In this document: piece after piece, positions 1 to 64,000 of the stretch
Layout of the letters: the number at the start of each line of letters is the position of its first letter
How positions within the stretch are numbered: the stretch's first letter is position 1
Virus record (IMG/VR): IMGVR_UViG_3300050120_000152
Span: 124,001 to 188,000 of that record
Reading direction: 5' to 3' (one strand)
DNA length: 64,000 nt
Made by a program: the position numbers and the translations under genes
The notes under the pieces: model-generated
What the model saw: the letters and a program-made list of their open reading frames with translations, nothing else
Database searches by the model: none
What the model was told of the DNA's origin: nothing

Positions 1-232
1 GCATTGATATGCATTTTCATGGTGCCAATTCTTATACATTAAGTATCAATGAATATCTCAAACGATTACTCACTTACACGATTAAGCCTATTAAGATTTA
101 TGTAAATAAAGTGGCTTTAAACACTATTGAACCTAAAGCGTTACCACCAGTCATCACACCTATTGAAATTGATTTGACCAATGTGGTAGAATCAGATGAT
201 GATACACCACCATCAACAACCGAAGGATAATT

Positions 233-421
233 ATGAATATTGCAGGAAAGATCGCTGGGATTGTTACATATATTTTACTATTACTTACTGTCATCTATGT
301 TGATTTGACCGCTAATGTAGACCTTTTTGGTCATCTTGTATTTGCCCTCGCTATCGCATTCATTGTGGTTTGTGGTTTGGGCGTTTATAAAGGTGGCGAT
401 GCATCATCTGACCCAGAATAG
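233..421 (+). CDS. small membrane protein
   Basis: 62 aa with two hydrophobic helices; RBS GAAGGA. Confidence 0.6.
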   Translation: MNIAGKIAGIVTYILLLLTVIYVDLTANVDLFGHLVFALAIAFIVVCGLGVYKGGDASSDPE

Positions 422-1071
422 ATCAAACAGGTCAAATAATTATGTTATTATGTAGTAACAAACCACTTAACAAATTAGTGAACAATTTTTTCAATGATAT
501 TGCAAATATTCTTCATCATGTACGAGATAGGGTATCTGATAATAAAGTGTTGAAAGAAGTTGTCTCTCTAAGAGAAACTGTAGTTGCTACTCAATTAAAA
601 TTTGATCCTGATGAAGATTATTCAGAACTTATTGAAATTATAAAATTTTTGGATATTCTTGAATATGTGGTGTTATATACCAAAGAAACGTGGGAATCTT
701 GATATGTCATATTGTCGATGTGGTACTAATAGTGATATGTATGCTTATTGTAGTGGTGATACATATGAATTAATTTTTGCTGGTGCAAAGTTAAAAGAAG
801 GCTCACGTAGACGTTGGAAATATCTAAGTGATATGATGGCTAATAATAATGGTAATCCTCTTAAACAAAGCTCATTATGGGCCGAAATGAAAGAATTGTG
901 GGAACCTATCCCACTCAAATTAGATAAAGCGTCTTATATATTTGATACTCCACGAGAACTTTACAACAAAATGTTGGAAGGTCAAACGGCAGGTTACAAA
1001 GTGCCAAAATATGTTCTAAATCACGTTTTGGCTGATGCCAAATCTTATGAAAAAACAATTAAAGGAAAAAT

Positions 1072-1461
1072 ATGACTGTCGAACATTTTATTCAAGCTAT
1101 TATCGCTATTTCAAGTAGTTATAATTTTTGGCCTTATTGGGTTCCTATCATTATTTGTCTTGTTGGTTATATCTTCAAGACCGTTAAAGAATATAACGAA
1201 GATGTGAAGAATCGTGCTGATTATCTCAGTCAACCAGATTCTGCGCAAATTCAAAGGCGATATATACCAGAATTAGTAGTGGGTCATTTAGTTGGCCGAC
1301 TATTGGTATCATTCATTCCAGTCGTAAATTTTTGTATTGCCTTATTCGTATTTCTTCCAACGCTTGCTCGTGATATCATTGACGTTTGCAGTAATTGGTT
1401 AGATATTCCGCTTGTACCAAAGAAAGAGAAAGCTACTGCAGTAGAAATAAACTCATACTAA
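1072..1461 (+). CDS. hypothetical membrane protein
   Basis: 129 aa with hydrophobic segments; overlaps upstream stop; AAGGAA RBS. Confidence 0.6.
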   Translation: MTVEHFIQAIIAISSSYNFWPYWVPIIICLVGYIFKTVKEYNEDVKNRADYLSQPDSAQIQRRYIPELVVGHLVGRLLVSFIPVVNFCIALFVFLPTLARDIIDVCSNWLDIPLVPKKEKATAVEINSY

Positions 1462-1572
1462 GATTCATATAAGATATATTGTAAATAATCATTTGCCTGT
1501 CACGGTTAATAGACAAGATGAACACACTAGTAATGGTATAATACTCCCATCATAACAACAGGAGAATCCATT

Positions 1573-1923
1573 ATGATTACTAATAAAAATAATAAGAACA
1601 AAAGTATATTATTAGGTTTGATGCTCGTTACACTTGCTACTTCAGCACTTGCCGAAGATATGATAGTACACACAACTATCCCTACAGGGAAAGAATTAGT
1701 AGGTATGTCGGCCAGTGATAGCCGAACCTATATCAACGGTATTCTTGTCAGTGATTTGCATAAGAATAAAAGTTGGACATGTTCAGAAGGGAAAAATTGG
1801 ACGATTGATGCTAGAGATGATTTGATATTGAAGAAACTCAATGATAACGCTACCGAGCAAATGAAACCTGCACCCGAAGCTATCTGGGATGTTTACAAGG
1901 ATGCATGTTCGACTCCTATGTGA
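1573..1923 (+). CDS. secreted protein, Rap1a/Tai4-immunity-like
   Basis: Signal peptide, then TGKELV..TYINGIL..C..C pattern; own promoter, AGGAGA RBS and terminator. Confidence 0.4.
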   Translation: MITNKNNKNKSILLGLMLVTLATSALAEDMIVHTTIPTGKELVGMSASDSRTYINGILVSDLHKNKSWTCSEGKNWTIDARDDLILKKLNDNATEQMKPAPEAIWDVYKDACSTPM

Positions 1924-1945
1924 TATCATAGACAAGATCGAGCGC

Positions 1946-1975
1946 AAAACAAGCCCCTTTCGGGGCTTGTTTTTA
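1946..1975. terminator. intrinsic terminator
   Basis: AAAACAAGCCCC-TTTC-GGGGCTTGTTTT. Confidence 0.85.
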
Positions 1976-2389
1976 TTGTCAAAACTCTTGAATTAGAGTG
2001 ATACTCTATGTATAATACGAAAAGGTTTTTGGAACAATTCATCAGGAAAAATCATGAATTTTAAATATATTTTAGTATCATTTACTCTACTATCAATGTC
2101 AACCACTAAAACTGCAACATCTTTTCAGATATACAACTGATGATGAAATTACACCCAGAAAAATTAAATATTGTAGATATTCTTGCTATGCTTTATCTAG
2201 GCTTTATCTACTGGATATGTATCTATGTAGGTATAACTGCTGCATTTACCGGGCAACGGGCTATTCTATCTATGATAGGCCTGTTATTTGGTGCAACATC
2301 TCTCGCTACAGGAAACATGATTAGATATTATTTGTATGCTGGAATTATTACTCTTGACAAATGATATAAATAAGATATACTAGATTTAT

Positions 2390-2459
2390 GTAGAAGTCTT
2401 CTAAGCAGGATATACCCCATCGAGGGGTAAGATATTGGTATCGAATCCAAAATTCTACG
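2390..2459 (+). ncRNA. degenerate tRNA-like RNA (loop CAUCGAG)
   Basis: Acceptor GTAGAAG/ATTCTAC, stem TACCC/GGGTA, 8-nt T-loop TATCGAAT; lacks U33. Confidence 0.5.
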
Positions 2460-2465
2460 CCTAAT

Positions 2466-2473
2466 TATAAATA
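2466..2473 (+). promoter_or_regulatory. T4-type late promoter TATAAATA (also 3702, 11816, 41150 on +; 6535, 41104 on -)
   Basis: Exact TATAAATA just upstream of tRNA genes and of both minus-strand HNH genes; T4 gp55 consensus. Confidence 0.65.
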
Positions 2474-2480
2474 GATTTAT

Positions 2481-2567
2481 GCGTCTTTGGGTGAGTGGCT
2501 GAAACCATCAGTTTTCCAAACTGAAACCTGCGAAAGTAGGTCAAGAGTTCGAATCTCTTAGGACGCT
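2481..2567 (+). tRNA. trnG: tRNA-Gly(TCC) with long variable arm
   Basis: GCGTCTT/AGGACGC, U73, TCAGT-TTTCCAA-ACTGA, variable hairpin CCTGC-GAAA-GTAGG. Confidence 0.85.
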
Positions 2568-2574
2568 CAAATAT

Positions 2575-2645
2575 GCGGGATTGGCATATTGGTTGTGTCT
2601 CAGATTTCCAATCTGATCAAAGGAGTTCGATTCTCCTATCCCGCT
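2575..2645 (+). tRNA. trnG: tRNA-Gly(TCC)
   Basis: GCGGGAT/ATCCCGC, TCAGA-TTTCCAA-TCTGA, AGGAG-TTCGATT-CTCCT; CCA not encoded. Confidence 0.9.
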
Positions 2646-2680
2646 CATATGATAAATAGTATAAGTAACGGAAACGGCTT

Positions 2681-3325
2681 ATGTATACTGTTTATCAAAC
2701 AACATGTCTTGTGAACTCCAAATTTTATATTGGAGTTCACAAGACAGATGATCCAAATGATGATTATCTCGGATCAGGAAAAGTGCTAAAACGAGCTATC
2801 GAAAAATATGGTGTCTCATCTTTTAAGAAAGAAATATTGCACATATTTGATGAAGCAAGAGAAGCATTCTTGAAGGAACAAGAATTGGTTACTGAAGCTC
2901 TTATAGCAAGTGATTTATGTTATAATTTGAAGCTTGGTGGTCAAGGTGGATGGGAATATAATAATGATGGCTCGGAAGAGCATCGAGAAAGATGCAAAAT
3001 TGGTGCGCTAAAAACTAATCAGATATTAACACCAAATGCTCGCCGTGAACGTAGTCGAAAATCTGCGAACACTAAATGGAAAACCAATTATGATAAAATG
3101 GCAGATATTAATAGAAGAGTATCTAAACAATCTTTAGAATTGAAAATTGGTATATATTCCGAATTAGCTATAGAAAATCGAAAGAGAAAGTTTAAAGAAA
3201 TAAATCATCAATCAGGATCAAAAAATTCAAATTTTGGTACTATGTGGATTACTGATGGAATTTCAAATAAAAAGTTAAAGAACACTGACAACATACCAGA
3301 ATTTTGGTATAAAGGTAGAGTTTAA
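2681..3325 (+). CDS. Seg-like GIY-YIG homing endonuclease
   Basis: VYQTTCLVNSKFYIGVHKT..YLGSG..YNL N-terminal domain; located in tRNA cluster like T4 segB. Confidence 0.85.
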   Translation: MYTVYQTTCLVNSKFYIGVHKTDDPNDDYLGSGKVLKRAIEKYGVSSFKKEILHIFDEAREAFLKEQELVTEALIASDLCYNLKLGGQGGWEYNNDGSEEHRERCKIGALKTNQILTPNARRERSRKSANTKWKTNYDKMADINRRVSKQSLELKIGIYSELAIENRKRKFKEINHQSGSKNSNFGTMWITDGISNKKLKNTDNIPEFWYKGRV

Positions 3326-3350
3326 ATTTTTCATCATATGATGCCCAAGG

Positions 3351-3527
3351 GTCAGGATAGTTCCGATGGTATCTAGTCTGAATGACATTATATGAGTTAG
3401 ACCATCAGTTATTATGTGGGTCGCGCTACCTTGACCGGATAGCTAGTTAGGAAATAAACCTGACGAATAAAATGGCAATTCAATAGCCATAAAAATCTCA
3501 AACTTAGAGAACACAAGTCGTCCTGAC
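3351..3527 (+). ncRNA. candidate structured RNA
   Basis: GTCAGGA/TCCTGAC closing stem enclosing at least 4 hairpins; ORF-free. Confidence 0.45.
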
Positions 3528-3593
3528 AGACGTTATCCATAATTGACATACAAGAAATTTAGTCGATTTCTTATTATGGAGTCAAAATTTTAT

Positions 3594-3688
3594 GGAAGAA
3601 TAAGCCGAGTCGGTCTAGCGGTGGCTCATTCGAAATGAGAAGGCCCATGAAAATGGGTGTGAGAGTTCAAGTCTCTCTTCTTCCGCCA
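3594..3688 (+). tRNA. trnS: tRNA-Ser(CGA)
   Basis: GGAAGAA/TTCTTCC, G73, CCA, loop TTCGAAA, long variable arm. Confidence 0.92.
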
Positions 3689-3716
3689 GTTTTACAATTT
3701 GTATAAATAGATTTAC

Positions 3717-3811
3717 GGAAAAGTGTCCGAGAGGCTTATGGTGATATCTTGGAAAGATATTGAGCCAGCTTAAAACTGGCTCCGTGGGTTCGAATCCCTC
3801 CTTTTCCGCCA
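3717..3811 (+). tRNA. trnS: tRNA-Ser(GGA)
   Basis: ATATC-TTGGAAA-GATAT, long variable arm, G73, CCA. Confidence 0.93.
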
Positions 3812-3906
3812 ATTTTAAAACCCGTAGCTGGTCAGGGCTAACGCCACCATCGCTAACACTGGACAATGGGTAACCAGTAGTGTATAATAAGTATTAAATT
3901 TGTAAT

Positions 3907-3999
3907 GGAGAGCCTACCGTATTGGTGAACGGCACGGTCTTGAAAACCGTTTGATCCCTGAAAGGGGGTTTGTGAGTTCGACTCTCACGTTCTCCGCCA
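3907..3999 (+). tRNA. trnS: tRNA-Ser(TGA)
   Basis: ACGGT-CTTGAAA-ACCGT, long variable arm, G73, CCA. Confidence 0.93.
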
Positions 4000-4009
4000 A
4001 TTATAATAT

Positions 4010-4065
4010 GCCTGCCAGTGGCTTACGAGCCACGTTCCATCCGGAGAAGGGTGGGGTGGGCACCA
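4010..4065 (+). ncRNA. D-armless 56-nt tRNA-like RNA
   Basis: GCCTGCC/GGTGGGC-A-CCA; GTGGC-TTACGA-GCCAC; CCATCC-GGAGAA-GGGTGG. Confidence 0.65.
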
Positions 4066-4336
4066 ATTTGATTAACATTAAAATATATTACGGACGATTA
4101 CGAAACGTCTTATATGAAAGTTGCGGATTGTACCCATGTATTGAATAATTCGGCTGTGCACAGTGTCAGAATGAGTAGATACGTATCGCGCCCATTAAAC
4201 ATGGGCAAGGTTGATTGATCATTTTCCATAACGTGGGGTTCTGTTAATCAAAATTTTATTAGCCACCATTTATGAATATGAATGGTGGTTTTTTATTGAG
4301 TTGACACTTTAGTTATACGTGATAATATGACGATAT

Positions 4337-4435
4337 GCCGGGCAATTTCCAGTATTTGCTGGTACGAATCAATAAGAGTTATCATTGCTGATACAGTGAT
4401 AGCACGTAGGGTAGAATAAACCCAACCCGGCTCCA
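4337..4435 (+). ncRNA. CCA-ended tRNA-like RNA
   Basis: GCCGGG/CCCGGC-T-CCA; three internal hairpins; follows a TTGACA/GATAAT promoter. Confidence 0.6.
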
Positions 4436-4745
4436 ACTAAGGAATAATAATGCACATTTTTGATGTTGACACCATGCATGGTAATGTATACAATCGCTTG
4501 AACATCGCCTTGGGTGCATTAAAGCGATATGCGATTTATCATAATAAAAATGTGGTTATAAATCGGATGTATCTGTCTGGTACTGAAATCAAATTGAATA
4601 TTTCTATTAATGGTTGTATGTTTTTACTGACCATGGATCAAGATAGGATTACAATTTCTAAATTTAATGCGCAAACTTCGGTATCTACAAATTATCCAAT
4701 AACAATAGATCAAATTGACGATGGTACTTTTATGGAAAATTTAAA

Positions 4746-4925
4746 ATGAAAATTTATAAAATAGAATCGGGTGACACATTAAGTCAGCTTGCAAAATACT
4801 TTGATGTTTCGTTATCTGCTATCATGTTTGTTAATCCAACATTAATCAATGCTGACAATATTATTGCAGGAGATTGGCTTTACATTCCTACTATTCTTCA
4901 TCATGCTCTTGAAAAGACGTATTGA
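4746..4925 (+). CDS. stand-alone LysM domain protein (59 aa, below ORF-track cutoff)
   Basis: MKIYKIESGDTLSQLAKYFDVSLSAIMFVNPTLINADNIIAGDWLYIP is a textbook LysM pattern. Confidence 0.85.
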   Translation: MKIYKIESGDTLSQLAKYFDVSLSAIMFVNPTLINADNIIAGDWLYIPTILHHALEKTY

Positions 4926-4966
4926 CAAATAACATTAATGTGATATAATGTATATGTAATGGCGGT

Positions 4967-5095
4967 ACACGGCGGTATGAAGAATTTGGGAATGGGCGTG
5001 GAACATCATCGGCAAATGTGTTTCTTTGGGATGCCATATCACCGCGCCTACCGTGCGGAGTCCTCTGGACATAGGCCAACTCACCGATGCCCATT
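4967..5095 (+). ncRNA. candidate pseudoknotted RNA
   Basis: GC-rich island; CACGG/CCGTG, GCGGT/ACCGC and crossing AATGGGC/GCCCATT. Confidence 0.4.
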
Positions 5096-5521
5096 ATACA
5101 TATATTGACATGTAGTATAGTATCACTTAAGTTAACCAACGGCGTATAATAATATTGTATTATTGTCCGAGTTTGCTTGTTTCTCCCACCTGTAAATGGA
5201 TTATGTGTATACGCATTATTCATGATAAAGTCTTCAAGTGCCAAGGTTGGCAAATTACCGACCAAAAGTGGGAAACCGTTGGAATATTTTAAAATTTTTG
5301 TTATAGAGTAGCTATGATTGGGTAGTAAGCGAAAAGTTTGAGAAAACTTGCCATAGAAGGTTAAAGCCCTGTAGATGAATTCGAATTTCATATGAATTCC
5401 ACAACCAAAGCAAATTCTAGAAATTGTGAGTAGAGTGACAGGAGCGATCTATAACAAATATTATTGTGTTGCATGTGTCAAAACGATGTGGTATTATGTT
5501 AAACATAAAGGAAAGTAATTA

Positions 5522-5698
5522 ATGAAGACTGTAAAGAAAGAATTTGTTGAGGGTGTTGAACGTAAGCATCGCCAGAATCGTAATACCTTGGCTTCTCTTT
5601 TAAAGAGTCGCGCAAAGATTTTTTGGGCAACTACCAAAGGTACGTATAGTGTTGGTAAAAATGCTGCAAAACGTGCGAAAAAGTTGAAAACAGCATAA
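5522..5698 (+). CDS. small basic protein (58 aa)
   Basis: MKTVKKEFVEG...AKRAKKLKTA; AAGGA RBS; promoter upstream. Confidence 0.65.
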   Translation: MKTVKKEFVEGVERKHRQNRNTLASLLKSRAKIFWATTKGTYSVGKNAAKRAKKLKTA

Positions 5699-5721
5699 AT
5701 AGAAATACAAAATTAAATTGA

Positions 5722-5799
5722 TGCGAGTTATATTAACGGTAGATTGGATGGCTCATAACCATCATATGGATTAGGGTTCGAATCCCCCACTCGCCACCA
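5722..5799 (+). tRNA. trnM: tRNA-Met(CAT), initiator-like
   Basis: GATGG-CTCATAA-CCATC; U1:C72 mismatch; A73; CCA. Confidence 0.85.
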
Positions 5800-5814
5800 T
5801 TAATAAAGCCAAGA

Positions 5815-6507
5815 TTATATCTTGGCTTTATTTTTACTACGATACCCTTTTGGTGGCTTAGTTATTTGTAACAATTTACACCGATGATTAATAGCATTAT
5901 CAGATACATTATAATATTTTGCTACATGAACTATTGGAAACTTCCATACTAATTGCTCTAATTCTTCTTTAGTTGGATCAAATTTTCTATGAATTATTTT
6001 TGGAGGTTTTTCTTTCTTATTATTTCTTCCACAATATGTAGAAGTCTGCGAATGACAATTTGGGCAAAGAAAACACAGGTTCTCTAATCTATTATCATTT
6101 CCGACACCATTTTTATGTTCTAGATGCAATACTAAAGGTTTTCCTTCATGGAATCCTTCATTTGGACAAGCATTGCATTTATATTCAATAATATTATGTT
6201 TTAGTATATATTTTTTAAATTTTTCTCGTTGTGCAGTAGAATTTTCTATAAACTCTTCAGCGCAATTTCTTGATTTTTTAAATTGTAATAATGGATTACG
6301 ATTCTTTAAAAAATTTTGATGATTAAGTTTAAATTGCGATAAATCTATACCTTGCTTTTCAGCAATTATTTTTATGGTTCTATAAGTTCCCCCTGTAGTA
6401 GCATTAACCTCACATTTTGTTAATATTTCATGTAAGCTGTTTGATGTATCATAAAAATCTTGTAATTGTTCTTTAGATATATCCCATATTTTTGAATAAC
6501 GTGCCAT
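5815..6507 (-). CDS. HNH homing endonuclease
   Basis: CNAC..LHLEHKNGVGNDNRLENLCFLCPNCHSQT; late promoter upstream. Confidence 0.9.
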   Translation of the reverse strand: MARYSKIWDISKEQLQDFYDTSNSLHEILTKCEVNATTGGTYRTIKIIAEKQGIDLSQFKLNHQNFLKNRNPLLQFKKSRNCAEEFIENSTAQREKFKKYILKHNIIEYKCNACPNEGFHEGKPLVLHLEHKNGVGNDNRLENLCFLCPNCHSQTSTYCGRNNKKEKPPKIIHRKFDPTKEELEQLVWKFPIVHVAKYYNVSDNAINHRCKLLQITKPPKGYRSKNKAKI

Positions 6508-6650
6508 GATTCGAACCTATTTGTTGATTCATAGTATTTATACAAGTTCGAATCAAATGTCATATACGTACTTGACATGATAAATAAATCTGTTATACTT
6601 AACTCAAGACAACAAAATGTGATGTGGGCATATCCTCAACTTCATGCGCA

Positions 6651-6693
6651 GGGATATCATCGGGATATCATCGGGATATCATCGGGAAATCAC
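6651..6693 (+). repeat. 11-bp tandem repeat GGGATATCATC x3 plus partial copy
   Basis: Read directly from sequence. Confidence 0.85.
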
Positions 6694-6949
6694 GACCAAT
6701 TTGAAACTTCGATACTAGTCCTCCCGCGTTTTTCATGAAAACATAAGGCTTAACCGCGTGTAGTATCAACCAATTTATATTGTTATCCTCTGAAAGATTT
6801 AGCGATTTACAGCAATGTGATAAACCGTCTTGATTATGCTAGTATCTGTAGCTTGTAGACATTGCAGTGAAGAGTAATCATTAGAATAACGGCAGTGCTA
6901 GGTTCCGCCATGATAACATTTCTTTTTACTAACTTTATGAGGACATATT

Positions 6950-7345
6950 ATGAAAACTACGTTAGAACTTTTGAAAGCTGAGGGCTATGAGCCCATCAAA
7001 ATGCCAAAGACCATTAAAAATAAGTGGTTAAATGCTTTACGTTCTGGTGAATATGATCAAGCAACGGGAGCATTATATGATGATAATATTGATGGTGATG
7101 GGAATCCCGGTTTTTGTTGCTTAGGTGTCTTGCAACATTGTTTGACAGGTGGTGTAGAATTCGATGGTGGTATATCTGGAGCAGTTCCATCCGATGAATG
7201 GCTTGATGAATTTAATATTAAAACTAATGACTTTCAAGTCTTTTACAAAGATGATGTACAAACTTTGGCAGACCTCAATGATTGTGAAGGCTTGACCTTT
7301 AAGCAAATCGCTAATATCATTGAAAAACAGGTCGTTGGTGTTTAA
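6950..7345 (+). CDS. WxxALRSG-family phage protein
   Basis: WLNALRSGEY, FCCLGVLQ, LNDC..FKQIA; paralog of the 33.4-36.3 kb array. Confidence 0.8.
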   Translation: MKTTLELLKAEGYEPIKMPKTIKNKWLNALRSGEYDQATGALYDDNIDGDGNPGFCCLGVLQHCLTGGVEFDGGISGAVPSDEWLDEFNIKTNDFQVFYKDDVQTLADLNDCEGLTFKQIANIIEKQVVGV

Positions 7346-7355
7346 AGATTAAGTT

Positions 7356-7498
7356 GCAGTAATGACGGAATTGGTAGACGTGGCGGACTAAACCGACCTC
7401 TGAAAAGTAGAGAGGATAATCGTTAGATAATGGTGTAAATCGGCTGTCCTAGTTACTAACGTATCGAAGACGTGTAGGTTCAAATCCTACTTATTGCG
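7356..7498 (+). ncRNA. tRNA-Leu-like scaffold with about 58 extra nt replacing the anticodon arm
   Basis: GCAGTAA/TTATTGC, Leu-type D arm GACGGAATTGGTAGACGT, T arm GTAGG-TTCAAAT-CCTAC. Confidence 0.7.
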
Positions 7499-7507
7499 AT
7501 GTTTTAT

Positions 7508-7624
7508 ACGTACATAGCTCAGTCTGGGAGAGCAGCCCCGTAGGAGGGGTAAGTTAAATCAATTTGACGTTTAGGCGTTGCAATGCGATACTGGTCGGTG
7601 GTTCGAATCCATCTGTGCGTACCA
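7508..7624 (+). ncRNA. expanded tRNA-like RNA (Pro-like D arm)
   Basis: ACGTACA/TGTGCGT-A-CCA; GCCCC-GTAGGA-GGGGT; 46-nt two-hairpin variable region; canonical T arm. Confidence 0.7.
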
Positions 7625-7723
7625 AATTTAGGAGAATCCCGGTTCGATTCTGGGAGTGCCATGGGCAATGCACAGTCAACCCCGGCGCTAGATTATACGG
7701 CTAAATCGCCTTTAATAAATCAT

Positions 7724-7802
7724 GGGAGCGTAGTTTCAACATAGGTAAAACACGATGCTGGCAGCATTGAGAACCGGGAGCATGTCCACGGCGCATCCAC
7801 CA
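7724..7802 (+). tRNA. atypical tRNA-Ala(GGC)
   Basis: G3:U70, A73, CCA, CGATG-CTGGCAG-CATTG; T-loop AGCATGT is non-canonical. Confidence 0.55.
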
Positions 7803-7871
7803 TATAATACATTGACACTCTAATGAGATTAAAGTATAATTCAAACTCATTTTACTTAGCGAGGGTTATCT

Positions 7872-8429
7872 GTGATGGACAAGAATTTATTTTCTGATGA
7901 AGAATATGCAGAATTGTTTTCTGATGAAACTTCTGTAAAACAGCGTAAAGCTTTGCTTAAACAAGCATCATTGCGGGTTAATTACTTAGTTCATATGATC
8001 TGTACTATGTTTAGCTATAAGTTGGATTGGTGGGATTTTGATAATGAAGATAGGGATGTTGAAAAACATGGTCATTTTGATCCTGATGTTTATACCAAAT
8101 CTATTAAGGTAATTGGGGACTGGAAATCCTTTAATAAAAATAATGAACCGGCAATCAAAGCTCTTGGTGATTATCTACAAGATTATTATAATGAGTTTGA
8201 GTTTGAATATGGATATATACCTTCTGGCTGGTTGAAAGAAGATATAACTGAAGATTTGCAACAACATGTTGACACGTTTTTGAAGGTAATTTATCCGCAA
8301 CAACAGACTACTGAGGCTGCAAAAAAAGCTGCAAAGGATACACATTTGCGTGCTTTACGCAATTCTATCAAAAATAAATTAACATCCGAAGAATATGCTT
8401 TGATTACCTTTCCAAAGCATTTGTTATAA
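7872..8429 (+). CDS. hypothetical protein
   Basis: 185 aa ORF with promoter and GAGG RBS. Confidence 0.65.
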   Translation: MMDKNLFSDEEYAELFSDETSVKQRKALLKQASLRVNYLVHMICTMFSYKLDWWDFDNEDRDVEKHGHFDPDVYTKSIKVIGDWKSFNKNNEPAIKALGDYLQDYYNEFEFEYGYIPSGWLKEDITEDLQQHVDTFLKVIYPQQQTTEAAKKAAKDTHLRALRNSIKNKLTSEEYALITFPKHLL

Positions 8430-8434
8430 AATAT

Positions 8435-8501
8435 GGTAAGTGCTGGCTGGCTCGGGATCATGACCTGATACAAGTAGGATCGTTCCCTACGCTTACCACC
8501 A
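8435..8501 (+). ncRNA. truncated tRNA-like RNA
   Basis: GGTAAGT/GCTTACC-A-CCA; GTAGG-ATCGTTC-CCTAC; D arm reduced. Confidence 0.55.
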
Positions 8502-8924
8502 ATTTAGAGAATTATCATGGATTTATCAACTTCAATCGAATATCGTGAAATATTCAAAATACATTCAGAATCATTTTCTTACTTACGTAGAAAGAATGGC
8601 AGCAAAATAGCTCCAAATTATGATAGTATTCGTGGGTACGGAAGTCAATACATGCATCATTCGTTTAATTATGCAGATATGACTTATAATAATTACAAAC
8701 GATTTATGATTGCTAGAGTTAGACAATGTGAATCTATTGGCCATTATCATGGTATGATTGTAAATCGTGGTGGTCATCCTAAAACGAATACGACTGAAAC
8801 ATGTTATCGTCATTTGCGACGAATGATTAAAGATGGCGTATTACGAATGGAAAAGCGAAAGGCATATGGTAGAAACATTTTATCGGTACTGGTTGTTGTA
8901 TAATAATAATAATTATAGAGATAT

Positions 8925-9067
8925 GTAGTACGAGGGAGCTAGGAAACCCAACGGCACTGAAGCCGTCGCCCATAAAGAATCTTAAGAGCTTGGTCAAAAT
9001 AGGGTTAACACTGTTAGATTGAGTGATATCAGGGCTTGCCACGAGCGTTACGTGTGGTACTACACCA
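8925..9067 (+). ncRNA. 143-nt CCA-ended RNA
   Basis: GTAGTAC/GTACTAC-A-CCA; ACGGC-ACTGAA-GCCGT; CACG-AGCGTTA-CGTG. Confidence 0.6.
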
Positions 9068-9083
9068 AATATAGAGAGTTACA

Positions 9084-9476
9084 ATGGATCAAATCATACT
9101 ACATACTGGCAATTATTCTAAAATTCCTAGAAATACAAAAATTTTGGGAAGTATTATCTTTACAGAACAGGAAATGTCCGATATCGGTTATCAGTTAGGA
9201 TGTGATGATTACGCAGTAAGTACAGAAGTCTTTACAAATTCTGAACATGTATTTAATGGTCTACGTTTAGCTATTTTAGATGGTAAAATGCCTTTTGATG
9301 GTGTTACTATTGTTAATCATTATGGTTCAGACGAACATTCAATATATTTAAGATTTGATAAATTTGCGAATGTAGTAGGAACTGATAGTTATCATATATT
9401 CAATCAATCCATTGATGATGTGTCTAAAATATTATTGAAACAATCGAATAAACGCAAGCTTGACAAAATGATTTAA
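9084..9476 (+). CDS. stand-alone DUF3696-like protein
   Basis: TNSEHVFNGLRLAI...RFDK...IFNQSIDDV resembles the C-terminus of ABC-type AAA ATPases. Confidence 0.45.
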   Translation: MDQIILHTGNYSKIPRNTKILGSIIFTEQEMSDIGYQLGCDDYAVSTEVFTNSEHVFNGLRLAILDGKMPFDGVTIVNHYGSDEHSIYLRFDKFANVVGTDSYHIFNQSIDDVSKILLKQSNKRKLDKMI

Positions 9477-9661
9477 AGTGGTAATATACATACATCAAAG
9501 CGCAACGTACATGGTAAACATTACATTATTACTTAATATACTCATACCGTTGTTACTGATTGCGCTTAGTTTTTTGTTTGGTTGGACTATATTAGGATTC
9601 ATATTAATAGGTGGACCATTTATCATTTTTGTTTAATGTTACAAGTGTTTTAAATTTTTAT

Positions 9662-9944
9662 GGCTCGTGGCTGATACACTGCAATCATCGGCAGCAAGGC
9701 ATCCCTTAAAGACTTGAGGGGGAGTACGAGAGGTAAGGAAGGTTATTGTCACTGTGATGCAGAAGGATCAAGTTAAGTCTGCGGAGGGGTGGATCGTTAG
9801 TAACAAATGAGCTAGATGGCGACGATCTGTGAGTAAAATCTCACTAGAATATTGACGAAAAGAAGATCACTTTTCCGAGTTCTATGACAGAATAAACCGA
9901 CTTTATAAGTAGTTGGAGCGGTTAGCATCGCTCCCGAGCCACCA
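9662..9944 (+). ncRNA. 283-nt CCA-ended structured RNA
   Basis: GGCTCG/CGAGCC-A-CCA; GAGCG/CGCTC T-arm-like hairpin; at least 5 internal helices. Confidence 0.6.
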
Positions 9945-11335
9945 GTTTTACAGATGAGTAATCAAAGTGGGAAATGTTATTGAGGGTTCGAAACCAAGAT
10001 AACCAAAACTTTGGTGGAAGTTGGTTAGAGGCACGACTGAAACTGTGCAGAGAAATCAATGTCCCTTGGATTCTCTACTATTAAAATCCCTATACAAGCG
10101 TATCAAGGGTGCGGGTGATAATAGACAAACCATTAATTAGGAAAAGTATGTTAGACAAATTAAAATTGTGGAATTACGTATCATTATTGAGCAGTCAATG
10201 TCAATATTATAACAATAAAAATTTCGAAAAGTCGGAATTTTTGCTTAACGTGTTAGATAACTTGTTTAATGTATTTTCTAATGAAGAATTAGATTGGTTA
10301 GCTGATAACGTATTTAATGCTCAAATTGATTGGGAATACCCAATTAAAGCTGCAAGTGTCACTATTGATCTGATCCAGAACATCGACAAGCCTATCATCC
10401 AATATGATAGTATGTCTGGACAATTAAGTCTTGAATATACGTATAAGATAGATAACAAAATATGCTGAATTGATATATTTCATAAAGCTAAAGTAGATAG
10501 GCTGATTAACTATAAAGGCATCCCGTGTGGTAACCACTGTAATTTTATGAAAAGAAATTCGTTATGCTGATGACCCAAAAAGCCCTTTCGGGCTTTTTTA
10601 TTGTCTATTAATGTGTTATACTGACCATCTATTAACTCATCTGGGATGAAGTCATGCAAGTCTTGTTTATTGTACTAATGTTTGTATTGATAATTATTAT
10701 TTCAGCATGTAATTACACCTACAATCCTAATATCGGTGAAGGCATCATGATTCGCTTCATGTCTACACTATGTTTATTGATGTGCAGTCTGTTTTGCTTC
10801 GGATATACTCGGATTACCCCTACCCAGACCACCCAAGAGATTATTAGGGACATTGCTGTATGCAAAGCCGCTACTGTTCCCACACCAACATGTAACAATG
10901 GTTACATTACTATTGAAGTAAAATAATTATGACAACATGTAAAACAAAATGTGAATGCGATGTTTGTAAATATTCCGAGGAAGTAGCAGTTAACCTTGAG
11001 TTTGTTCATGAAGATCATCGTGAATTTTTCGAAGACCTTTATATGCGATATTGTGCAGAAGCTATGGATGCTGATGTTAATATGTGCATTATTGAAGGTT
11101 CATGGCCTACTGCTAATGAATATATCATTTCTGCACGCAAACGCACTGGAATTCCGTTACCAATCATAGAGTAATTTATGCAAGAACATATGCGAGAAAA
11201 TGGATTAAGTCAAGGTTATTACTGTATGCGCTGCGGTGGTGTATGCAATCTATTAGCAACCGGCCATGGCGTCTATCAATGCCAACCCAACCCAGAACTA
11301 GTAGCTAAGCTTAATGAATTAAATAAGGATATTAA

Positions 11336-11566
11336 ATGAAATATTTACTTTTGTGTGGCATCATTGTATTATTGTCTGGTTGTTATCGTCAACCTTTGTA
11401 TGCCATGGCCGATTATACTTTAGTATACGATTACAATGGTTGTGCATTTTTTGTACGTCCAGTACCACATGCATTTTTTCAAAATGATAAAAGTTATGTA
11501 GAGCGCTATTATCCGGGTGATAAAGATGCGTGCGTCAACCATTCACTTAATAAGGATGCGAAATGA
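11336..11566 (+). CDS. lipoprotein
   Basis: Lipobox LLSGC; YDYNGCAFFV motif shared with next gene. Confidence 0.7.
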   Translation: MKYLLLCGIIVLLSGCYRQPLYAMADYTLVYDYNGCAFFVRPVPHAFFQNDKSYVERYYPGDKDACVNHSLNKDAK

Positions 11567-11799
11567 AGAAATTAATTTTACTGTTGCTTATTGTATCAAC
11601 TTTGGTTGGCTGCTCTTATAGAAATATCTATGTTATGTATGACAATAGAGGCTGTGCATTTTCTGTAATCCGTAATACAGCAAGGGATACAAGGGATGAT
11701 ACATGGGATACATCCGGGGGATCAGCTTATCAAGCAACTCTACAGCGTTTGAGTACAGAAGATAAGGCAACTTGCCCACTTTCAAAAGAAGCAAAATAA
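11563..11799 (+). CDS. lipoprotein (paralog of previous gene)
   Basis: Lipobox TLVGC; YDNRGCAFSV. Confidence 0.7.
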   Translation: MKKLILLLLIVSTLVGCSYRNIYVMYDNRGCAFSVIRNTARDTRDDTWDTSGGSAYQATLQRLSTEDKATCPLSKEAK

Positions 11800-11844
11800 A
11801 AGTTTGACAAACTTGTATAAATAGATTATGATATACAATCATTA

Positions 11845-11923
11845 CGGGGTGTAACTCAGTCTGGTCTAGAGTGCGAGGTTTGGAACTTCGAAGCCGCTGG
11901 TTCAAATCCAGCCGTCCCGACCA
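11845..11923 (+). tRNA. trnP: tRNA-Pro(TGG)
   Basis: C1-G72, CGAGG-TTTGGAA-CTTCG, CCA. Confidence 0.93.
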
Positions 11924-11967
11924 ATTTTAATATTCATAGTTTCCCAATCTATGTCTTAGATTCATAT

Positions 11968-12044
11968 CGGAATGTAGCTCAGTTTGGTAGAGCGTACCGT
12001 TCGGGACGGTAAAGTCGCAAGTTCAACTCTTGTCATTCCGACCA
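11968..12044 (+). tRNA. trnP: tRNA-Pro(CGG)
   Basis: TACCG-TTCGGGA-CGGTA, CCA. Confidence 0.93.
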
Positions 12045-12057
12045 TTTTAAATAGTTA

Positions 12058-12131
12058 CAGAGTGTAATATCAATTGGTAGATGGCGAGCTTTGGAAGCTT
12101 GAGGTTGCTGGTTCAAGTCCAGTCACTCTGA
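12058..12131 (+). tRNA. trnP: tRNA-Pro(TGG)
   Basis: CGAGC-TTTGGAA-GCTTG; CCA not encoded. Confidence 0.9.
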
Positions 12132-12225
12132 CATTAAATAAAGCGCCCAATGGGCGCTTTATTTTTGTTTTAATAGTTCATATCTAATGATTCTGACATA
12201 AATACATAGAATAAAGAAATTATCT

Positions 12226-12845
12226 ATGTATATTGTATATAAAACAACAAACATCACCAATAAAAAATTTTATATTGGTGTACACAAAACCTCAAATTTA
12301 GATGATGGATATATTGGCTCAGGTAAGATTTTAAAGCGTGCTATAAAAAATATGGAATACAAAACTTTTATAGACAGATACTTTTCATTTTTGATAATTC
12401 CAATGACGCGTTTTCAAAAGAATTGGAATTAGTAAATGAAACTATGTTACTTGATCCTCTGTGCTATAATTTAAAAATTGGCGGTGAAGGTGGCTTCGAT
12501 TTGATCAATCGAAAAGGTCTTGCAGTTCAACATATTACAAAAGAGAATCAGGCTGAAATATATAAAAAAGCCAAAGCAGTTATACAATATAAATTAAAAA
12601 ACGATGATGATTATAGAAAAAAATGGTCAAACAATTCTAAACAAAAAATGCTAGGTAACCAGAATTGGTTAGGTAAAGAACATTCTGAAGAAACTAAACA
12701 GAAAATGAAAATTAGTCACAAAGGTCAACATAATGGCACCAAAAATTCACAATATGGTACAATGTGGATAACAAATGGATTGATTAATAAGAAAATTGAT
12801 AAAACTGCTGATATACCCGATGGATTTATAAAAGGCCGAGTCTGA
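12226..12845 (+). pseudogene. Seg-like GIY-YIG endonuclease with a 1-nt frameshift
   Basis: Paralog of 2681-3325; adding one A to the A6 run at 12345-12350 restores AIKKYGIQNFYRQILFIFD and joins both track ORFs. Confidence 0.8.
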
Positions 12846-13572
12846 AATATATTGACACCATGCTATAACATGTTATACTTCTCTACGGTTGATGGCAGTC
12901 TGATGAAAGCAGGAATCGAATGAATTTGGATAGATTCCGGTGTTGAATGACTATAGGGTAGTCCAAGACCTTGTATAGCCAGAATCCCCCTGTTGGGGTA
13001 CACAAATTGGTAATGAAAGGTTAGCGCCAGACAAAATCCAATTCATCAAACCTTACTAATTTAGGATTTATTATGAATGATAATTTGAATGATAGGGTAA
13101 GAACCATTCTTATCGAAGAATATAATATTGAAATTGGAGCCTTGGATATCTTTCCCGGCACCAACCCTGACGCAACTCCCGAAGATGTTGCGAAGGAAAT
13201 TATAAAAGCAATGGAAAGCATTGCAGCAGGCGACTGTGAAGAGTTTGACTTCAGTGATGAAGATAAAGCAGAATATAAATCATTTTTCTTGCATGGTGAT
13301 ATGTTACCATTGCAAACTGAAATTGGAACGGTATAGCACTCATAGTAAAGAGTAGCGCAGGATTCAGCGTAATAAATCGGGATTGCCATGTTATGGTGGA
13401 CGAAAGTAAACCAACCCTTTGAATTTTCCAACTATTTTTAATGGATAGTAGCAATGAAATTATTTGAAATTCTACTTTTAATTGGTATCATAGTTGTCAT
13501 TGTACGTATTTGTGTGTTAAAATACCGTAAGTACCTCAATAGTAATAACGATGATATCAAATAGGATTAATC

Positions 13573-13950
13573 ATGACACAATATATTCTTAAAACATTAG
13601 ATGAGGATTACTATTCATCTTGGACTTACCAAGGATTTGTAAGTCATTTAACCCCTGAAACTATTGTGAAAATGATTAAAGAACGTATTGTCAATCTTAA
13701 AGATATAGATACCAAGATCACTGAAGTATCGAATGATAATTATAATAACTTTCCTGATGCCATTTATGATAATGATTTGCCTGACGGCACATTAAATGAA
13801 GTTAATCAGTTATGCGAGACACGCACCGTAATGAGTTGGATGGAATTTGGATCAAAAACATATATTCGGGTTGATACGGGAATAATGGATCATACTATTG
13901 AAATATTGGCTCTTTCTGATTATTTTGCTTCTATTTGCAAGGTACCATAA
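13573..13950 (+). CDS. hypothetical protein
   Basis: ORF with AGGA RBS; distantly similar to 13935-14348. Confidence 0.6.
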   Translation: MTQYILKTLDEDYYSSWTYQGFVSHLTPETIVKMIKERIVNLKDIDTKITEVSNDNYNNFPDAIYDNDLPDGTLNEVNQLCETRTVMSWMEFGSKTYIRVDTGIMDHTIEILALSDYFASICKVP

Positions 13951-14363
13951 GTATGACTATGTATGTTTTGAGTGTGATGGGAAATGATTATTATGCCACT
14001 TGCGATTATCATACATTTGCGTGCGAGTTATCTAAAGATGAAGTCTTAGATGTTATCAAAGCTCAGATAGTAATCCTTAAAAAATTTGAAGATGAGAATT
14101 ATCCTGAGCTACCAAACTATATCAATTTCAGTAAAGATGGTTGTCTTGACCAGACCGCGTGGAAAACTGCCAAGGACGTGTCTCATGATAAAATATTGCA
14201 ATATCAAAGATTACAACCACAATTTGCTGAAGCCCATTTAGGTAATTACGTTTTTCGTGTGAATACATATTATCTTGAAGACAATATTATTGAGTTATTC
14301 ACCTTGAATGAATGGTTCATCCAGCAATCATTACAATTACAATCATGATAGAGATTATTATAC

Positions 14364-15542
14364 ATGGCTAATATGTTTATTCCATCCAAGATTCGTGTAG
14401 GTTTCCAGAATCGTTCTGATACATTTACAGGCAAATTAGCCTACGTCATTTATTATGATGAAAAAGGTAAAATTCGCAAAGAAACATCATGGAAATCATG
14501 GTGCGATTCTAAAATTGAAGTTCTTGAATTGGACAATGCTCCCCACAATAATTATGTATTCAACAAGGGTGTTAAGCGCGATGGGCATTGGGGGTCGGGT
14601 CGATCTGTGATCCGTGTCCACGATCCGCGAAATTTTGAATTTGAAATTAGTGTGGATAATCTTATTGGATTGCTTATGCATTCTGATGTGTCCAAGCGTG
14701 ATATTGTTGAAGAATGCGTGTTTGCATGGCTTGGTGCCGAATTGATTTTACTTCCTGTAAATTCTGAAGAATATCAGAAGTCTGTAGATTATACAGATAA
14801 GCAATCTCAGAAAATTTCAGCTAAGGAATTAGTTGCTGGTCATACTTATTCCATGAAAAAGAATGACACTCATTTGACTTATCTTGGTTATTATCCATGG
14901 TACGATTATGGGTATAATCGAATTAATGATAATTATCAGTATGGACAAGCTGCTAAGGGAAAGAAACATGTGTTTCACGATGGGGAGCAATTCGTTGTGC
15001 CATCACCATCCACATTAGCATCTGTAATTTCATCTGAAGTTAATCCAGAAACATATGCTACTCTTGTTGATAAGTTCCATAAATCCAAGCATGCTTATCG
15101 TTATATTGAATTAATTCTTGGTAAATCTGCACTAAAACATGATGCTTCCGCATCATATAGAAATATTAATGGATATAAATCTACAACGAAAGTCGGCGAA
15201 TATTGTCATGTGAATGTTATTCAATACGGTAATGGTATGAATGGTATGAATGGTGTTAAGTTTGCTTATTTTGATGTGGTCAAAATTAAAGACCAGATTA
15301 CCATCATTCCCGTAACAAACAAGGGTGGAGTAACCTATAATTCATTTAGTTATGGTTACAATCGCGCCCTAGCTCATACCGAAGAATATTCAGAATTGGC
15401 AAGATATCTGAATGAAATTCAACCAGATGGGGCCAAAACAGCAAAAATTGATATTATCATACAGGCATTGACTGCATTAGGATATGTTGGTAACATGAGT
15501 TTCATCACCGAAAAGGGCAACCATGTGCCCTGTCAACCATAA
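14364..15542 (+). CDS. hypothetical phage protein
   Basis: 392 aa uninterrupted ORF; no function recognised. Confidence 0.75.
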   Translation: MANMFIPSKIRVGFQNRSDTFTGKLAYVIYYDEKGKIRKETSWKSWCDSKIEVLELDNAPHNNYVFNKGVKRDGHWGSGRSVIRVHDPRNFEFEISVDNLIGLLMHSDVSKRDIVEECVFAWLGAELILLPVNSEEYQKSVDYTDKQSQKISAKELVAGHTYSMKKNDTHLTYLGYYPWYDYGYNRINDNYQYGQAAKGKKHVFHDGEQFVVPSPSTLASVISSEVNPETYATLVDKFHKSKHAYRYIELILGKSALKHDASASYRNINGYKSTTKVGEYCHVNVIQYGNGMNGMNGVKFAYFDVVKIKDQITIIPVTNKGGVTYNSFSYGYNRALAHTEEYSELARYLNEIQPDGAKTAKIDIIIQALTALGYVGNMSFITEKGNHVPCQP

Positions 15543-15553
15543 TAGGAATTAAC

Positions 15554-16003
15554 ATGACAAAGAATAAAGAAAGTATTGACGATCAGATTAGTGAAATGTT
15601 TATTGTTCTTGGACAGCAGAAAGAAGCTGTCGAACGCAGTAAACGCGAGATTAACCGTGGATGGGTTACCAACGGCTCATTGCAGATTACGGGTCTTCAA
15701 CCTATTAACATTTTGACCGCAAGTGAGGAAACATTAGTATTTGCAGTAGCCCAAATTCTTATGCAGGAATCATTTGCCATAATGGCAGCTGAAGAATTGG
15801 GGTTGAAGCATAATCATAAGATTAGTGGTTATAATCATTCGGCATGGATTGAAGATTGTAAGAAACGTATTGCATCTATCCAAATCATCGGACAGAAAGC
15901 TAAGCTTGCCGCATTGGAAGCACGTTTGAACTCAATTATCTCACCAGAACAGCGTCGTGAATTGGAATTGAATGCTATCCGTAAGGAACTTGGTGACGCT
16001 TGA
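15554..16003 (+). CDS. hypothetical coiled-coil protein
   Basis: 149 aa; AGGA RBS; co-transcribed with upstream gene. Confidence 0.7.
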   Translation: MTKNKESIDDQISEMFIVLGQQKEAVERSKREINRGWVTNGSLQITGLQPINILTASEETLVFAVAQILMQESFAIMAAEELGLKHNHKISGYNHSAWIEDCKKRIASIQIIGQKAKLAALEARLNSIISPEQRRELELNAIRKELGDA

Positions 16004-16367
16004 CAAATAAAGATACCATGATAAGATGGCATCTCTTTCAAAACTGGAAACGAAAATGTCAACGACCATTGTAATTTACGATACATTGGGTGAAAATCCA
16101 CTACGGTTTATTGTTGTTGATCGTGATGTAAGTCACCTGAATAACAAATATGTGAATACCATTGATATTTCTGAAAGCGAAACTGATGAAATCAATGAAA
16201 TTTTGTTTTATCCTGAAGGACATGAACGTGCTTGGGATTATCGAGATGGTATTTTTCATGATACTTTTCCATACCATGAAATGCATGTCGAGACAACAAA
16301 GGTAATTACTTTCGGATTTCCGCCTTAATCATTGACAACTGTATAAGATTAATGTAGTATAGATTTA

Positions 16368-16500
16368 CTGTCGGGAGACAGCGAAGAGTAAACGGCAGTG
16401 GAGTGCGCTGCGACGTGGATTTGATTGTTCATGCACATCCAATAGTTACGTTTCGACGTACACATTGGACAGGAACATATACAGGAATGTAGACTGTTCG
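16368..16500 (+). ncRNA. candidate structured RNA
   Basis: CTGTC-GGGA-GACAG, GCAG/CTGC and TACGT-TTCG-ACGTA hairpins between a promoter and the terminator near 16560. Confidence 0.4.
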
Positions 16501-16690
16501 GATGATAAAGATACTTTATTAGGATATGGTTATCATCAAAAATAAATCCTTCTTTATTTAAAAACCTACCTTTTTGGTAGGTTTTTTATTTTAAAAGATG
16601 CATTATTATTGATCTAGATCAATGAATTTATTTTTAAATTGTTCTATAATAGTATGTGATATATCACACATTATAACAAAAGGAAAAATA

Positions 16691-18568
16691 ATGCTAAACG
16701 ATTATGAAACATATATCCATTTATCAAGATACTCTAAATGGATAGAATCAGAGAATAGAAGAGAAAATTATGAAGAAACAATAGAACGATATATTACATT
16801 TTTTAAAAATAGATTTGATATATTTCCAGATAATGATATTCGAATAGCATTATTGAAAAAAGAAATCATGCCATCTATGCGAACATTGAGAAGCGCAGGA
16901 AAAGCTCTGGAAAGAGATGAAGTTGCCGGATATAATTGTTCTTATTTACCTATTGATGATCTACGTGCTTTTGATGAGTTGATGTATATTCTTATGTGTG
17001 GAACTGGTGTTGGATTTTCTGTAGAAGAAAAATATATTAATAAATTAGATATTATTAATATTGAAGTACAAAATGAGGGTACGAACATTGTTGTCCCAGA
17101 TTCTAAAATTGGATGGGCAACATCTTTTAGACAATTATTGTGCTTGCTGTATGCAGGTATTACTCCAACTATTGATTACAGTAGAATAAGAAAATCTGGA
17201 GAAAAATTAAAAACTTTTGGTGGCACTGCATCTGGCCCTGATCCATTAAAAGATTTGTTTAATTTTTGCATATTATTGATAAGAAATGCTGCTGGTAGAA
17301 GACTTAAAAGTATTGAAGTTCATGATATAATCAATAAAATAGCAGAAATAGTTATTGTTGGTGGTGTTAGACGAAGTGCCTTAATTTCGTTATCTGATAT
17401 TGATGATATTGAATTAAGAGAGGCAAAATCTGGTATGTGGTGGAAAGAAAATCCGCATCGCGCGTTATCAAATAATTCTGCAGTCTATGAAACCAAACCT
17501 GATATTGATACTTTTAAAAGGGAATGGAAAGCATTATATGAATCAAAATCAGGTGAACGTGGAATATTCAATCGTTTCTCATTAAAAGAAAAAATGAAAA
17601 AACATGGTAGGAGAGATTATTCTTATGATTTTGGAACAAATCCATGCGGTGAAATAGGTTTACGACCCAATAGCTTTTGTAATTTAAGTGAGGTTGTTGT
17701 TAGAGATTACGATGATTTAACTTCCTTGAAGAAAAAAGTGGAATTGGCTACCATTTTGGGAACATTTCAATCAACTCTTACTAATTTTAGATATTTAAGA
17801 CCAATTTGGAAAATAAATGGGGAAGATGAACGCTTATTGGGTGTTTCATTAACCGGAATAATGGATAACAGATTATTATCTGGTAAAGAAAATCTAGCAT
17901 TGACAGCATATATTTTAAATGAATTAAGAGAACATTCTATAGCAATTAACCAGAAATGGGCTAAAAAATTAGGAATAAATTGTTCCATGGCAATTGGAAC
18001 TGTAAAACCGAGTGGTACTGTATCACAATTAGTAAATTCTTCTTCAGGAATTCATCCTCGATATAGTAATTATTATATACGAACAGTTAGAAGCAGTATA
18101 AATGATCCATTATCACAGTTTCTTATAAGTCAAGGCGTGCCTAATGAATTGGATAATATGAAACCTAATGATACTATTATTTTTAAATTTCCAATAAAAT
18201 CTCCAACAAATTCTATTTTTCGAAATGATATGGGAGCTATTGAACAATTAGATCATTATATAGTAGTCCGGGACTCATGGTGCGAGCATAATCCATCAAT
18301 TACCGTATATGTTAAAGAAGAAGAATGGGATGTGGTAGGCGAATATGTTTATAATAATTTCGATAAGATAGGGGGAGTAAGTTTTCTTCCTTATAGTGAT
18401 CATATCTATGAACAAGCACCTTATCAAGAAATTGATGAAGATACGTTTAATGTGTTACTAAATGAATTCCCTAAAATCGACTGGAGCAAATTGACAGATT
18501 ATGATATTGATGATACAATTACTTCAAATCAAGAATTAGCCTGTGTTGCAGGGGGGTGTGACTTTTAA
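16691..18568 (+). CDS. nrdJ: class II (B12-dependent) ribonucleoside-triphosphate reductase
   Basis: GTNPCGEI active site, GGVRRSALISLS, TVKPSGTVSQL, C-terminal CVAGGCDF; start chosen by AAGGA RBS. Confidence 0.95.
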   Translation: MLNDYETYIHLSRYSKWIESENRRENYEETIERYITFFKNRFDIFPDNDIRIALLKKEIMPSMRTLRSAGKALERDEVAGYNCSYLPIDDLRAFDELMYILMCGTGVGFSVEEKYINKLDIINIEVQNEGTNIVVPDSKIGWATSFRQLLCLLYAGITPTIDYSRIRKSGEKLKTFGGTASGPDPLKDLFNFCILLIRNAAGRRLKSIEVHDIINKIAEIVIVGGVRRSALISLSDIDDIELREAKSGMWWKENPHRALSNNSAVYETKPDIDTFKREWKALYESKSGERGIFNRFSLKEKMKKHGRRDYSYDFGTNPCGEIGLRPNSFCNLSEVVVRDYDDLTSLKKKVELATILGTFQSTLTNFRYLRPIWKINGEDERLLGVSLTGIMDNRLLSGKENLALTAYILNELREHSIAINQKWAKKLGINCSMAIGTVKPSGTVSQLVNSSSGIHPRYSNYYIRTVRSSINDPLSQFLISQGVPNELDNMKPNDTIIFKFPIKSPTNSIFRNDMGAIEQLDHYIVVRDSWCEHNPSITVYVKEEEWDVVGEYVYNNFDKIGGVSFLPYSDHIYEQAPYQEIDEDTFNVLLNEFPKIDWSKLTDYDIDDTITSNQELACVAGGCDF

Positions 18569-19059
18569 TTATCATATTATTAAAATATAAAAAGTTTGTA
18601 CACGGTTTTATATAAATTTATTAATTGCAAGTACATGATTATTAAAATATAAAAAAGGTTGACATAAAATATTTTCATGTTAGTATAAATACTCTAACAC
18701 GTTCTCCATATACCAGTATGCAAAAAAGAAAAGCGTTCTCACTTTCAATGAGAATTTGTGCCGGGGCAGGGCCGGTCTGGTATACCAATTAAGGTTTACA
18801 ACGCTTCAAGTCCAGCGTGCAGTGTCACGGGATTGAAGAAGGTCGAGGAACCAAGAATTTTGAGTCAAAGAGACTCTATTCATCACATCATAAACAATAA
18901 TGCGGCAATATCCTCTATTTGTAATCAGACTATGCGTTTCTCCTTGAATTGTGTTTCCAGCTGACCAAATACGGTATTCGGTATTGACTCTTACAGGAGT
19001 TTGAGTTAATATCGCTATGAAGTAGAACATACGGTTGGTTAAATCTACAAAAGTTAAGG

Positions 19060-19092
19060 CCAGTCTAAGGTTAAACTTAGACTGGCTTTTTT
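19060..19092 (+). terminator. intrinsic terminator
   Basis: GCCAGTCTAAG-GTTAAA-CTTAGACTGGC-T7. Confidence 0.85.
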
Positions 19093-19122
19093 TATTTACA
19101 CCACAAAAACTTAAAACTGAGG

Positions 19123-19725
19123 ATGAGAACGATGAGACAATACACCGCCGCAATCGTTGCAATCTGCTTACTAATAAGTAGTTGTAGCGCAGAAAAGATA
19201 AAACCCGTGTTGGAACCAATGATTCCAACTACTACAATAACAGTAGTGCAAGACTTACATATCGAGCCTGTAAAAATTCAGTCGATAAGAGTAGCAATAG
19301 CCACCCCACAGGATACCAATTGTTTGGCTAAGGTAATCTATTATGAAGCTAGAGGCGAACCTTTGGCTGGGCAGATTGGCGTAGGATATGTAGTCCTTAA
19401 TAGAACAAAAGACAGCTACTACCCTAATACTGTATGTGGCGTAGTCAAACAAATTACCATAATCAAGCATAAAAAATTCTGTCAGTTCTCATGGTATTGC
19501 AAAGGGGGCGATTCTAAATTGAATACTATCATTGATAACATAAGTTACGCTTTTTGTTATGTAACTGCTGAAGCTATATTAACGGGTATGGTTGACAACC
19601 CCATCGGTAATGCCGTATCATTCCACATACGCCAGATCAATACTGGTTGGGCCAATCATGGCATGAAACTTACGGCCACAATTGGAAATCATAAATTTTA
19701 TGAGAGAAAGCATTCTAATGGATAA
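19123..19725 (+). CDS. SleB-like cell wall hydrolase
   Basis: CLAKVIYYEARGE..V.YVVLNR, CQFSW, IGNHKFY. Confidence 0.9.
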   Translation: MRTMRQYTAAIVAICLLISSCSAEKIKPVLEPMIPTTTITVVQDLHIEPVKIQSIRVAIATPQDTNCLAKVIYYEARGEPLAGQIGVGYVVLNRTKDSYYPNTVCGVVKQITIIKHKKFCQFSWYCKGGDSKLNTIIDNISYAFCYVTAEAILTGMVDNPIGNAVSFHIRQINTGWANHGMKLTATIGNHKFYERKHSNG

Positions 19726-20893
19726 GTATCTGGTACTCGTTTCTAAAGCAAATTCTACTATCTCCAACGTAACCAAAACCTTTACGGATGAGGTTGCTTT
19801 GGGAAAATATATTGATCTTAAGACAAAGGCTGGTTTCGCTTGTCATCAGTTCAATTACGACAAGAGCTTCCATTTAGGAAGCCAATTAATTTCAACCAAT
19901 GTATCAAAGGACGCATGAACTATGTATTACAGTTTTCATAATAGCGGTACAGTGTATTTTTTTAAACCAGACAAAGATGCATATGATGTTCGTAGTGGAA
20001 CAAAGCAATCATCTTTAGTATTTCACAGCAAACTTGTGAATGAAGCAAACCGTTTAGATGTTTTTATTTGTGACAATTATGGTAATATAATTGTGAAAAG
20101 TAAACGGAATCCAACCCATGTTCCCATGGCCGAATGGAAACGATTAAAAGCGAGCAATAAAAAGAAATACGCATAAATAGTTCACCATATTTAATCGGAG
20201 AGTATTCATGCAACTCAGCAACTGTATTCTTAGTGAACTCGATATTGATTCAACTGAATTCTTTTTTGGAAAGCGTGTAAATCTTTACACAGAAGATGAT
20301 GAGAATCCATATGGAACAGTCACTCTCGATGATGGTCACTATCATTTAACCGTAGGTGATTTACCAGCGTTTGGTGATCCGATTAAAAAATGACTTATCC
20401 AGTACTACCCATTGGTAAGTTATTGAAAGTTAAGGAAGGTCGCTTCATAAGAATTGAAGCGATTCTTTCTGGGCCTATGGAAACGTTTTACCTTATTCGC
20501 TGGACAGATACTAATGAAATCTTTTGCGAATTTCCTGACAAAATTAACGAATTATTGAGATAATACTATGACTGTCGTAAACGTAAACCCACCAATTACT
20601 ACAACTGTTTCTAAAGTAAACAATACTTTAGAATTCATCTGGAAAGCCGCTATTATCATAATTTTATTGTTTGCTCTTGCAACCTTTTCTTGGTTGTCCA
20701 TTTTGAATCATCGCTGTGAGGCATTCTGGGGCGAACAGTGTACCATTGTTGCTGCACCAGCATCTATCAAACCTATGTTTGGTAAAAAATATTATGATGC
20801 ATACAATGAAATTATTCCGGCAGCAACTGCTGAAGCACCAGCAACACCATCCACTGTAAAATAATAAAAGCCCCTTCCGGGGCTTTCTTATTA

Positions 20894-20913
20894 CTTACGC
20901 ATGCGTTAGGACT
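20894..20913. repeat. dispersed 24-bp element CYTACGCAWGCGTTAGGACTTAAT (copies at 20894, 38426, 38482, 47767, 51005)
   Basis: Five near-identical copies read directly. Confidence 0.85.
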
Positions 20914-21407
20914 ATTATGCATCATGTATAACAGCTTTCATGCTCTTTTTAATATAAGACTTGGCTTGATGTAATGTCTTAACCGAACACGGCAACTGAT
21001 AGGTATTATGTGATGTGATAGCCATATAATAATTTCTTTTATAATGATGTTCAGTGTCATCATTTGGCATATCACTTTCCCTTCCATCTGTTGAATGAAT
21101 GGGAAGTTCTCGTTTACGCTTGATAAGATCAAATTGAACCATAAGTCCGTTGATTTTGCCAACCCAGTGTGCTTTTTGATGAGTATAAAAACTAGAATAT
21201 TGTTTCATAATTAATTCTTCCTTATTATGAATGTTATTCTATTCGTTAAAACATGATGATTTTGTGAATGTTAAATTAACATATTAAAAACATGTTAAAT
21301 TAACATTCAATGCATGAGTTGTGCCAAGACGCAAGTATGGCATCCTTGACGGAATTAAACAAACCTGTTATCACAAAAATAAATACCTATGATATAACGG
21401 AATCAAC

Positions 21408-21914
21408 ATGGCTACAGATGTTCAACAACAAGTCAACAACAAAATTAATGAGTGTCTAAAGCGCGGCCGACAACTATTCAAGGCCAAGGTCATCCTAGAT
21501 CACATCATTCCCTCAGACTCTTTTACGAAGTCTAGTGGTTCAGCAGGTTGGAACAAGCAGCTTGGATGGTATATTAAACTTTCAAAGAAAGATTTGACAC
21601 ACCATTTGGATTATATGTTGAATGAAATCATTCCCCATGAAGTTGCCCATGTCATCTGTATGTGGCTACACGTCAACCACATGCCCATGGGAGATGACGG
21701 GCATGGCGAGGCATGGACTAAGGTTGCGAAGGCTTTAGGAAGCTCTGGTGAGGCTAAGCCGTTGGCACCCCAATTCAAGCATTCTTATAAGACCAGTAAG
21801 GGGAATATGGTCAAGGTCAATGATGAGCAGCACGAGGATATGCAGAAGCGTTATAAACGCTATACAGCTAAGGATGGTGGAGTTATCACTGCCGCAGGCT
21901 ATCAAGGAAAATAA
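21408..21914 (+). CDS. SprT-like zinc metalloprotease
   Basis: IIPHEVAHV...HGEAW motif. Confidence 0.85.
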   Translation: MATDVQQQVNNKINECLKRGRQLFKAKVILDHIIPSDSFTKSSGSAGWNKQLGWYIKLSKKDLTHHLDYMLNEIIPHEVAHVICMWLHVNHMPMGDDGHGEAWTKVAKALGSSGEAKPLAPQFKHSYKTSKGNMVKVNDEQHEDMQKRYKRYTAKDGGVITAAGYQGK

Positions 21915-22265
21915 TAAAAGCCCCTTTCGGGGCTTTTATTTTACCAATCTTGTTCATCAGTACTTGAATGTTGGTTGGACAATTCATCCAACTCTTCTTC
22001 GCAATCGGCAATTTCGTTTTCAATATCACCAATTTTTTCTTCCAGAGCATCAATTTCTGTGCGAAATCCATCTGCCAATCCGAAATCATCATCGTATGAT
22101 AATGTATTATCTAAATCGTCTTGAACTTGCGCTAGTTGGTGACGCGCATTTAGCAATTCTTGTCCAAGCTTGGACAAATGTGCCGTAAGATTCATTACGT
22201 TACTCATGACTATCAATTTACCTGTATGTTGTTGGGTTGTGAGAGGCTATAAGTTAACAAATTAG

Positions 22266-23435
22266 TTACAGCCTGTCAAGACTTTTCTTCTTCATTACGA
22301 TTTTTAAATTTATATCTTCGAATACTTGTAATACAGCGTTTAACTGATCAGGTGATGCTATAAAACATTCAGTATACCCACCACTAAAACTAATACAAGA
22401 AGGTTTGGTATATTTGTTGACAATGTTTTGGAGTATATATTGTTCAACCAAAAACATATCATATAAAATTCCAGAAAAAATCTTAATAGGATTAATAATT
22501 AGTTGTCTATATTCTTTAGCTTTAAATCGTTTCTTTATGGTAGAAACAGTAACGCCAATTTTATAATAACTTTGATTGCCATCTATAATTTTTATTAAAT
22601 ACAAAATTGCTAATTTATTTTTAAGGTTTGGTTCTTCTAAGAATCTATTGATACAATAACCACCTTTACTTTTAGTATTAGCACATTTTTTACAACCACA
22701 TCCGGAAAGATGTGATGCTGCCTCTTGTTCGAAATCTCCATGGATGGGACACGTTATAATAACTTTACTACAACTATTTACGTATATGGATTTATTATAA
22801 TTATAAAAATTATTATGCTTAGTACATGCTTTTGTTATAAAATCATCTGTTGTATATAAACAATTCCCATAACATTTAGAACAACCATAGCCTTGTAAAT
22901 GGGAACCAGCATTTTGCTCAAATTTTCCATGATCTGGACATATAATGTTAACTTTATCTCTGTAAGAAGTATAGTATGAACTACTATAATCATATTTAAA
23001 ATTATGAATAGCATTCGCTTCTATGATAAATTGATCAGTAACTTTTTTAAAATTGCCGGCACAAATTCGGCACTGTTTGCCTTGGAGATGATCACTTGCA
23101 GTTTGTAAAAACTCTCCATGAATTGGGCATATTATGATACTCTTAACATGATTATTTACATATATGAATTTATCATAATTATAAAAATTATTATGGGTTT
23201 TTGTAGCTTCTTTAACAAATTGTCCCGAAGTTTTCTTTATTTTACCCGAACATGATGGGCAACCTATACCATAAATATGATGAGCGGCACGTTGCGAAAA
23301 TTCACCATGTATAGGACATATTACTATAATTTTTGTTGTAGAATTTACATATTTAACTTTACTGTAATCATACTTGTCATTATGTTTATGATTGCATCGT
23401 AGAATAAATTCATTAGTTGTTGTTTTCTTTGTCAT
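22266..23435 (-). CDS. homing-endonuclease-like protein: four CPxHG zinc-ribbon repeats plus T5orf172/GIY-YIG-like C-terminus
   Basis: Repeat Y..V.Y..IICP.HG.F.Q...H..G..C..C; C-terminal LYLIK..YKIGVT. Confidence 0.75.
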   Translation of the reverse strand: MTKKTTTNEFILRCNHKHNDKYDYSKVKYVNSTTKIIVICPIHGEFSQRAAHHIYGIGCPSCSGKIKKTSGQFVKEATKTHNNFYNYDKFIYVNNHVKSIIICPIHGEFLQTASDHLQGKQCRICAGNFKKVTDQFIIEANAIHNFKYDYSSSYYTSYRDKVNIICPDHGKFEQNAGSHLQGYGCSKCYGNCLYTTDDFITKACTKHNNFYNYNKSIYVNSCSKVIITCPIHGDFEQEAASHLSGCGCKKCANTKSKGGYCINRFLEEPNLKNKLAILYLIKIIDGNQSYYKIGVTVSTIKKRFKAKEYRQLIINPIKIFSGILYDMFLVEQYILQNIVNKYTKPSCISFSGGYTECFIASPDQLNAVLQVFEDINLKIVMKKKSLDRL

Positions 23436-24957
23436 TACAATATAATTATTTTATTTACAATTATGTAACCGTTCGTCCGAAACTATTAAGAGTAAAATAC
23501 TAATAGCTAACCAAAAAATACTAGCAACTATTTTCCATTTACCTTTCTTATGCTCTTTGTAGGAGTGCCAGAATGTCCATGCACCACCAAGAGAAGCGAC
23601 AAGATGATAACCAAAATGGATGACTAACAATATGCTAAATAAAATTTGCATTACATTTCCATTGGTTTGGCTTGCACATCATTAACCATCAACTCATATT
23701 TCACACATTCAGCTTCTATTTTACGAACTTTCCTGTAATTAAACCAGATAAATCCCAAGAATATTAGTGCATCTAGTTTAATATCTAAATCATCTGGATT
23801 TTGAAACCAATAGATTACCACAGCAGCTAATGCCCAACATACCACGTAATGATAAAAGCTTCTATAATGTTCTAACAACGATTCTAATCTTGTAATATTA
23901 ATTTTCATTTAATTTCCTAAAATTTAACATAAAAATTAGGGAGCATTATGCTCCCTAATTTTTTTACTTCTTCTTTTTCTTCGGCTCTGGCGGCATATCA
24001 GGATCGCGCTTCTTACGCTTCTCAATCTTGATACCATTCTTGAACTTGTGAAACGCTTCACCGTTCAGCAAATCTCGCCACACGGTACGTTCAGCTGCAG
24101 TAACCGCAGTGCGTAAATAATGGCGCACAATCTTGATCGACAGCGGGTATTCGTATGCAGTACGTACTTCTAAATCTCGTGCCATTGTAGTATTCCTAAT
24201 TGTTGTGAGTAAAGGTATATGTTATTTGCTATTGTATTATATGTCAAGTGTTAATTAGCATTTAATGTTTTAGATAATTTAATAATCAGTATATCAGGTA
24301 AACATTTGAAAGCTATCATCTTCCCAGCGTACACCACAGCGAGAAAGATCAATAAGGTAAGTTTCATCAACATGCTTTGCCATTTCTACAATATCTACAC
24401 TGAAATAAATGCAATCATGTTCACTTGCAGCTAGTATACTACCCTTGGAATACGGTTGCAACATCAACATGGCATTGATAGTGGCATCAGTGTTTAAGGG
24501 ATTTTCAATATGTTCAAATTGTAGGAAAATATCAGAATTATCAAAAAATTCTTCCAATTTTCCTGTAATCATATCCCGAATATCGTATTTGTCATGTTCA
24601 GAAGTAATGTTAAGTGATTCATAGATAGTCTTGTTCATAAAATTCTCTAGTTAAAATAATCGCCCTTGTCGATATAAACACGGATATCATTGTTACCATC
24701 TTTAATAATGCCGTCTAGCAGAATAATATAAGCATTGCCAGATTGTAAAACAGGATTGATACCCCATCTGCCAATGTTTAATGATAGAACTTTACTAAAA
24801 AATGCATCAGAAAACTCAAGTCTTGGAATACCGTTTTTATCTCGTAATGTCATAAACATAATTATTATCCAAATTTCCAATAAGATTTATGATAACCGCA
24901 AACTTTACATGTTTGTGATAAAGAATGTTTTACGCCAGCAATTTTAAAAAATGTACT

Positions 24958-26109
24958 TCAGTCCGTTGAAGCACATTCGTCTGAAATGTTAAAATCTTTA
25001 TAATGCTTAATAAGCCAAGCTTTGTCATCAAATGGTTTACCAGTATAGTAACTCATAGCTACATTGAACATCATAGGTTCTAGTTCATCTTTAGCCTTCA
25101 AAGCAAATTCTTTGCGCGATAATAAGGAATTATCATGAAAAAATTTAATAGGTGCGTCAAGCTTTTTATATAATTTTCTAACAATTAATTCCATTTCATC
25201 AATACGATTAAGTAAATATATATCATGACTAAAATGAGCCCTTACATCATCACTTAATTCATTAACCACGCACTCAAATAAGTTACGTGGATGAGTTACA
25301 TTGTCTTTCAGTGAATGTAGATTTTTGTACCAGTCACATTTTACTTTAATGTTCATACCATCAACATTGATAACATATCCTTCAATATCTTTCATATTTG
25401 GAATATTGTCTACGAATTCGATCAATTTAACTGGATCAATATCATAAAAATGGTCTTTCACCAAATGCTGAACACAACCAAATTCCTCCATGTCAGATTG
25501 TAACATACTATATGGATAATCCATACCATTCGTCAAATCTCGTGCCGAAAAAATGGTTAAATTGGTTTTTTGATACGGTAAAACAATTCTAAATTTTGCA
25601 TCAGTAAATTCCATACTTACAGAATATCCCTTATGCATCATGTACATGAGGAAATTATGCAACGTTGAGTTTTCTTCCAGCTGAAGAAATTCATTTGCAG
25701 CAATAGCTTGGTCGGATTGTAATGCAGTCTTAGACTTCAAATAAACCATGTCAGCAATAGGAAGTTTATAAGTAGTCATAATACTACCATCCATCTTGTC
25801 CATGATAGATCGAGTCTTGCTGAAATCCAAATTCATTGCCATTTGATTTTCGTTCAAATTAAAAAATTTGCGAGGGGTAAGTGCTGCCAACGATTCATAC
25901 TTATCATCTTTAGTAATGAAAGTAATTCCACGGCATTCCAAAGCCGATGGCTTCAAAAAATCAGTATAGGATGCAAGACGATAAGTGAACACACGGAATT
26001 GAGTACCGTTGAACAGATGGTCAACATAATAAAATGGGCTTTCGTCAGATTCGCATAATGCCATCAAATCTTGATAAAGATCACGGCCATATTGAGTTTG
26101 AACAGTCAT
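24958..26109 (-). CDS. rnlA: T4 Rnl1-like RNA ligase
   Basis: ECRG, KFFNLNE, motif I KMDGS, EGYV, KVKCDWY. Confidence 0.92.
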   Translation of the reverse strand: MTVQTQYGRDLYQDLMALCESDESPFYYVDHLFNGTQFRVFTYRLASYTDFLKPSALECRGITFITKDDKYESLAALTPRKFFNLNENQMAMNLDFSKTRSIMDKMDGSIMTTYKLPIADMVYLKSKTALQSDQAIAANEFLQLEENSTLHNFLMYMMHKGYSVSMEFTDAKFRIVLPYQKTNLTIFSARDLTNGMDYPYSMLQSDMEEFGCVQHLVKDHFYDIDPVKLIEFVDNIPNMKDIEGYVINVDGMNIKVKCDWYKNLHSLKDNVTHPRNLFECVVNELSDDVRAHFSHDIYLLNRIDEMELIVRKLYKKLDAPIKFFHDNSLLSRKEFALKAKDELEPMMFNVAMSYYTGKPFDDKAWLIKHYKDFNISDECASTD

Positions 26110-26650
26110 TGCAATTTCCGATTGTATTAGGGTAAATGAGTTTTTCGTTTTCTATTATAGCATGCTCATGTAACTTATTGTCAAGTGTCTTGGTAGGACT
26201 GATGATATGGGTTACTTTCCATTTATGAATAGCTTCCATATAATCTGATACAATACCACGATGGCATGACCATGGCACGGCTTCGCTACACATATAGGCT
26301 ACTTTATTATCAGTAGCATAACTTTTTAATAATTCGATAGCATGTGCGAATGCTGGATCGTGATAGGCATAATCGGCATAATTACGGAATGCCGGTAATC
26401 GCCATGCTGCATTGTTTCCTGTAGACTTGGGATGTTTCTTACGAAATCCACCAAGTTCTGGCATATGAATGTAGTCAATACCCATCAAAGGTAAAGTATA
26501 TTCAAAATAATCTTTATTAAAATGTGGGAATTTTTTGGAACTTGGAAATGTACGCACGTCAACTAGCATATCAATACGATATGCACTCAACATCTTAACA
26601 AAGGTTCTAAAATCTTTATCAGAGTGGCCTATGGAAAAAATTTCTGGCAT
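26081..26650 (-). CDS. DUF488 family protein
   Basis: IFSIGHS, LVDVRTFPSSK.FPHFN, LGG.R, MCSE..W.CHR. Confidence 0.88.
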   Translation of the reverse strand: MPEIFSIGHSDKDFRTFVKMLSAYRIDMLVDVRTFPSSKKFPHFNKDYFEYTLPLMGIDYIHMPELGGFRKKHPKSTGNNAAWRLPAFRNYADYAYHDPAFAHAIELLKSYATDNKVAYMCSEAVPWSCHRGIVSDYMEAIHKWKVTHIISPTKTLDNKLHEHAIIENEKLIYPNTIGNCNDCSNSIWP

Positions 26651-27355
26651 GATTAATTTTGTGCAGAGTTATCTACACTATTGGCGAACCATGAAGTAAT
26701 AAAATCTTGTAATGGATTACCAAAATTGTGACTTTCATCGGTCAAGCTGAAAGTATACGATGTAGGATCAAGGCGAGCATAATGTTCCATAATGGTTCTG
26801 CAATGCTTTAAACGCTTTTCTAAGCGTTCTACCATAATTTGTGGAGTATTACCGTTACGTAAGGTACGAAAAATCTTTGCGTGCTGTTTCTGAATATAAG
26901 GAAGCATGTAAACAATCATAATTGAAAAGCACCTTTAATGAGTAAATATAGCGGGCCAATAAAACAAATAGCAAATATTGAGCCAATAAATGCTAATAAC
27001 ACATATGTTATTATCCTAAGCTGTTTATCTTCCATCATACACCTAATCATCTCAGGGTATTTATTTCTTCTGGCCGAGCTTTTCCCAAGAATGTTCCATG
27101 ATAAACGAATAATCGTGTTCAGTAATCTTGGATTCGTATTTGAAAATTTTGAATTTCCAGATCATAACCCTAACACGCTTGGAAAGCGTATAAATCTGAA
27201 AATAAGGTTCGTCAACCCATGAACCATTGTAGTGAGTATGGATGTTAAGAATTTTGAATTTCTTAATTTTCTTGACTGAGCTAGTGTTATGGATTTTCAT
27301 GGTGCCATTATACAATACGTTTCAATAAAAGAAAAGCCCCTTTCGGGGCTTTTGA

Positions 27356-27961
27356 TTAGAACATGTTGCAGATACATAACGCAGATGCACCAGCGTAAGT
27401 CAATGAAGTTAATGCCAGTACACCATAGTTACCATCTTCAAAATCTTCTAGACTTTTGTAAGTAGTGTTGAGGGCTTTTTTGCGCTGCCATAAACCGAAC
27501 AGCACCGGAGTAATCGTGTATTCTACTTTGTAGTCAAAAACTCGCCTAACAATCCAAACGTAAAGCTTTGTAAAAACCAGCCAGATCAATCCCAAACAAA
27601 TGAACTGAATGATAGCTCCACCAAACATCTTGGCAACGATAATGGATACCGTAATGATACCCGCTGGACTTTTAATAAAATCATTTGCAGCAACATTAAG
27701 TTGCTTGGCGGTTTCACCAATTGCCAGACCAATACCTTCACCAATTGCCTTTACTTTATCAGTGAACACAGCACTGGCCGTGATTTCACCAGCTTTGTTA
27801 CATTGATCTTGTAACTTATTGGTCTGATCTTGGGTAAGATTAAGCGTCTTAGCAGCCTGTCCCACATCAGCACAATAATTAGGTGAAGCAGATGGTGAAG
27901 TCTGACCGAATGCCAGCGTAGATACCATCATGAGCAACATAAACACAAACATCTTTTTCAT
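27356..27961 (-). CDS. hypothetical membrane protein
   Basis: Signal peptide, Cys pair, C-terminal TM helices. Confidence 0.7.
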   Translation of the reverse strand: MKKMFVFMLLMMVSTLAFGQTSPSASPNYCADVGQAAKTLNLTQDQTNKLQDQCNKAGEITASAVFTDKVKAIGEGIGLAIGETAKQLNVAANDFIKSPAGIITVSIIVAKMFGGAIIQFICLGLIWLVFTKLYVWIVRRVFDYKVEYTITPVLFGLWQRKKALNTTYKSLEDFEDGNYGVLALTSLTYAGASALCICNMF

Positions 27962-28450
27962 TGTTAATCCTTAAAAATAAAGGGTCGGCCAATCCAACCC
28001 TTTGAATAGCGCCGCCAGAAGAACAGCATCGGGTAATTACTCCTTTGTTTGTATCTTCTGACTTCGGCTAATTTTCATAATACTGAGGAATCGAACCTCC
28101 CTTCCCGCTCCATATGCTGGCGTGCTTCCTATACACTTGGGTATTACTACTGTTTTCACCGCATTAATTCAATTTATTTTCGCGTGCTGCCAAACCTTGA
28201 GTATACAAAATATACTCTAAAACTGCGCTTCGTGCAACACTTTTAGCATCTGTATAAAATCCATTCTCTGCAATGAAGGCACCGGCTATTTTCTTAGCAT
28301 CTTCAATTTGCTCTGGCGTAGCCAGTGTAAGTTTATTTTTGTACACCATTAGTATTATCCTTCAAAACGGGCAGACAGTAAGCATAGAATCAGAATTGCA
28401 AATAATTTTTTCATAATTTCATTATAACATGTAATGGATTAAAGTCAATT

Positions 28451-28540
28451 TGGCGGGAGTAGTGGGAGTCGAACCCACGACGTTTAACATTAAATGCATG
28501 GATTTAGAATCCACCGCTCTGACCACTGAGCTATACTCCC
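28451..28540 (-). tRNA. amber suppressor tRNA (anticodon CTA)
   Basis: GGGAGTA/TACTCCC-G-CCA; GTGGA-TTCTAAA-TCCAT; 19-nt variable region; canonical D and T arms. Confidence 0.88.
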
Positions 28541-28801
28541 GTATTTTATTATTTAGACTTTTGCAATGCGCCTACGTTCATCAGCAAGAGTATCAATAAA
28601 ACCATTATAAAACTCTTCTGAGGTATCTTCGGGGCCATCAGCATCAAGCTTACCGCCTGTTGCGATCCACCATTTACCCAATGCACATCCACGCTCATAA
28701 GGTGGCTTATTGCTATTGATATCGCCCATACGATTTTTTCCCTGATAAGTGGATGCTGAAAATATTACCAGTTCGCCACGCCTAAGTCCATTCATTTCTA
28801 T

Positions 28802-29143
28802 TCACCATAAATCTTCAGAATATAGGGCTGGGCCATGTTGTAATTTTTGAATTTGTCCACATTGGATAGCAATTATACCAGCTTCTACACGATTAACATA
28901 GCGTCCTGTACTTGTAAGAAAACCTTGTTCCACCTGTTCGAAATTATTAGGTGTTGGTACGTCAGTGAGTTTATCATATCGACCAACCATCCACCAAATG
29001 ACATGATGGTGCCTCGCAGGCGATGACATATAATGAATTTTTCCATCAATATCTTTAATAGCAGCAGCTACAATGGTTTCTGTCGATTTACCAATAAATG
29101 GATCAATTCTGGGGGAAGGTTCATTAGGTTTTGACCAAAGCAT
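28802..29143 (-). CDS. hypothetical phage protein
   Basis: IVAAAIK..RHHH..QGFLTSTGRYVNR..LYSEDLW. Confidence 0.7.
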   Translation of the reverse strand: MLWSKPNEPSPRIDPFIGKSTETIVAAAIKDIDGKIHYMSSPARHHHVIWWMVGRYDKLTDVPTPNNFEQVEQGFLTSTGRYVNRVEAGIIAIQCGQIQKLQHGPALYSEDLW

Positions 29144-29145
29144 AA

Positions 29146-29496
29146 TTATATCTTCAACATTTCGGCTACGGATTCAAGCGTATCAGCAAGAATAATAGAA
29201 TATTCACGATGATCCGCCACAAGTTGTTTTTGGGATTCATAAATGCTCAATGACATATTAGTGAATCCAATGTGATGTTTATATAGCGTGTAGGTAGAGC
29301 CACTTTGAGTTTTCAGATGATAACATTTATCATCTTCAGTATAATCTACGATATCAGATGATAGACGCCAGCTATCACCACCAAGATAACTACCATGCCA
29401 ACCAGACAAAATTTTGGCAACAGTATCAATACCGTTTGATATGGTGAGCAACACCCATTTATCGGGCGATTGACCGTCTTGCGCCTGTAAATCCAT
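29146..29496 (-). CDS. hypothetical phage protein
   Basis: PDKWV..GWHGSYLGGDSWRLSS. Confidence 0.7.
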   Translation of the reverse strand: MDLQAQDGQSPDKWVLLTISNGIDTVAKILSGWHGSYLGGDSWRLSSDIVDYTEDDKCYHLKTQSGSTYTLYKHHIGFTNMSLSIYESQKQLVADHREYSIILADTLESVAEMLKI

Positions 29497-31886
29497 ACAA
29501 TTATCCTCTAAATTCCATTATACGCCGAAATAGATTAAAGTCAATTGACCGTAGGTTTCTTGGCATAGCCATGTTCAGCCATTTCAGCCAACATTTCCTT
29601 ACCATACATAGCTTCAAAAATTTGTGTGGTAACCTGATGAACCAATGGCATATAATATTTACGCTCATTACAATGATTAAGAAAACGATCTAACGTTACC
29701 TCATCGTCCAACATATGAGCATTCTCTTCTATAAATTTAACAATGTCTTTTACAACAAGGTCAATTTCAGTTGCTGTCATATGTTCAGGTGTTTGAAGAT
29801 CAAATTGAACATCAAAAATGGTGTTTTCCATATTATAGAATATCTTCAAAAGGTTGATTTGTAATGGGATCAATATATAGTCCATTAATTCTTGGAATTA
29901 TCTCATCCAATGTAATATTGAGCCAATATTGTTTTAATTTTTTAGGACAATAAGCATCAGCGGCCCAAATATTAAATTTTCTTACGTAACGCATCATGCG
30001 AATATCAATAAGTTCTACTGGAATTAATCCAAGATAAAAAGGATTAATTCTAATTAATTCTAAGGCGTCATTGTAATTCATATAATAGTCTTATAAAATA
30101 ATACCGAATTAAATCGTTCGTTGGGAAATTCGGTCAAATATACATTGGTATGTGATTGCCCCACGTCCGTATGGTTTACAGTATAAATCTGACCAATATT
30201 TAAATACGTATTACCATGAACTCTATCACTATCATATCCATTAAAGCCGCCATAAACAACTTCCGTTCCTTCTTTAGCATAAATATTCATGCATTCTAGC
30301 ATTTTATAATCTTCTTGCTCAGTAGGGAAAAGCATATTAATCTCCTTAATTATTGATGTAACAAATGATGATTTTTAATTTTGGTTTGATCATATTTTTC
30401 AATAACCCATTTTGGGTGATTGATCTTAAATCCATCTTCGCCTAGTAACATAATCAAGCGTAATTTATGGTCAGAATCCATAAGATACATGGATGTTGGA
30501 TTCATGCCACCAATATCAAACAAATTCAATGGGAATTTAATTGGCCCAATGATCAAATTGTCATTATCTACCGTAATGGTTTTGAAAATTTCACCATCTA
30601 CGCTAACCGATTTTGCGGTTTTGATATGATCCAAGACTTGATTAGTTGAAATATGTGTTGCCATGATATTAATTTCCGTTTCTTTTATTTATCGTCACGT
30701 TGTTCTACGGAATATCAATCAATGGATATTTCTTAATGTCGATAAACATAAGTTTATCAATTTGTTTTGCATAATCCACATAAACTTCTGTAGCGGAAAA
30801 TGGCAATTCTACATAGAATTGATCGAAATGTCTACCACCGAGACGAACGTAGCCACCAGAATCAACATTAGAATCACCGTCGATGTAGCAACCCGTGCTT
30901 TCTACCATAGGTTCAGTCTCAGTCGCTGCAGTGCCATTATCATAGCACTTACAGCAGTTCCAATCATGTCTAGCACGACTGATAATAACCGATTTACACA
31001 GCTGGCAGCGAATGGCGAGATACTTGGTCATGGTTTATTACCCCTAAATAAAGATTTCCAAAAAGATGGTTTATTAGATTTTTGCGATTTAGGTTCGTAA
31101 TCTGCCTTCAAACAGGAGCCAGCATAATTAAATTCCAGCCGCATTAGAGATATTGTATAATTAAATAATTCAAATTCATGATTTAAATATTTTTCAAAAT
31201 ATTCCAAATTTTCATCTACAAAATTATTCGAAATGAGCGATGCGCTGTCAAACAAATCATTAGTTTTCAATGAAAAATAAAGTTCGCCCGCATTTAATGG
31301 AGTTTTAGCAACTAATAATAAATGTTCAGAAAATTGTTTTCTCAGCAATGAACAAACACGTTCTTTATTAGATAAATCAATATCATTCAATAATTCTTTC
31401 TTTTGCTTGAATAATTCATTAGCGTCAATATAATCATTCATAATTATTATCCAATTTTATTCCATTGACCTGTGACGTGATAATACATTTCTTTTAATGC
31501 TGTTTTCCATTGAGTTTTCAACGTTGAAATAGGCCCAAAAGTAACACCTACAGCAGCGCTTCCCATATTAGTTTTTGGTGAGCAAATATTCTTAATTTTA
31601 AAGCCATATGGCTTCATCTGTTTATTCATCAAAGATTTGATACGCAATAATAGTGGATAAGTGTAAAAATCTGCCGTTTTTACATTATTGGTACGCAAGT
31701 TAAGCACCCGAAATTCCATATGAGTCGGATTAACATCACTGGAATCTTCGGCAGTAATCACATAATTGATTCTCGCCAATACAGATGCAGTCATAATCTC
31801 ACTGATGGCACGACTGTCATTATCATAGGCATTTTTTTCTGCTAATTTAATTGCCTTCAATTTATTTGAATATTCAAGCACATTGT

Positions 31887-32393
31887 TCATATAAAATCTC
31901 GTTTAATTATCGTCCAAGGATCAACCAGTTCTAAACTGTTATTATGTACATCAGTACGATGCATTACAATATTGGGAACCGTATCATCAAATAGTATCAC
32001 TTTTGTATCAGGTTCGTCAAATTTATGCAGCCATAATTCTTCTGCCATATGTCGTTTTTTAACAAAATCGAAAAAATCAGATTGTGTAAGAAATGGCATT
32101 TTAAACCATTCGCGAGCCATGACTATACAATCTTCCAACGTAAAAATTAGTTCATCATCAAATTTAAAATGATGAGTTAGTTCTATATCATTGCGGATGC
32201 CATTTTCATTAAATTCTTTTAAATCTTTGGGATTCCATACAGCCCATGATAATAAACCCACACGAGTATTATTACCCAGTTGTGACATTACCCATTCTTT
32301 CAAGATTGGAAAACGAGAACACATCAGCCGAGAATTGGTTTCCCAATCCCAGATGATGGTGTTTTCTAAATCTAATAAAAGTATAGTGTTCAT
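31887..32393 (-). CDS. HAD-like phosphatase (variant motif I)
   Basis: ILLLDLENT at N-terminus and LFDDT near C-terminus. Confidence 0.45.
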   Translation of the reverse strand: MNTILLLDLENTIIWDWETNSRLMCSRFPILKEWVMSQLGNNTRVGLLSWAVWNPKDLKEFNENGIRNDIELTHHFKFDDELIFTLEDCIVMAREWFKMPFLTQSDFFDFVKKRHMAEELWLHKFDEPDTKVILFDDTVPNIVMHRTDVHNNSLELVDPWTIIKRDFI

Positions 32394-33360
32394 AGTAATG
32401 CAATTATATCACATCAACATGAATAAACCATAAATGCTATTTAATTATTCACAATTAACTGTATAATCAACATGAACAATAAGGTTAATAAATTCTGATC
32501 GCTTGACTTTGGTAAAATTATAACCCAAATTATTGAAGTTGGAGCTTAATACATTTAATACTTCTAAATCAAATAATTTATCATCTCGTAATTTTTCTAA
32601 AGCAGTTCTGTCATCACCAAAATCAACATCATACATACTCCAAAAACCCAATGTGCCTGCAGCATTGGCGCAGCTACGCAAATGATCTTTAAACCCTTCA
32701 ACCACGGCAATTAAATAGTTTATTTTAATTAGCTGTTGCTTCGATTCTATCTGCTTAATAGCACGACTATTTTCAGCACAAATATGTTGTGCTGAAAAAT
32801 TTTCAGATTCTATCTTTTTATTTTTAGTAAAAAACCCATAATTATTCCCTAAATCCGTATCATTATCAATTAATTCTTTTACATAGGCTAATGCGGCTGA
32901 ATTACCGTAAACATCGCCATACGGTGTCGCAACATGGTGTTCATACATCATTTCCTGAAGATCATTGATATGATCCATGATCATCCACGAAGCTGGTGAT
33001 TCTTTTGGATAATATTTTTGACGAGCATTCCATTTTGACATTATACCATCAAAAGGGGTGGGTAAAATATCCATAGCAACTTTGCTAAAGTCAACAATGT
33101 TCTTTGATGATGTATGATCTACTTTATTATTCATAATTTTTATTCTTTTCACTTTTTATTCTTTTCTACAACAGCCGAAAGTTCCATTAGAGCTTTTTGT
33201 TTTGCATATGAAGCGGGTACTGTTACCTTAACCTTTACAGGTTGCTGAACCTTTTTTGTGATAATTTTTCCTAATAATTTCATATCATCACCTATATTAT
33301 TCCTAATACATGTTTCAATGAATTATATGTTATATACCATTAATAGATGCTTAACATATT

Positions 33361-33762
33361 TTAAATCAATGAACAATGTCCTTCAAGTAGATCAGCAATT
33401 TCAGAAAATGTATAATTTTGTTCAAGACAAGCATCTGTAGCGTAGAGGATACCATCATTTACATCAGTAATTGGAATAAGTTCATCATTAATATAAACAA
33501 ATGGCATTCTCATCCCAGCATCAACAACATTATTTTCAAAATTTACATTATTCTTTTTTAACCATTCATAAGATGGAACAGTTAATGATTCACATTTACC
33601 ATCAGCTACCATTTGAAGCACTCCTAAACAACAGAAGCGTGTAGGATTCTCCACCGTGTCACATAATGTGCTTGTGCCTTTATTATAATCTCCTGAACGC
33701 AATGCTGCGAACCAAGCCTTACCGAGGGCTTCTGGCATGCTGAAAGTTTTATTAATTTTCAT
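33361..33762 (-). CDS. WxxALRSG-family protein
   Basis: WFAALRSGDY, FCCLGVLQ. Confidence 0.8.
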   Translation of the reverse strand: MKINKTFSMPEALGKAWFAALRSGDYNKGTSTLCDTVENPTRFCCLGVLQMVADGKCESLTVPSYEWLKKNNVNFENNVVDAGMRMPFVYINDELIPITDVNDGILYATDACLEQNYTFSEIADLLEGHCSLI

Positions 33763-33764
33763 GA

Positions 33765-34145
33765 TTAGAATGTTTCCATATTGGTTTCGATGATATCTGC
33801 AATTTGCTTAAAATTTAATCCCATCCCATCATTCATTACTGATAGAAAGCACTGTTGACCGTCTATCATGATAGGAGGATTATTGGTAATAGTACCGGCA
33901 ATATTAATAAAATTAATATTGTGGTCAACTAACCATTGAGTAGTAGGCAATCCACAAGAACGATAACCTTCTCCAGAATTTTTAAGTTTTTCCACAGTAT
34001 TATCACAAACCATCTGTAAAACTCCAAGACAACAATAACCGCCATGTTGATCTTGGAGTGATCCTTTACCCTGTTTATAGTCACCAGAGCGCAAAGCGGT
34101 TAACCACTTGTCAGCATGCTCTTTTGACATTTTAATAGGCTTCAT
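33765..34145 (-). CDS. WxxALRSG-family protein
   Basis: Start MKPIKMSKEH abuts upstream stop; WLTALRSGDY, YCCLGVLQ. Confidence 0.8.
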   Translation of the reverse strand: MKPIKMSKEHADKWLTALRSGDYKQGKGSLQDQHGGYCCLGVLQMVCDNTVEKLKNSGEGYRSCGLPTTQWLVDHNINFINIAGTITNNPPIMIDGQQCFLSVMNDGMGLNFKQIADIIETNMETF

Positions 34146-34146
34146 A

Positions 34147-34551
34147 TCAAGTACCCACAAAGTTCTTTTCGATGTAGTTGGCAATCTTCTTGAATGAATA
34201 TTCTGGGGAAATGCTATCATTCAAATCAGATAATGGCAGGATTTTACCATTACCCATTTTAACATCGGCATCGAAATAGTCTTGAGTTAAGCCTGAACTG
34301 CGAAAATGAATATCATATTCTTTCAGCCATTCTCGCGATGGGAAAGTTCTTGCTTCACCACTGTTTTCAAATTCTACACCACCAGTCAAACAATGCTGTA
34401 GAACACCCAAACAACAAAATTTAGGGTTATTGCCAGCATCACCATCATCATACAGTCGAGATTTACCACGCTTATATTCACCAGAACGTAAAGCAGCTAA
34501 CCATTTTGCCAAAATTTTCTTGGGCATCTTACTTTTTTCAAAATTGCTCAT
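34147..34551 (-). CDS. WxxALRSG-family protein
   Basis: WLAALRSGEY, FCCLGVLQ. Confidence 0.8.
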   Translation of the reverse strand: MSNFEKSKMPKKILAKWLAALRSGEYKRGKSRLYDDGDAGNNPKFCCLGVLQHCLTGGVEFENSGEARTFPSREWLKEYDIHFRSSGLTQDYFDADVKMGNGKILPLSDLNDSISPEYSFKKIANYIEKNFVGT

Positions 34552-34561
34552 GATGGTTTCC

Positions 34562-34960
34562 TTATTTTTGAATTAATTTAACTTTTGAACCCTTTTTCAG
34601 GGATTGTGATAATTGTTTCAACCGATTGACTGCCAATTGTTTCTCAGTCATGCTTTTTTCATTTTGTTCACGAGGCTTCCAAATAGCAAAAACATGCTGA
34701 TAGGCATCCTCACCGAACACATGATTTGCAGGAAAGATAGCTGTATAAGGACTATGCACATCTTCATGAACAATTTTCATATTCTTGAATTGTAAACCAC
34801 CCACACCAACAGATGTAGCCCATCCTAATGCACAAGATGAGCTACTATCTTCCAATACAGCTGGCGTCTGAACCAATTGATCGTACTTTTTGTTGGGCAA
34901 CTTGTCAAGAAATGCAATTAATGCATCACAATGATCAGCTTGTTCAACTTTAGTAAACAT
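34562..34960 (-). CDS. hypothetical protein within the paralog array
   Basis: CALGWA motif; may be a distant family member. Confidence 0.6.
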   Translation of the reverse strand: MFTKVEQADHCDALIAFLDKLPNKKYDQLVQTPAVLEDSSSSCALGWATSVGVGGLQFKNMKIVHEDVHSPYTAIFPANHVFGEDAYQHVFAIWKPREQNEKSMTEKQLAVNRLKQLSQSLKKGSKVKLIQK

Positions 34961-34963
34961 AAA

Positions 34964-35431
34964 TTAAAATCCTTCTACCTGTTCCTCGACCAAATCTGCA
35001 ATTTGTGCAAACGAATAAGCGTACACATCGTTAAGATTAGATGCACAAAAAAATCCATTACCTTCATCACAATCTTTAGAAGAATCAAATCCTTTAGGAC
35101 GGCTACTTTCTGGAAGGAAAAAATAAAAATCATTACAGGGTTTGATATCTTTATAGGATGTTCCCTTTGTTGACGTAATATTATGGTCATCTAACCAATC
35201 AAACGATGGCAGCTGAACCGAAGGAGTATCAGTTGAACCAGCATATCTTTCAATCTTATGATCTAATGCATGCTCAAGCACACCCAAGCAACAATGTTGT
35301 CCTACATCATCGCACAACCAGCCACCATAACCTTGACGATACTCACCAGATCGCAATGCTGCCAGCCATTTGGCTTTAACTTCCATCGGCATTCTGGTTT
35401 TATAATGGGATGGATCGTAAGCAATACTCAT
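34964..35431 (-). CDS. WxxALRSG-family protein
   Basis: WLAALRSGEY, HCCLGVLE. Confidence 0.8.
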   Translation of the reverse strand: MSIAYDPSHYKTRMPMEVKAKWLAALRSGEYRQGYGGWLCDDVGQHCCLGVLEHALDHKIERYAGSTDTPSVQLPSFDWLDDHNITSTKGTSYKDIKPCNDFYFFLPESSRPKGFDSSKDCDEGNGFFCASNLNDVYAYSFAQIADLVEEQVEGF

Positions 35432-35847
35432 TATACACCTACCACATGATTTTCGATGATAAGAGCAATCTGCTTGAAGGTCTTACATGATCCATCATTC
35501 AATTCGGAAGCAGAATAATATTCACCATTTTTAAATTTAAAAGTTGGCTGTGTATCCAATGCACCAAAATCCGATTCATCAACAAACTTAATATTCCAAT
35601 CCTTCAACCACTGTTCCGTAGGTAAAGCTTCGGCTTCAGCATCATTGGCATAAAATTCTACACCACCAGTCAAACAATGCTGTAGAACACCAAGGCAACA
35701 GAAACGAGGAATATCATCTTCAACACCATCAAGATTTTCTGTGGTATAAAGCTTGTACTGACCCTGTTCATATTCACCAGAACGTAAAGCCCTTAACCAC
35801 TTGTTCAAGATAGCTTTCGGCATGGTACTAAAAAATTTCTTATCCAT
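35431..35847 (-). CDS. WxxALRSG-family protein
   Basis: WLRALRSGEY, FCCLGVLQ. Confidence 0.8.
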   Translation of the reverse strand: MDKKFFSTMPKAILNKWLRALRSGEYEQGQYKLYTTENLDGVEDDIPRFCCLGVLQHCLTGGVEFYANDAEAEALPTEQWLKDWNIKFVDESDFGALDTQPTFKFKNGEYYSASELNDGSCKTFKQIALIIENHVVGV

Positions 35848-35849
35848 AA

Positions 35850-36305
35850 TTAAAATCCTTCTACCTGTTCCTCGATAATGTCTGCGATCTGTGCAAACGA
35901 ATAATTCATATTATCATTTAATTCTGTAGCATCATAGATACGACCATCCACAAGGAAGGAAGCCCCACAGCGAAAAGGACTATTATGGAATGAGATATTA
36001 TGACTTTCATTCCATTCACCCGATGGAAGCAATGCACTCTCCATCCCACCGGCTTTATATTCTACACGACCATCACAAACCATCTGTAACACACCAAGGC
36101 AACAATATTGCTTGATCAATGTATCATTCTTATACGTAACATGTTCCAACTTACCTTTACCCTGCTCATACGTGGGTTCCCACGATGTTACTCCATCACG
36201 AGTAACATCCTCACCAGAACGCAATGCTGCCACCCATAAGTCTTTAATCTCTTTAGGCATTTTGGTGTTAGGTGGAAGTGTATCAGGGTAATAAGGTATT
36301 GACAT
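35850..36305 (-). CDS. WxxALRSG-family protein
   Basis: WVAALRSGE plus insertion, YCCLGVLQ. Confidence 0.8.
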   Translation of the reverse strand: MSIPYYPDTLPPNTKMPKEIKDLWVAALRSGEDVTRDGVTSWEPTYEQGKGKLEHVTYKNDTLIKQYCCLGVLQMVCDGRVEYKAGGMESALLPSGEWNESHNISFHNSPFRCGASFLVDGRIYDATELNDNMNYSFAQIADIIEEQVEGF

Positions 36306-37529
36306 GTATTTGATATCCTTTTTAAGAAAAATGTACGAATTGATAACTCAATTCGTATATTATAATACTTTATATACAATTAATTATAAGAACCTAGTCT
36401 CAAACTATGAGAATAATAGGTTCAGGTGAGTGCATACTGTAGCCTATAGAATGGCTTGAAACAAGGTTTTATGAATTGTTGAGTTAATTTGTGTTAATTA
36501 ATGGGGTAGGGTGGAATATTGTGGGAAAATGATATCAAAATGATATCATTTTAAGATAGTTTTATATTATATGTATAATTAACCTTAAGGGTACTTTGTA
36601 TGCTTATGGTGCAAAAAAGTTTTATAATAATATGTTTTTAAGCATTTTGCACCATTATGGTGCAAACTATGTTCATCCTAATACTGAGTTAAAATCGAAA
36701 ATATTCTTCCACCAAGGTTTCTTTTTACTAGGGACACCTGCCCATTCATCCATGAGCATTGAAGAAGGTGGTTCAGGTTTTTCTAAGGATATCTTATCCA
36801 TTATTCTAAACTTTACTTTCAATCGTGAAAAAGAAGATGATGATTCATATACAGTAACTTCAACCAGCTTATAGCCAAAGGGTTTCAGTTTAGTATTAAT
36901 GGTGTTGAATGCATACTTACTATCCGCAGCAAAATCATCAGAATGACCGTGACCTATTACTTCCAATTCATGATCATGGGTAAGTTCAGCAACGCCAGCT
37001 TTCTTATAGAGCCATATTACTTTATCTTCCATATGTTTCCATATATCTGCGATCATATCATCCAACCATGGACGACTACGATCTTCAGTAATACGGGTAG
37101 CTAAAGCTTGTTTAACATCATCAGAATGGATCATGGTGTATTTTTCTCTAGGGGAGCAAGCGATTTAACAGTCATGCCATAAAGTGGCCTACCATCACCA
37201 AATCCAAATTTGATATCATCAGCATTAAATTTTGATTCTGATACGTCAAGATCAGCAACATGTAATCCATATTGCAATAGCTTAGGATTAATATAAGCTT
37301 TGATATCAGCACGATTGACCTTAGCAATATGATAGAATGTTACCCTAAGATCACTCCAGCTGCATAAAGCGGTTGAATCGAATACTTCACTAAGCTTTTT
37401 TTCGAATGAAGTAAACAGAGCATCACCAATGACGGCAATGCTATCTGTCTTATTCTGTTGTAACCGTTGGACTATTTCATCAATATTCTTAATCATGGTG
37501 TATTTTTCTCTAGGGGGAGCAAAGGATTT

Positions 37530-38396
37530 TTAATGAAAAACGAAGATAATACGAGTAGAAGCTTGATTAATATAAACATCATACCCTTTACTGGTATAAT
37601 CTTGAACAACTCTATTAAGGAAGTATACATGATCAGGATGAGTATTCAATTGTAGCTGAAGATACGTCACACCATCTTCTACACTATGTGCCTTGATAGA
37701 TTCGGCAAGTGTATTATTAATTTCTGCACAATATTCTGCATAGGTAAAGTTATCATCAGGAAACATTTCCTCAACAGGGCTACTATTAGGATAATTAAGG
37801 AAATCATGAGGATCAAGAGCATAATTAACATAAGGTTCAGCATCAGTATTACCATAACTTACATCAACAACGGATTCAGCCTTCTCACAATGGGTACAAC
37901 CTTCATGGTTAAAGTTATCATCATAAGGTTCTGCATCAGTATTATAGTCTACGGTATCATAAACTTTAAGAAGTTCATCAGGGGCTTCAGTACGTTCAGG
38001 CATACCAGAAATATTACGAACATTATCAAGAATATCATTAACAAAAGCACATTGTTTTAGAGTATTATATTGAATGTATCGATATAGTTTAGCACGAGCA
38101 TCATCGAATGTAAGACTGCCATTATAAAAGATGCTCATAAATTCATCACCAAAAGTAATATTGAGAGCATCATGACCAAACTCATTCTCAGTATCTAGCA
38201 TAGGTAAATGTCGAGCTAGAACAATTTGATTGTCACAATATAGACCACCGATACCTTCATTAGCAGCAAAGCCACCAATGGATGTATACCAAAACATATA
38301 GGAATAACCATGGGGACTATACTTGGTAAATGCATCATGGGTAAAACGACGATAGAGTTCTTTAAGATTTGCCAATTGTGTATTACTTAAATTCAT
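37530..38396 (-). CDS. hypothetical acidic protein
   Basis: 288 aa; internal repeat NTDAEPY x2. Confidence 0.7.
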   Translation of the reverse strand: MNLSNTQLANLKELYRRFTHDAFTKYSPHGYSYMFWYTSIGGFAANEGIGGLYCDNQIVLARHLPMLDTENEFGHDALNITFGDEFMSIFYNGSLTFDDARAKLYRYIQYNTLKQCAFVNDILDNVRNISGMPERTEAPDELLKVYDTVDYNTDAEPYDDNFNHEGCTHCEKAESVVDVSYGNTDAEPYVNYALDPHDFLNYPNSSPVEEMFPDDNFTYAEYCAEINNTLAESIKAHSVEDGVTYLQLQLNTHPDHVYFLNRVVQDYTSKGYDVYINQASTRIIFVFH

Positions 38397-38500
38397 TTTA
38401 TTATTCTCTTAGGTTATGTGTTTAGCTTACGCAAGCGTTAGGACTTAATTTCAATGATGTATTGTACACTATGGCGGTATACTTACGCAAGCGTTAGGAC

Positions 38501-38905
38501 TTAATTTTCATCCCATGGAATTTCATAGAGATAGTTCTTGTTAACCATAGGGATACCTGCTCGTTGAAATAAGGTAGATTCACTTATATGAGCTTTGGTA
38601 TCAGGGTATTTGGTAATGGCCCAGAGTGCTAATTGTGTACCTAACCCTTGACCTCGTGCAGATTTTCTAGTATAGATGTATTGGATTCGTTGTTGATCTA
38701 CTTTAAAAACTAATGTCCATGACAGTATCTTACCATCATATTCAAAGTAGGCAACTTCACCTTCTTGGAATGCTGGGTTTCCCATTTTACATTCTTTTAA
38801 CACTTTTAACATCTGTCCTTGCTTTCTCAGGTTCAGGTAGCTGAACTGAAGATAAATTTTTGGATTAAGATGCTGAACGAAACCTGAACGTGGAACCATA
38901 AGCAC
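38501..38905 (-). CDS. GNAT-like acetyltransferase
   Basis: YIYTRKSARGQGLGTQL (acetyl-CoA-binding motif A); real start likely downstream of the track start. Confidence 0.65.
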   Translation of the reverse strand: MLMVPRSGFVQHLNPKIYLQFSYLNLRKQGQMLKVLKECKMGNPAFQEGEVAYFEYDGKILSWTLVFKVDQQRIQYIYTRKSARGQGLGTQLALWAITKYPDTKAHISESTLFQRAGIPMVNKNYLYEIPWDEN

Positions 38906-39436
38906 AAACCTTTATTATAGCACAACTTTTTGATTCTGTCAATGCATTTAACAAAATCTTAACATCCTTGTTTACCTTACATTCAGGTTGATGAACATTG
39001 TTAAGAATACGCATAAACCATGCCACATTCCTAATAATGTACCAATCCCTGAAGTTCGTATAGTATGCCATTAACAGATGAACAGCAACTAAATGTTAAC
39101 GAAGAAAGATAAAATATTCAGCAACGGTTCAGGTTGGTTATGATAAAATAGGGATGTGGATGGGAAGCATGGCTCTTATATTTGATTAAAGCAAAACGGG
39201 TTGACACCTGTACAATATTAATGTATTATATCCATACTGAAAAAGGTGTGCCAAAATGCCAGATAGAAAGATTGATCATACTTTTCATGTTGACTATGGT
39301 TGCTTACCTATTCTGGTAGCATTATGGTTATTGTGTGATGGTCACCCATGGTGGGCATTGCTTATATTCTGGATATTCTGATAGGTTGTAATCCATTACA
39401 ATCTCTGTTAGAATAGCATCATACCAAACATAGAGA

Positions 39437-40006
39437 TTGAACATGCTTACCGCAAATCAGTTGGCTATCCAGTGTAAAGTTGCTGAAGTCTTAGCACAAG
39501 CTAAGAAACTATATCCAGCATGTACAGGGCTGGAAATTGATCGTATTGTATGGAAAGAAAAAGGTCGTGCCGTAGGTATGGCATCATTTGATGGTAAGAA
39601 ATTTTTCTTAACCTTTACTAAAGAATCATCGCAGGATGGTATCTTTTTTGATGATACCATGAAGGATACGGTAGCCCATGAAGTGGCTCATCTTGTTGTC
39701 ATGTTTTTCATCGCATGTCGTTTGTATGGTAATCGAAAGATTCAGCCACATGGTAAGGAATGGAGACACATTGCAATCACTCTAGGGTGTAATGGTAAAC
39801 GTTGTCACAATCTGCCTGTTACTGCGGCAAGGGCTCATACAAAATATCTGTATCGCCTTGATAGTGGACTTGAATTGATAATGGGCAAAAAGTATCATAT
39901 GAAAATCATGAATGGTCTGCGAGTATGGACAAAGAAAACCCATGAAGTAATCACATCAGCTCATTATGTGAGTGCTACCAAAAATGGTATAAATCTGGTT
40001 GCATGA
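39437..40006 (+). CDS. SprT-like zinc metalloprotease
   Basis: TVAHEVAHL...PHGKEW..LG...RCH. Confidence 0.88.
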   Translation: MNMLTANQLAIQCKVAEVLAQAKKLYPACTGLEIDRIVWKEKGRAVGMASFDGKKFFLTFTKESSQDGIFFDDTMKDTVAHEVAHLVVMFFIACRLYGNRKIQPHGKEWRHIAITLGCNGKRCHNLPVTAARAHTKYLYRLDSGLELIMGKKYHMKIMNGLRVWTKKTHEVITSAHYVSATKNGINLVA

Positions 40007-40060
40007 TGCAATACATTGTAGTAGAATAGTGTTATTCAAACATCACATAGGAATACGATC

Positions 40061-40480
40061 ATGGGCACTCGTGCAATTGTAGGTATGAAGACTGACAAGG
40101 GTAAGTATACCAGTGTTTACACACATTGGGATGGTAATCCGAATCACCATCTGAGCATTCTCGTCAATTGTTACAATACAGCAAAAAAAGTAAAGACATT
40201 GCTGTCACATGGTGATATTTCGTCATTGAGGATTCATGATGAAGGTGCAGCAGGACATACGTTCAATACTCCTGTAGAAGATCAGACTGTATACTATGGT
40301 CGTGATCGTGGTGATGAGGGTACGAAAGCTAAAAACCATACTTCAATGGCACGATTCACTCAAGAAGAGTATGGTTATCTGTTTCAGGATGGACAGTGGT
40401 TTGTTGTCTTTCCGGGAGAGTTGGTTAATCATTCTGAATTTTTGAAAAATGATGAATATCAGGATGAACGTCAAGATTAA
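40061..40480 (+). CDS. hypothetical phage protein
   Basis: MGTRAIVG..YTHWDG.P..EYGYLF. Confidence 0.75.
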   Translation: MGTRAIVGMKTDKGKYTSVYTHWDGNPNHHLSILVNCYNTAKKVKTLLSHGDISSLRIHDEGAAGHTFNTPVEDQTVYYGRDRGDEGTKAKNHTSMARFTQEEYGYLFQDGQWFVVFPGELVNHSEFLKNDEYQDERQD

Positions 40481-40523
40481 AAAGATTTGACGCCAGCACT
40501 AAATAAAGATATTATATTCATAT

Positions 40524-40608
40524 GGCCTCTTGGCGAAACTGGCATACGCGCTTTCCTTAAGAGTAAGTACCTTCGGGTATGCGGGTTCGACTCCCGCAGA
40601 GGCCACCA
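40524..40608 (+). tRNA. trnL: tRNA-Leu(TAA)
   Basis: GGCCTCT/AGAGGCC, loop CTTAAGA, TACC-TTCG-GGTA arm, A73, CCA. Confidence 0.92.
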
Positions 40609-40609
40609 A

Positions 40610-41080
40610 TTATTTGTTTTTATTTTTACCTCTATATGTCAAAGTTTTTGTATGACAATTTGGACATAATAAAGTTAAATTTTCAAGTTTATTATTAGCA
40701 TGATTACCATCAATATGTTCTAATTCTAATGGTATGGGATCACCAAGCCATTCAGTTAAATTACAATTGTAACATTTATGCTGGAAAATTCCTTCAGATA
40801 TAAGTCGTAGTCTAAGACGATTACTATTTACATATTGAACATTTCCTGACAGAATATCAGTCATAGCTATTACAGGTCTTGGAGGATAAGTTTTTCCTTT
40901 AGCATAACCTTGACCTGTGAAATGTGATATATCAATATCATGTTCCTTAAATCGTTTTTGTATGGTAGAATAGTTGCTTCCGTATGGATTCAATTCAAGT
41001 TTTCGTAATACTTCAGCAATAGAAAAAGAATCTTTGACAGCTTCACGCAATTGTTCTGGGGTATGTTTAAAGTTTGACAT
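40610..41080 (-). CDS. HNH homing endonuclease
   Basis: CYNC..LELEHIDGNHANNKLENLTLLCPNCHTKT; late promoter at 41104. Confidence 0.9.
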   Translation of the reverse strand: MSNFKHTPEQLREAVKDSFSIAEVLRKLELNPYGSNYSTIQKRFKEHDIDISHFTGQGYAKGKTYPPRPVIAMTDILSGNVQYVNSNRLRLRLISEGIFQHKCYNCNLTEWLGDPIPLELEHIDGNHANNKLENLTLLCPNCHTKTLTYRGKNKNK

Positions 41081-41179
41081 AGTAACACTCTCTGTAATAT
41101 ACCTATTTATATGTATTACAAAGTTATGAATAAAAAGATTGACAAGTGATATAAATAACAAATATAATTACTACCTTGT

Positions 41180-41321
41180 GGGCGTATGGGGGAATTGGTA
41201 GACCCGGCAGACTCATTGAAGTCTTCTAGAAATAGAAGATTTTGTAAAATAAATTTAATAGTTTATTTTACAAAATCTGCTTCCGAAAGGAGTCCCGGTT
41301 CAAGTCCGGGTATGCCTACCA
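41180..41321 (+). tRNA. trnL: tRNA-Leu(CAA) split by a 57-nt insert (41215-41271)
   Basis: Removing the insert gives an 85-nt Leu cloverleaf with GCAGA-CTCAAAA-TCTGC. Confidence 0.85.
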
Positions 41322-41371
41322 AACAAATTCATGGTCTTCCCAAACCATGTCTTATGATGTAAGATATACAT

Positions 41372-41449
41372 CGGAGTGTAGCTCAGTCTGGCTAGAGCAT
41401 CGCGTTTGGGACGCGAGGGTCGCAGGTTCGAATCCTGTCTCTCCGACCA
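41372..41449 (+). tRNA. trnP: tRNA-Pro(TGG)
   Basis: TCGCG-TTTGGGA-CGCGA, CCA. Confidence 0.93.
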
Positions 41450-41788
41450 ATTCAAATTAAATGTTGACAATGACGTTTAATAATGTATAATTAGCTACAT
41501 GTAGTGGAACTCGTGACTCTGGTCACGTAAAGGATTGAAGCGAGAGCTTCTAAGGACTTGGAAATAGGGTATCGAATCCCTGCACCCCATGAGGGGGTGT
41601 TCGTCTAAGATAGGACACCAAGATTGCATTAGAAGGTAGCCATTCTGGATGAATGGAGAAAATAACACGAGGCGTCAACTGTACACGCCTACTCGCAAAG
41701 CTAGACATTAGTAAAAATGCACTCGCAAAGTTTTAAAAGTGTTGACAAAGAATAGAAACATGGTATTCTAGTTAACTCAGCAAGACAC

Positions 41789-41863
41789 GGGGAAGTACCT
41801 CAGAGACTAGAGGACTGGCATATGAGCCAGAAGTCGTAGGTTCAATCCCTACCTTCCCCACCA
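41789..41863 (+). ncRNA. tRNA with a 6-nt anticodon loop (AUAUGA)
   Basis: Perfect cloverleaf GGGGAAG/CTTCCCC-A-CCA, but CTGGC-ATATGA-GCCAG. Confidence 0.75.
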
Positions 41864-41866
41864 AAT

Positions 41867-43690
41867 TAAGATGGTGTAAAATCAGCGCAGAGTTGATCAC
41901 CTAGATGATAAGGGCTTACAGAACTGTTATAGGTTCTACACATATCATCCATCTTATAATAAAGCATGTGGATGAGTTTCCCGAAAGGGTTGTGAGTCGC
42001 CAGTCCAGAATTACGAATGGGCCGTTATACTAGACTAACGGAATTACCACTGACGATAATCGTTTGCTACGATTTGAAACATTCTTAGGAATGTATGGTA
42101 TAGCACCTTGAAGGCGAAAGTTTTCATGGTCAGGATAAGGTATCGCAAGATGCTAAAAGGGTTTGCGCCCACAAGCGCCCCACCATAGTAATATGGCCCA
42201 ACTATACAAGCTGGTAGGACACTAAGCGGAATGCTTAGGATTCATCATATGGTGGATATAGATCAGCACTCAATGGTAACGAAAACCACATTAGAGCCAA
42301 TCGGTGAAATGTGAGAGGTTTAGCAGCCTCTAGTTACATGCAACATTGGCCTGAAGTATGTTAAACCGGTAGTGGTTCCAGTATGAGGGTTTGCGCCTAA
42401 ATGCGAAGCTGCAATGTTAATGGGTGCGAACGCTCATGAAACATACTGTGAATGTATCCTTAGCGGGAGAAAAGCAGAGAAGGTCGGGTTTGAAGCTGTC
42501 GGGATGGAGAAAGTTTCATTAATAGCATTTCGCTACACATCCTTTTAGATAAATACATATATCTAGGAGATTGTGAATGAATTTTTGTCATTACGGTTGT
42601 GGAAAAGAAGGTCTGTTCTATTCTGAATCATCAAAGCGTTGGAGATGTTGCAAAAATCCAGCATTATGTGATGGTAGGAAACGTGAAGTCAGTACAATGA
42701 ATATAAATGGAGAGTCCCATAAAAGACTCAAAATGAAGTATAAAAATTGTCCTGAATGTGGGTTGAAGGTATCTGCACCAACATTAGCAGCACATGTACG
42801 TAAATGTACACGAAAACTTACTTGCATAGTATGTGGCAGTGAACATAAGCGTGATCAGGCAATAACATGTTCTGATAAATGTCGTAGTATATTAACTTCT
42901 GAAACAATAAGAGGACAATATGCTGATGGTAGTAGATCACCTAGAAAAGCCAAGAAAACGTCTGTAATATATGACGAACACGTTTTTGATAATGATGTAG
43001 AAGTTCTAGCATACAAATTGTTAGTTTCAATGAAAGTTGACAACTTGCAGCATGAAAGTGTTAGAATTCCATATGTCTATGAAGGATTAGACCATACATA
43101 TTTTCCTGATTTTACTTACGATGATGGTAACCAAAAATGTTTGGTTGAAATCAAAGCTGGTGGTAGAATGAACATGAGCAATTATGCTAAACTGCGCGCC
43201 GCTGAATCGTTAGGATATAAAATCATACTGTGGGATAGAAATGTTATTAAGAAGCTTTCTTCTAATAAAGACTGATGGACAAACGAACCTGCTCGACCTT
43301 AGTGGGTAAACTAGCCTTGATTGGCACTTTGAATATTATCAAAATAACGAAAAATGCAAAGTCAGGTTCGGTTACAGTTGAAAATAGCATAATGCTCCAC
43401 CGAAAGGAATGGAGTCATGCAAAAGCTCGCAAGGCTAATGTATGTTGGTAAAGAACTGCAAGTATGGGTGTAGCCACCCTTAGCTGCTCGCAAGGCAGGC
43501 TGAATGGGAAATGCCGAATAGACTGTAGCGACAATGGAAACGCCACCATTTAAAATAAGGCTGCTATGATGATGTACATATTTGTGGTCGAAAGACTAGA
43601 GTATGTGGACAAGTCGGGAAAAGGCTCGCAAAGCCCTATAATCCGCACGAAAGCATTATCACGAAGAGTGTAATCTCAACTCGACATATT
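41867..43690 (+). ncRNA. giant ornate ncRNA (GOLLD-like), about 1.1 kb, interrupted by an ORF
   Basis: About 680 nt + 410 nt ORF-free, more than 20 hairpins, many with GAAA/GCAA loops; starts directly after a tRNA; ends GAGT-GTAATCTCA-ACTC. Confidence 0.6.
42577..43275 (+). CDS. zinc-finger plus PD-(D/E)xK endonuclease (TnsA-N-like), putative homing endonuclease
   Basis: CxxC motifs; YFPDF..LVEIKAG; ATAAATA and AGGAG upstream. Confidence 0.75.
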   Translation: MNFCHYGCGKEGLFYSESSKRWRCCKNPALCDGRKREVSTMNINGESHKRLKMKYKNCPECGLKVSAPTLAAHVRKCTRKLTCIVCGSEHKRDQAITCSDKCRSILTSETIRGQYADGSRSPRKAKKTSVIYDEHVFDNDVEVLAYKLLVSMKVDNLQHESVRIPYVYEGLDHTYFPDFTYDDGNQKCLVEIKAGGRMNMSNYAKLRAAESLGYKIILWDRNVIKKLSSNKD

Positions 43691-44719
43691 TTTATAGACA
43701 AGTGCATCCAGAAAGGTTATAATTGATTACAAGATCACTTATAGCCTTTTTTCTTTACAAAATTCTTTAAGGAATACTCATGTCAAATGCTGATAATCAT
43801 TTTGCAGAACTGGTCAAGAATTTGAAATCGGATGGGGGTGTCCTCCATTTTAAATTTATTACTAAATGGTATAACAAGTATTATGTTACAGTGAATGCTG
43901 TTACGGTGCATAATTACATTTCTTCATTAGTTGAAGTTATTGGTATATATGTAGACGATAATAAATTCATGTCCATGGGTCAACTGATGAATGCATTATG
44001 CCTACATGGGTATCAAGAAGCCTATCGTCAAAAATTCAAAGATTTATCTGATGAAATGAACGATAGGATGCACTATCGTATTCTGGCTGAATTGTGTGGT
44101 AAACTAGTGTGGACTGAATGGGAGAAAATACCCGGCCATGATACAGTATAAGGAAAATCCTCCACGGTTGACAAAGGATAAAGAATTTGTCGATGAAATG
44201 ACTAACCTACTCACAGAAGCGATCTGTGAGCGGGAAAAGTTACTTGAAACTATCATCATGACAGAGTATCTTAATCCTACGACAGATACTAGGAATGTCA
44301 TGGAAGAGGCATATAGTCTCCTTGAAGAAACGGATATTAATCTGGGTCAACTTGCCGAAGCATTCAAAATCAAAATAATCTACTGAGAGAGTAAACATGT
44401 CGAACATCATAGATTTTACCGCTGTAGTGAAAGATCGTCAGAAATATAAAGATGATATGCTGAATGATATTGGTAACAAAGTTATTGAACTTTTTGGAAA
44501 ACTTCCCACTGTACCATCCACAGATGACGAAGTTATTGAACTTTTTGATACTATTGACACCATTCATGCCTATATCCGTAAACAAGGCTATGACTTTACA
44601 TCCGGTCAAGCATTGGTCGGCCAATTGCTGGAAGCTATGGAAAAGAAAGAACTGAGCTGTTGACAATTAGTTATATGTAATGTATTATATGTCTTTGCTA
44701 ATCACTAAGGCATATCTAC

Positions 44720-45346
44720 ATGAAGCGTTTATGTAATATTGCGGCAGTCCTAAGCCTACTCCTGTTTACATGGCTTGTTGGATCAGCTGTGTTCGATCTA
44801 TTCTTTGTGTTGCCGCGTGTGTCCATTCCATTGGCAATTCCTGCTGCTATTCCCATGGTGCATGAGGATGGTAAACAATTGGATTGCATGGCTCAAAATA
44901 TCTATTGGGAAGCTCAAGGTGAAAAAGCTTTGGGTAAAATCTTTGTAGGTATGGTGGTTATGGAACGGTTGCACTCGCCCCATTTCCCTAGTACAGTGTG
45001 TGGGGTAGTATTCCAAGGCAATCGTGATGCCCATGGCAAATCTATCCGTCATATGTGTTCATTTTCATGGACTTGTGATGGTGCAGATCATGATATAAAC
45101 TTTAACAATATCATTGATCGTCGTGAATGGTTGCTATCCTATTCAATTGCTAAACAGGTATTAGCTGGTAAGGCTCATGTTCCTATTGACATGGTTGGTG
45201 TGACTCACTACCATGCTGATTATGCAAAGCCATTCTGGTCTAAGGATCATAAAGATTATAAACTAGTGGCTACGATAGGTCACCATCTATTCTATCGTTG
45301 GAAAAAAGCCATGATTTCATCAAATGCTACAGTAGCGATGAGGTAA
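44720..45346 (+). CDS. SleB-like cell wall hydrolase
   Basis: CMAQNIYWEAQGE, CSFSWTCDG, THYHADY..P.W, IGHHLFY. Confidence 0.9.
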   Translation: MKRLCNIAAVLSLLLFTWLVGSAVFDLFFVLPRVSIPLAIPAAIPMVHEDGKQLDCMAQNIYWEAQGEKALGKIFVGMVVMERLHSPHFPSTVCGVVFQGNRDAHGKSIRHMCSFSWTCDGADHDINFNNIIDRREWLLSYSIAKQVLAGKAHVPIDMVGVTHYHADYAKPFWSKDHKDYKLVATIGHHLFYRWKKAMISSNATVAMR

Positions 45347-46044
45347 TATGATGACAAGCAAAATTCGCAGAAAATTTCTTTATATTCGGCGTAAGGCCAT
45401 TGCCGAGGGTTTGACTTCCGTGGAATGGTGCTGGCCGAAGGATCATCGTACATTCGTTGTTAGGCTTGGTAAGCAGCACATTGCAGTTTTCTATAATGAG
45501 GCAGAAAGTGAATCAGATGGTGATACCATAAGTGCCATGGATTATACGATGTCAATCATGGTCGAGGTATATTCTTTGAAAAATATCAAGAATTATAATG
45601 CTCTGGCTGCTGCTTATATAAAAGATCATAAAAAAGCTTGACATTCTCCTAATCTAAGATATAATGTATTACATATAGAGAATTACACAATGTCTAACAA
45701 ACTGATTAACACACTGTTTAACGTTCTGATTACTGGTATGATCGAACGATTCGATGATGTAAGTAATGATGCTTACAGTCTGAGTCGATTTGCTGCTGCT
45801 GGCCCCACCTATGATGATCTGTTGAAGTTGATGGAATCCATTGCCGAAAATGCAAATGGTGAAGTGTATGAAGGTTACAGTGGCCGTGGTATGTATGGCG
45901 ATAAATGCTGGGGTATTACTGGTGATGCTGCCAAGATCATTGAAATCGCTGGCGCGCATGGGGTGTTCGGCGCAAATATGGACAGCATGGGTCGTGACAG
46001 TATTGTTTATTGGCCTGCCCTGAAGTATACTGAACAAGATTAAA

Positions 46045-46328
46045 GAATGCGAAACCAAGTGGCTCGACGCCACGCGGATATCCGTCCTTGTGGGTAGGTT
46101 TCGAAGTCAATCGTTAAAAGATGCCTTGTGGTCGCTACATGAGGGATTACCGTTACACAATAGCGGTTGAAAGTCGATTAACGATTGGCGGTACTATAAG
46201 GTCAGATGATAGGTCATCTGACAACTATTGAAGTAGTTGCATGGTTCAGTGCCATGTAATGGGATTGCGGCAGAGAACGGTGAATCCCACATTTGTTGCA
46301 CTTGACCCTGCTTGCAGGGTCTTTTTTA
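46045..46328 (+). ncRNA. candidate multi-hairpin RNA ending in a terminator
   Basis: CGAAACC/GGTTTCG, GTCAATCGTTAA/TTAACGATTGGC, GTCAGATGA/TCATCTGAC, GACCCTGC/GCAGGGTC-T6. Confidence 0.5.
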
Positions 46329-47423
46329 TCCACTATTCAGCTAACTCTGATATAATAATCCCATGATTGTATATCGTGTAGAAAATAATAAAGGTTGTGG
46401 GCCATTCTTTGAAGTATGGAATATCGTGGACAAAAGCATCTATGATGAGCTTTATAAGTATTCAAGATATTTGACCACTCTCCCTTGCCCAACCAAAGCT
46501 ATGGCTCAAGGTAAACATTTTGCTTGTCGATCCTTGGAAGAATTAAGTAAATGGTTTATGTGTGATGAACATTGTGATCTGTTGACTTCTAATGGATTTC
46601 ATATTAGCATATACAATGTAAAAACTGTCCTACGTGGACAAATGCAAATCAGCTTTGTAAAAAAGAATGCAAAGCTGGTTGACACACTTCCCCTCACATC
46701 ACTCCAAGGATTATTACAATGAGCATTGTTTCTGATTTTGTTAAGTGTCTGAATGCTGCACAGAAAAAGAATTGGGTTACTCTGATTGCACATATTCGTA
46801 AGGGCGAATATATTTACAATCATGATAATTATGAAATTGACAAAGCTTATAATAGTAGCCGTTGTGCATTGTCTTTTGCCTATACCTATGACATTCTCCA
46901 TGGTGCCGATGATAGTTCGTTTAATCAGACCATTGAGGAAAGCAGCGAAGCTATTGATGAATTCTTTGGTGAGGATGCCGTGGCTATCGTATTCGAAGGT
47001 GGTAGCACTTTTGGTGAATATCTGAATGAACATACGAATGAAGGTGAAGGCGCTGACCTTGATGGTGAGCATGCTGCCAAATTGCTTTCCGATTTTCTTG
47101 GGTTTGGTGCTGAACACGGCGATGCCAAGTTCGTTACGATTCACTGGAAAAGCAACCAGACTGACAATTTCGAAAGTGTGGAAGCCTTGCAGTCTTTCCT
47201 TGATCTGAACCCCAAACGTGCACAGGGTTATCGTAAGATTACGGTGACGAAGCTTGTACCGCGAACCGTGTATGATGAAGTGGTGGAAACCATCACACTA
47301 TAAAATAAAATGGGGCTTCGGCCCCGTTTTCTATTGCATTATACATATTCTTTGGTATATACTCATTCCATGGTCATTCTTAAACCAGTCCTGCGTTCGC
47401 AGCAGATAACATCCATTCGCAAT

Positions 47424-47741
47424 ATGTCTTTTGAGGCATTGCTGAAGGCACAAGGTCATCTGTGCTTTTATTGCAATCATCATATGCCATTGGATGGTAT
47501 CACTAAAGATCATATGTTTCCTAAATGCCATGGTTTCCATTTGCGTGGTAACATGGTACTGGCACACAAGCGATGCAATGGTAAGAAAGGTAGCCGTTAT
47601 CCCACTACAGCAGAGTTGTTGAAGTGGGTGGCATTGTATACCAACAAGCCTAAGAAGCACTTGATAATCCGTACCAAAAATAATAAACCACGATTCAAGT
47701 TAAAAATTACCGCAGAACTGATCCATGATTTCCTATCGTAA
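47424..47741 (+). CDS. small HNH endonuclease
   Basis: CFYC..TKDHMFPK..GNMVLAHKRCNGKKG. Confidence 0.8.
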   Translation: MSFEALLKAQGHLCFYCNHHMPLDGITKDHMFPKCHGFHLRGNMVLAHKRCNGKKGSRYPTTAELLKWVALYTNKPKKHLIIRTKNNKPRFKLKITAELIHDFLS

Positions 47742-47790
47742 AACGATAGGAGCGAATGCTACCTGTCCTACCGCAAGCGTTAGGACTTAA

Positions 47791-48198
47791 TCAGGTAATG
47801 CGGAATCGTTTAAAAATGGTGGAATTTAGTCTCTCACCATACATTCTCTTATTCGGATAGACTTCACGAATAACTTGAGCTATGCACGATGCATAGCCTT
47901 TCTTTCTTTCAGACTTTTTAGTATAGAAATCGACAATGGTATCCCATTTGCCTTTCCATCCCTGATTTTTATAGACCATAGCCCATGATGCCACTCTACC
48001 ATCGGGTGAACATGCATAAAATACTATGGCATCTTTGAGATAGCAATCTTCAGGGTCTGCATAGTTTAGCAGATTCTCTAACATACGACCATTCCACCGA
48101 TTGTTAAGTTTCAGTAACTGATTGCGAATTACTGAACTAATATCGTTCAACGGTGTATAAAACACATTAACAATTTCTTTACTCATGGATACTTTCAC
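47791..48198 (-). CDS. GNAT-like acetyltransferase
   Basis: FYTKKSERKKGYASCI motif A; paralog of 38501-38905. Confidence 0.6.
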   Translation of the reverse strand: MKVSMSKEIVNVFYTPLNDISSVIRNQLLKLNNRWNGRMLENLLNYADPEDCYLKDAIVFYACSPDGRVASWAMVYKNQGWKGKWDTIVDFYTKKSERKKGYASCIAQVIREVYPNKRMYGERLNSTIFKRFRIT

Positions 48199-48345
48199 AT
48201 TACCTTATCATGATGACAGCCCATCCATTATTTGTCAAGCATCATTTAATTATGAATCAATCCCTAATATGTTACATGTAATGCTTGACATTCTAGTTCC
48301 ATATTCTATAATTCATCTATCGAATCACACAAGGCAACGCCTACT

Positions 48346-49098
48346 ATGTTTTCACCTGTCCAAAACATTCTCTCTGTCGGCAAGGACGCAAAAACCATCA
48401 AAGGAACTAAAAAGGGTGTTATGACAGGCATTCTGTATCTTGCGCCACACCTTTTGTCTGGTTATCAAGTATGCCCGAAAGCTAGTGAAGGTTGCAAGCT
48501 GGCCTGTCTGTATACGGCTGGGCGTGGCGTATATAGCCGTACTCAAAACGGTCGGATCAATAAGACCAAATGGTTTTTTGAGGATCGTGAATCATTCATG
48601 GAAACGTTGGTCAATAACATGGAAGCCTTGATCCGCAAGGCTAACCGCGAAAATATGATCCCTGCTGCGCGATTGAATGGCACCAGTGATATTGCATGGG
48701 AAAAGATTGCTTGTGTGAAGAATGGCATCAAATATGCATCTATCATGGAGGCATATCCCGAAGTCCGCTTTTATGATTATTCTAAAGTGCTTGGTCGTTC
48801 TAAGGCTTTGAAACTCAAGAATTATCATTTGACGTTTTCGTTGTCTGAATCGAATGACAATGATGCTCAAAAAGCTCTTGCACAAGGCTATAACCTTGCA
48901 GTAGTATTACGTCTTGGCAGAACTGAAAAGAAACCTAAAAGGTGGTCAGGTTATCCTGTCGTGAATGGGGATGAAACTGATGTACGGTTCCTTGATCCAA
49001 AACATGGTCATATCATTGCACTGTTTCCGAAAGGTCGTGGTCGAAAGGATACCAGTGGTTTTGTCCGTGAAGTTAACTCAACCCTAAAGGCAGCATAA
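48346..49098 (+). CDS. Gp88-family protein
   Basis: CPKASEGCKLACLYTAGRG, RLNGTSDI.WE, FYDYSK, NYHLTFS. Confidence 0.8.
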   Translation: MFSPVQNILSVGKDAKTIKGTKKGVMTGILYLAPHLLSGYQVCPKASEGCKLACLYTAGRGVYSRTQNGRINKTKWFFEDRESFMETLVNNMEALIRKANRENMIPAARLNGTSDIAWEKIACVKNGIKYASIMEAYPEVRFYDYSKVLGRSKALKLKNYHLTFSLSESNDNDAQKALAQGYNLAVVLRLGRTEKKPKRWSGYPVVNGDETDVRFLDPKHGHIIALFPKGRGRKDTSGFVREVNSTLKAA

Positions 49099-51488
49099 TC
49101 ATGGCTCATAATTTTCGTTATACAGTGCGGCATGAATTTAGCTATGGAGAGGAACAGTATATCTTCGATTCCCCCATTTTGTTGTTAAGGTATTATGATG
49201 ACTTGGAACAGCAATTGGCACTGGCGAAAGTTCTAGGCATCAATTATGAACCAAATCGCGGGGAATACTTGATTATCGAACTGCAACCTAACATTGTGGA
49301 AAAAGTATTGACATTGGATGAAGTCAATACTATTCTTGATGCTGGTCAATAATTTTAACAATCACTAAAACTAAGGAAAAACTATATCATGGCAATCAAA
49401 GCAGTTACTCGTTACCAATCCGAAGATGGAAAGCTTCATGATGATATTGTGGAAGCTCGCTCGTATGATTCCGTTCAACGCGCTTTGACAGGCGTAAAAG
49501 CAGCCATTCTGACCGCATCACCGAATCATATGCTGGGCAATCTCCCGCTTGATCTGGTGAACAATCCGAAGCATGCTGAACTGCTGCGTGATGCTCTGAA
49601 TGCTGTACTGAATAGTCACCGCCACTATGGCAAACTGCGTAAGAATAAGCCTGCGCAGACTGCTACAAAAGTCTGAAATACTGCTTGACAAGCATTAATT
49701 GTTGGAATAAACTTTAAATATCATCATAAAGGCAATCAAATGCACGATTCCACAAATTCTGATTCTATCACCGACTATGCTTCCAATTCGGTAGCAGCTA
49801 CACTTATTTCATCCAAAAATCAAATCCGTCGAATGTATCCCACGGTTTTGCTGGATGAGCATCCTGATGCTATTCTGCCGATCATTTTGGATCGCACCGT
49901 ACATAGCATGATTCATCTGGATCAGAAATTTGATATGAATTCGATTTTCGATCAAGATCATTTCAACAAGATGAAAGCTGAAGCATTTATCCATCTGGCA
50001 TGGCTTAATACGCCGGATAATACGCCATATCCAGAATCATTGAAATACTCCTCCACCAGTGTTTCATCTGATGAAGATGATGAAACCGTTGTAGTAGTTC
50101 CCAAGGTGGCTCCAGCAGCAAAAGTCACAACCGTTGCCGATGTTGCCAAAAATCGCATAATCAGCAAAAATTCAAAGTTCCAAAAAGCATTGCTTATCTA
50201 TACAGAAGATCAGGCCAGCCATGCCAATCGTGCAGCAACATTGCGCCGCATGATTACAGAACTGGAGATGAATCCAAGTACAGCAAATGTGTACTATAGT
50301 AAGTTCAAGAATCCAGTATCACTCCAGAAGTAAAGCTGAAGATAGGCTGAATCAAGTTAAGATTAACTGCACCATCCGAAAATAAGTCTTGCAATTCGTA
50401 ACAAAGCGTGTAGAATGTAAAACACTGGAACGATCCAGTATCACCTAACCCAACACCAACTCACAACAAAGGAAATACGATCATGGCAAAGCGCGAACCT
50501 GCGGTAACTTTCAAGGGCACGATGGCCGAACTGACCAGCAAGCTCACCCTCAACGGCAAGAAGCTCTCCCAGCCGTTTCTCTCCCAGCTTGTCACCTACG
50601 GCTTGTCGGCGTCTGTCGTTGCCAAGCAGCCCAACTCGGTTGGCAAGGGCAAGCCGACCAATATCGTGGAAGTCACCAGCGGCAAGGGTCACATCTTCGC
50701 TGAAATCGTGGCGGATGCGGCGGCTGAGCATGTCGATGCTTCTGCTTCGACCGAAGTGACCGCGTAATACATCTGCTGCAAGAATATCAGAAAGCCCTAG
50801 CCATAGTCTAGGGCTTTCTTTTTGATAAATATATTTCAACGGAGATAGTCTATGTGCCTTGTACGCCTTGATAACCATGTTGAAAGTGTGAACCAGATTA
50901 TTGCAGGGTTGGAAGCGGGAACCCGAACTCTAACCAGTCTGCAAGTCGCTATGCTGCTGCGTGAGCTTGACGAAGCGTTACAGGCATGTCAGGGTAGCCC
51001 TATCCTTACGCATGCGTTAGGACTTAATCCAAGCATGGTAAGCTAACCATAAAGAATATGCATCATTCTGTTACTTTGCTTATTGCAAAGATTTCCTAAA
51101 AGGAATATAATGATTGCACTAGAGGATTCACCATGATTAACCTACTTGTCAAACATGATACTGCCCACAAAGTATGGCACAAGCTCAGTGTAGGCTTTCC
51201 TGACCGTGCTGCATTACCTGATAACATGGAAGGTCTAGCAGGATCATGCTGGCAGTTTGCCATGCAATACGCTATTGACCATCAAATGAACCGTGACCTC
51301 ATTGCATTCCGTATCGTTGACAAGAATGATTCTGTCATCTATGAATACGTTTCAAATGCAACCATGAATGCCGACACTACTGGCATCAAAACCTATCAGC
51401 GTTTCTTAACATCTGTTTAACCTTCCCTTAACAATTCGTAAGGTCACCAGTCCCAACACCATACCATGAAAATCTTTGTTGTCAACAC

Positions 51489-51537
51489 TTGACAATCCAT
51501 TATATATAATGTAAAATAGGGTTGTGGATGGGAAGCA
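51489..51537 (+). promoter_or_regulatory. repeated promoter plus GGA-rich leader (8 copies on both strands)
   Basis: TTGACA-17-TAAAAT-AGGGTTGTGGATGGGAAGCA; copies + 39144, 52510, 61181 (no clear -35); - 54909, 59796, 61970, 63788. Confidence 0.8.
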
Positions 51538-51633
51538 ATCCACTCCATGATGAAAAAGAAATTTGAAAATAATGCTTGACGCTATCCCTGTAATCGCTTA
51601 TAATACTTCCACACCAACCAACGGAGCAAAACA

Positions 51634-52362
51634 ATGCTTGTCAAGATCACAAACAATGGCGAATCCTTCCTTTGCAGCCCGCGTCAGGCTGGCGTGCTGG
51701 AATTGCTGCTTGATAGTAATGCAGGTGGGTTTGCATCGGTCAAGGGCTATGTATCCAGTGAAACGGGCGAAGTGGCAGATTATACCTTCATCAGCCGTTT
51801 CAGCGTAGGCAACATGTATGAGCGTGCTATGGCAGCTCTGGAAACCTTCACAGTGGCTGATATTATCGACAGCATTCGTGACAATCTGAAAGTCAAGGCT
51901 CTGACCACGGATGAACTTTACGAAGCGTTCGATGCTCGCCGTGCGGCTGAAATTGCCAGCAAGGTGCAAACCCTTGAAGGTGACCGCAGTGATGCACGTC
52001 GCCAGTCGCATGATCGTAATTATCATGTGTTGGATCATGGCGTGAAGGTTCATTACGTCACGGAAAAGGTTGACAAGCTGACTTATCCAGTGCTGGAATC
52101 CTATGGCAATGAACGTCTGCCAGTGGTCAAAAGCATCATGTTGAACATTTTGGAAGTGAAAAAGACCGTGACCACGGCAGGCACGTACAAAACCGTGAAC
52201 AGTGGTGTTCCTGTCATCATCGGCAATGCTTTGAACAAGCTGCTGCCGAAAACGGCCAAAATGAAAGTGTTGTCGTTCAAGGATGACAATTTCGATTCTC
52301 TGGCTCTGGCTGGCGTCCAGTACATCCCCGAAGATTTCAAGGGCTTGTATAGCGCAAGCTGA
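51634..52362 (+). CDS. hypothetical protein
   Basis: 242 aa; own promoter and GGAG RBS. Confidence 0.75.
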   Translation: MLVKITNNGESFLCSPRQAGVLELLLDSNAGGFASVKGYVSSETGEVADYTFISRFSVGNMYERAMAALETFTVADIIDSIRDNLKVKALTTDELYEAFDARRAAEIASKVQTLEGDRSDARRQSHDRNYHVLDHGVKVHYVTEKVDKLTYPVLESYGNERLPVVKSIMLNILEVKKTVTTAGTYKTVNSGVPVIIGNALNKLLPKTAKMKVLSFKDDNFDSLALAGVQYIPEDFKGLYSAS

Positions 52363-53361
52363 ACCTGAAAAATAATCCCCATAGGCTAACACTTATGGGG
52401 ATTTTTCTGCTATTGGGAACATGTACCTGCGATGAAATTCCGTTCAAGCCTTATCTAATCAATGGGCAGGGAAACCTGCCCATTCAGCTTACGTTCATAA
52501 TGCATATGGTAAAATAGGGTCGTGGATGGGAAGCATTGCCACGATAAAGTATGTCATGAGATACCTTAAAATGATGCTTGACAATGATTCTAATAATGAT
52601 ACTTTTCTTTATAAGAAAAGACTTGTAATGGATAATTCATTACAGTATGATACTGGCATATCCTACTGGAATATCACGATGAACAGTTCGCATGCTACCA
52701 TCAAGATTCGCATTGGCAACAATGTAATGTTGGATTATAATCCTACCTTCTGCCGTTGGTATCATAGCGACGATGGCTTGACATGGTGGGCATTGCCGAT
52801 CAAGATCAAGCGTGTTGAAACGGCTATTGCATACGTAGCGAATCATTATTATATACTGGCCGAAAACCTGTACAAGTAATGCTTGACAGCCTGCCATAGT
52901 TCTATTAGAATACTTGCATCAACCAAGGGAACGTCAGCATGAACATCAACCATCGCGACAATACCATCATCATCATTTTCGCCCTGCTGGTGCTGGCTGG
53001 CATCTATTTTGAAACCTATCGCTGGTTCAATTGATACTGCTTGACTTTCATGCGAGCTATGTTACAATACTCCCATCATGAAACCCAACGTCGAGATTGA
53101 CTGAATATGTTAATATCAATCGAATCATTTGATATGGTTTCCGCGTTGTATACCGTGAACATTTTCGGTAATCTTTATTATCTTGGGTTTGCCAAGTATG
53201 ACGAGAATGATGTAGAGATTTATGATTATGCCGCTATAAAGTATCAGCCTGATATTAGCAGGGCTATTAGTAGTCAAGCTGAAAACCTTCATGAACAATT
53301 GGATCAAAACAAAAAAGAAATATTGCTTGACTGTTGAACCGATCATCGTTATAATACTCCC

Positions 53362-53484
53362 ATGAAAACGAAAATCAACAATCCGGTAGCGAAGCATTCT
53401 GGCAAATTCAACAAGCCTGCGGTTCATCGTGATCGCAAGAATGATTATCGTCGCCGCGAAAAACATTCAAATAGGGTTGCATAA
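53362..53484 (+). CDS. small basic protein NPVAKH..FNK..VH.DRK..Y.R..KH (40 aa)
   Basis: Not in the ORF track; own promoter; stop overlaps next start. Confidence 0.65.
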   Translation: MKTKINNPVAKHSGKFNKPAVHRDRKNDYRRREKHSNRVA

Positions 53485-56400
53485 TGATTCATAATTCCCG
53501 CAAGTTGCTCAAGAATGAATTACTGAAAAACTATATCAGCATGGTTTCCTATGATCGCGGCCATAGTGCTGGTGAACAGGAAGTAGAAAGTATTGCTAAT
53601 GAAATGGCATATGATCTGCAAAAGGTCGATGATTATATCACAGGTCTGGAACAGCAGTGCTTTCGGTTTCATTGTGCTGGCTGATAATACGGTGAAGAAA
53701 GCTCGAATTTAGCCTTGACAGCTATGGTTTCAAAGAGTAATCTGTAATCTGTTTCGTGAAGTATGATTGTTAAGGATTGGATTAAAAGAGCTACAGAACA
53801 GCCTGCGGGTGTAGCCAACCAATTATGGGCATGAATAGGAATACGGCTATGTAACACTGTCACCCTTGCTATGGGAAGCATTTACTTATAGACTGATAAA
53901 ATTAGAATGCGGTACGTCTGGGCTGTAATCAGACGAAAATCCTCCCGCCAGCTAGGATAAGCCCTTAGCTGGCTCAATTTCAGGAACGCCATCATGATCA
54001 ATCGTCACGAGCAGCAAGGTTATACCATTCTGGAACTGGGCTGGCTGCTTTATGCGGCTTGCTGGATCGTCGGCATCATCGGATGGATTGCCAACATCGT
54101 GGCTTTGTGCCATATGACAATGCCTGTTGACCTCGGTCATGCCAGCATTCTGTTCATTTTGCGCATCATCGGCATTCCAGTCGCACCATTGGGTGCAGTG
54201 TTGGGATTGTTTTTCTAAAAATCCCTTGCAATATGATGCCATTCTGATATAATACCCTTATCAACCACGATAGGGGATTATCATGCGCTACACTCTTCAC
54301 GATGCAAACGGTAACAAGCTGGGTGAATCTGAGACTGCGCAAGGCATCGGCAATATTGCCACACATGGCACGTTTTCATTTGATTCAAATCCGAACCGTT
54401 TTTATCCGTTCACAGTCTATGAACAGGAAAATGGTCATATTGTTGGTCACAATTATGAGTGTGAAACTCATATGACAGAAGCATTGCGTAAGCTAAAATA
54501 AAGCTTGCACTACCAGACAATTCTGTTATAATACTCTCACACCAAATGAAACGGAGTAAAATCATGGCAACTGCAACTCCCACTCCCACCACTGTCCGTC
54601 CACTGTTCACCATCGCTGCGGAGATTCGCAAGGATTGGGGCGCAAAGGTCAGTCCACATGCAAAGCCTTATTTGGATGCTATGGATTCTCTGAACAGAAT
54701 CGGAGACAACTATTATTGTGATACTGGTGTAAGTGTTGTCCTATATTTTCTCGGCAATGCGCAAGGTTGGAGGGGAGAATCTGCCAAGCGTATCAAGGCC
54801 GAACTCAGGGCAATGGCTGACATCAAGTAACAATTTCAGAAAGGTTGTCTCTTGGAACAGGCGTAAAAGCCAGCCGACAAGGTGGCTTTTCCTTTTTGGA
54901 TATTACTGTGCTTCCCATCCACAACCCTATTTTACATTACATATAATGGATTGTCAATAGATATTTTATAAAATAATTGGTGTAATTTACTAAAATATGG
55001 TACTTTGCTATTGCAAAGATGGGCTAAAGCTATTATAATACTTTCATCCCATCGGAGATAGTCATGGCTAAGCGTGTCGATTCCGTTACGATCAATGGCA
55101 AGGTTCATACCAAGGCCAGCATTCGTGCCATGCTTGAGTGCAACGATCAGTGGCTATATCGTGCCATTGTGGCTATCAATGCTTCACAGACTGCCAATGA
55201 GCTTGCTCATGGTGGAACCATCGAAGATAATGGTATTGGCTTCAATGGGGCAGACGGATACATTCTTATGAGCTTTGCGGCACAGTTGAATCGTTGCGGC
55301 CATCTTTCACCAAAGCAGACTATCATTGCTAGAAAAAAGATGGTAAAGTATGCATCACAGTTACTTACCATTGCCCGCGAAAAGGAATCGAAAATCCAAT
55401 GAAACAGCTAGTACTAAATACAGATCAAGGTGTTTTTACTTTTCATACGCATAATAGTGGTGCTTGCACGTTGCATGTCTATCCTGCACTTCAAGCAGAT
55501 GGCGATGATAATGGATTCAGGGCAGCTATGGATGGCGTTGAAAGTTTGTTACTTGCCATGTATTCCGCTGGCATCAATCTGAATACGCCTGAAATAGCTG
55601 AAGCAATCGACACGGCAATTTCCGCCATCGAAAATAATTACTGAAATGGTTGACAGCGCAATTCTATTGCATTAGAATAATCATACAGCAATCAAACAGG
55701 ATTCATTGTGAATACTCTCCCGTCTCTGAAAGCTTTTCAACTTGCCATGATATTCAACCGTTTTGTTATTGACGGTGACACTTATCCGACTGATGCCGAG
55801 TATATCAATGACGAGGATGGTGAACGCATCGTGGTCAGCAATGATTCCGATGAACTGACCTTTATCAAGATCGTTTCCAAGGATGACAGCAATGTATTTG
55901 TGGTCAGCAATGGTTCCGATGACTATACCGTTCAGTTTTTGAGTAGTCAGGCAATCAATCCATTTTCGGAGTAAGTTATGCCATCGTCCAATGTTGCTAT
56001 TTTCATTCTGCTTTCCACCATCCTTTTCGGCGGTTTGTTCCTTGTATGGCAAAAAAGTGATTGGCTGAATTTCGTCATCAAGGCTGGACTTTTCGGCATG
56101 ATGGTGTATGGTATCGTCATTTTGATTACCAAGTAATATGAAACTGTTATTTTGTAATGTCTGTCACGATGTTGTCAAATTGACTTTTGATGGCAGATAT
56201 TGTGCATGTAAAAAATCATGGGGGAAATATCTCCCTGATGGATTATACGCTCAAATCAGTGGAGAAGCTATTCCCATAGGGTTTGCCAATAATACGTTAC
56301 TGGAAGCCTTGTGCAAGCGTCCACAAGCTGGTGATGGATCACGGTTCACGGCCTTTGTCATTCCTCATGTTTGCCCTACTATCGAAACGGTTGAACATAA

Positions 56401-56772
56401 AAACTAAAATAATAGTTGACACCCTGAAACATTCTGTTATAATTACCTCACACCAACCAACAAGGGCAACATCATGAGCAAGTTCGCAGCTTCCATCGTC
56501 AAGGGTACTGGTTTCGTGCTGAATCGTGATGAAGGTCAGCCGTTCTATACGATTTCCAAGACTGGCGCACTGGAAGGAAAGCAGTCGCCGAACATGGGTT
56601 TCGTGTACAAGAATGCCGAGACTGGCGAGTATTCCGTTCATCTGGGTCTGAAGCGTACCGTGGTCGCGGATTTCAACGCTGTCAAAGGTTTCGTCAAGGA
56701 ATCGCTGGCCGCGTAACGCTTGACAGCGTTGCGAGCATTGTATTAGAATGCTCGCAACAAAGAGTTTTGATT

Positions 56773-56890
56773 GGGTTTGTACGCAGATGGCATAGCGGCT
56801 GTACAGTAAGGCCAGTGTGGCAACATTGTTGCCGATTATTATCGAGTTGATCGGTTCTAATCTTCGTGGGTTCGAATCCCTCCCTGCCCA
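56773..56890 (+). ncRNA. expanded tRNA-like RNA (Tyr-like, loop CAGUAAG)
   Basis: D arm CGC/GCG, 50-nt variable region with hairpins, T arm GTGGG-TTCGAAT-CCCTC; weak acceptor stem. Confidence 0.55.
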
Positions 56891-57147
56891 TTCAAAATGC
56901 TTGACATGCACCATTCAAGTTGTATAATAATCACATGGAAAACGAAACCAAACTTGTGATGTGCGATGTGGGCAGCTGCCGTAATGAGTTGCCAATCGAA
57001 CAGATGAACAGTGAATCCAGCAATGGTGAAACATGGTATGCTTGCCCTGATTGTGTGGACAAGGTTCAGAACAGGTCTGGTTATTGTTCGCTCCAATGTC
57101 AATACACGGGATTCTGTGACGATAGTTGCTGAAGTAATGAGTTAATA

Positions 57148-57345
57148 ATGGCGAGTTCTCTGGTGCGAAACCTGTACCAACTAGCCTAGCTGTAGGGCCA
57201 TGCAGGGAATGACTGATCGGGTATGGTAACCCGAACATAGGATAAATGTTAAATAGAAACGGCAGAGTCTTGGGGATTCTGATACGCCTATTGAAGCATC
57301 CTTTAAAAGCATTGATCCCAACATACAGTCAGAGAATTCGACCAT
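57148..57345 (+). ncRNA. candidate structured RNA
   Basis: 11-bp closing stem CGAGTTCTCTG/CAGAGAATTCG; GACTG/CAGTC; TCGGGT/ACCCGA. Confidence 0.5.
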
Positions 57346-57510
57346 TATTAACTTGACAATACTGTTTCATGTTGTATAATGTATTACAACCCCAGAAACT
57401 TTCGGTGGATAATGGGGCAATAAACCGGGCTACTAAGCTGAGTGGTAATTGATAGATCAGGATAAACCTTGCCCTTTGGGCCTGACCGTTGGTTACGAAA
57501 CCGAATATTC

Positions 57511-57657
57511 ACATAGTGAAGCATTCTTAAACGATACTTACACCTATACAAAACAGAACTGTAGGCGACAAGGATAAGCGTTTCCTATCACACGTATGGG
57601 ATTAGAATGTTAGGATAGCGCCTAGCACGTTTGGTAAGCTAGAATGCTTCACTATGT
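57511..57657 (+). ncRNA. candidate RNA closed by a perfect 17-bp inverted repeat
   Basis: ACATAGTGAAGCATTCT / AGAATGCTTCACTATGT. Confidence 0.55.
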
Positions 57658-57703
57658 AAATAATGATTGACAGTACCGTTCCAAGCTGTATAATGTAATT
57701 CAT

Positions 57704-57809
57704 GGGTCGGTAGCTCAGTTGGTAGAGCAGGAGACTTATTCAAGTATCTTCAATGAGGATACTTCTATTAATCTCTTGGTCGCGGGTTCGAACCCCGCCC
57801 GACCCACCA
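57704..57809 (+). tRNA. trnK: tRNA-Lys(TTT) split by a 30-nt insert (57738-57767)
   Basis: Body resembles enterobacterial tRNA-Lys; removing the insert gives 76 nt with loop CTTTTAA. Confidence 0.88.
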
Positions 57810-57901
57810 TTTCAACCGGCTACAATGTACCTCTGCTGCAAGATACCTCTGCGTAAGCAAGTATGGCGCTTAATTTGCAAGTGTGGCGTGCTGGTCTCTA
57901 T

Positions 57902-58183
57902 TCCATCAACAATGAGGTTACCATGAAAAAGCTGCTGATCTTCACCATCGTCGCATTTGCTACACTGACCACGCTGGTAGGCTGTACCGATGCGGAAAAG
58001 GCATCGTGGGGTGCGCTGGGTGATGCTGGGCATATCGTCTGCTACTCTGGCGGCAAGGTGATTTATGAGGGTGATTCTACGGGCAAGATCGCCACGGTGG
58101 ATCATTCCGATGGCTGGGAGTTCAAGGATGCAAACTCGGGCAAGTTTGTCCGCGTATCCGGTCAATGTCTCATCACGAACTGA
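57902..58183 (+). CDS. lipoprotein
   Basis: MKKLLIF..TTLVGC lipobox; GAGG RBS. Confidence 0.75.
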   Translation, partial: SINNEVTMKKLLIFTIVAFATLTTLVGCTDAEKASWGALGDAGHIVCYSGGKVIYEGDSTGKIATVDHSDGWEFKDANSGKFVRVSGQCLITN

Positions 58184-58676
58184 CAAGGTTTCATCCCTGA
58201 TACAACAACCGGGAATGTAAGGATACTATAATTTTCGGAATATGTCAAGATGCTCATACCATCCGCTGACGTAAGTTATCAGGACTTTTTGTGATATACC
58301 CTTGTGAAGCCGTGGTGTACTGGTTTAGGGTATATTGCAAAAAGGTGTTGACAAGCTGCAATGGTGTTGTATAATACAATTACACAATCGAGAGCTTTAG
58401 CGGTAACAGAATCGACTGTGGGGATGTGCACGGAGCGGCAACGTGTTCACGTTGTGATGTGATAAGGATATAGGACAGTAGGATAACAGAATAAACCCTG
58501 ATTGATTCGCGAGTCAACATGAATAAACCTGTTAGAGTATTGTTACAATCTGAATCATATTGTGGGTTCGAATCCCACCATCCTCCTCGCTAAAGGTAGC
58601 CATTCTGATGAATGGAGAAAATAACACGAGGCACATATGCGCGCCTACTCGATTAACCATCATTTGGCAAAAAGAG

Positions 58677-58967
58677 TTGACAGCCTGCTGACGTTCCATT
58701 ATAATACTTGCATCAACCAAGAGAACGCCATTAATGTCTGATGAATCATTCCCCATTGGCACTCGCGTACAAACTGTTAAGTATGGTGCTGGAACTGTAG
58801 TTGACGAGGAAGTATGTCACGACATTTTTGGTGGTGTTCCTAGAGCAATTTCTACTGGTAGGCGTGGTGTTATGTTGGATAACCCTACCATATTGAGTCC
58901 TAGTCCAGCATATTTTTGGCAAAACGAGTTGACAGTCTGCTGACGTTCCATTATAATACTCCCATCA
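58677..58967 (+). promoter_or_regulatory. duplicated sigma70 early promoters flanking one gene (type example of many cassette promoters at 48-64 kb)
   Basis: TTGACAG(C/T)CTGCTGACGTTCCATTATAATACT at 58677 and 58929. Confidence 0.85.
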
Positions 58968-59967
58968 TCACAAAGGGATAAGATCATGGCTCGCATTTAT
59001 CATCCTGAAGTAGCTCGCGGTGGCAATAGCTATGCGCAAGTTGCGGCACCGAACGATGCTCGCTATATGGGTCTGTATCACTGGTGCGGATATTGGGCAC
59101 AGTGGGATAAGATCATCGGGGTGGATGGTATGTGGTGGATCGTGCAAGGTGTGGATGTAAATGGTGAGCCATTGGCTGGCTCAGATGGTCGAGTGCGCAA
59201 GCATTGCACCAGCATGGAAGCAAGCCATTTTGCTGATAAACCGTTTCAGGTTCGCAGTCGATATGGCAAGGATTCAATGCTTGACAGCTGATACAATTCT
59301 GTTATAATACTCCCATCATCAAGGGAAACGCCAATATGTCCGAACAGCAAGCCAATATCTGCACCGCCTTCAACATCATGGTACGGTATGCATTCCCTGA
59401 TTCTATGGTATATGCTCGCGTTGCCAACATTCTTGGCGAAACCATCGTCATCACATTCACTCAAAAAACCCAGTATTCAAACAACATCGCCGAAAATGAT
59501 CCCGCATTCATGAAGTTCCTTGTTCATGTTGGCAAAGATGGCTCCGCTGAAATTAACGCACCTGCCATGCATAGCAATGCTACCAAGGATGCAGGCGTAA
59601 AATTTCGCAAGATCAAAGCAGCCAGTGAAGGCGATGCTATGCAAAAGCTTGCACACTGGTTCATCAAAAACCATGATGGTATCATGGCCGCAAAGAATAA
59701 ATGGTAAAACGTCCATCGGGTGGAGTGAGTAGGTATTAACGGGTTATGCCGAATGTCGATCTTGCTTCACCTTTTTGTTGCGTAGGGTATTGTTCTCCAT
59801 CCGCCATACTATTTTACATTACATATAATACAATTGTCAACAAGTATTTCCGAAAAATGGTGAAATATATTGGTTGACGGCTAAGGTACAAAGGCGTAAT
59901 ATACACACATCGGCTAGGCAACCTAGCGATTAGAAAATCTTTCTTCCAAGCCAAAGAGGGTAATATC

Positions 59968-60804
59968 ATGAGTGGTCGTCTTGCAACCCGTATGCGCTCT
60001 TTTTCCACCATCCGCAGTAATGACAACAATCCACTGACCGTCGATCAGATGATGCGCGTAGCACCGTCTATTTTCGCAGTCGTGCCACATCATACGCGCA
60101 GCGAACGCTATGCCTATATTCCGACCAGTCAAGTACTGGCAGCATTGCAGCATGAAGGATTTCAGCCCTTCTCGGTTTCGCAGTCGCGTACCCGTATCGC
60201 AGATCGCCATGACTATACCCGTCATTTGATTCGTCTGCGTCATGTGAATGATATTTCCAATCCCGAAGCTGCGCACGAAATTGCAGTGTTGAATAGCCAT
60301 GATGGCACGTCATCCTATCAGATTCTTGGCGGCATGTTTCGCTATGTCTGCGCGAACGGTCTGGTCTGTGGAGACATTGAAAAGGATATTCGTATCCGTC
60401 ACAAAGGTAACATCATGGATGATGTTGTCGAGGGTGTTTACAGTGTTATGGAACGTCAAAAGGACGTGACTGCGCTTGTTGACAGCATGCGCAGCTTGAC
60501 ACTGGGTGTGGAGGAACGTATGATTCTGGCTGAAGGTGCGCTTGCCTTGCGGTTTGGTGAAGATGCCAGCCCGATCACTACGGCACAGGTATTGCAAGCT
60601 CGCCGCAATGAAGATGCTGGCAATAGCTTGTGGCAGGTGTTCAATCGGGTTCAGGAAAACGTGATTCAGGGTGGTATGGACGGTCGCGGCAAGACTGGCA
60701 AGATTCGTAAGGTTCGTGAAATCACGGGCATGGATCAGGATACGAAATTGAATCGCGCACTCTGGACGCTTACTGCAAAAATGGCTGAACTCAAGGCCGC
60801 ATGA
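59968..60804 (+). CDS. DUF932/DUF945 family phage/plasmid protein
   Basis: APSIFA..HTRSERYAYIPT..EGFQPF, NSHDGTSSYQ..RYVCANGL. Confidence 0.88.
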   Translation: MSGRLATRMRSFSTIRSNDNNPLTVDQMMRVAPSIFAVVPHHTRSERYAYIPTSQVLAALQHEGFQPFSVSQSRTRIADRHDYTRHLIRLRHVNDISNPEAAHEIAVLNSHDGTSSYQILGGMFRYVCANGLVCGDIEKDIRIRHKGNIMDDVVEGVYSVMERQKDVTALVDSMRSLTLGVEERMILAEGALALRFGEDASPITTAQVLQARRNEDAGNSLWQVFNRVQENVIQGGMDGRGKTGKIRKVREITGMDQDTKLNRALWTLTAKMAELKAA

Positions 60805-61456
60805 TTCATCAAGAAAAGCCCTTTTCAGGGCTTTTCTTTTGTATTATACTTTGTTATAATAGCACTATCATTCTTGTACAGGGTTGCCATGAACTTCGCT
60901 CCGCTCAGTCCTATCAATGAATCTAATACGCCAGCGTATAACATTCTGGTGCATTGTGTTGAATGCAGGCGATCAGTTACATATGCAACGGCTGTATTCA
61001 ATGATTGGAAAATCGACATTGATGGTATCCCATTCACTGCGATATACTGTCCGGTATGCTTTCACAAGCTCACGGCTGGAAAAGAATGAAGATGGAAACC
61101 TACCAGACGATCAAGAAAGTCAAGCATAATCAATAGGGAGCTATAGGCTCCCATTCAGCTTACGTTCATAATGGATATGATAAAATAGGGTCGTGGATGG
61201 GGAACCAACCCTGCTAAGTATCGTAAAAATACTGCTTGCAATTCTGATTCACTGTGATAGAATAGAATCTCTGAACAGGATTACTACCATGCCTCCTCAT
61301 AATGAACATCATTATTCATGGTCACCAGTTATTTTTCACTCAAAACATCGCAAAGCTCGTATCTATCGTGCTAAGCATAAAGTGCGTCGATGAATTCTTG
61401 ACAAGCAGATAAGTTCTGTTATAATACTCCCACACCAACCGAAACGGAGAATTCCC

Positions 61457-61897
61457 ATGCTGTACTTTCTGATCAATGATGGTAAAATCCTGATCAATCA
61501 TGGCAAAGTGGTTGACGTGAAGGACGTTCACCAGACTGACAATGCATACCAGTCTCGTTGGGATTGGAATTCGTTTGCAGAAGTGCAGGCCATCGCAGAC
61601 AGCGCCAATGCGTTGAACAATGGCAATCACTATCTGGCGGTCGATGGTGGTGAATGGCTATCCCCGCGCTTTGATGTTACCATTGCTCCAAAGATTGGTG
61701 CCAAAGTATCATACGGCTTCAATGGCGACTATTACCCTGATGGCACCATCGTCAGCATGAGCGAGTCATTCAAGCGAGTTGTGACCTCTACTGGCAACGT
61801 GTACTATCGTCGCAAGCTGAGCGCATCATGGAAGCGTACAGGCGGAACATGGTCAATGGTACAGGGTCATATTGACGAACGTAATCCCAGCTTCTAA
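61457..61897 (+). CDS. hypothetical phage protein
   Basis: Own promoter, GGAG RBS and terminator. Confidence 0.7.
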   Translation: MLYFLINDGKILINHGKVVDVKDVHQTDNAYQSRWDWNSFAEVQAIADSANALNNGNHYLAVDGGEWLSPRFDVTIAPKIGAKVSYGFNGDYYPDGTIVSMSESFKRVVTSTGNVYYRRKLSASWKRTGGTWSMVQGHIDERNPSF

Positions 61898-62834
61898 CAC
61901 AATAAATCCCAGACTGGCAACGGTCTGGGATTTTCTTTTGCATCATCAATAAAAATTTAACAGTATTATCCCATCCTGCCATACTATTTTACATTACATA
62001 TAATGGATTGTCAACTACTATATTTTAAGAATACTCCTTGCAAAGATTGCCCAAAAGGAATATAATGCATTACCAAAGAGGAAAATCGTCATGATTACCA
62101 TTCGTCGGTTGCATATTTTTGCATTCATTCTGGGATTTGTGCAGATGTGGCATTTTGGTGATGCAGTGGGTTGTCCTACTGCTGATGATAAAATCTGGAA
62201 TGATGCATACGAAAATGGTGCTGACATAGCACAACGCTTGCACCATTGATTCAATTCTGTTATAATACACGCATCAAAAGGAGATTCATCATGCCGAATT
62301 TTGTAATCCAACATGAATTTGACTTTGAACCGACATATATTGTCAATAAAGATGATGAAGATCAATACATCAAACTCGATGTGAATATTCCGTGGAAAAA
62401 TCGGTTGACTGCTGCGGAAAAGATTGCCAAAATTCTTAATGAATTGGAGTAATAATCATGGTCATTCAACTTGCCGAGTATTGTGACAAACGTGCTGAAC
62501 TGACGTTTGAAATCCTTGCAAACTCTGCTAACGGCATGTTGGAACCGCAGCGTAGCAGACTGGTGCGTATTCTCAAGCATTGTCAAAAGGTCAAACGGTT
62601 TCAGCGTAAACTGACAAAAGTTGCTTGACAATCTGAAATATTGTAGGATATAAATCAACCAAGGAACATTAGCATGGACAACATTCTTCCCGAAATCAAG
62701 TATCGTGGATTGTCCTATACGCTGGACAAAGTTGAAAATGGTGTAGTATACTGGACTTGTCTCTATTCACGCCATACGGATCAATGTTCGGTGGATACGT
62801 GGAAGTCTGGCTCCCCCTATGAGGAACGCACCTG

Positions 62835-63110
62835 ATGAAGCCAAAGACCCTGATTTTCATGCTGCTGATGCTATGCATGGGCATAGCTCATGCGGCACAA
62901 TCACACGCATCCTTTTCCATATCGGTTATGGTTGTGGACGCATGTGATACGCATGTATCGAATAGTGGCAAGATTGTTGCGCAGTGTTCGGGAAAGAATA
63001 CCGCAGCGCAGCAGGTTATCACGGTCACACCACCAACACCTGAACAGCTGGCGATGTATGGTGTAAGCTATACATCACAGAATGTGAAAGTCGTTACAAT
63101 AACCTACTAA
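62835..63110 (+). CDS. secreted mini pilin-like protein (Csu/SCPU-like termini)
   Basis: Signal peptide; ASFSISVMVVDAC; C-terminal VVTITY. Confidence 0.5.
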   Translation: MKPKTLIFMLLMLCMGIAHAAQSHASFSISVMVVDACDTHVSNSGKIVAQCSGKNTAAQQVITVTPPTPEQLAMYGVSYTSQNVKVVTITY

Positions 63111-63447
63111 AAAGCTTGCTACTAGCATGTGACAATGTTATAATAATCCCATCATTCAAGGGAAACCCCATCATGTCGAAAGCATACCGTTTTGAAGTGA
63201 TCCCCCATATGGTTTGGAAACATGCCCTTACTGGTGCACAGGCTTCTATCTATGGTGCGTCTCCGCAGGGTGATGATTGGTCTATTGTGGAAGATGGTTT
63301 TACCTTCCGTGACAATCGTTACAATACGGTGGGCAGCTATGGTGTTCGTGATCGGCGCACTGTCGAGGAAATCGAAGGATACCTTACCACGCAATATGGT
63401 TTCGATTGGCGCTTGCAGCATGCACAGTGATAGGGTATAATAATACC

Positions 63448-63663
63448 ATGAAAACACTCATTGCCATTCTGCTCTATCTAGTTCTCTTTGCTGTCATGGC
63501 TCAGAGTGGTATGATTACCTTCACTGGTAGAATTTTGGCAAGCAATGGCCCTAGCATCACGACACAATCTGTCGTAACATCCTCAAATATTCCGCTGGTG
63601 AGTTATGCACTGAGTCGTGTACAAGGTAGCTCAGTCCTCATCAAAACCATTACATATCAGTAA
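63448..63663 (+). CDS. secreted mini fimbrial-subunit-like protein
   Basis: Signal peptide; SGMITFTGRI; C-terminal KTITYQ. Confidence 0.5.
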   Translation: MKTLIAILLYLVLFAVMAQSGMITFTGRILASNGPSITTQSVVTSSNIPLVSYALSRVQGSSVLIKTITYQ

Positions 63664-64000
63664 AGCTAAAGTCTTGTGCGAGCCTACCTCTTAAAGGATA
63701 GGACAAAGGTGAATTAACACCTGACGGCTACTCAATGCCGTGCTATCTCCAAAGGGTAGCAGCCTGAATTAACAGGTCGCCATCCATTGCTTCCCATCCA
63801 CATCCCTATTTTACATTACATATAATACAATTGTCAATAGATATTATAATAAAATAGTTCTTGCATTACGGTACATACTTGTTTATAATGGCTCATCATT
63901 TAATCATGGACACCAGCATGACTCGCAATGAATTACATAAGCTGCTCATCAAATTGCGCACTATGGTTAAGGCTGGTAACTATCCTTCTAACTATAGGAC

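What the first reader, a model, noticed from the sequence alone, without database searches (positions are those of the whole stretch)
39144..63837. Eight dispersed promoters driving GGA-rich short RNAs: candidate CsrA/RsmA sponges
Seen: TTGACA-17-TAAAAT (the -35 is clear in five copies) followed by a conserved AGGG(T/A)(T/C)GTGGATGGGAAGCA, or the variants ATGGCAGGATGGGA and ATGGCGGATGGAG. Four copies face against the early genes. Those at 54909 and 61970 run 60-90 nt into a bidirectional terminator without a credible ORF. At 51518 GTGGA/TCCAC puts GGA in a loop. Known: CsrA/RsmA bind ANGGA, and the CsrB repeat is CAGGAUG (present at 61970). Alternative: the leader is complementary to the TCCCATC found after many early promoters, allowing antisense control.
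Basis: partly seen in the sequence, partly recalled or inferred. Interest (0 to 1): 0.66.

Follow-up and report, generated by a model that had tools for sequence, protein, structure and literature searches.

The report
Phage promoters launching 5'-tagged short RNAs
An uncultured 340-kb peat phage carries nine copies of a promoter fused to a 12-base transcribed 'tag' (G-N-GGAUGG-RRRR) that is kept letter for letter in related giant phages while everything around it has diverged, so it is a real regulatory module, some copies of which are predicted to make short non-coding RNAs, but nothing here shows that it soaks up CsrA.

Summary
There are eight copies in the window and a ninth 4.7 kb beyond it. 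Each is TAAAAT-AG-N4 followed by G-N-GGATGG-RRRR, far above chance.

The window lies in a 340,344-bp phage genome from peat. The same module occurs 11 times in a syntenic 350-kb phage, 3 times in a third phage, and once in a groundwater contig that shares nothing else with this genome. At three orthologous sites the -10 and tag are kept while the RNA body is at random identity (24%).

The upstream half is interchangeable: a TTGACA -35, a double GTTCAG box, or TTTGCA plus TGn.

Copies that face against the neighbouring genes run 55-85 nt into a bidirectional terminator with no credible ORF. Copies that face with the genes sit about 55 nt (36 at one copy) upstream of the gene's own sigma-70 promoter.

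No transcript data exist; only DNA runs hold this phage.

The CsrA-sponge reading is not supported. There is one conserved GGA-bearing site per RNA, no A-N-GGA context, no repeated GGA hairpins and no Rfam hit, and the host is unknown.

The antisense alternative (TCCCATC) failed three tests.

Best reading: a module that fixes an exact RNA 5' end bearing a recognition tag for an unidentified factor. The main rival is a DNA-level promoter or operator element.

The parts
39117..39169 (+). Copy 1, box-type. GTTCAG-type double box at 39117-39132, TGa-TAAAAT -10 at 39144-39149, predicted start G at 39156, tag at 39156-39169. The gene's own TTGACA/TATTAT promoter follows at 39201-39229.
   Evidence: orthologous copy in G001 at 42510(+)
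51489..51537 (+). Copy 2, consensus -35 type. TTGACA at 51489-51494, TAAAAT at 51512-51517, tag at 51524-51537. GUGGAU/AUCCAC hairpin. The next promoter (TTGACG-17-TATAAT) is at 51576-51604, ahead of the gene at 51634-52362.
52483..52535 (+). Copy 3, box-type, just after the terminator hairpin at 52464-52481. Double box at 52483-52498, TGg-TAAAAT at 52510-52515, tag at 52522-52535. A TTGACA promoter follows at 52577-52605. The ORF from ATG 52526 is probably not the true start; the in-frame ATG at 52628 lies after that promoter.
   Evidence: orthologous copy in G001 at 56347(+)
54858..54957 (-). Copy 4, consensus -35 type, facing against the genes. TTGACA at 54957-54952, TAAAAT at 54934-54929, start G at 54922, tag at 54922-54909, bidirectional terminator at about 54887-54865. 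Predicted RNA of about 60-65 nt with no credible ORF.
   Evidence: orthologous short RNA in G001 at 59350(-)
59791..59840 (-). Copy 5, variant tag GCGGATGGAGAACA. TTGACA at 59840-59835, TAAAAT at 59816-59811, start G at 59804. No clear terminator. It runs antisense into the 3' end of the plus-strand gene at 59336-59707.
61154..61206 (+). Copy 6, box-type, after the hairpin at 61136-61152. Double box at 61154-61169, TGa-TAAAAT at 61181-61186, tag GTGGATGGGGAACC at 61193-61206. A TTGCAA/TAGAAT promoter follows.
61896..62014 (-). Copy 7, variant tag with a 1-nt insertion (GCAGGATGGGATAA). TTGACA at 62014-62009, TAAAAT at 61991-61986, start G at 61979, strong bidirectional terminator at 61933-61904. 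Predicted RNA of about 80 nt.
   Evidence: fold z = -2.5
63662..63837 (-). Copy 8, consensus -35 type. TTGACA at 63837-63832, TAAAAT at 63813-63808, tag at 63801-63788, with a second ATGGATGG directly after it. The following 140 nt or so are non-coding and fold moderately well.
   Evidence: fold z = -2.1
38851..38888 (-). GTTCAG double box, plus an inverted GTTCAG/CTGAAC pair, inside the leader of the minus-strand GNAT gene (38501-38812). This is the only other place in the genome where the box pair occurs next to a promoter.

Best explanation
This is a conserved phage transcription module. It consists of a sigma-70-type -10 (TAAAAT), a fixed AG-N4 discriminator, and a 12-nt initial transcribed tag. 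The module would make host RNA polymerase start at one defined G, so that every transcript begins pppG-N-GGAUGG-RRRR.

The upstream activating part is interchangeable. It can be a consensus -35, a double GTTCAG box for an unknown activator, or TTTGCA with an extended -10. The module can therefore fire under different regimes.

Where the module points against its neighbours, it yields a 55-85-nt non-coding RNA that is little more than the tag plus a shared bidirectional terminator. Where it points with them, it puts the tag at the head of a longer leader in front of the gene's own promoter.

I infer that the tag works in the RNA, as a single-stranded purine-rich recognition signal at an exact 5' end. 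The factor that reads it is unidentified and could be a host or phage protein that is titrated, recruited or blocked.

Shown: the module, its copy number, its conservation, its modular upstream part and its terminators. Inferred: the transcription start, that RNAs are made at all, and that the tag acts at the RNA level.
For: - Copy counts are far above chance.
- In 24 copies from four phage genomes, TAAAAT (one copy TAAGAT), AG, the start G and GGAT(G)G are invariant or nearly so. Four purines follow, and information content then falls to zero.
- The distance from the -10 to GGATGG is 8 nt in 23 of 24 copies.
- The groundwater contigs L007 and L008 share only a 42-nt stretch (the module) with this genome.
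- G000 and G001 are syntenic, with proteins 27-74% identical. At three orthologous sites the -10 plus discriminator is 31/36 identical. The tag is 29/42 identical, with its core at 100%. The RNA body is 44/186 identical, which is random.
- At one orthologous site the upstream part has switched from box-type to TTGACA-type while the tag stayed. That fits a product whose 5' end matters rather than a particular activator.
- The predicted start is an invariant G with a pyrimidine or G before it, at the canonical 7th position after the -10.
- Against-facing copies in both phages end in terminators 30-60 nt downstream.
- ORFs from the tag's ATG are unconserved.
Against: - There is no RNA evidence. 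Only DNA runs from peat hold this phage.
- TAAAAT-AG is invariant, whereas other promoters nearby use TATAAT, TAGAAT or TACAAT. That could mean the unit is read as DNA.
- No RNA-binding protein candidate was found. The phages lack CsrA; Hfq and ProQ were not searched.
- The tag is often predicted to be partly paired.
- Forward-facing copies have no obvious need for a decoy RNA.
Confidence: 0.42

Rival explanations
1. DNA-level element. The conserved -12 to +12 block is read as DNA. It could be a downstream promoter region that sets open-complex stability and promoter clearance, as in the strong T5 promoters. It could instead be an operator for a phage repressor or switch protein sitting over +1 to +12. 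On this reading the RNA product is incidental.
For: - The -10 and the two bases after it are as invariant as the tag.
- G at -5 and a GGG discriminator fit the known sigma region 1.2 preference, and a purine-rich initial transcribed region favours escape. Both points are established knowledge, not tested here.
- The neighbouring early promoters carry the opposite, C-rich discriminator ACTCCC. That suggests two kinetic classes.
- The module occurs in either orientation next to gene promoters.
- In the TTGACA-type copies an opposite-strand TATAAT overlaps the spacer, so binding there would be mutually exclusive.
Against: - Positions +3 to +8 lie in the downstream duplex of the open complex, where RNA polymerase is not known to read sequence. 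Invariant GGATGG therefore still needs a separate factor.
- No DNA-binding candidate was identified.
- Promoter-plus-terminator units with no other content look like RNA genes.
Confidence: 0.27
2. CsrA/RsmA sponge or decoy. The GGA-bearing tags on abundant transcripts titrate the host's CsrA-family regulator during infection.
For: - GGAUG, the core of the SELEX CsrA site, is invariant. A second GGA (GGGA or GGAG) follows in most copies.
- One copy reads CAGGAUG.
- In copy 2 the GGGA lies in a loop.
- There are nine strong promoters.
Against: - There are one or two adjacent sites per RNA, not a series of GGA hairpins.
- The context is G-N-GGA, not A-N-GGA.
- The loop placement is weak statistically.
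- No CsrB/RsmX/Y/Z-type Rfam match was found.
- The strict invariance of U6, G7 and G8, and of the exact 5' position, exceeds what CsrA sites show.
- The host, and hence the presence of CsrA, is unknown. The phages encode none.
Confidence: 0.1
3. Base-pairing small RNAs with a shared 5' seed, in the manner of OmrA/OmrB. The purine-rich seed would pair with pyrimidine-rich targets: phage early leaders (TCCCATC) or host mRNAs.
For: - The architecture is a conserved 5' end, a variable middle and a terminator.
- There is a 7-nt complement to three early-promoter leaders.
Against: - Duplex energies with 39 candidate promoter-proximal leader sequences are not better than with shuffled seeds (P=0.22).
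- TCCC probably lies upstream of the early transcription start.
- G001 keeps the tag but its leaders lack CCCATC.
- Complements of 8 nt or more elsewhere in the genome lie scattered inside coding regions, mostly antisense and not at translation starts.
- Host targets cannot be tested.
Confidence: 0.08
4. Attenuator. The tag is the anti-terminator strand that competes for the 5' half of the terminator just downstream. Read-through into the antisense of the convergent gene would then be switched by whatever binds the tag.
For: - In 4 of about 10 short RNAs, the tag and the 3' half of its own terminator share a 6-8-mer. The null rate is 1.3% per pair.
- The only GGATCG tag sits next to a GATCGG terminator.
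- In one G001 RNA the minimum-energy fold pairs the tag with the terminator's 5' half.
Against: - Tag-to-downstream duplex energies are not better than with shuffled downstream sequence in 21 of 23 copies; the two exceptions are the trivially complementary face-to-face pair. Overall t-test P=0.18.
- ATGGGGATT-type stems are common in this phage's terminators generally.
- Forward-facing copies have no terminator.
Confidence: 0.05

Closest known systems
CsrB/RsmZ-type CsrA sponges
   Same: Non-coding RNAs with GGA motifs, made from their own promoters and ended by an intrinsic terminator.
   Different: Sponges carry many GGA hairpins in RNAs of 100-370 nt. Here there is one 5'-terminal GGAUGG site in an RNA of 55-85 nt. 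There is no Rfam match and no A-N-GGA context.
OmrA/OmrB-like multicopy small RNAs with a conserved 5' end
   Same: Several paralogous short RNAs share an identical 5' end, have divergent bodies and end in intrinsic terminators.
   Different: The seed here is purine-rich. No target complementarity beyond chance was found. The same tag also heads forward-facing leaders.
Downstream sequence region of strong phage T5 promoters (Kammerer, Gentz and Bujard, recalled from memory)
   Same: Sigma-70 phage promoters whose first 20 or so transcribed bases are conserved and purine-rich.
   Different: The T5 homology is loose and tied to promoter clearance. Here six bases are invariant across divergent genomes, and the -10 is fixed as well.
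T4 middle promoters (MotA box) and lambda cII-dependent promoters (TTGC-N6-TTGC)
   Same: The box-type copies replace the -35 with a pair of direct repeats (GTTCAG, about 11-nt period) at fixed distance from a good -10. This is how activator-dependent phage promoters are built.
   Different: The box sequence is different, and no activator was identified. The transcribed tag has no counterpart in T4 or lambda.
Lambda oop RNA
   Same: A short terminated RNA made convergently against the 3' end of a neighbouring gene.
   Different: oop is a single copy and overlaps its target. These RNAs mostly stop at the shared terminator and come as a family.
RNA anti-CRISPRs (Racr, solitary repeat units; PMC10651486) and viral crRNA-like RNAs (bioRxiv 10.1101/2024.10.29.618823)
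   Same: Short phage RNAs immediately downstream of a promoter. The tag resembles the last 11-12 nt of type I-C-style repeats, which form the crRNA 5' handle: TGGATTGAAAC in X. citri and CGGATGGAAAG in a Holophagae MAG.
   Different: Known Racrs mimic the whole repeat including its hairpin. Here only the handle-like part is present. No exact repeat match, host link or spacer hit was found.
PeSL promoter cassettes of T4-type phages (Arbiol et al. 2010, recalled from memory)
   Same: Repeated early-promoter cassettes sit between small genes of a plastic early region. The TTGACA-type copies are near-identical over about 50 nt and break assembly graphs.
   Different: There is no conserved stem-loop. 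Three copies sit at orthologous sites in a phage with 27-74% protein identity, so the module is old and selected, not merely mobile.

Membership tests
CsrA/RsmA sponge RNA (CsrB, RsmX/Y/Z) | Many (at least 4-5) GGA motifs per RNA | tested here: not met
   The predicted short RNAs carry 2-3 GGA triplets. Only the 5'-terminal one is conserved.
CsrA/RsmA sponge RNA (CsrB, RsmX/Y/Z) | GGA presented in hairpin loops, in an A-N-GGA context | tested here: inconclusive
   A closing stem of at least 3 bp around the tag occurs in 9 of 24 copies against 4.9 expected (P=0.03). The context is G-N-GGA in all copies.
CsrA/RsmA sponge RNA (CsrB, RsmX/Y/Z) | Match to a curated family model | tested here: not met
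   No such Rfam hit at gathering score or at E up to 1.
CsrA/RsmA sponge RNA (CsrB, RsmX/Y/Z) | A CsrA-family protein is present and binds the RNA | not testable with these tools
   The host is unknown. None of the three phage genomes encodes CsrA.
Sigma-70 promoter | A -35 and a -10 at 16-18 nt, or an extended -10 | tested here: met
   Five copies have TTGACA-17/18-TAAAAT. The other copies in the window have TGn-TAAAAT plus an upstream box. Activity itself was not tested.
Stand-alone small RNA gene | Promoter, no conserved ORF, and an intrinsic terminator within about 100 nt | tested here: met
   Met for 54934(-) and 61991(-) in the window and for at least 5 copies in G001. Not met for the four forward-facing copies.
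Stand-alone small RNA gene | Transcript detected | not testable with these tools
   Only DNA runs hold the phage.
Antisense regulator of the early leaders (TCCCATC) | Complementarity beyond chance, conserved in relatives | tested here: not met
   P=0.22 against shuffled seeds. G001 leaders lack the complement.
RNA anti-CRISPR (Racr / solitary repeat unit) | Similarity to a whole CRISPR repeat, including its hairpin | tested here: not met
   Only the last 11-12 nt of I-C-style repeats are resembled. The RNA starts 1 nt before that part.
RNA anti-CRISPR (Racr / solitary repeat unit) | The host carries a matching CRISPR-Cas type | tested here: inconclusive
   One Holophagae MAG has a 38-repeat array ending in CGGATGGAAAG and has Cas5d genes. 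None of its spacers hits the phage. Only 1 of 401 Acidobacteriota sampled has such repeats.
PeSL-type mobile promoter cassette | Early promoter plus a conserved stem-loop, repeated between ORFs | tested here: not met
   The promoter is repeated, but no conserved stem-loop follows it.

The most novel reading that the evidence does not exclude
The tag is a mimic of a crRNA 5' handle. Transcription would start 1 nt before an 11-nt sequence that resembles the 3' end of type I-C-style CRISPR repeats, so each RNA is born with a ready-made handle and needs no Cas processing. Such RNAs would nucleate or hijack the host's Cascade proteins, acting as a handle-only RNA anti-CRISPR or as a self-promoted guide. 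That would account for the fixed -10-to-tag distance, the exact 5' end, the multicopy layout and the irrelevant RNA body.
Probability: 0.07. Interest if true: 0.85.

Novelty: new variant of a known kind. Interest (0 to 1): 0.58.

Why it matters
Giant phages of soil and peat are known almost only from sequence, and how they time their early genes is unknown. This work defines a 24-nt module that is kept across four such genomes and combined with three different upstream activation schemes. It gives a concrete handle on their transcription programme, and it defines a small-RNA family that is absent from Rfam. If the tag is read in the RNA, it would be a case of a phage marking transcripts at their very first bases. 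If it is read in the DNA, it would be a sigma-70 promoter class with sequence-specific information at +3 to +8, which is unusual. Either outcome can be tested with cloned cassettes, without culturing the phage.

Tried and rejected
- Rfam, at gathering score and at E up to 1: only tRNAs and noise.
- INPHARED phages: no nucleotide match to the region or to a 63-nt copy.
- IMG/VR with the exact 26-nt pattern: nothing. A relaxed pattern gave extra hits that are chance matches inside coding sequence.
- Relatives of the neighbouring 242-aa protein in IMG/VR: none by the close search.
- Phage-encoded CsrA, sigma-70 region 2, OmpR-type winged helix, Cas5d, Cas7, T7-type RNA polymerase and NusG: not found in any of the three genomes. 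The T7-polymerase control rang nowhere, so that blank is weak.
- A small peptide starting at the tag's ATG: lengths of 2 to more than 60 codons, no conservation, and one copy lacks the ATG.
- A 5' hairpin enclosing the tag: weak.
- Tag pairing with downstream RNA: not beyond shuffles.
- Tag pairing with early leaders: not beyond shuffles.
- Extended complements elsewhere in the genome: scattered in coding regions.
- GGATG as an avoided restriction site: frequency is normal.
- CRISPR arrays in the phage: none.
- Spacers of GGATGG-ending arrays against the phages: no hits.
- Sequencing runs: three peat DNA runs and no RNA. Contigs merely break at the repeated cassettes.

Full report
**What is there.** The window is bases 124,001-188,000 of a 340,344-bp virus record with terminal repeats. 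It occurs in three peat metagenome DNA runs, and no RNA run holds it. It has no nucleotide relative among isolated phages. Its only protein kin there are distant ones in jumbo Xanthomonas and Stenotrophomonas phages.

Window positions from about 42 to 68 kb are a run of small plus-strand genes. Most have their own consensus promoter of the form aTGCTTGACA-N17-TATAAT-ACTCCCA..., followed by a CA-rich leader.

- GTGGATGGGAAGCA occurs five times exactly. TTGACA-N16-18-TAAAAT occurs five times against 0.17 expected. The joint 26-nt string occurs five times against 0 expected.
- Looser patterns add 59816(-), 61181(+) and 61991(-); the last has a 1-nt insertion.
- A ninth copy lies just past the window at genome 192,691(-).
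- All nine lie within 30 kb.
- The common unit is TAAAAT, AG, four variable bases, then G-N-GGATGG and four purines.
- Upstream there are two forms in this genome. Five copies have TTGACA at 17-18 nt and a near-identical spacer. Four copies have no -35 but have TGn before the -10 and a pair of GTTCAG-like direct repeats with an 11-nt period.

**It is conserved elsewhere, and only it.**
- A metagenome scan found two groundwater contigs, variants of one phage. By BLAST they share only a 42-nt stretch (the module) with this genome. They show the same layout: terminator, module, about 55 nt, TTGACA promoter, gene.
- IMG/VR holds a complete 350-kb phage (G001) with 11 copies, again within 30 kb. 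It also holds a 175-kb fragment (G002) with 3 copies, two of them face to face.
- A relaxed pattern found nothing further that is real.
- Over 24 copies, TAAAAT (one copy TAAGAT), AG, the G at the seventh position after the -10, and GGAT(G)G are invariant or nearly so. Four purines follow, and information content then falls to zero.
- G000 and G001 are syntenic here, with proteins 27-74% identical. Three copies sit at orthologous intergenic sites. At those sites the -10 and discriminator are 31/36 identical. The tag is 29/42 identical, with its core at 100%. The next 62 nt are 24% identical, which is random.
- At one of these sites the upstream half is box-type in G001 and TTGACA-type in G000.
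- Two G001 copies have a third upstream form, TTTGCA plus TGn.
- The module from -12 to +12 is therefore under selection, and its activating half is interchangeable.

**What the copies would make.** The invariant G sits where sigma-70 holoenzyme normally starts, with a pyrimidine or G before it. The RNAs should therefore begin pppG-N-GGAUGG-RRRR. This start is inferred, not shown.
- Copies that face against their neighbours reach an intrinsic, mostly bidirectional terminator 30-60 nt on. This holds for 54934(-) and 61991(-) in the window and for at least five copies in G001. The RNAs are 55-85 nt, little more than tag plus terminator.
- 63813(-) is followed by about 140 nt of non-coding, moderately structured sequence (z = -2.1).
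- 59816(-) has no clear terminator and runs antisense into a gene.
- Forward-facing copies (39144, 51512, 52510, 61181 and those in G001 and L008) have no terminator. They mostly sit about 55 nt upstream of the -35 of the gene's own promoter (36 nt at 61181).
- ORFs from the tag's ATG have 2 to more than 60 codons and are unrelated. One copy reads GGATCG and has no ATG.
- The 117-codon ORF at 52526 contains the next promoter in its first 80 nt. It has an in-frame ATG at 52628, after that promoter, so the tag ATG is unlikely to be its start.

For the CsrA sponge, the shared core GGAUG is real. Against it:
- There is one conserved site per RNA rather than a series of GGA hairpins.
- The context is G-N-GGA, not A-N-GGA.
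- Loop placement is only weakly above chance (9 of 24 against 4.9 expected, P=0.03).
- Rfam gives nothing.
- The strict 5' position is not something CsrA needs.
- The host is unknown, so presence of CsrA cannot be assessed.

For the antisense alternative:
- Exact TCCCATC follows only three early promoters.
- The likely start of those promoters (A at position 7) leaves TCCC untranscribed.
- Duplex energies with 39 candidate promoter-proximal leader sequences do not beat shuffled seeds (P=0.22).
- G001 keeps the tag while its leaders read ACCTCCACACC.
- Longer complements elsewhere are scattered inside coding regions.

**Other mechanisms tested.**
- Tag-to-downstream pairing is not beyond shuffles, apart from the trivially complementary face-to-face pair. 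A general 5' stem or anti-terminator is therefore not supported.
- One oddity remains. In 4 of about 10 short RNAs, the tag and the 3' half of its own terminator share a 6-8-mer, against a null rate of 1.3% per pair. This includes the single GGATCG tag beside a GATCGG terminator.
- The phages encode no detectable CsrA, sigma-70 region 2, OmpR-type regulator, T7-type polymerase, NusG, Cas5d or Cas7.

**A lead, not a finding.** The tag resembles the last 11-12 nt of type I-C-style CRISPR repeats, the part that becomes the crRNA 5' handle.
- The X. citri repeat ends GCGCG-TGGATTGAAAC (PMC9504256).
- A Holophagae MAG has a true 38-repeat array whose repeat ends in the stem followed by CGGATGGAAAG. 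That genome has Cas5d genes.
- The predicted transcription start would lie 1 nt before such a handle.
- Phage RNAs that mimic repeats are known: Racr (PMC10651486) and crRNA-like RNAs (bioRxiv 10.1101/2024.10.29.618823).
- However, the search that found these arrays was built around GGATGG-RRRR, so much of the match is forced.
- No repeat ends with the tag exactly, and no spacer hits the phages.
- Only 1 of 401 Acidobacteriota sampled has such repeats.
- Known Racrs mimic the whole repeat, not just the handle.
- I give this reading about 7%.

**Verdict.** This is a real, conserved, previously undescribed promoter-plus-tag module of a small clade of uncultured jumbo phages. It probably produces a family of short non-coding RNAs as well as tagged leaders.
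- I favour a tag read in the RNA at an exact 5' end by an unidentified factor (0.42).
- The main rival is a DNA-level promoter or operator element (0.27).
- The CsrA sponge (0.10), a pairing seed (0.08) and an attenuator (0.05) are possible but disfavoured.

Noticed in passing
window 28451-28540 (-): A 90-nt tRNA with anticodon CTA, which reads the amber stop codon. ARAGORN calls it tRNA-Pyl and it scores 66 bits with the Rfam tRNA model. A suppressor tRNA in a jumbo phage may point to stop-codon recoding of part of the genome.
   Followed up: no
window 50000-62000 against the rest: The small-gene region that holds most copies has 42-46% G+C, against 30-38% in the first 38 kb of the window. 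It is a compositionally distinct block.
   Followed up: no
window 51604, 53068, 53355, 58957, 59308, 61425 and others (+): There is a second promoter family: aTGCTTGACA-N16/17-TATAAT followed by the C-rich discriminator ACTCCC and a G-poor, CA-rich leader up to an AAGGGA/ACGGAG ribosome site. The related phage G001 has the same style (ACCTCCACACC). The discriminator is the opposite of the AGGG of the tag promoters.
   Followed up: partly
window 38851-38888 (-), leader of the GNAT gene at 38501-38812: The GTTCAG double box, plus an inverted GTTCAG/CTGAAC pair, lies downstream of a consensus promoter. This may be an operator for the same unknown box-binding protein. In G001 a box pair also drives a TATAAT promoter without the tag (near G001 52,975).
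   Followed up: partly
L011/L013 (G002 173,962-174,045): Two tag promoters face each other 84 nt apart, so their transcripts would be fully complementary.
   Followed up: no
window 54918-54947 (+), 63797-63826 (+), 51528-51499 (-): In the TTGACA-type cassettes the opposite strand carries a perfect TATAAT inside the spacer. The complement of the tag start (TCCACA) serves as a weak -35 at 18 nt. These copies may be overlapping back-to-back promoters.
   Followed up: no
window 38426-38445, 38482-38501 and 47772 region; genome 56,652: A 20-25-nt element (core CTTACGCAAGCGTTAGGACT) is repeated at four sites in the genome, twice in tandem just downstream of the GNAT gene.
   Followed up: no
genome ends (outside the window): The terminal repeats of the record are runs of about 40 TAA units. 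The 'direct terminal repeat' call may therefore rest on a simple repeat.
   Followed up: no
window 57704-57806, 40524-41863 (+): tRNA genes in this region each have their own consensus sigma-70 promoter a few bases upstream. Several are unusually long (up to about 95-103 nt).
   Followed up: no

Follow-up and report, generated by a model that had tools for sequence, protein, structure and literature searches.

A bacteriophage of 340 kb carries three otherwise perfect tRNA genes, for Leu, Lys and a third with the anticodon CAU, which are split in the anticodon by short hairpin inserts. Similar inserts exist in unrelated phages, and on the evidence of sequence alone they are tentatively read as protein-spliced mini-introns. 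The Leu and Lys genes lie in a window of 64,000 nucleotides (positions 124,001 to 188,000 of IMGVR_UViG_3300050120_000152), to which all coordinates refer unless stated otherwise, whereas the CAU gene is located just outside of it on the same contig. An earlier note had described tRNA-Leu(CAA) and tRNA-Lys(UUU) as interrupted right after the wobble base by related inserts, and this observation is confirmed. Its interpretation, that an unknown endonuclease and the T4-type RNA ligase 1 (Rnl1) of the phage excise the inserts and rejoin the exons, or that the unspliced forms act as nuclease-resistant precursors or decoys, is only partly supported. The features concerned are the following.

41139–41168 (+), sigma-70-type promoter of the interrupted tRNA-Leu(CAA) gene: TTGACA, an 18-nt spacer and TATAAT, with 12 of 12 consensus matches, ending 11 nt before the tRNA 5' end.
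41180–41214 (+), 5' exon of tRNA-Leu(CAA): acceptor arm, D arm, 5' strand of the anticodon stem and loop positions 32–34 (C32 T33 C34).
41215–41271 (+), 57-nt insert in tRNA-Leu(CAA): a 4–6 nt linker (ATTGAA), hairpin 1 (8–10 bp, GAAA loop) and an AT-rich hairpin 2 (11–15 bp); the boundary may be shifted by one base either way, the 35/36 option being 41216–41272.
41272–41321 (+), 3' exon of tRNA-Leu(CAA): loop positions 35–38 (AAAA), 3' strand of the anticodon stem, long variable arm, T arm, acceptor 3' strand and encoded CCA.
57667–57694 (+), sigma-70-type promoter of the interrupted tRNA-Lys(UUU) gene: TTGACA, a 16-nt spacer and TATAAT, read directly from the sequence.
57704–57737 (+), 5' exon of tRNA-Lys(UUU), ending at the wobble base T34.
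57738–57767 (+), 30-nt insert in tRNA-Lys(UUU): the linker ATTC, a 9–10 bp hairpin closed by AAGT...ACTT and the 3' linker CTA; its first two bases can pair with its last base and with T35.
57768–57809 (+), 3' exon of tRNA-Lys(UUU): loop positions 35–38 (TTAA), 3' strand of the anticodon stem, variable loop, T arm, acceptor 3' strand and encoded CCA.
24958–26109 (−), Rnl1, a candidate exon-sealing enzyme with no specific link to the inserts shown.
26081–26650 (−), DUF488 protein (Pfam DUF488, 2e-27), overlapping the start of the Rnl1 gene by 29 nt, so that the two are probably co-expressed; RAS14 has no such gene next to its Rnl1, and a full-text literature search turned up no paper about its function.

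Both tRNAs were called by ARAGORN in intron mode, tRNA-Leu(CAA) at 41180–41321 with 85-nt exons and tRNA-Lys(UUU) at 57704–57809 with 76-nt exons, both ending in CCA. In default mode Leu is missed and Lys is miscalled as Ile(aat), but the Rfam tRNA model matches Lys across the insert at 62.2 bits. For Lys only the boundary 34/35 restores the mature loop CTTTTAA, and precise excision would join GGAGACTT to TTAATCTC. The Leu boundary, however, is ambiguous, since the same mature loop CTCAAAA results from 33/34, 34/35 or 35/36. Both inserts start with ATT(G/C)AAGT, of which the AAGT opens an 8–10 bp hairpin, and the inserts alone fold with z = −5.1 (Lys) and −6.6 (Leu) against shuffles. This 8-mer occurs 15 times in the window against 8.9 expected, but only these two copies follow a wobble base of a tRNA. 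The chance of an agreement in 7 of 8 bases at the exact insert start is estimated at roughly 4e-4. No other copy of the Leu insert exists in the window.

The phenomenon is limited neither to two genes nor to the ATT.AAGT motif, in which point the earlier note has to be corrected. The third interrupted gene, tRNA(CAU), is found about 4.2 kb upstream of the window (positions 4761–4910 of L099, the flanking stretch) and has an unrelated 73-nt insert at 34/35. All three genes are interrupted at or next to 34/35 and have canonical exons and encoded CCA; Leu and Lys have their own consensus promoters, while the CAU gene follows another tRNA gene by 14 nt. Furthermore, the Lys and Leu(CAA) genes are the only genes for those anticodons in the 92 kb that holds the tRNA region.

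Whether related phages share the inserts had been proposed beforehand as a test, and the result is mixed. Alignment with uninterrupted homologues shows a clean 30-nt gap for Lys (four homologues) and a clean 57-nt gap for Leu (the Leu(CAA) genes of the related contig L110 and of RAS14). The Lys exons are 88–91% identical to the tRNA-Lys of RAS14, CM1 and Xoo-sp13. In the closest relative, L109, the orthologous Lys locus shares the −10 region and leader but lacks the insert, and stem differences between the two are compensatory. The inserts are therefore discrete gains which are not conserved within the lineage, and they could be recent and neutral or harmful. In contrast, related inserts at the same position do occur in other phages, which speaks for function.

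A scan of 241 M metagenome records for 15–45 nt inserted at 34/35 of Lys-type tRNAs gave three good tRNAs plus one dubious hit. A scan of IMG/VR with no constraint on position within the loop gave two phage-like cases, L229 and L241, both at 34/35. In total, the pattern scans found the same kind of insert at 34/35 of tRNA-Lys in four other phage-like contigs. The ATT.AAGT motif is absent from three of these four metagenomic Lys inserts as well as from the CAU insert. The five interrupted Lys genes keep all 7 acceptor pairs, and 13 of 21 cloverleaf pairs show compensatory changes; however, the scans required intact D-arm, loop and T-arm motifs, which biases the sample toward intact exons. The L229-type phage is T4-like and abundant. 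Its interrupted Lys gene is the only Lys among the 17 tRNAs in the 20 kb read, it is identical in four samples, and the neighbouring gene is indexed in 59 blocks of the collection.

All eight inserts fold as hairpins (z = −2.8 to −6.6), but no sequence motif is common to all of them. Six of the eight can form a 2-bp helix bridging the two junctions, with covariation (A-U/U-A, A-U/C-G, U-A/C-G, U-A/U-G). The helix is missing in two of eight, and allowing for the choice of boundary its significance is modest, with an estimated p of about 0.005–0.02.

An alternative, considered less likely, is that the inserts are accidents at the DNA level which inactivate dispensable phage tRNA genes, so that nothing is spliced. 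They might originate from template switching or hairpin-associated duplication at the apex of the anticodon-arm inverted repeat, or be leftover sequence of lost mobile introns. Besides the absence from the nearest relatives, it is in favour of this view that the 3' arm of the Lys hairpin (AGGATACTT) is an 8-of-9 copy of the adjacent exon (AGGAGACTT) and the 5' arm its complement, as local templated duplication would give. A similar resemblance exists in the CAU insert, but it is weak for Leu and was noticed after the fact. In addition, 34/35 lies almost at the centre of the 17-nt anticodon-arm palindrome, and the bacterial-genome hits to the same pattern were plain tandem duplications. The region also holds several aberrant tRNA-like genes with 6-nt anticodon loops or extra arms, so defective or non-decoding tRNA genes are evidently tolerated here. 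On the other hand, exons and CCA are flawless in all three genes, as are the promoters, the same kind of insert recurs at the same junction in unrelated phages with fully paired acceptor stems, and the insert is stably carried across samples in the only Lys tRNA found in the 20 kb read of the L229 array.

It is also possible, though rather doubtful, that the interrupted transcripts are functional without splicing. They would keep the tRNA body but present a blocked anticodon loop, acting as decoys, sponges or resistant reserves against host anticodon nucleases or tRNA-modifying enzymes, or as carriers that release small hairpin RNAs. The wobble bases of the three tRNAs (Lys UUU, Leu CAA, CAU) are normally hypermodified, and Lys(UUU) is the classical target of PrrC. 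The phage carries other non-decoding tRNA look-alikes with their own promoters, for example at 41789–41863 and 7508–7624 with 6-nt loops, and phage tRNAs are shaped by tRNA-targeting defences (eLife 2023;12:e85183). However, a decoy needs neither exons that would regenerate a perfect anticodon loop nor a helix juxtaposing the two junctions, and the interrupted gene is the only Lys tRNA in the L229 array read. Nuclease binding or resistance, including any role of PrrC, is conjecture.

The ORF at 24958–26109 is an Rnl1, matching Pfam RNA_lig_T4_1 (9.9e-19) and T4_Rnl1_C (1.4e-13), the latter being the tRNA-specific C-terminal domain. It matches T4 Rnl1 structures (9do4, 9e-54; 2c5u, 3.2e-53; 5tt6, 6e-53) with the KxDG lysine aligned, shows 39% identity to the ligases of Xoo-sp13 and RAS14, and is encoded 15 kb away. 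Its link to the inserts is circumstantial, since Rnl1 is common in jumbo and T4-like phages with uninterrupted tRNAs such as RAS14 and Xoo-sp13. Moreover, the same contig has an Rnl2-type ligase 2 kb from the third interrupted tRNA, and an HD phosphohydrolase and a small P-loop protein are encoded in the same tRNA region. In L229 a polynucleotide-kinase-like ATPase and a phosphoesterase directly follow the interrupted gene. Pfam screens of 125 window ORFs, together with precomputed Pfam hits for flanking genes, gave no EndA/Sen, RtcB or Pnkp and no endonuclease candidate in the 92 kb examined, which leaves out about 250 kb of the contig. No endonuclease for such introns is known in bacteria or phages.

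Protection of the gene at the DNA level appears improbable. In this case the insert would interrupt the recognition site of an endonuclease targeting tRNA genes, either a free-standing homing endonuclease of a competing phage or of this phage, as with T4 SegB, or a host nuclease, and RNA splicing would be secondary or absent. Homing-endonuclease genes do sit among the tRNAs, namely a GIY-YIG SegE-like gene with NUMOD3 at 2681–3325, T5orf172 at 22266–23435 and an HNH, and RAS14 has an HNH between its tRNA genes. Collaborative homing, in which an intron is paired with a free-standing endonuclease, is established for cyanophage psbA. However, no endonuclease gene lies next to either interrupted gene in the window, the three inserts differ in sequence and are thus not copies of one mobile element, and it is not explained in this way how tRNA function would be kept.

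Self-splicing of the inserts as minimal ribozymes, or removal assisted by a trans-acting RNA such as GOLLD, is very unlikely. Certainly 34/35 is the classical site of group I introns, for example in cyanobacterial tRNA-Leu(UAA) (CUU/intron/AAAA), the intron segment AAGT can pair with exon bases 31–34 (ACTT) as in a P1 helix, and a GOLLD RNA lies 2 kb downstream of the Leu gene. But at 21–73 nt, against about 200 nt or more, the inserts are far below any group I or II core, and Rfam at E ≤ 1 finds no intron (including Intron_gpI) or ribozyme family in or near them. No sequence is conserved among the inserts, the base before the 5' junction pairs with A instead of forming the usual G-U wobble, and the last intron base is A, C or G, so there is no consistent terminal G. 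GOLLD has no known catalytic activity.

Archaeal and eukaryal protein-spliced tRNA introns, which depend on a bulge-helix-bulge motif, the EndA/Sen endonuclease and RtcB or Trl1 ligase, are likewise short, non-catalytic, located in the anticodon loop and compatible with a folded mature domain, and a helix brings their two junctions together. A healing-and-sealing route through an Rnl1-family ligase is plausible, because the ligase domain of fungal Trl1 is Rnl1-like. However, the inserts are positioned at 34/35 (or 35/36, 36/37) and not at 37/38, no bulge-helix-bulge is formed, and the two sites flank a 2-bp helix instead of lying in 3-nt bulges separated by 4 bp. The host is bacterial, since the promoters are of sigma-70 type and the relatives are phages of Xanthomonadales. 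T4 tRNA repair by Pnkp plus Rnl1 involves the same ligase family with its C-terminal tRNA-specificity domain, the same tRNA-Lys(UUU) and a site next to the wobble base, but it rejoins a single PrrC break 5' of the wobble base in an uninterrupted tRNA, whereas here two cuts would be needed and a segment removed. Intervening sequences of bacterial rRNA removed by RNase III are also hairpin inserts in a structural RNA gene, present in some strains and absent in close relatives. But rRNA fragments function without religation, while a tRNA cut in its anticodon must be religated, and the junction geometry here would leave a 1-nt 5' overhang in place of the 2-nt 3' overhang of RNase III.

Precedent comes from the 'enigmatic' conserved tRNA introns of Lak megaphages and other huge phages (Devoto et al.; bioRxiv 10.1101/356790). 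There, too, oversized tRNA genes in very large genomes become canonical once an internal segment is removed, alleles with and without the insert exist, and no mechanism is known; the authors suggest that such introns may be common in large phages. Lak phages infect Prevotella, and the phage described here is a relative of Xanthomonas and Stenotrophomonas jumbo phages. Added here are the mapping of the junction to 34/35 by comparison with empty alleles, a shared fold (linker, hairpin, 2-bp bridging helix) and the occurrence of the same type in T4-like phages.

In the preferred, still tentative model, the gene is transcribed from its own strong promoter as a pre-tRNA whose cloverleaf, including the 5-bp anticodon stem, forms normally, and the intron, consisting of one to three hairpins after a roughly 4-nt linker, sits on top of the anticodon loop. 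In most cases a 2-bp helix would hold the splice junctions opposite each other, the first intron base pairing with the first base of the 3' exon and the second with the last intron base. An unidentified endonuclease, presumably reading the tRNA body and anticodon stem rather than a sequence motif, would cut both junctions. The exon ends would then be sealed by the phage Rnl1, the phage Rnl2-type ligase or the host RtcB, after end-healing if the cuts leave a cyclic phosphate and a 5'-OH. What the analysis demonstrates is the anatomy, the clean insert-versus-empty alleles, the recurrence in unrelated phages, the intact exons and promoters and the presence of ligases; that excision and ligation, as well as aminoacylation, happen at all, by which enzymes and why, is inferred. 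On this reading, the inserts would be short, protein-dependent tRNA introns of a kind peculiar to large bacteriophages, and their recurrence in unrelated phages suggests an undescribed way of splicing tRNAs in bacterial viruses.

With default settings tRNA finding gives 14 genes in the window, but it misses one of the two interrupted genes and misnames the other, since Lys is called Ile(aat) at 57716-57809. If introns are allowed, ARAGORN finds two interrupted genes, both with 7-bp acceptor stems, normal D and T arms and an encoded CCA:
41139-41168, sigma-70 consensus promoter of the Leu gene, 12 of 12 matches
41180-41321, tRNA-Leu(CAA), 85 nt of exons and a 57-nt insert at 41215-41271
57667-57694, sigma-70 consensus promoter of the Lys gene, TTGACA, 16-nt spacer, TATAAT
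57704-57809, tRNA-Lys(UUU), 76 nt of exons and a 30-nt insert at 57738-57767
The tRNA model of Rfam spans the Lys gene, insert included, at 62 bits. A boundary test shows that only a 34/35 split regenerates the Lys loop CTTTTAA, so that removal of the insert would join the 5′ exon end GGAGACTT directly to TTAATCTC, whereas for Leu the splits 33/34, 34/35 and 35/36 all regenerate CTCAAAA. Both inserts begin with ATT(G/C)AAGT, the AAGT opens an 8-10 bp hairpin, and the Leu insert has a second, AT-rich hairpin. The observation of the earlier note, that both genes are interrupted in the anticodon by inserts with this common start, is therefore correct in every particular, although for Leu a break right after the wobble base is one of three options. 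Two further ARAGORN intron calls, at 7508-7624 and 58420-58586, were judged unreliable as intron calls because their anticodon stems are mismatched, and the ‘intron’ in the Ile(TAT) of the contigs L143 and L148 is a long variable arm.

The window is positions 124001-188000 of a 340,344-bp metagenomic phage contig, IMGVR_UViG_3300050120_000152 (also recorded as JGI Ga0500009_000050). No isolate genome is close, and a megablast of the whole region against 50,697 phage records found nothing. The Rnl1, a 250-aa conserved protein and the tRNA-Lys point to relatives among the Xanthomonas and Stenotrophomonas jumbo phages Xoo-sp13, CM1 and RAS14. A closer uncultured relative is L109, a 350-kb contig whose marker protein is 74% identical. 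Together with the promoters these relatives show that the host is a bacterium. Single-protein scans for relatives found only the source contig, and contigs from two other samples are 100% identical to the window and give no variation. The contig from sample 3300050121 (L105) is identical to the window except for a gap of about 30 bp at 38452-38481, next to a 26-nt overlap in the BLAST pieces, which suggests a repeat-mediated deletion variant in the population.

The inserts are discrete gains. The tRNA-Lys genes of RAS14, CM1 and Xoo-sp13 match both exons at 88-91% identity and are 76 nt long, and the alignment shows one clean 30-nt gap between T34 and T35. In L109 the Lys gene sits at the same locus with the same −10 region and leader, again without the insert, and its stem differences from the window gene are compensatory. 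The Leu(CAA) genes of the contig L110 and of RAS14 likewise lack the 57 nt. A BLAST of the inserts against the window showed no other copies of either, so they are not a dispersed repeat or a repeated mobile element. In IMG/VR, an exact junction 15-mer and a pattern combining the D arm with ATTSAAGT retrieved only the source contig; the other 72 and 17 hits were chance matches in coding DNA, and one was a truncated tRNA followed by an HNH gene.

Exact-protein look-ups along the contig extended the region covered to positions 105.6-197.1 kb, in which the tRNA genes lie between about 111.6 and 181.8 kb. A third interrupted gene, a tRNA(CAU), is located about 4.2 kb upstream of the window start on the flanking stretch L099 of the same contig (L099:4761-4910), where it follows, after 14 nt, an 87-nt tRNA-Met(CAU) that has an extra arm. 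It carries a 73-nt insert of three hairpins whose boundary is again uniquely 34/35, but whose sequence is unrelated and lacks ATT.AAGT. BLAST of this tRNA against the phage records found nothing. Within these 92 kb the interrupted Lys and Leu(CAA) genes are the only genes for those anticodons. The same region contains further unusual tRNA or tRNA-like genes:
2481-2568 (+), tRNA with anticodon TCC (Gly) and a class II-type long extra arm, 88 nt, no encoded CCA, directly upstream of a normal 72-nt tRNA-Gly(TCC)
7356-7500 (+), tRNA-like gene of 145 nt with perfect acceptor and T arms and no recognisable anticodon arm
7508-7624 (+), real tRNA-like gene of 117 nt with perfect acceptor and T arms, CCA, a 6-nt loop (GTAGGA) on a GCCCC/GGGGT stem and two extra hairpins in the variable region
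28451-28540 (−), amber-suppressor-type tRNA (anticodon CTA) with a long variable arm, 66 bits against Rfam tRNA
41789-41863 (+), tRNA with a perfect cloverleaf, CCA and its own promoter but a 6-nt anticodon loop (ATATGA), as if the wobble base were missing
For the last of these ARAGORN reports a two-base anticodon, and BLAST found no homologue in the phage records. Long-armed Arg(TCT) (97 nt) and Met(CAT) (87 nt) genes lie upstream of the window. Suppressor tRNAs also occur in RAS14 (CTA and TTA) and in the T4-like phage represented by the contig L229 (CTA). In RAS14 (L095:26019-26152 (−), record 296018-296151) a 134-nt gene annotated ‘tRNA-OTHER’ has good acceptor, D and T arms and about 60 extra nt in the middle, but its fold is no better than shuffles (z = 0.56). 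Furthermore, a hairpin of the form CCCC, 5-6 nt loop, GGGG recurs at about 2390-2460, 7535-7552 and 41580-41600 in tRNA-like or promoter-led non-coding stretches, followed by TAAG at two of the three sites. One of these stretches is the RNA-like region 41498-41700 behind a perfect promoter at 41464-41491, and a similar hairpin sits in a 127-nt tRNA-like gene of the related contig L190.

The region also encodes several RNA-related proteins. Besides the Rnl1 at 24958-26109, which has the nucleotidyl-transferase lysine (KxDG) and the C-terminal tRNA-specificity domain (Pfam RNA_lig_T4_1 and T4_Rnl1_C; alignment to T4 Rnl1 structures at about 1e-53 with the lysine aligned), a deaminase-like protein, a TilS-like PP-loop ATPase, YqeY, an HD phosphohydrolase and an Rnl2-type RNA ligase are encoded, as genes for tRNA modification and RNA repair, downstream of rIIA/rIIB, at and inside the upstream part of the tRNA region (L106:2214-4231, L106:8519-9139 and L099:7020-8006, flanking stretches of the same contig; 107.8-123.1 kb). 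The Rnl2-type ligase is the gene at L099:7020-8006. As to a polynucleotide kinase-phosphatase for end healing, the 92 kb examined hold only a 135-aa P-loop protein that matches kinase families through its P-loop alone, plus the HD phosphohydrolase. The small P-loop proteins of this phage and of L229 share only the P-loop. For DUF488, encoded next to Rnl1, a full-text search listed no study of its function. Pfam screens of 125 window ORFs found no EndA/Sen, RtcB or Pnkp. Precomputed Pfam hits of the flanking 28 kb likewise contained no EndA/Sen, a search that leaves out about 250 kb of the contig and the host genome; Bacteria are not known to have EndA. Other elements among the tRNA genes are:
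2681-3325 (+), GIY-YIG SegE-like homing-endonuclease-type gene with NUMOD3
22266-23435 (−), T5orf172/zinc-ribbon homing-endonuclease-type gene
24.3-49.1 kb, an HNH gene somewhere within this interval
43267-43682 (+), full-length match to GOLLD RNA (RF02032), 149.7 bits against a gathering score of 150, E = 6.8e-40
The GOLLD match, to an RNA of unknown function that sits near tRNAs in phages, lies 1.4 kb downstream of the Leu/Leu/Pro/odd-tRNA cluster and overlaps the end of ORF 42577-43275.

Removal by a group I or II ribozyme is poorly compatible with these data. A group I catalytic core (P3-P9) normally takes about 200 nt or more, but the inserts are 30, 57 and 73 nt here and 21-35 nt in the other contigs, that is 5-10 times too short, and the Rfam search at E <= 1 over the whole window gives no intron or ribozyme family. 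The junction bases do not follow the group I rule of a U at −1 forming a U-G wobble in P1 and a terminal G: the −1 base is U (Lys) or C (Leu, CAU), in the possible P1-like pairing U34 faces A, and the last intron base is A (Lys), C or A (Leu) and G (CAU). However, the position is shared, since 34/35 is the classical group I site in tRNA-Leu(UAA) (CUU/.../AAAA). Hammerhead-like motifs were looked for by eye and not found. The bulge-helix-bulge motif of archaeal and eukaryal introns, in which two 3-nt bulges on opposite strands, each containing a splice site, are separated by a 4-bp helix, was not found either. The minimum-energy folds show a 3x3 internal loop, a 2-bp helix, a small internal loop and a hairpin for Lys, whereas Leu and CAU form multiloops, and no 4-bp central helix fits the mapped junctions. 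The junctions are at 34/35, or at 35/36 or 36/37 in some metagenomic cases, and not at the canonical 37/38. RNase III was rejected because the mapped junctions would leave a 1-nt 5′ overhang and not a 2-nt 3′ overhang. The RNase E consensus (U at +2) fits only 4 of 6 junctions, and that enzyme is unlikely to be precise enough.

Inserts of the same type were found elsewhere. A scan of 241 M metagenome records for a Lys-type tRNA (D arm, GACTT, TTAATC, variable loop) with 15-45 nt inserted at 34/35 gave four hits, of which three are good tRNAs with inserts of 21, 22 and 30 nt, each forming a hairpin. The fourth (L193) is dubious, because nothing resembling a tRNA D arm precedes the match. The gene next to one of the three good hits has a 35-nt insert at 36/37. 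A scan of IMG/VR with the insert allowed anywhere in the loop gave 52 hits, mostly giant-virus tRNA-Tyr genes with ordinary eukaryote-type 37/38 introns, but in two phage-like Lys genes, L229 and L241, the insert is at 34/35. In a partial scan of bacterial and archaeal genomes, the same pattern returned only archaeal canonical 37/38 introns and a few bacterial tandem duplications without hairpin inserts. Other large viral contigs (120-147 kb; L224:270-799, also L199:7319-8258 and L225:3121-8654) have runs of tRNA genes with 19-69 nt inserts; in L224 four consecutive tRNAs carry 37-49 nt inserts that share a hairpin (loop CTGWYAAG) followed by TTCAGC, possibly at 37/38. The five interrupted Lys genes are divergent, yet all keep seven acceptor pairs, and 13 of 21 cloverleaf pairs show compensatory changes. 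L229 belongs to a T4-like phage, as shown by clamp loader, RegA and gp46/47 homologues. Its interrupted gene is the only Lys tRNA among the 17 tRNAs in the 20 kb read, it is identical in four samples, and the neighbouring gene is indexed in 59 blocks of the collection. A convincing polynucleotide-kinase-like ATPase and a phosphoesterase follow it directly.

The window Lys and the L229 Lys have the same predicted architecture. The anticodon stem is followed by a 3x3 internal loop made of positions 32-34 and 36-38, a 2-bp helix in which intron base 1 pairs with U35 and intron base 2 with the last intron base (A-U and U-A in the window, A-U and C-G in L229), a small internal loop and a hairpin closed by AAGU...ACUU. 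The same 2-bp bridge is possible in the CAU insert (U-A, C-G) and in the 36/37 insert (U-A, U-G), as well as in Leu and in one metagenomic Lys if their ambiguous boundary is read as 35/36, but it is absent in two metagenomic Lys inserts. The chance of four or more hits among the six unambiguous cases is estimated at 0.005-0.02, which is suggestive but not proven. All eight inserts fold better than shuffles, with z from −2.8 to −6.6.

The weight of evidence favours real introns removed by proteins, although in the absence of RNA data this remains a tentative reading. In its favour are the recurrence at one junction in three genes of one phage and in unrelated phages, the flawless exons and promoters, the stable carriage as the only Lys tRNA found in the tRNA array of an abundant phage, the junction-bridging helix, and the ligases and end-healing enzymes nearby. 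The inserts, their recurrence, the intact exons and the ligase genes are established from sequence, while excision, ligation and the enzymes responsible are inferred, and no endonuclease for such introns is known or was found in the 92 kb examined. However, the inserts are missing from the nearest relatives, the same region tolerates several abnormal tRNA-like genes, and parts of the Lys and CAU hairpins resemble the adjacent exon, which would fit an origin by local templated duplication and keeps alive the explanation that the genes are inactivated, considered unlikely but second in rank. Unspliced decoys or other non-decoding roles appear less likely still, and DNA-level protection or ribozyme-based removal least of these. 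The interpretation offered in the earlier note, including religation by the Rnl1, is only partly supported: the Rnl1 is a reasonable sealing enzyme but is not specifically implicated; relatives with uninterrupted tRNAs have the same ligase, and an Rnl2-type ligase and the host RtcB are equally possible.

A more speculative and very improbable possibility, which the data nevertheless leave standing, is that the interrupted tRNAs are defence-triggered spares. In this view the host's own anticodon nuclease, a wobble-position enzyme of the PrrC or RloC type, would make the two cuts at the intron junctions and the phage Rnl1 would seal the exons; RloC cuts on both sides of base 34. A functional Lys, Leu or Ile/Met tRNA would then be produced exactly when the host starts destroying its own, and the two neighbouring tRNA-like genes whose 6-nt loops appear to lack base 34 would belong to the same conflict.

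Introns in phage tRNAs were already reported as ‘enigmatic’ in Lak megaphages, with the remark that they may be common in huge phages (bioRxiv 10.1101/356790), so that the category is known but unexplained. The Leu and Lys genes described here likewise are oversized tRNA genes of a huge phage that become canonical on removal of an internal segment and have insert-free alleles in related genomes. New are the different phage lineage, the exact junction mapping against empty alleles, the preference for 34/35, the shared predicted fold with covariation between unrelated phages, the occurrence in T4-like phages and the neighbourhood of RNA ligation and healing genes. With precisely mapped junctions, alleles with and without the insert, a candidate structural rule and an abundant T4-like phage that carries the feature, the question becomes testable.

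According to textbook knowledge bacterial tRNA introns are self-splicing ribozymes, and protein-spliced tRNA introns belong to Archaea and eukaryotes. If these 21-73 nt inserts are removed, bacterial viruses or their hosts have a protein-based tRNA splicing route with an unknown endonuclease. This would give phage RNA ligases and end-healing enzymes a constitutive substrate in addition to damage repair, and it would explain the ‘enigmatic’ introns of the Lak megaphages. Furthermore, it would show that phage tRNA sets are undercounted, because standard tRNA finders miss or misname such genes, as default ARAGORN did here with Leu and Lys.

What the first reader, a model, noticed from the sequence alone, without database searches (positions are those of the whole stretch)
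41180..41321. tRNA-Leu(CAA) with a 57-nt two-hairpin intron
Insert = ATTG + AAGTCTTCTA-GAAA-TAGAAGATTT hairpin + a second AT-rich hairpin (GTAAAATAAA/TTTATTTTAC) that can extend to 14 bp and sequester the exon AAAA. It looks like the Lys intron with an extra module. It is far too short to be the cyanobacterial-type Leu group I intron. A late promoter lies just upstream.
Basis: seen in the sequence. Interest (0 to 1): 0.75.

Follow-up and report, generated by a model that had tools for sequence, protein, structure and literature searches.

The report
Interrupted leucine tRNA in jumbo phage
A giant bacteriophage carries an otherwise perfect leucine tRNA gene split in its anticodon by a conserved 57-base two-hairpin insert that fits no known intron type, one of at least three such genes in this phage. 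Whether and how the insert is removed is untested.

Summary
Window 41180-41321 is a tRNA-Leu(CAA) gene with a precise 57-nt insert (41215-41271) inside the anticodon, at 34/35 or, because of a repeated A, 35/36. The insert folds into two hairpins, and the second extends to 14 bp over exon AAAA.

An intronless orthologue with near-identical exons and promoter (L022) fixes the boundaries. A second relative (L014) carries the same insert: 56/57 bases identical, against 31/35 in the exon and 67% in the neighbouring gene. So the insert is neither an assembly artefact nor decaying junk.

The genome is a 340-kb DTR phage from peat. It holds two more such genes, Lys(UUU) with a 30-nt insert and a CAU tRNA with a 73-nt insert, both at 34/35. 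The cultured Salicola phage SCTP-2 has an unannotated Asn(GUU) case.

The insert is not a group I intron, not an archaeal bulge-helix-bulge intron and not any Rfam ribozyme. The phage lacks EndA, RtcB and Tpt1 but encodes a T4 Rnl1-type tRNA-repair ligase.

My best reading is a Lak-megaphage-type "enigmatic" tRNA intron, cut out by an unidentified endonuclease and resealed by Rnl1. Splicing itself is untested: no public RNA run holds the locus. An unspliced decoy RNA and a selfish insertion remain live rivals.

The parts
41139..41168 (+). Sigma-70-type promoter (TTGACA, 18 nt, TATAAT; 12/12 matches). Its spacer holds TATAAATA at 41150-41157. It ends 11 nt before the tRNA start.
   Evidence: a homologous promoter with a conserved TAAATA box occurs in relatives L014, L015 and L022
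41180..41214 (+). 5' exon of tRNA-Leu(CAA): acceptor 5' strand, D arm, anticodon-stem 5' strand, and C32 U33 C34.
   Evidence: 10 bases of its acceptor strand plus a 25-nt stretch of its D and anticodon arms (one D-stem base left open, as it differs in the relatives) match exactly in >120 cellular and viral contigs, all uninterrupted
41215..41271 (+). 57-nt intervening sequence. The equivalent placement 41216-41272 is allowed by the repeated A. It sits inside the anticodon at 34/35 or 35/36.
   Evidence: absent from orthologue L022, and 56/57 identical in L014
41219..41242 (+). Hairpin H1: 10 bp (one G-U pair) with a GAAA loop. Its 5' strand can alternatively pair with the exon bases AGACT.
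41240..41275 (+). Hairpin H2: core 41244-41271, extendable to 14 perfect bp that sequester exon A35-A38. The only difference from L014 lies in its loop.
41272..41321 (+). 3' exon: A35 A36 A37 A38, anticodon-stem 3' strand, long variable arm, T arm, acceptor 3' strand, A73 and encoded CCA.
40610..41161 (-). Free-standing HNH endonuclease gene between tRNA-Leu(UAA) and the interrupted tRNA-Leu(CAA). It is present in some relatives and absent in others.
40524..40608 (+). Uninterrupted tRNA-Leu(UAA), a paralogue that can also read UUG.
57704..57809 (+). tRNA-Lys(UUU) with a 30-nt insert (57738-57767) at 34/35. The insert is ATTC plus a 10-bp hairpin plus CTA, and is the sister element of the Leu insert.
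24958..26109 (-). T4 Rnl1-type RNA ligase with the tRNA-specific C-terminal domain. It is the candidate sealing enzyme. A DUF488 gene (26081-26650) overlaps its start.

Best explanation
This is a functional tRNA-Leu(CAA) gene of a 340-kb jumbo phage that infects a bacterium. Its anticodon is interrupted by a 57-nt structured intervening sequence. The sequence belongs to a small family of hairpin inserts that sit at anticodon position 34/35 in at least three tRNA genes of this phage. It is the same kind of short, unclassifiable, highly conserved tRNA intron first noted in Lak megaphages.

Proposed mechanism, as four steps (only the first rests on sequence evidence):
1. The gene is transcribed from its own strong sigma-70-type promoter (inferred from sequence).
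2. The insert folds into two hairpins on top of the anticodon stem (predicted).
3. A protein endonuclease, not yet identified and either phage or host, cuts 3' of N34 and 5' of N35 (inferred).
4. The two tRNA halves, held together by the cloverleaf, are rejoined in the anticodon loop by the phage's T4 Rnl1-type ligase. This ligase's known job in T4 is to seal anticodon-loop breaks. A phage AAA_33 kinase matching the kinase half of the phage polynucleotide-kinase family would help if the ends need healing (inferred).

The near-identity of the insert across diverged relatives also suggests that it is, or recently was, mobile.
For: 1. Precise interruption of an intact tRNA.
2. The intronless orthologue L022 is 73/85 identical to the predicted spliced product. 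It shares the promoter and reads CTCAAAA exactly where the insert is removed.
3. The intron-bearing relative L014 has 56/57 identical intron bases, with the single change in a hairpin loop. The comparison values are 31/35 in the 5' exon, 24/30 upstream, 317/471 in the adjacent gene and 47/85 in the adjacent Leu(UAA). Fisher p = 0.01 against exon plus upstream, and 4e-8 against the gene.
4. The exons keep every helix despite divergence: the D-stem pair changes G-C to C-G, and the variable stem is fully replaced yet still paired.
5. Two further inserts at 34/35 occur in the same genome, and the Lys insert shares the 5' motif ATT(G/C)AAGT plus a 10-bp hairpin.
6. The cultured phage SCTP-2 has a 45-nt anticodon insert in tRNA-Asn.
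7. Both phages encode Rnl1. This phage's copy also carries the T4_Rnl1_C domain, and this phage has an AAA_33 kinase matching the kinase half of the phage polynucleotide-kinase family and an Rnl2-type ligase.
8. Precedent: conserved, presence/absence-polymorphic introns in Lak phage tRNAs (PMC6784885).
Against: - No RNA evidence of any kind. The public RNA runs hold only unrelated tRNA-Pro-like fragments.
- No endonuclease candidate was identified. EndA, RNase III, RtcB, Tpt1 and the PNK3P phosphatase are all absent from the phage.
- Rnl1 is common in jumbo phages whether or not they have such inserts (PMC7824862), so its presence is weak support.
- All three interrupted tRNAs have an uninterrupted phage tRNA able to read the same codons, so the phage may not need them spliced.
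- Only two intron-bearing alleles exist, and one is truncated at the intron end, so structure covariation cannot be tested.
- The splice-site geometry is not uniform across the four examples.
Confidence: 0.45

Rival explanations
1. The insert is never spliced. The RNA is a stable tRNA-like decoy. It keeps a cell-like tRNA body but carries a hairpin at the anticodon-loop site where anticodon nucleases cut. It would soak up host anticodon nucleases or other tRNA-targeting defences, while the phage's own divergent tRNAs do the decoding.
For: - The interrupted tRNAs have cell-like exons. 10 bases of the acceptor strand plus a 25-nt stretch of the Leu D and anticodon arms match exactly in >120 bacterial contigs, including Chitinophagaceae and Alphaproteobacteria.
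- The second, uninterrupted phage tRNA-Lys(UUU) is only 52/78 identical to the interrupted one.
- Every interrupted tRNA has an uninterrupted back-up.
- The inserts sit at 34/35 in the anticodon loop, where anticodon nucleases are known to cut (my own knowledge).
- The promoter is a strong consensus one.
- T4 itself encodes tRNA-like stable RNAs of unknown function in its tRNA cluster: rnaC has a T arm and an acceptor-like stem.
Against: - It does not explain why three different tRNAs carry related inserts whose removal restores perfect 7-nt loops.
- It does not explain why relatives have the uninterrupted gene at the same locus.
- No nuclease target is known for Leu(CAA).
- A decoy needs no conserved 5' insert motif.
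Confidence: 0.25
2. The insert is a selfish DNA insertion that has inactivated a redundant tRNA gene. It spreads between phages by recombination, possibly because it breaks the recognition site of a tRNA-gene-targeting homing endonuclease such as the adjacent HNH and so gives immunity. It is not removed from the RNA.
For: - The insert is more conserved than its exons between two diverged phages, which points to recent transfer.
- The insert is polymorphic for presence or absence.
- A free-standing HNH gene lies 19 bp from the tRNA and is itself polymorphic.
- Homologous HNH genes sit in the tRNA clusters of T5-like and T4-like phages.
- The codons are covered by other phage tRNAs.
Against: - It is single-copy in the genome, with no target-site duplication and no terminal inverted repeats.
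- L014 has the insert but no HNH gene between the two Leu tRNAs.
- The exons show no decay and keep all helices.
- The cleavage site of the HNH enzyme is unknown.
Confidence: 0.15
3. The insert is a new, very small self-splicing or self-cleaving RNA. It would use the alternative pairings of its first hairpin with the 5' exon (AGACT/AGTCT) and of its U-run with the 3' exon AAAA as guide helices, like P1 and P10 of group I introns.
For: - The minimum-energy fold of the whole precursor forms exactly these exon-intron pairings.
- The Lys insert can form the analogous 5' pairing, with an ATTC tetraloop at the splice site (sequence inspection).
- Every base of the insert is conserved except one loop base.
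Against: - At 30-73 nt the inserts are far below any known self-splicing RNA.
- No Rfam ribozyme matches even at E <= 10.
- There is no group I model hit in the genome.
- The exon does not end in U and the intron does not end in G.
- The CAU-tRNA insert lacks the pairing.
Confidence: 0.07
4. The insert is an archaeal- or eukaryal-type intron removed by a bulge-helix-bulge splicing endonuclease.
For: It is short and lies in the anticodon region of a tRNA.
Against: - No bulge-helix-bulge can be drawn. The four bases upstream of either splice site are not complementary to the required intron bases (hand check).
- The position is 34/35, not 37/38.
- No EndA domain is found in the phage.
- The promoters are bacterial sigma-70 type.
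- The relative with a known host infects a gammaproteobacterium.
Confidence: 0.02

Closest known systems
'Enigmatic' tRNA introns of Lak megaphages (Devoto et al. 2019, PMC6784885)
   Same: Both are short inserts in the anticodon region of huge-phage tRNAs that Rfam cannot classify. Both are present in some relatives and absent in others, and nearly identical wherever present. In both cases splicing has never been demonstrated.
   Different: The phage lineage and habitat differ: peat, sigma-70-type promoters and a T4-like repair ligase, against a Prevotella gut phage using code 15. Here the position can be fixed at 34/35, and two of the inserts share a 5' motif and hairpin module. The tRNAs affected also differ: Leu, Lys and a CAU tRNA here, against Phe, Gly, Thr and Tyr in Lak phages.
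Cyanobacterial/plastid tRNA-Leu(UAA) group I intron
   Same: The host gene family is the same (tRNA-Leu) and the insertion point is the same, between anticodon bases 34 and 35. Exon-intron guide-like pairings are possible.
   Different: The insert is 57 nt against more than 200 nt. It has no P3-P9 core, no U at the exon end, no terminal G and no Rfam RF00028 match. The anticodon is CAA, not UAA.
Archaeal/eukaryal protein-spliced tRNA introns (bulge-helix-bulge, EndA plus ligase)
   Same: Both are short, non-catalytic and structured. The proposed cut-and-ligate logic is the same, with the tRNA body holding the halves together.
   Different: There is no bulge-helix-bulge and no EndA. The position is 34/35 instead of 37/38, and the host is bacterial. 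The available ligase is an ATP-dependent Rnl1 rather than RtcB or Trl1.
T4 anticodon-loop repair (PrrC cut of tRNA-Lys healed by Pnkp and sealed by Rnl1)
   Same: The same class of ligase, including its tRNA-binding C-domain, is encoded here. The ligation it performs, resealing a broken anticodon loop next to the wobble base, is exactly the last step needed for splicing.
   Different: In T4 this is repair of host-inflicted damage with nothing removed. Here two cuts and loss of 57 nt would be required, and no nuclease is known.
T4 stable RNAs rnaC/rnaD in the tRNA cluster
   Same: These are phage tRNA-cluster transcripts with tRNA-like parts (T arm, acceptor-like stem) and no known decoding role. 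They are a precedent for the unspliced-RNA rival.
   Different: rnaC is not a clean tRNA interrupted at the anticodon, and no uninterrupted orthologue defines an insert.

Membership tests
tRNA (type II, leucine) | Complete cloverleaf after removal of the insert: 7-nt anticodon loop, long variable arm, A73, G18G19 and a T-loop TTCAAGT. | tested here: met
   ARAGORN calls tRNA-Leu(caa) with the intron and calls the virtual spliced 85-mer as a normal tRNA-Leu(CAA). It aligns with the uninterrupted Leu(CAA) genes of SCTP-2 and L022.
Group I intron (tRNA-Leu type) | Conserved catalytic core P3-P9, normally more than 200 nt. | tested here: not met
   The insert is 57 nt. No RF00028 match in the locus at E <= 10 or anywhere in the 340-kb genome at E <= 1.
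Group I intron (tRNA-Leu type) | U as the last exon base (G-U pair in P1) and G as the last intron base. | tested here: not met
   The exon ends in C34 (or A35), and the intron ends in C (or A).
Group I intron (tRNA-Leu type) | Insertion between anticodon positions 34 and 35. | tested here: met
   34/35 fits the Leu gene and is unambiguous for the Lys and CAU genes. The Leu gene alone also allows 35/36.
Archaeal/eukaryal endonuclease-spliced tRNA intron | Bulge-helix-bulge (or relaxed hBH) motif presenting both splice sites. | tested here: not met
   Hand check on the sequences and folds. The required 4-bp helix between exon bases upstream of the 5' site and intron bases upstream of the 3' site cannot form in the Leu or Lys gene.
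Archaeal/eukaryal endonuclease-spliced tRNA intron | A splicing endonuclease (EndA/Sen, PF01974) available. | tested here: not met
   No PF01974 match in the phage genome. The host is unknown, so its gene content could not be tested.
Lak-type huge-phage tRNA introns | A short unclassifiable insert in the anticodon region of a tRNA of a phage larger than 200 kb. | tested here: met
   340,344-bp DTR phage; 57-nt insert with no Rfam family.
Lak-type huge-phage tRNA introns | Same intron nearly identical across diverged genomes, with some relatives lacking it. | tested here: met
   L014 is 56/57 identical. L022, L015 and SCTP-2 are uninterrupted.
Any intron | The intervening sequence is removed from the RNA and the exons are joined. 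| not testable with these tools
Small self-cleaving ribozymes (hammerhead, twister, pistol, hatchet, HDV-like) | Match to the family's covariance model or conserved core. | tested here: not met
   No such family appears at E <= 10 over 41100-41400.
Miniature transposable element (MITE / IS-derived) | Multiple copies, terminal inverted repeats and a target-site duplication. | tested here: not met
   Single copy in the genome. There are no flanking direct repeats beyond one A. The two hairpins are internal, not terminal inverted repeats of each other.

The most novel reading that the evidence does not exclude
Bacteriophage-infected bacteria possess a third, so far undescribed way of splicing tRNAs. 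Short hairpin introns placed between anticodon bases 34 and 35 would be excised by a protein endonuclease that measures from the anticodon stem. The halves would be rejoined by the phage's T4 Rnl1-type 'repair' ligase, so the classical T4 tRNA-repair enzymes double as a splicing machine. The introns themselves would be mobile elements that spread between phage tRNA genes.
Probability: 0.3. Interest if true: 0.85.

Novelty: new member of a known kind. Interest (0 to 1): 0.6.

Why it matters
Bacterial and phage tRNA genes are textbook-uninterrupted apart from self-splicing group I introns. Short introns that are neither group I nor bulge-helix-bulge have been reported in only one paper I could find (Lak megaphages), and their mechanism is unknown.

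This locus adds four things:
- An exactly defined example, bounded by an intronless orthologue.
- Evidence that the insert is under constraint or is mobile.
- A small family of related inserts at one anticodon position.
- A cultured phage, Salicola phage SCTP-2, in which splicing can be tested directly.

If the inserts are spliced, that reveals a new RNA-processing pathway and a second role for phage RNA-repair enzymes. If they are not spliced, they point to tRNA-shaped decoy RNAs in phage-host conflict.

The finding also matters for annotation. Standard bacterial tRNA finders miss these genes, or miscall them: the Lys gene was called tRNA-Ile(aat).

Tried and rejected
RNA evidence:
The RNA runs X4 and X5 and run X7 (library kind not on record) hold only tRNA-Pro-like fragments of other organisms. 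Only the DNA run X2 holds the phage, and it is identical.

Searches for more intron alleles:
- The intron 22-mer gave 0 hits in metagenome contigs.
- Exon 19- and 25-mers gave 0 hits in viral contigs.
Every one of the 132 metagenome and viral stretches reads on uninterrupted (131 through to the anticodon stem; the last runs off its contig after CTCAAA), and the genome pattern itself spanned the uninterrupted anticodon loop.
- The Lys hairpin 23-mer gave 0 hits.
- The spurious 58-aa ORF across the tRNA is in the protein collection but has no homologue.
- HNH homologues number more than 3,000 but none is close.
- Two neighbour-protein scans of IMG/VR found no relative.

Other checks:
- An RF00005 scan of six other large phages (KP13-7, LR756502, fHe-Yen9-04, pEa_SNUABM_12, XacN1, Cronus) showed no over-long tRNA among the 150 best hits. 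The 40 weakest hits were not shown, and the model misses inserts of 57 nt or more.
- ARAGORN with forced introns on tRNA clusters gives mostly chimeras of neighbouring tRNAs and was not used.
- DUF488 next to Rnl1 was considered as an end-healing enzyme. It has no PDB relative, it is absent from SCTP-2, and I found no literature link to RNA repair, so it stays unassigned.
- A guide RNA elsewhere in the genome complementary to the insert was sought; only chance-level matches of 19 nt or fewer turned up.
- An internal promoter or terminator in the insert was sought and none was found.
- Host identification from tRNA similarity failed: the best cellular match is only about 83%.

Full report
WHAT IS THERE. 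The window is bases 124001-188000 of a 340,344-bp virus record with direct terminal repeats and 34.7% G+C, assembled from a peat metagenome. It carries about 40 tRNA genes. Standard ARAGORN and Rfam find nothing at 41180-41321. ARAGORN with intron search calls tRNA-Leu(CAA) there with a 57-nt intron. The exons are 41180-41214 and 41272-41321. Joined, they give an 85-nt sequence that ARAGORN calls as an ordinary tRNA-Leu(CAA). It has a complete cloverleaf, a long variable arm, A73 and an encoded CCA. Because an A is repeated at both borders, the insert lies either between C34 and A35 or between A35 and A36.

THE FOLD. The insert is ATTG, then hairpin H1 (41219-41242, 10 bp, GAAA loop), one T, then hairpin H2 (41244-41271). 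The anticodon arm plus insert folds with z = -6.1 against dinucleotide shuffles, and the full precursor with z = -5.2. The minimum-energy fold of the whole precursor breaks the anticodon stem. It pairs exon AGACT with intron AGTCT, and pairs the 3' exon with the intron U-run. With the anticodon stem enforced, nearly isoenergetic folds keep H1 and H2 on top of it.

COMPARATIVE EVIDENCE. The 139-aa protein just upstream has homologues on several metagenomic contigs.
- L022 (protein 54% identical) has tRNA-Leu(UAA) followed by an uninterrupted tRNA-Leu(CAA). This gene is 73/85 identical to the predicted spliced product, sits behind a homologous promoter, and reads CTCAAAA in the loop. That fixes the insert borders independently of ARAGORN.
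- L014 (protein 54% identical) has the interrupted gene. Its 5' exon is 31/35 identical and its insert 56/57. The single difference is in the H2 loop, and the contig ends at the last intron base. By comparison, the 30 nt upstream are 24/30 identical, the neighbouring gene 317/471 and the neighbouring tRNA-Leu(UAA) 47/85. Fisher p is 0.01 for the intron against exon plus upstream, and 4e-8 against the gene.
- L015 and Salicola phage SCTP-2 have uninterrupted, more divergent Leu(CAA) genes in the same Leu(UAA)/Leu(CAA) neighbourhood.

So the insert is polymorphic for presence or absence, and where present it is more conserved than anything around it. The exons of the interrupted alleles keep all helices: the D-stem pair changes G-C to C-G, and the variable stem is wholly replaced but still paired.

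A FAMILY OF INSERTS. The same genome has tRNA-Lys(UUU) at window 57704-57809 with a 30-nt insert, and a CAU-anticodon tRNA at genome 119832-119981 with a 73-nt insert. Both are unambiguously between positions 34 and 35. The Lys insert is ATTC plus a 10-bp hairpin plus CTA. It shares ATT(G/C)AAGT and the hairpin module with the Leu insert, so 'the Lys intron with an extra module' is a fair description. In all three, seven unpaired bases (C32, U33, N34 plus four intron bases) precede the first hairpin. In the Leu and CAU genes the last hairpin ends exactly at the 3' border. SCTP-2, a cultured 440-kb phage, has an unannotated tRNA-Asn(GUU) with a 45-nt insert at 35/36 that contains a T-arm-like hairpin.

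WHAT IT IS NOT.
- Not group I. The insert is 57 nt, there is no RF00028 hit in the locus or the genome, the exon does not end in U and the intron does not end in G.
- Not a bulge-helix-bulge intron. The required helix cannot be drawn, the position is 34/35, the phage has no EndA, and the promoters are bacterial.
- Not a known small ribozyme.
- Not a repeated element. It is single-copy, with no target duplication.
- Not an assembly artefact. An independent DNA run and an independent relative both carry it.

HOW IT MAY WORK. The phage lacks RtcB, Tpt1, the PNK3P phosphatase and RNase III. It does encode a T4 Rnl1-type ligase with the tRNA-specific C-terminal domain, an Rnl2-type ligase, and an AAA_33 kinase that matches the kinase half of the phage polynucleotide-kinase family. 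SCTP-2 also has Rnl1 and no RtcB. From established T4 biology, Rnl1 reseals tRNA anticodon loops cut next to the wobble base. That is exactly the joining step that splicing at 34/35 would need. I therefore favour cut-and-rejoin splicing, with an unidentified endonuclease and Rnl1 as ligase. All steps after transcription are inference. Rnl1 is widespread in jumbo phages (PMC7824862), so this support is weak.

RIVALS. Each interrupted tRNA has an uninterrupted phage tRNA that can read the same codons. Their exons are cell-like: 10 bases of the acceptor strand plus a 25-nt stretch of the Leu D and anticodon arms match exactly in more than 120 bacterial contigs. This fits an unspliced decoy for anticodon nucleases, or a tolerated selfish insertion. 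The latter could be linked to the adjacent free-standing HNH endonuclease, whose relatives populate phage tRNA clusters and which is itself present or absent among relatives. T4's own tRNA cluster encodes tRNA-like stable RNAs of unknown function. A tiny self-splicing RNA that uses the exon-intron pairings is possible but unprecedented at this size.

KNOWN OR NEW. Full-text searches found only the Lak megaphage paper describing such introns, which it calls 'enigmatic'. Those introns are likewise highly conserved and polymorphic, and no mechanism is known. I therefore file this as a new member of that known but unexplained kind. It adds exact borders, a fixed 34/35 position, a shared module between two inserts, and a culturable example.

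THE PROMOTER. A perfect TTGACA-18-TATAAT lies at 41139-41168. A TAAATA box at that place is conserved in the relatives' promoters. Which polymerase form uses it cannot be told from sequence.

Noticed in passing
window 57704-57809: tRNA-Lys(UUU) with a 30-nt hairpin insert at 34/35 (57738-57767). Standard ARAGORN miscalls it tRNA-Ile(aat), while Rfam spans it as one tRNA. Its exons differ from the phage's second, uninterrupted Lys(UUU), which is 52/78 identical.
   Followed up: partly
genome 119832-119981 (outside the window, about 4 kb upstream of it): A CAU-anticodon tRNA with a 73-nt, three-hairpin insert at 34/35, directly after an uninterrupted CAU tRNA. From memory, its T arm resembles that of bacterial tRNA-Ile2, so it may be an AUA reader rather than a Met tRNA.
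   Followed up: partly
L159 (Salicola phage SCTP-2, MF360958.1:298729-298850): An unannotated tRNA-Asn(GUU) with a 45-nt anticodon insert (35/36) that contains a T-arm-like hairpin, CAGG-TTCAACT-CCTG. A second, weaker candidate lies at 320118-320245. The phage is cultured, so this is testable.
   Followed up: partly
window 41864-42570: About 700 nt with no ORF of 50 aa or more, in a phage of 34.7% G+C. The fold z-score is -5.9 (20 shuffles) and there is no Rfam match. This may be a large structured RNA.
   Followed up: partly
window 41464-41740: A perfect sigma-70 promoter (41464-41491) drives a non-coding stretch. Its motif GGATTGAAGCGAGAGCTTCTAAGGACTTGG is conserved downstream of Leu(CAA) in L015 and L022. 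There is no Rfam match and the fold z-score is -2.6.
   Followed up: partly
window 41789-41863: A tRNA with a good Rfam score (54 bits) has a 6-nt anticodon loop (ATATGA), so ARAGORN gives a 2-base anticodon. Distant relatives (L005-L009) carry a tRNA with an 8-nt loop (anticodon 'aatt').
   Followed up: no
window 28451-28540 (- strand): A tRNA with anticodon CTA, which would read the amber codon. It has the best Rfam tRNA score in the window (66 bits), and ARAGORN labels it 'Pyl'. It is a possible suppressor tRNA. ARAGORN with intron search also proposes a TTA-anticodon tRNA-like gene with a 28-nt insert at 7508-7624, which is less convincing.
   Followed up: no
window 26081-26650 (-) and 24958-26109 (-): A DUF488 gene (E = 2e-27) overlaps the start of the T4 Rnl1-type ligase gene, suggesting one operon. 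DUF488 has no solved relative by sequence and is absent from SCTP-2.
   Followed up: partly
window 40610-41161 versus L014, L015, L021, L022, L023: The HNH gene between the two Leu tRNAs is present in the window, L021 and L023. It is absent from L014 and L022, and L015 retains only about 30 nt of its 5' end. This is a separate insertion/deletion polymorphism beside the intron polymorphism.
   Followed up: partly
L014:3640-3731: The contig of the intron-bearing relative stops exactly at the last intron base. That could be a chance coverage break, or a branch in the assembly graph at the 3' junction, meaning more than one sequence follows the intron in that sample.
   Followed up: no
window 2354-2381 and genome 117293-117320: Other RNA-gene promoters share the same design, TTGACAA(A/G)TGATATAAATA...: a T4-late-like TATAAATA box inside a sigma-70-type spacer.
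   Followed up: partly

Follow-up and report, generated by a model that had tools for sequence, protein, structure and literature searches.

The three tRNA-like elements described here lie in the genome of an uncultured jumbo phage of about 340 kb from peat. The source is a single contig of 340,344 bp (34.7% G+C), which IMG/VR lists as a complete virus with direct terminal repeats. The window, i.e., the whole stretch of 64,000 nt that was analysed, corresponds to bases 124001–188000 of this contig, and coordinates below are those of the window unless stated otherwise. The same phage sequence occurs with zero differences in contigs from three peat metagenome studies, and every public run containing the phage is of DNA. 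Searches for close relatives among GenBank phages (megablast and tblastn) returned only distant kin resembling Rak2, CBB and GAP32, jumbo phages whose proteins show 35–40% amino acid identity to those of the peat phage.

The phage carries about 50 tRNA genes, together with a GOLLD RNA and a toolkit of tRNA repair and modification enzymes. ARAGORN predicts 39 tRNA genes and a tmRNA genome-wide; 14 of the tRNA genes are inside the window, interspersed with several HNH and GIY-YIG endonuclease genes. The GOLLD RNA (149.7 bits, slightly below the Rfam threshold of 150) and a T4 Rnl1-type RNA ligase are encoded in the window, while a CCA-adding-family enzyme, an AAA_33 kinase and a TilS-like PP-loop ATPase are encoded elsewhere in the genome. 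These four proteins indicate that the phage invests in tRNA handling; a search of the genome for RtcB found none. Across 243 long ORFs, codons of the form NUA account for 9.3% of all codons, and the preferred synonyms include CAU, CCU and CGU. The phage already encodes canonical tRNAs for UUA, CUA and GUA, and CAU-type tRNAs combined with the TilS-like enzyme can take care of AUA.

The features considered in detail are listed in Table 1. The gene at 41789 (75 nt) has acceptor, D, anticodon and T stems of 7, 4, 5 and 5 bp, all of them perfect (21 Watson–Crick stem pairs; MFE −30.3 kcal/mol, z = −3.6). It has a canonical T-loop (UUCAAUC), A73 and an encoded CCA, and its D-loop (AGAGACUA) is without G18G19. 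The Rfam tRNA model (RF00005, threshold 29 bits) aligns four of its residues where the model has five, with the U of the element aligned to U33, and the ARAGORN call is a tRNA whose loop has 6 nt and whose 'anticodon' has 2 nt. An unpaired A26 is situated on the 5′ side of the anticodon arm, 5 bp from the loop. Body similarity with the anticodon arm masked gave no clear answer as to isotype; an unmasked ranking had suggested an Ile(UAU) body, and this assignment was dropped because the comparison database is biased by the way it was collected. About 20 nt upstream of the gene is a promoter-like site, of a kind that does not exceed the shuffle count in this region.

Table 1. Coordinates of the tRNA-like elements and associated features in the window
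Feature	Position	Strand	Basis
Aberrant tRNA-like gene, ACCCC-AUCGA-GGGGU, 5-nt loop or C-A-UCG-A-G	2390..2462	+	
Mini tRNA-like RNA without D-arm	4010..4065	+	Fold
Hairpin 1 of the 4010 element, GUGGC / UUACGA / GCCAC	4018..4033	+	Sequence; inner U-A pair p = 0.85
tRNA-like gene, Ile-type body	7508..7624	+	Sequence, fold, body-only comparison
Anticodon-arm equivalent of the 7508 element, GCCCC / GUAGGA / GGGGU	7535..7550 (loop 7540–7545)	+	Sequence; closing-pair probability 0.998
Canonical tRNA-Leu(UAA), arm C, CUUAAGA, G (normal 7-nt loop); in-genome comparator	40524..40608	+	
Sigma-70-like promoter, TTGACA, 16-nt spacer, TATTCT, with TG	41742..41769	+	Consensus match only
tRNA-like gene	41789..41863	+	ARAGORN; Rfam tRNA 54.1 bits; MFE cloverleaf
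Anticodon-arm equivalent of the 41789 element, CUGGC / AUAUGA / GCCAG	41815..41830 (loop 41820–41825)	+	Sequence; closing-pair probability 0.998
Weak tRNA-like element with CAGUAAG, not a stem-closed 7-nt loop	56773..56893	+	

The element at 7508 is a 117-nt cloverleaf with a canonical T-arm and a canonical D-arm that includes GG. Its acceptor stem (ACGUACA/UGUGCGU) is followed by A73-CCA, its stems include two G-U pairs, and its variable region of 46 nt forms two hairpins. The element is undetected by ARAGORN, and by Rfam even at E ≤ 10. Comparison of the body only ranks tRNA-Ile first; the possible triplets in the loop, UAG or AGG, are not Ile anticodons and would read Leu or Pro codons. No relatives of the ORF adjoining this element were found.

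The third element (56 nt) starts at 4010, 10 nt downstream of a tRNA-Ser(UGA) gene. Its 7-bp acceptor stem is followed by 1 nt, hairpin 1, a further 3 nt and hairpin 2 (6 bp with GGAGAA), and A73-CCA is present. Its MFE structure (−29.9 kcal/mol, z = −3.05) represents 82% of the ensemble. Both G18G19 and the T-loop consensus are missing, the 'T-loop' being 6 nt, and Rfam gives no match to this element, or to that at 2390, even at E ≤ 10. As the next U-A pair inside the loop is predicted to form, hairpin 1 is more likely read as 6 bp capped by a UACG tetraloop (GUGGCU-UACG-AGCCAC).

With their closing pairs, the anticodon-arm loops of the three elements read CAUAUGAG (41789), CGUAGGAG (7508) and CUUACGAG (4010), and stand in the sequence as ctggCATATGAGccag, gcccCGTAGGAGgggt and gtggCTTACGAGccac, with the C of the closing pair at 41819, 7539 and 4022, respectively. 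All were located by script and have the form C-N-U-A-N-G-A-G exactly as the first-pass annotation had described. That annotation allowed either 6-nt loops or, on stems of 4 bp, 8-nt loops. When the elements are folded whole with a partition function, the closing C-G pair has a probability of 0.998–0.999, so the loops are six-membered or smaller, on stems of 5 bp, and the 8-nt version falls away. In the 8-nt version, position 33 would be A at 41789, G at 7508 and U at 4010. The recurrence of the motif in unrelated bodies was likewise borne out, these being a 75-nt cloverleaf, a 117-nt cloverleaf and a 56-nt mini-tRNA without a D-arm. The seven-base anticodon loop of canonical tRNAs, with its U33 and purine 37, is found in none of the three, all of which have six bases. 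Stems, A73 and CCA are intact in every case and only the loops deviate, so that none of the elements has lost the stem pairing or processing signals whose loss would mark a pseudogene.

The same eight letters are common in viral tRNAs in another arrangement. IMG/VR was scanned for the motif with a T-loop and CCA at the spacing expected of a tRNA, giving at least 123 matches in at least 118 stretches; the resulting sample of viral tRNAs is biased towards readers of NUA codons. At least 81 of the matches listed show T-stem pairing and a partner for the acceptor, and practically every one of them takes the canonical register, with C as C32, N as U33, UAN as the anticodon, GA as positions 37–38 and the last G as G39. 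ARAGORN assigns them to Ile(UAU) (at least 37), Leu(UAG) (at least 33), Leu(UAA) (at least 9) and Val(UAC) (at least 2). The six-base-loop register is represented by one dubious match among the IMG/VR matches listed. Enrichment of the non-canonical loop among viral tRNA-like RNAs, which the first-pass annotation had named as a check on its proposal of a selected motif, is therefore not seen among the matches listed, nearly all of the tRNA-like ones having canonical 7-nt loops.

The three loops thus look like the loop of an NUA reader that is one base short on its 5′ side. They keep the 3′ stacked side of that loop, and have one base where C32-U33 would be expected. In both kinds of RNA the 3′ letters U-A-N-G-A-G are identical, a C lies 4 or 5 bases upstream, the distance to the T-arm is equal and CCA is encoded. 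Canonical viral NUA readers (Ile-UAU, Leu-UAG, Leu-UAA and Val-UAC; CUUANGA followed by G39) have seven loop bases including C32 and U33, whereas the phage elements are one short, with the former C32 paired to G39 and A, G or U at position 33. The tRNA-Leu(UAA) of the same genome has a loop of this canonical type, and with it added, the variable loop base covers A, U, G and C. NUA readers are also the most plausible tRNAs to be present here in multiple copies, given the frequency of NUA codons in this A+T-rich phage. An alternative register, N32-U33-A34-N35-G36-A37, in which the base would have been lost 3′ of the anticodon, is equally possible judging from the letters, and is suggested by six-base-loop tRNAs elsewhere that read CU-GUA-G and AU-CAA-A.

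Hairpins of 5 bp closing C.TA.GAG occur five times genome-wide against 3.0 ± 1.9 in shuffled sequences, so there is no genome-wide enrichment of the motif. Three of the five occupy the anticodon-arm position of tRNA-like genes. Hairpins with six-base loops of the type NUANGA number 30 (36.5 ± 6.8 in shuffles) and those of the type RUAKGR number 21 (13.3 ± 4.6); a genome-wide operator family was ruled out, since such hairpins are not enriched. An additional ATATGA hairpin is found at 120263 of the genome, within a coding region. Among the 38 seven-base-loop tRNA calls of this genome, the combination of U34-A35, G37-A38 and a C31-G39 pair is found once, and the sharing of this combination by all three six-base loops has a nominal probability of about 1e-3 to 1e-5, a rough figure given that n = 3 and that the motif was defined post hoc. 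At own-genome base rates the recurrence in three bodies does exceed simple chance models. Sharing by all three is improbable if their ancestors were random tRNAs of the same genome, so the motif itself could have been under selection.

At least 10 aberrant tRNA-like genes are present in the phage genome. Many keep the acceptor and T arms while the anticodon region is altered, by insertions of 57, 30, about 75 or about 65 nt or by 5-nt loops, and one is without a D-arm. The inserts in the tRNA genes are not repeated mobile elements. A permissive, purpose-built finder of tRNA-like genes gave output that was mostly noise. Two other elements had been credited with C-A-NNN-A-G loops. This description fits the element at 2390, where ACCCC-AUCGA-GGGGU can be read as C-A-UCG-A-G; it does not fit that at 56773, where CAGUAAG is present and has no flanking stem in register, RNAfold instead giving GGCU, a 9-nt loop and GGCC. 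The 2390 element has an 8-nt T-loop (UAUCGAAU) and, by consensus match only, a TTGACA/TATACT promoter upstream.

No orthologues of the 41789, 7508 or 4010 elements were found in IMG/VR, GTDB, the fragments of relatives or JGI metagenome contigs. Exact searching of IMG/VR with the 16-mer of the 41789 arm turned up 20 chance matches, none of them a tRNA, and neither the 3′ halves of all three elements nor peptides of the Rnl1 ligase had any match there. A 20-mer spanning the T-arm and acceptor of the 41789 element had no match in GTDB genomes, and a 20-mer common to the window and its relative L140 matched two contigs in the JGI metagenome, both unrelated.

Partial relatives of the region are nevertheless available for comparison. 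L140, an ENA sequence of 1.9 kb, is syntenic with the window and encodes a SprT-like protein with 69% identity. It carries a tRNA-Leu(UAA) gene, has no HNH gene, and has a tRNA-Leu(CAA) gene without the 57-nt insertion of the window copy (41175–41321); the Leu(CAA) orthologue in L148 is also free of the insertion. In L140 this is followed by the start of an RNA resembling the one at 41498, and the sequence ends about 300 nt before the expected position of the 41789 gene. L148 and L152, from a 295-kb ENA contig, share SprT, DUF8296, DUF488, Rnl1 and the GOLLD RNA with the window, and their tRNA cluster includes its own six-base-loop tRNA (GCGCA-AUCAAA-UGCGU), which has a weak acceptor stem. Different sets of tRNA genes are found at syntenic places in L143–L147 and L148/L152. 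These differences among relatives in the insertion, the HNH gene and the tRNA sets indicate that tRNA genes turn over quickly in this phage group.

Six-base-loop tRNAs recur in other viral contigs and in a relative, with other loop sequences. They make up about 0.6% of 796 viral tRNAs in the IMG/VR stretches listed, and comprise CUGUAG in four near-identical contigs (L044, L065, L107 and L120; class II body), GCGAAA in L036 and AUCAAA at 4752–4843 of L152 (class II body). Like the three elements, they combine a tRNA body with an anticodon loop one base short and are located in phage tRNA arrays; they differ in having no match to NUANGA and different closing pairs, and the weak acceptor stem sets the L152 copy apart as well.

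Several known systems invite comparison. T4 species 1 and 2 RNAs and the TMER modules of gammaherpesvirus 68 are tRNA-shaped, non-decoding RNAs that are co-expressed and co-processed with tRNAs. The three elements resemble them in tRNA shape and in their proposed non-decoding character, and the T4 and TMER RNAs are not known to share a six-base-loop motif. Frameshift suppressors of the sufD/sufJ type have expanded anticodon loops. The phage elements are similar in that their loop length departs from seven; expanded-loop tRNAs, however, have open 8-nt loops with U33, whereas the phage elements fold to 6 nt and two of them have no U at the equivalent position. The operator loop of phage PP7 is reportedly of the consensus R-U-A-K-G-R (as given by Lim and Peabody in 2002). 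PP7 operator hairpins carry the loop AUAUGG, with a bulged A 4 bp below it (PMC4894952). The six-base loops at 41789 (beginning AUAUG) and 7508 (beginning GUAGG) are alike in form, with an unpaired purine on the 5′ side of the stem; the distance of this purine from the loop is 5 bp, the loop at 4010 misfits, and the phage is a dsDNA phage without a Levi_coat homologue (no match at E ≤ 1 in the genome). The resemblance of the two loops to the PP7 operator is accordingly offered as a lead only. Phage tRNAs with substitutions in the anticodon loop have been proposed to evade host anticodon nucleases (PMC10264068); the substitutions in that case are in 7-nt loops of functional decoders, whereas in the present elements the loop length is changed.

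The three elements are probably tRNA mimics or decaying copies of tRNAs, unable to decode normally, and not designed frameshift suppressors. Our tentative preference, which we hold at somewhat less than even confidence, is that they are non-decoding RNAs derived from tRNAs, in which the shared letters reflect a common loop type, that of NUA readers, contracted by one base. C-N-U-A-N-G-A-G would then be the remnant of the loop C32-U33-U34-A35-N36-G37-A38 closed by the pair 31-39, where one base fewer on the 5′ side would leave the former C32 to pair with G39. The elements retain the parts used in the production and handling of tRNAs (acceptor stem, T-arm or T-arm-like hairpin, A73 and CCA), the 41789 gene having a promoter-like site of its own in addition. 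Their anticodon arm ends in a tight loop of six bases (in the 4010 element, a tetraloop), so that no normal seven-base U-turn anticodon loop can be presented, which would make them non-decoding or at best decoding-impaired. They belong to the larger set of at least 10 aberrant tRNA-like genes in the RNA island of the phage. Candidates for a present role are a decoy or sponge for host factors that bind tRNA, a processing or stability module, or none. A non-decoding reading is favoured because the Ile-like body at 7508 is combined with triplets for Leu or Pro, because the 41789 element has neither the GG of the D-loop nor a clear isotype, and because canonical tRNAs for UUA, CUA and GUA exist. 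Descent from NUA readers would call for a further change in two of the three, from U33 to A or G. The perfect Watson–Crick stems of the 41789 element also speak against the preferred reading, being unlike the product of long neutral decay.

A different possibility, somewhat unlikely in our estimation, is that the six-base loop C(NUANGA)G, borne on a tRNA scaffold, has been selected for recognition by a protein or nuclease, e.g., as a decoy for a host nuclease or modification enzyme directed at the anticodon, or as an operator-like site for a phage protein. The agreement of three unrelated bodies at four of six loop positions and in the closing pair (nominally 1e-3 to 1e-5) speaks for it, as do the intact stems and possible promoter at 41789, the fit of AUAUGA and GUAGGA to the 6-nt operator loop of the PP7 coat protein with an unpaired A26 on the 5′ side in both, and the proposal that phage tRNAs counter anticodon nucleases (PMC10264068). 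However, neither NUANGA nor RUAKGR six-base-loop hairpins are enriched genome-wide, and the motif is missing from the six-base-loop tRNAs of other viral contigs and of the relative. UUACGA at 4010 does not conform to R-U-A-K-G-R and probably closes to a tetraloop, the purine spacing is 5 bp and not 4 bp, and no Levi_coat homologue is encoded. A broader version, that the phage builds tRNA-shaped RNAs with a closed R/U-U-A-N-G-A loop as decoys or adaptors for a loop-specific protein, whether a host nuclease or modification enzyme acting on anticodons or an RNA-binding protein of the phage, within a conserved non-decoding programme around the GOLLD RNA, strikes us as decidedly unlikely. CsrA/RsmE-type GGA loops, T-loops (U-N-N-R-A) and UNCG-type tetraloops were also considered, and none of them fits all three loops. 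The elements could instead be plain pseudogenes in which the motif is coincidental, arising from three independent recent one-base deletions or from unrelated hairpins that look alike. Fast turnover of tRNA genes in the group, homing endonucleases among the tRNA genes and the visibly decayed acceptor stem of the relative's six-base-loop tRNA are in keeping with this, and about three such hairpins per genome are expected by chance for a motif defined post hoc with n = 3. We consider it unlikely, given acceptor stems that are perfect or nearly so and CCA in all three, a compact and very stable 4010 element (z = −3.05) that is no decayed cloverleaf, and a joint sharing of loop letters and closing pair that is improbable at own-genome base rates.

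Six-membered anticodon loops are generally poor decoders. As working decoders with contracted loops, the elements would read either NUA codons (anticodons UAU, UAG and UAC, with G37-A38) or CNU codons (AUG, AGG and ACG, with A34). The codon usage of the phage would suit both, NUA being frequent and CAU, CCU and CGU preferred; the 3′ five loop bases are identical to the stacked side of the loop in canonical viral NUA readers, the elements have CCA, A73 and intact stems, and if the canonical Leu(UAA) or Leu(AAG) is counted in, the third or middle base covers all four nucleotides. Such a function is very doubtful, as the codons UUA, CUA and GUA have canonical tRNAs, AUA has the CAU-type route, and the 7508 element would insert its Ile-like body at Leu or Pro codons. 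The 4010 element, moreover, has no D-arm and a 6-nt 'T-loop' off consensus, and the 41789 element is without G18G19. Least probable by far are +1 frameshift suppressors or quadruplet decoders with 8-nt loops on 4-bp stems (quadruplets UAUG, UAGG and UACG), a version of the frameshift-suppressor design put forward in the first-pass annotation. The letters can formally be written as C32-N33-NNNN-A37-G38, and natural 8-nt loops exist, e.g., in yeast mitochondrial tRNA-Thr(UAG) (PMC7609411). The idea fails because the C-G pair that would have to open is formed with p > 0.99, because U33 is replaced by A or G in two of the three, and because the 4010 element, having no D-arm, is not a cloverleaf.

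Phage tRNA arrays are usually read only as codon supply or as anti-nuclease devices. Here, a complete phage genome of 340 kb presents a large set of tRNA shapes that are not those of ordinary decoders (six- and five-base loops, a mini-tRNA without a D-arm and hairpin insertions in anticodon loops), near a GOLLD RNA and enzymes of tRNA repair and modification. If selection maintains even some of these RNAs, they would represent natural tRNA mimicry by a DNA phage and provide a route to the role of GOLLD-associated RNA islands. If they are relics, they would record how fast phage tRNA genes decay and explain the 'undetermined' tRNAs reported by annotation pipelines. A further tRNA-like RNA in the window (58386–58590) is conserved in L152, with its anticodon region replaced and a compensatory G-C to A-U change in the acceptor stem; the retention of this stem shows that the phage group can conserve acceptor/T modules that have no decoding loop.

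Two copies of a paralogous ncRNA family lie in the window. Each has a predicted promoter and, between a 5′ motif (CGAGAGCUU) and a 3′ motif (AACACGAGGC), a CCA-less tRNA-like acceptor/T-arm module followed by a hairpin. Sequence comparison showed that the family is kept in two relatives (L140, a 1.9-kb ENA fragment, and L152, a locus of a related 295-kb contig), and that its acceptor stem has undergone a compensatory change. The tRNA-like RNA at L152 15755-15833 has the loop GAUUAAA, which presents a UUA 'ochre' triplet, yet carries A33. In its homologue in the window, the element at 58386, about 120 nt stand in place of the arm. Two tRNA-like elements that otherwise differ from each other share a T-loop variant of eight bases, G-UAUCGAAU-C, with one A added after T54 (window 2436-2452 and 41566-41582).

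Features of the phage and its relatives (window, position within the 64,000 nt; genome, position in the whole 340-kb contig)
Feature	Location	Strand	Remarks
Paralogous ncRNA family	window 41498-41700; window 58386-58640; L140 1895-1935; L152 15722-15900		
TilS-like PP-loop ATPase	genome 109281-109769		
CCA-adding-family enzyme	genome 77544-77903		
AAA_33 kinase	genome 68851-69291		
tmRNA	genome 89769-90200		
tRNA genes with anticodon-loop hairpin insertions	window 41175-41321; window 57704-57809; genome 119831-119985; genome 319035-319160		
tRNA, anticodon CUA	window 28451-28540	(-)	well formed; predicted amber suppressor; ARAGORN label 'Pyl'; Rfam tRNA 66 bits
tRNA-Tyr(GUA)	genome 318331-318426 (outside window)		normal CUGUAAA loop; missed by ARAGORN
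76-nt tRNA-like gene	genome 318786-318861 (outside window)		missed by ARAGORN
HNH endonuclease gene	window 40610-41161	(-)	inserted between tRNA-Leu(UAA) and tRNA-Leu(CAA)
GOLLD locus	window 41900-43682		Rfam GOLLD hit 43267-43682
Endonuclease ORF, 232 aa	window 42577-43275		between two GOLLD parts

Several tRNA genes of the phage carry hairpins of 30-75 nt in their anticodon loops, each of them unique. In length, these insertions fall far short of group I introns. The Leu(CAA) orthologues of L140 and of L148 (a second locus of the 295-kb contig) are without an insertion. Protein-dependent splicing is conceivable, given that the phage has genes for an Rnl1-type ligase and for a kinase. Outside the window, the TilS-like ATPase, the CCA-adding-family enzyme, the AAA_33 kinase and the tmRNA, as annotated from sequence, form an extensive toolkit for tRNAs and translation.

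The 76-nt tRNA-like gene has, as its anticodon arm, a long hairpin that ends in a tiny loop. A compact RNA at window 50599-50660, computed to fold stably (-28.9 kcal/mol, z = -2.6), is possibly a further mini tRNA-like element. Its sequence permits a 7-bp acceptor-like pairing followed by ACCA, but the MFE fold prefers an overlapping terminal stem of 6 bp. In other viruses, 'class I' tRNA-Leu(UAG) genes of 76-77 nt occur in many contigs among the matches listed (IMG/VR loci L025-L138); these have a Leu-type D-arm, a variable loop of only 5 nt and the loop CUUAGGA.

The HNH gene is absent from the corresponding place in L140. At the DNA level it shares 73-77% identity with HNH genes found in T5-like and Rak2-like phages. 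The endonuclease ORF appears, from the alignment with L148, to split the GOLLD RNA gene of the phage. The uninterrupted GOLLD of this relative matches the window in two parts (L148 4763-4354 with window 42088-42499, and 4235-3904 with 43350-43680), and the gap between them is 851 nt in the window compared with 119 nt in L148.

Follow-up and report, generated by a model that had tools for sequence, protein, structure and literature searches.

A putative 30-base hairpin intron in the anticodon of a lysine tRNA gene from a giant peat phage

A giant phage from peat carries a tRNA-Lys(UUU) gene that is split in the middle of its anticodon by a 30-base hairpin, which we read as a probable but unproven intron. 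Hairpins of a similar kind recur in other large phages and fit no known splicing signal. They point to an undescribed way of splicing tRNA in bacterial viruses, with a 2-bp helix across the two junctions as the candidate recognition element and a T4 Rnl1-type ligase as the candidate sealing enzyme.

The interrupted tRNA-Lys gene and its boundaries

The DNA analysed, referred to as the window, is a 64,000-nucleotide stretch (bases 124001-188000) of a single 340,344-bp virus record with direct terminal repeats, an estimated completeness of 100% and a GC content of 34.7%, assembled from a peat metagenome. The record is a jumbo phage with about 40 tRNA genes, a permuted tmRNA and a GOLLD RNA. The GOLLD match (43267-43682, + strand) covers the full model at 149.7 bits, just under the gathering score of 150, with an E value of 7e-40, and lies about 1.4 kb downstream of a tRNA cluster (41180-41863). 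The standard genetic code fits best, and recoding of stop codons as the reason for the few long ORFs was not supported, although a 90-nt tRNA with the anticodon CUA (amber suppressor type) and a long variable arm is present at 28451-28540 (- strand). The lysine gene lies in a stretch of 42-46% GC (window 50-64 kb), as compared with 35% for the rest of the genome, which contains this bacterial-looking tRNA-Lys and a DUF932 gene (59968-60804) and is probably a horizontally acquired module. A search of viral and metagenome contigs for relatives of the flanking genes, an 85-aa lipoprotein and the DUF932 protein, found only 27-70% identical proteins in other contexts and no orthologous locus.

This GC-richer stretch is made of short cassettes, each behind a perfect TTGACA-N16-18-TATAAT promoter. 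The window holds 16 such sites between 4922 and 61425 (for example at 56416, 56901, 57353, 57667, 58348, 58677, 58929 and 59281) against 0.12 expected. Fifteen are on the + strand, and nine fall within 56.4-61.4 kb, each in front of a short ORF or a small RNA. The promoter of the lysine gene (57667-57694, + strand) matches the sigma-70 consensus at 12 of 12 positions with a 16-nt spacer, and its -10 hexamer ends 9 nt before the first base of the tRNA. Directly upstream, behind another perfect promoter, is a 280-nt stretch (57387-57666, + strand) with no + strand ORF of 50 aa or more. An 18-bp long-range stem (57510-57527 with 57641-57657) encloses about 110 nt of it (z = -2.4), and it is a possible unknown small RNA.

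The gene occupies 57704-57809 on the + strand, and the observation made in the first-pass annotation, a tRNA-Lys(UUU) with a 30-nt hairpin insert, is confirmed. The Rfam tRNA model (RF00005) matches 57704-57806 over its full length (1-71) at 62.2 bits against a cut-off of 29, with an E value of 4e-11, and places all the extra bases in the anticodon loop. ARAGORN in bacterial mode miscalls the gene as tRNA-Ile(aat) at 57716-57809, whereas in intron mode it gives tRNA-Lys(ttt) with a 30-nt intron between positions 34 and 35 and draws the cloverleaf. The acceptor stem is GGGTCGG/CCGACCC, followed by A73, and the D, anticodon and T stems are all intact. Exon 1 (57704-57737) comprises the acceptor 5' strand, the D arm, the 5' strand of the anticodon stem and the loop bases C32, U33 and U34. 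Exon 2 (57768-57809) comprises U35, U36, A37 and A38, the 3' strand of the anticodon stem, the variable loop, the T arm, the acceptor 3' strand, A73 and an encoded CCA (57807-57809).

The insert (57738-57767) reads ATTC-AAGTATCTTC-AAT-GAGGATACTT-CTA. It consists of a 4-nt lead, ATTC, a 10-bp hairpin with one G.U pair (arms 57742-57751 and 57755-57764, loop 57752-57754) and a 3-nt tail, CTA. This is the 9-bp stem of the first-pass annotation plus a closing C-G pair. Folded alone, the insert reaches -9.8 kcal/mol as compared with -2.5 +/- 1.6 for 200 shuffles (z = -4.5), none of which was as stable, and the whole precursor keeps the normal cloverleaf. The 3' arm of the hairpin (57756-57764, intron bases 19-27, AGGATACTT) repeats the end of exon 1 (57729-57737, AGGAGACTT) at 8 of 9 positions. 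The precursor could therefore refold into two tandem pseudo-anticodon hairpins, a similarity of unknown meaning.

An assembly artefact had been named in advance as one outcome that would overturn the observation. It was excluded, because the source run covers the locus in one contig at about 279x and a second peat sample holds 57586-57778 without a single difference. The register CTT|TTAA, as first proposed, is the only one that gives UUU; the neighbouring registers give AUU or UAU. Removal of 57738-57767 yields the 7-nt loop CUUUUAA, with U33, the anticodon UUU and a purine at 37, and eleven viral contigs carry uninterrupted tRNA-Lys genes with the identical joined anticodon arm GCAGGAGACTTTTAATCTCTTGG. 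When contigs of four runs were aligned to 56400-59400, ordinary tRNA-Lys sequences of other organisms stopped matching exactly at 57737 and resumed at 57768. In addition, a 167-nt contig from a saline-spring metatranscriptome matched 57712-57906 with seven substitutions (roughly 96% identity) and exactly the 30 bases at 57738-57767 missing. This contig continues 97 nt into the phage-specific 3' flank, so it comes from a relative of this locus and not from some other tRNA-Lys. It is also the only form in that run, and it fits an intron-less DNA allele at least as well as a spliced transcript. Either way, the 30 nt form a discrete unit that can be present or absent.

Related inserts and the pairing across the junctions

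The lysine gene is not the only interrupted tRNA gene in this genome. ARAGORN in intron mode and our own scan for T arms with matching acceptor strands revealed a tRNA-Leu(CAA) at window 41180-41321 (+ strand) with a 57-nt two-hairpin insert in the anticodon (41215-41271, or one base to the right) and its own perfect promoter at 41139-41168. The Leu insert starts ATTGAAGT, as compared with ATTCAAGT in the Lys insert. An Ile2/Met(CAU) gene at genome 119832-119981 has a 73-nt three-hairpin insert at the same place and is scored as a tRNA by Rfam at 54.7 bits. A tRNA-like gene at genome 319035-319160, best read as Asn(GUU), has a 51-nt insert that looks like a mini-tRNA. The Leu(CAA) gene and the Asn-type gene are the only candidates that ARAGORN or our scan found for those anticodons, whereas Lys(UUU) has a second, uninterrupted and very different copy at genome 318951-319028. 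None of the inserts has another copy in the genome. The standard bacterial-mode call missed the interrupted Leu(CAA), Ile2/Met(CAU) and Asn-type genes altogether.

The window also holds tRNA-like RNAs with long arms and no usable anticodon loop (7356-7497, 7508-7624 and 58420-58586). Of two adjacent genes on the + strand, the one at 7356-7497 has a Leu-like body, about 57 extra bases, a G.G mismatch in the anticodon stem and no CCA, and the one at 7508-7624 has a CCA, a 6-nt 'anticodon' loop and a 46-nt two-hairpin variable region. At 58382-58600 (+ strand), a tRNA-like RNA behind its own perfect promoter (58348-58375) has the acceptor stem GGGGAUG/CAUCCUC, a perfect T arm and no CCA. A roughly 50-bp imperfect hairpin replaces its anticodon arm, and its leader and trailer pair over 9 bp (GCUUUAGCG/CGCUAAAGG) and enclose the whole element (z = -2.9).

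To look for related inserts in other phages, we searched viral contigs with a pattern for Lys/Asn-type bodies with 21-51 extra bases in the loop; loci found in this way carry L numbers below. Independent large-phage contigs carry Lys and Asn tRNAs with 31-33-nt hairpin inserts at 34|35 (L045, L044, L036 and L231). L045 is Lys(UUU), CTT|ACATC-AAGTGCAG-AGAAATA-CTGCACTT-TAG|TTAA. L044 is Asn(GUU), CTG|ATGCAG-AAGTATCTTC-TAAAGA-GGGTATTT-CGA|TTAA. L036 and L231 are Asn with homologous inserts, and L047 and L048 are Lys-type with 21-nt inserts. L044 shares the 10-mer AAGTATCTTC with the present insert although it sits in a different tRNA with a different anticodon stem, which by our estimate has a probability of about 0.003 by chance among the inserts compared. 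Its two differences in the 3' arm (C to T and A to G) keep pairing only as G.U, which works on the sense-strand RNA and not on the other strand. This argues for homology, for movement between tRNA genes, and for selection on the RNA structure.

Other searches were less productive. A pattern for the same anticodon arm with a 20-45-nt gap gave only a chance hit in a coding region of the viral contigs. A scan for the 10-mer gave 22 hits, but all except L044 lie in protein-coding DNA, so the raw count means nothing. A pattern without the D arm gave more than 118 hits, nearly all of them normal tRNAs whose acceptor stem starts with GACT, and only L231 was new. The Lys/Asn pattern run over one genome for each of 185,579 prokaryotic species gave archaeal 37|38 introns in Asgard and DPANN archaea and duplication artefacts in bacteria, but no case of the phage hairpin type.

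Two further kinds of insert were observed. The first is 44-51 nt long with a closing stem plus a T-arm-like hairpin, in Asn-type tRNAs read CTGT|...|TAA, and occurs in L038-L040, L042 and L046 as well as at genome 319035-319160. For this mini-tRNA-like type, cuts by RNase P and RNase Z followed by Rnl1 sealing would be a natural mechanism. The second was seen in the 533-kb megaphage record of L047, where three tRNA-like genes (3609-3708, 4949-5074 and 13517-13642) carry the same roughly 45-nt element (AAUUUGUCCUNCGGGAAUG..UUGGGAUUACAU) in or near the anticodon arm.

We then folded each anticodon arm plus insert with the anticodon stem enforced. The present gene and L045, L044, L036 and L231 give the same picture, in which the anticodon stem is followed by bases 32-34 opposite 36-38, two base pairs, a small internal loop and the hairpin. 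Intron base 1 pairs with the first base of exon 2, and intron base 2 pairs with the last intron base. In the lysine gene, A and U at 57738-57739 pair with 57767-57768 (the last intron base A and U35), in both the RNAfold MFE and the centroid structure, and the 3' junction lies between 57767 and 57768. The Ile2/Met gene shows the two pairs as well (U-A35, C-G), as does Leu(CAA) in the 35|36 register, which is equally compatible with its anticodon. Over nine inserts the first pair forms in 7 and the second in 8, whereas five control registers form in 1-3. Both pairs form in 7 of 9, a count reached in 195 of 20000 label permutations; L047 and L048 do not show the junction helix. The pair types vary (A-U and U-A; U-A and C-G), and the homologous inserts L036 and L231 differ by a double U-A to C-G change. 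Consequently, the two junctions lie one base pair apart, each on the 5' side of one partner of the same pair, a two-fold symmetric arrangement with a 1-nt 5' stagger. This is not RNase III geometry, which leaves a 2-nt 3' overhang. An Ire1-like twin-loop model based on the alternative fold is less consistent than the junction helix, and an RNase P plus RNase Z model does not give the right 3' cut for this hairpin.

Candidate enzymes and possible modes of removal

The phage encodes a T4 Rnl1-family RNA ligase at window 24958-26109 (- strand; PF09511, 70 bits) with the T4_Rnl1_C domain (PF20819), which in T4 confers tRNA specificity. A DUF488 gene (26081-26650, - strand) overlaps the start of the ligase gene by 29 nt, so the two are probably co-translated, but DUF488 is not shared with the other intron-bearing phages and the literature gives no function for it. 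The phage also has an Rnl2-like ligase and a rich tRNA toolkit outside the window, with a Thg1-like 3'-5' polymerase (genome 205792-206514), a CCA-adding enzyme (77535-78722), a TilS-like PP-loop protein (109233-109853), which fits the CAU-anticodon Ile2 gene, the peptidyl-tRNA hydrolase PTH2 (315886-316383) and a stand-alone P-loop kinase of the AAA_33/KTI12 type (68794-69330) flanked by HNH homing endonucleases.

All 832 ORFs of this genome were compared with three otherwise unrelated records that hold interrupted tRNAs (G001, G002 and G005). Only 98 ORFs had any match and only two matched all three, Rnl1 and the Thg1-like protein. A fifth intron-bearing record, the 533-kb G003, has both genes as well, and all sufficiently complete records with such tRNAs encode both. 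Of the records chosen as controls because they carry an uninterrupted tRNA-Lys, G006 has both genes and, on inspection, also has interrupted tRNAs, for example Leu(UAA) with 71 nt after U34. All six records that have both genes have interrupted tRNAs. G007, G008 and G009 have neither gene and no short-interrupted tRNA, although G009 has 32 tRNAs. The records are few and partly ascertained, G007 and G008 are related to each other, genome size is a confounder, and Rnl1 is common in tRNA-rich phages anyway (2 of 5 controls). Still, the direction is consistent with sealing by Rnl1. No nuclease candidate emerged.

The interpretation offered by the first-pass annotation is partly supported. The gene structure, the register, the exact 30-nt boundaries and the absence of a canonical bulge-helix-bulge (BHB) hold, as does the claim that any recognition element would have to be new, to which we add the junction helix as what that element probably is. 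Archaeal EndA, which had been put forward as a test enzyme, is unlikely to work because the substrate lacks the BHB. It is not shown that the RNA is ever cut at the two junctions and its exons joined. No RNA data for this phage exist in the runs searched, which contain only 3-5% of the sampled words, and these are conserved tRNA parts. Short non-group-I introns in phage tRNAs are also not unprecedented (PMC6784885).

We favour, at a probability of about 0.55, a precursor tRNA-Lys(UUU) with a protein-spliced intron of a phage-specific kind, transcribed from its own strong promoter. In this view, the anticodon stem continues upward into a near-continuous helix made of a 3x3 internal loop (32-34 opposite 36-38), the 2-bp junction helix, a small internal loop and the 10-bp hairpin. 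An endonuclease of the host or the phage, not identified, would cut each strand on the 5' side of the two partners of the central pair, between U34 and intron base 1 and between the last intron base and U35. It would probably measure from the tRNA body and not from the hairpin tip, because inserts with one, two or three hairpins and of different length share the junction. The nicked loop would then be sealed between 34 and 35 by the Rnl1-type ligase, directly if the ends are 3'-OH/5'-P, or after end healing by the P-loop kinase. Our data establish the structure of the gene, its exact boundaries, the recurrence of such inserts in other phages, the junction helix and the presence of the ligase, whereas the occurrence of cleavage and ligation, the identity of the enzymes and the end chemistry are deduced. 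The second tRNA-Lys(UUU) means that this copy need not function.

A broader reading, which we regard as tentative, is that large phages possess their own tRNA splicing pathway. An endonuclease would recognise the 2-bp helix on top of the anticodon stem and cut both strands one base pair apart, Rnl1, until now known only as a repair enzyme, would be the splicing ligase, and the introns would be small mobile hairpins that move between tRNA genes of different identity (Lys and Asn) and between phages.

Two alternatives are unlikely, to a similar degree. In the first, a small palindromic element or a templated duplication landed in the anticodon of a horizontally acquired tRNA-Lys gene, which is now a transcribed pseudogene, while translation relies on the other tRNA-Lys. 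The intron-less form in a close relative, the spare Lys gene, the GC-rich island and the 8-of-9 repeat of the exon 1 end, which looks like a templated origin, are in favour of it. On the bottom strand the insert also lies 3' of TTAA without target duplication, as IS200/IS605-type elements do. However, the genome holds a single copy of the insert and no Y1 transposase (PF01797 is absent), and no decay is seen in the exons, the promoter or the CCA. Nor does this reading explain the junction helix with compensatory changes across different tRNAs and phages, the wobble-only changes in L044, which fit selection on the RNA strand, or the fact that Leu(CAA), and apparently Asn(GUU), exist in this genome only as interrupted genes. 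In the second, the long-armed RNA acts unspliced, for example as a decoy or inhibitor for host defence nucleases that target tRNA-Lys or for tRNA-binding enzymes. tRNA-Lys is a target in phage-host conflict, for example of PrrC and PARIS, and the neighbourhood holds other promoter-driven tRNA-like RNAs with long arms (58420-58586 and 7508-7624). Phage tRNAs that evade anticodon nucleases have been described (PMC10264068). Nevertheless, anticodon nucleases read the anticodon loop, which the insert destroys, both halves of a canonical 7-nt loop (CUU/UUAA) are kept precisely in every example, and the feature recurs in Asn, Leu and Ile2 tRNAs that are not known common targets. Removal by RNA catalysis, from a relic group I intron or by a trans-acting ribozyme such as the GOLLD RNA of unknown function that lies beside a tRNA cluster 14 kb upstream, is very unlikely, because 30 nt cannot hold a catalytic core, Rfam found no group I intron or RNase P RNA over genome 1-327300, the 5' junction has no U.G wobble, and P1-like pairing of the exon 1 end with intron bases 4-8, attractive at first, is at chance level (598 of 5000 shuffles reach the observed value).

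Relation to known tRNA introns and tRNA repair

Enzymatic tRNA splicing is textbook biology for archaea and eukaryotes, whereas the tRNA introns known in bacteria are self-splicing. The present locus gives the smallest and cleanest example so far of the short phage tRNA introns, with 30 nt, one hairpin, its own promoter and exact boundaries. Together with its relatives it supplies a concrete candidate recognition element and a candidate ligase, which turns an oddity into a bench-testable question. If the pathway is real, it gives Rnl1-type ligases, and perhaps Thg1-like enzymes, in phages a housekeeping role beside defence repair, and would add a third class of tRNA intron recognition. It also matters for annotation, because bacterial-mode tRNA finders mislabel or miss these genes.

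The closest known case is that of the tRNA introns of Lak megaphages, which were reported in 2019, called enigmatic, and noted for identical introns across cohorts (Devoto et al. 2019, PMC6784885). In the literature searched, we found no later paper that explains phage tRNA introns. Both the Lak introns and the present insert are short (tens to about 110 nt), lie in the anticodon loop of tRNA genes of very large phages, lack a group I core and an Rfam hit, differ in presence or absence between related genomes, and have no known mechanism. The Lak introns, however, are 79-114 nt and contain a T-arm-like hairpin inside a closing stem, so that they look like mini-tRNAs, an architecture seen here in the Asn-type gene and its counterparts. 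The Lys insert belongs to the same phenomenon but is a distinct and simpler structural type, a single plain hairpin of 30 nt at 34|35 with the 2-bp junction helix.

Archaeal and eukaryal tRNA introns are cut by EndA/TSEN at a BHB and sealed by RtcB or Trl1. A protein-dependent cut-and-seal logic is the most likely mode of action here too, the pairing of an intron base with an exon base next to the 3' site recalls the anticodon-intron pair, and measuring from the tRNA body is likely. The BHB has two 3-nt bulges on opposite strands separated by a 4-bp helix, whereas our folds show a 3x3 internal loop, a 2-bp helix and a 2x2 loop, and a manual test of both BHB orientations around 34|35 finds no 4-bp central helix. 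The position is 34|35 rather than 37|38, and the cuts would be 1 bp apart. The phage has no RtcB and no EndA (PF01974 is absent from the complete genome, while control genomes give matches), and bacterial hosts lack EndA. In the scan of prokaryotic genomes the archaeal type was found only in archaea.

Group I introns occupy the same class of gene and the same insertion point, after base 34, as in the classical cyanobacterial tRNA-Leu(UAA), and both are mobile or sporadic in distribution. They are self-splicing ribozymes of 200-300 nt with a conserved core (P3-P9) and a U.G pair at the 5' splice site in P1. The present insert has no core, no match to Intron_gpI (RF00028) was found in the scanned genome, and U34 would pair with A, not G.

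The repair of tRNA-Lys in T4, in which the break made by the PrrC anticodon nuclease is mended by Pnkp and Rnl1, concerns the same tRNA species, a break in the anticodon loop beside the wobble base, and the same ligase family, including the tRNA-specific C-terminal domain. In T4 the break is damage inflicted by a host defence at 33|34 and nothing is removed, whereas here two cuts would excise a genetically encoded 30-nt segment.
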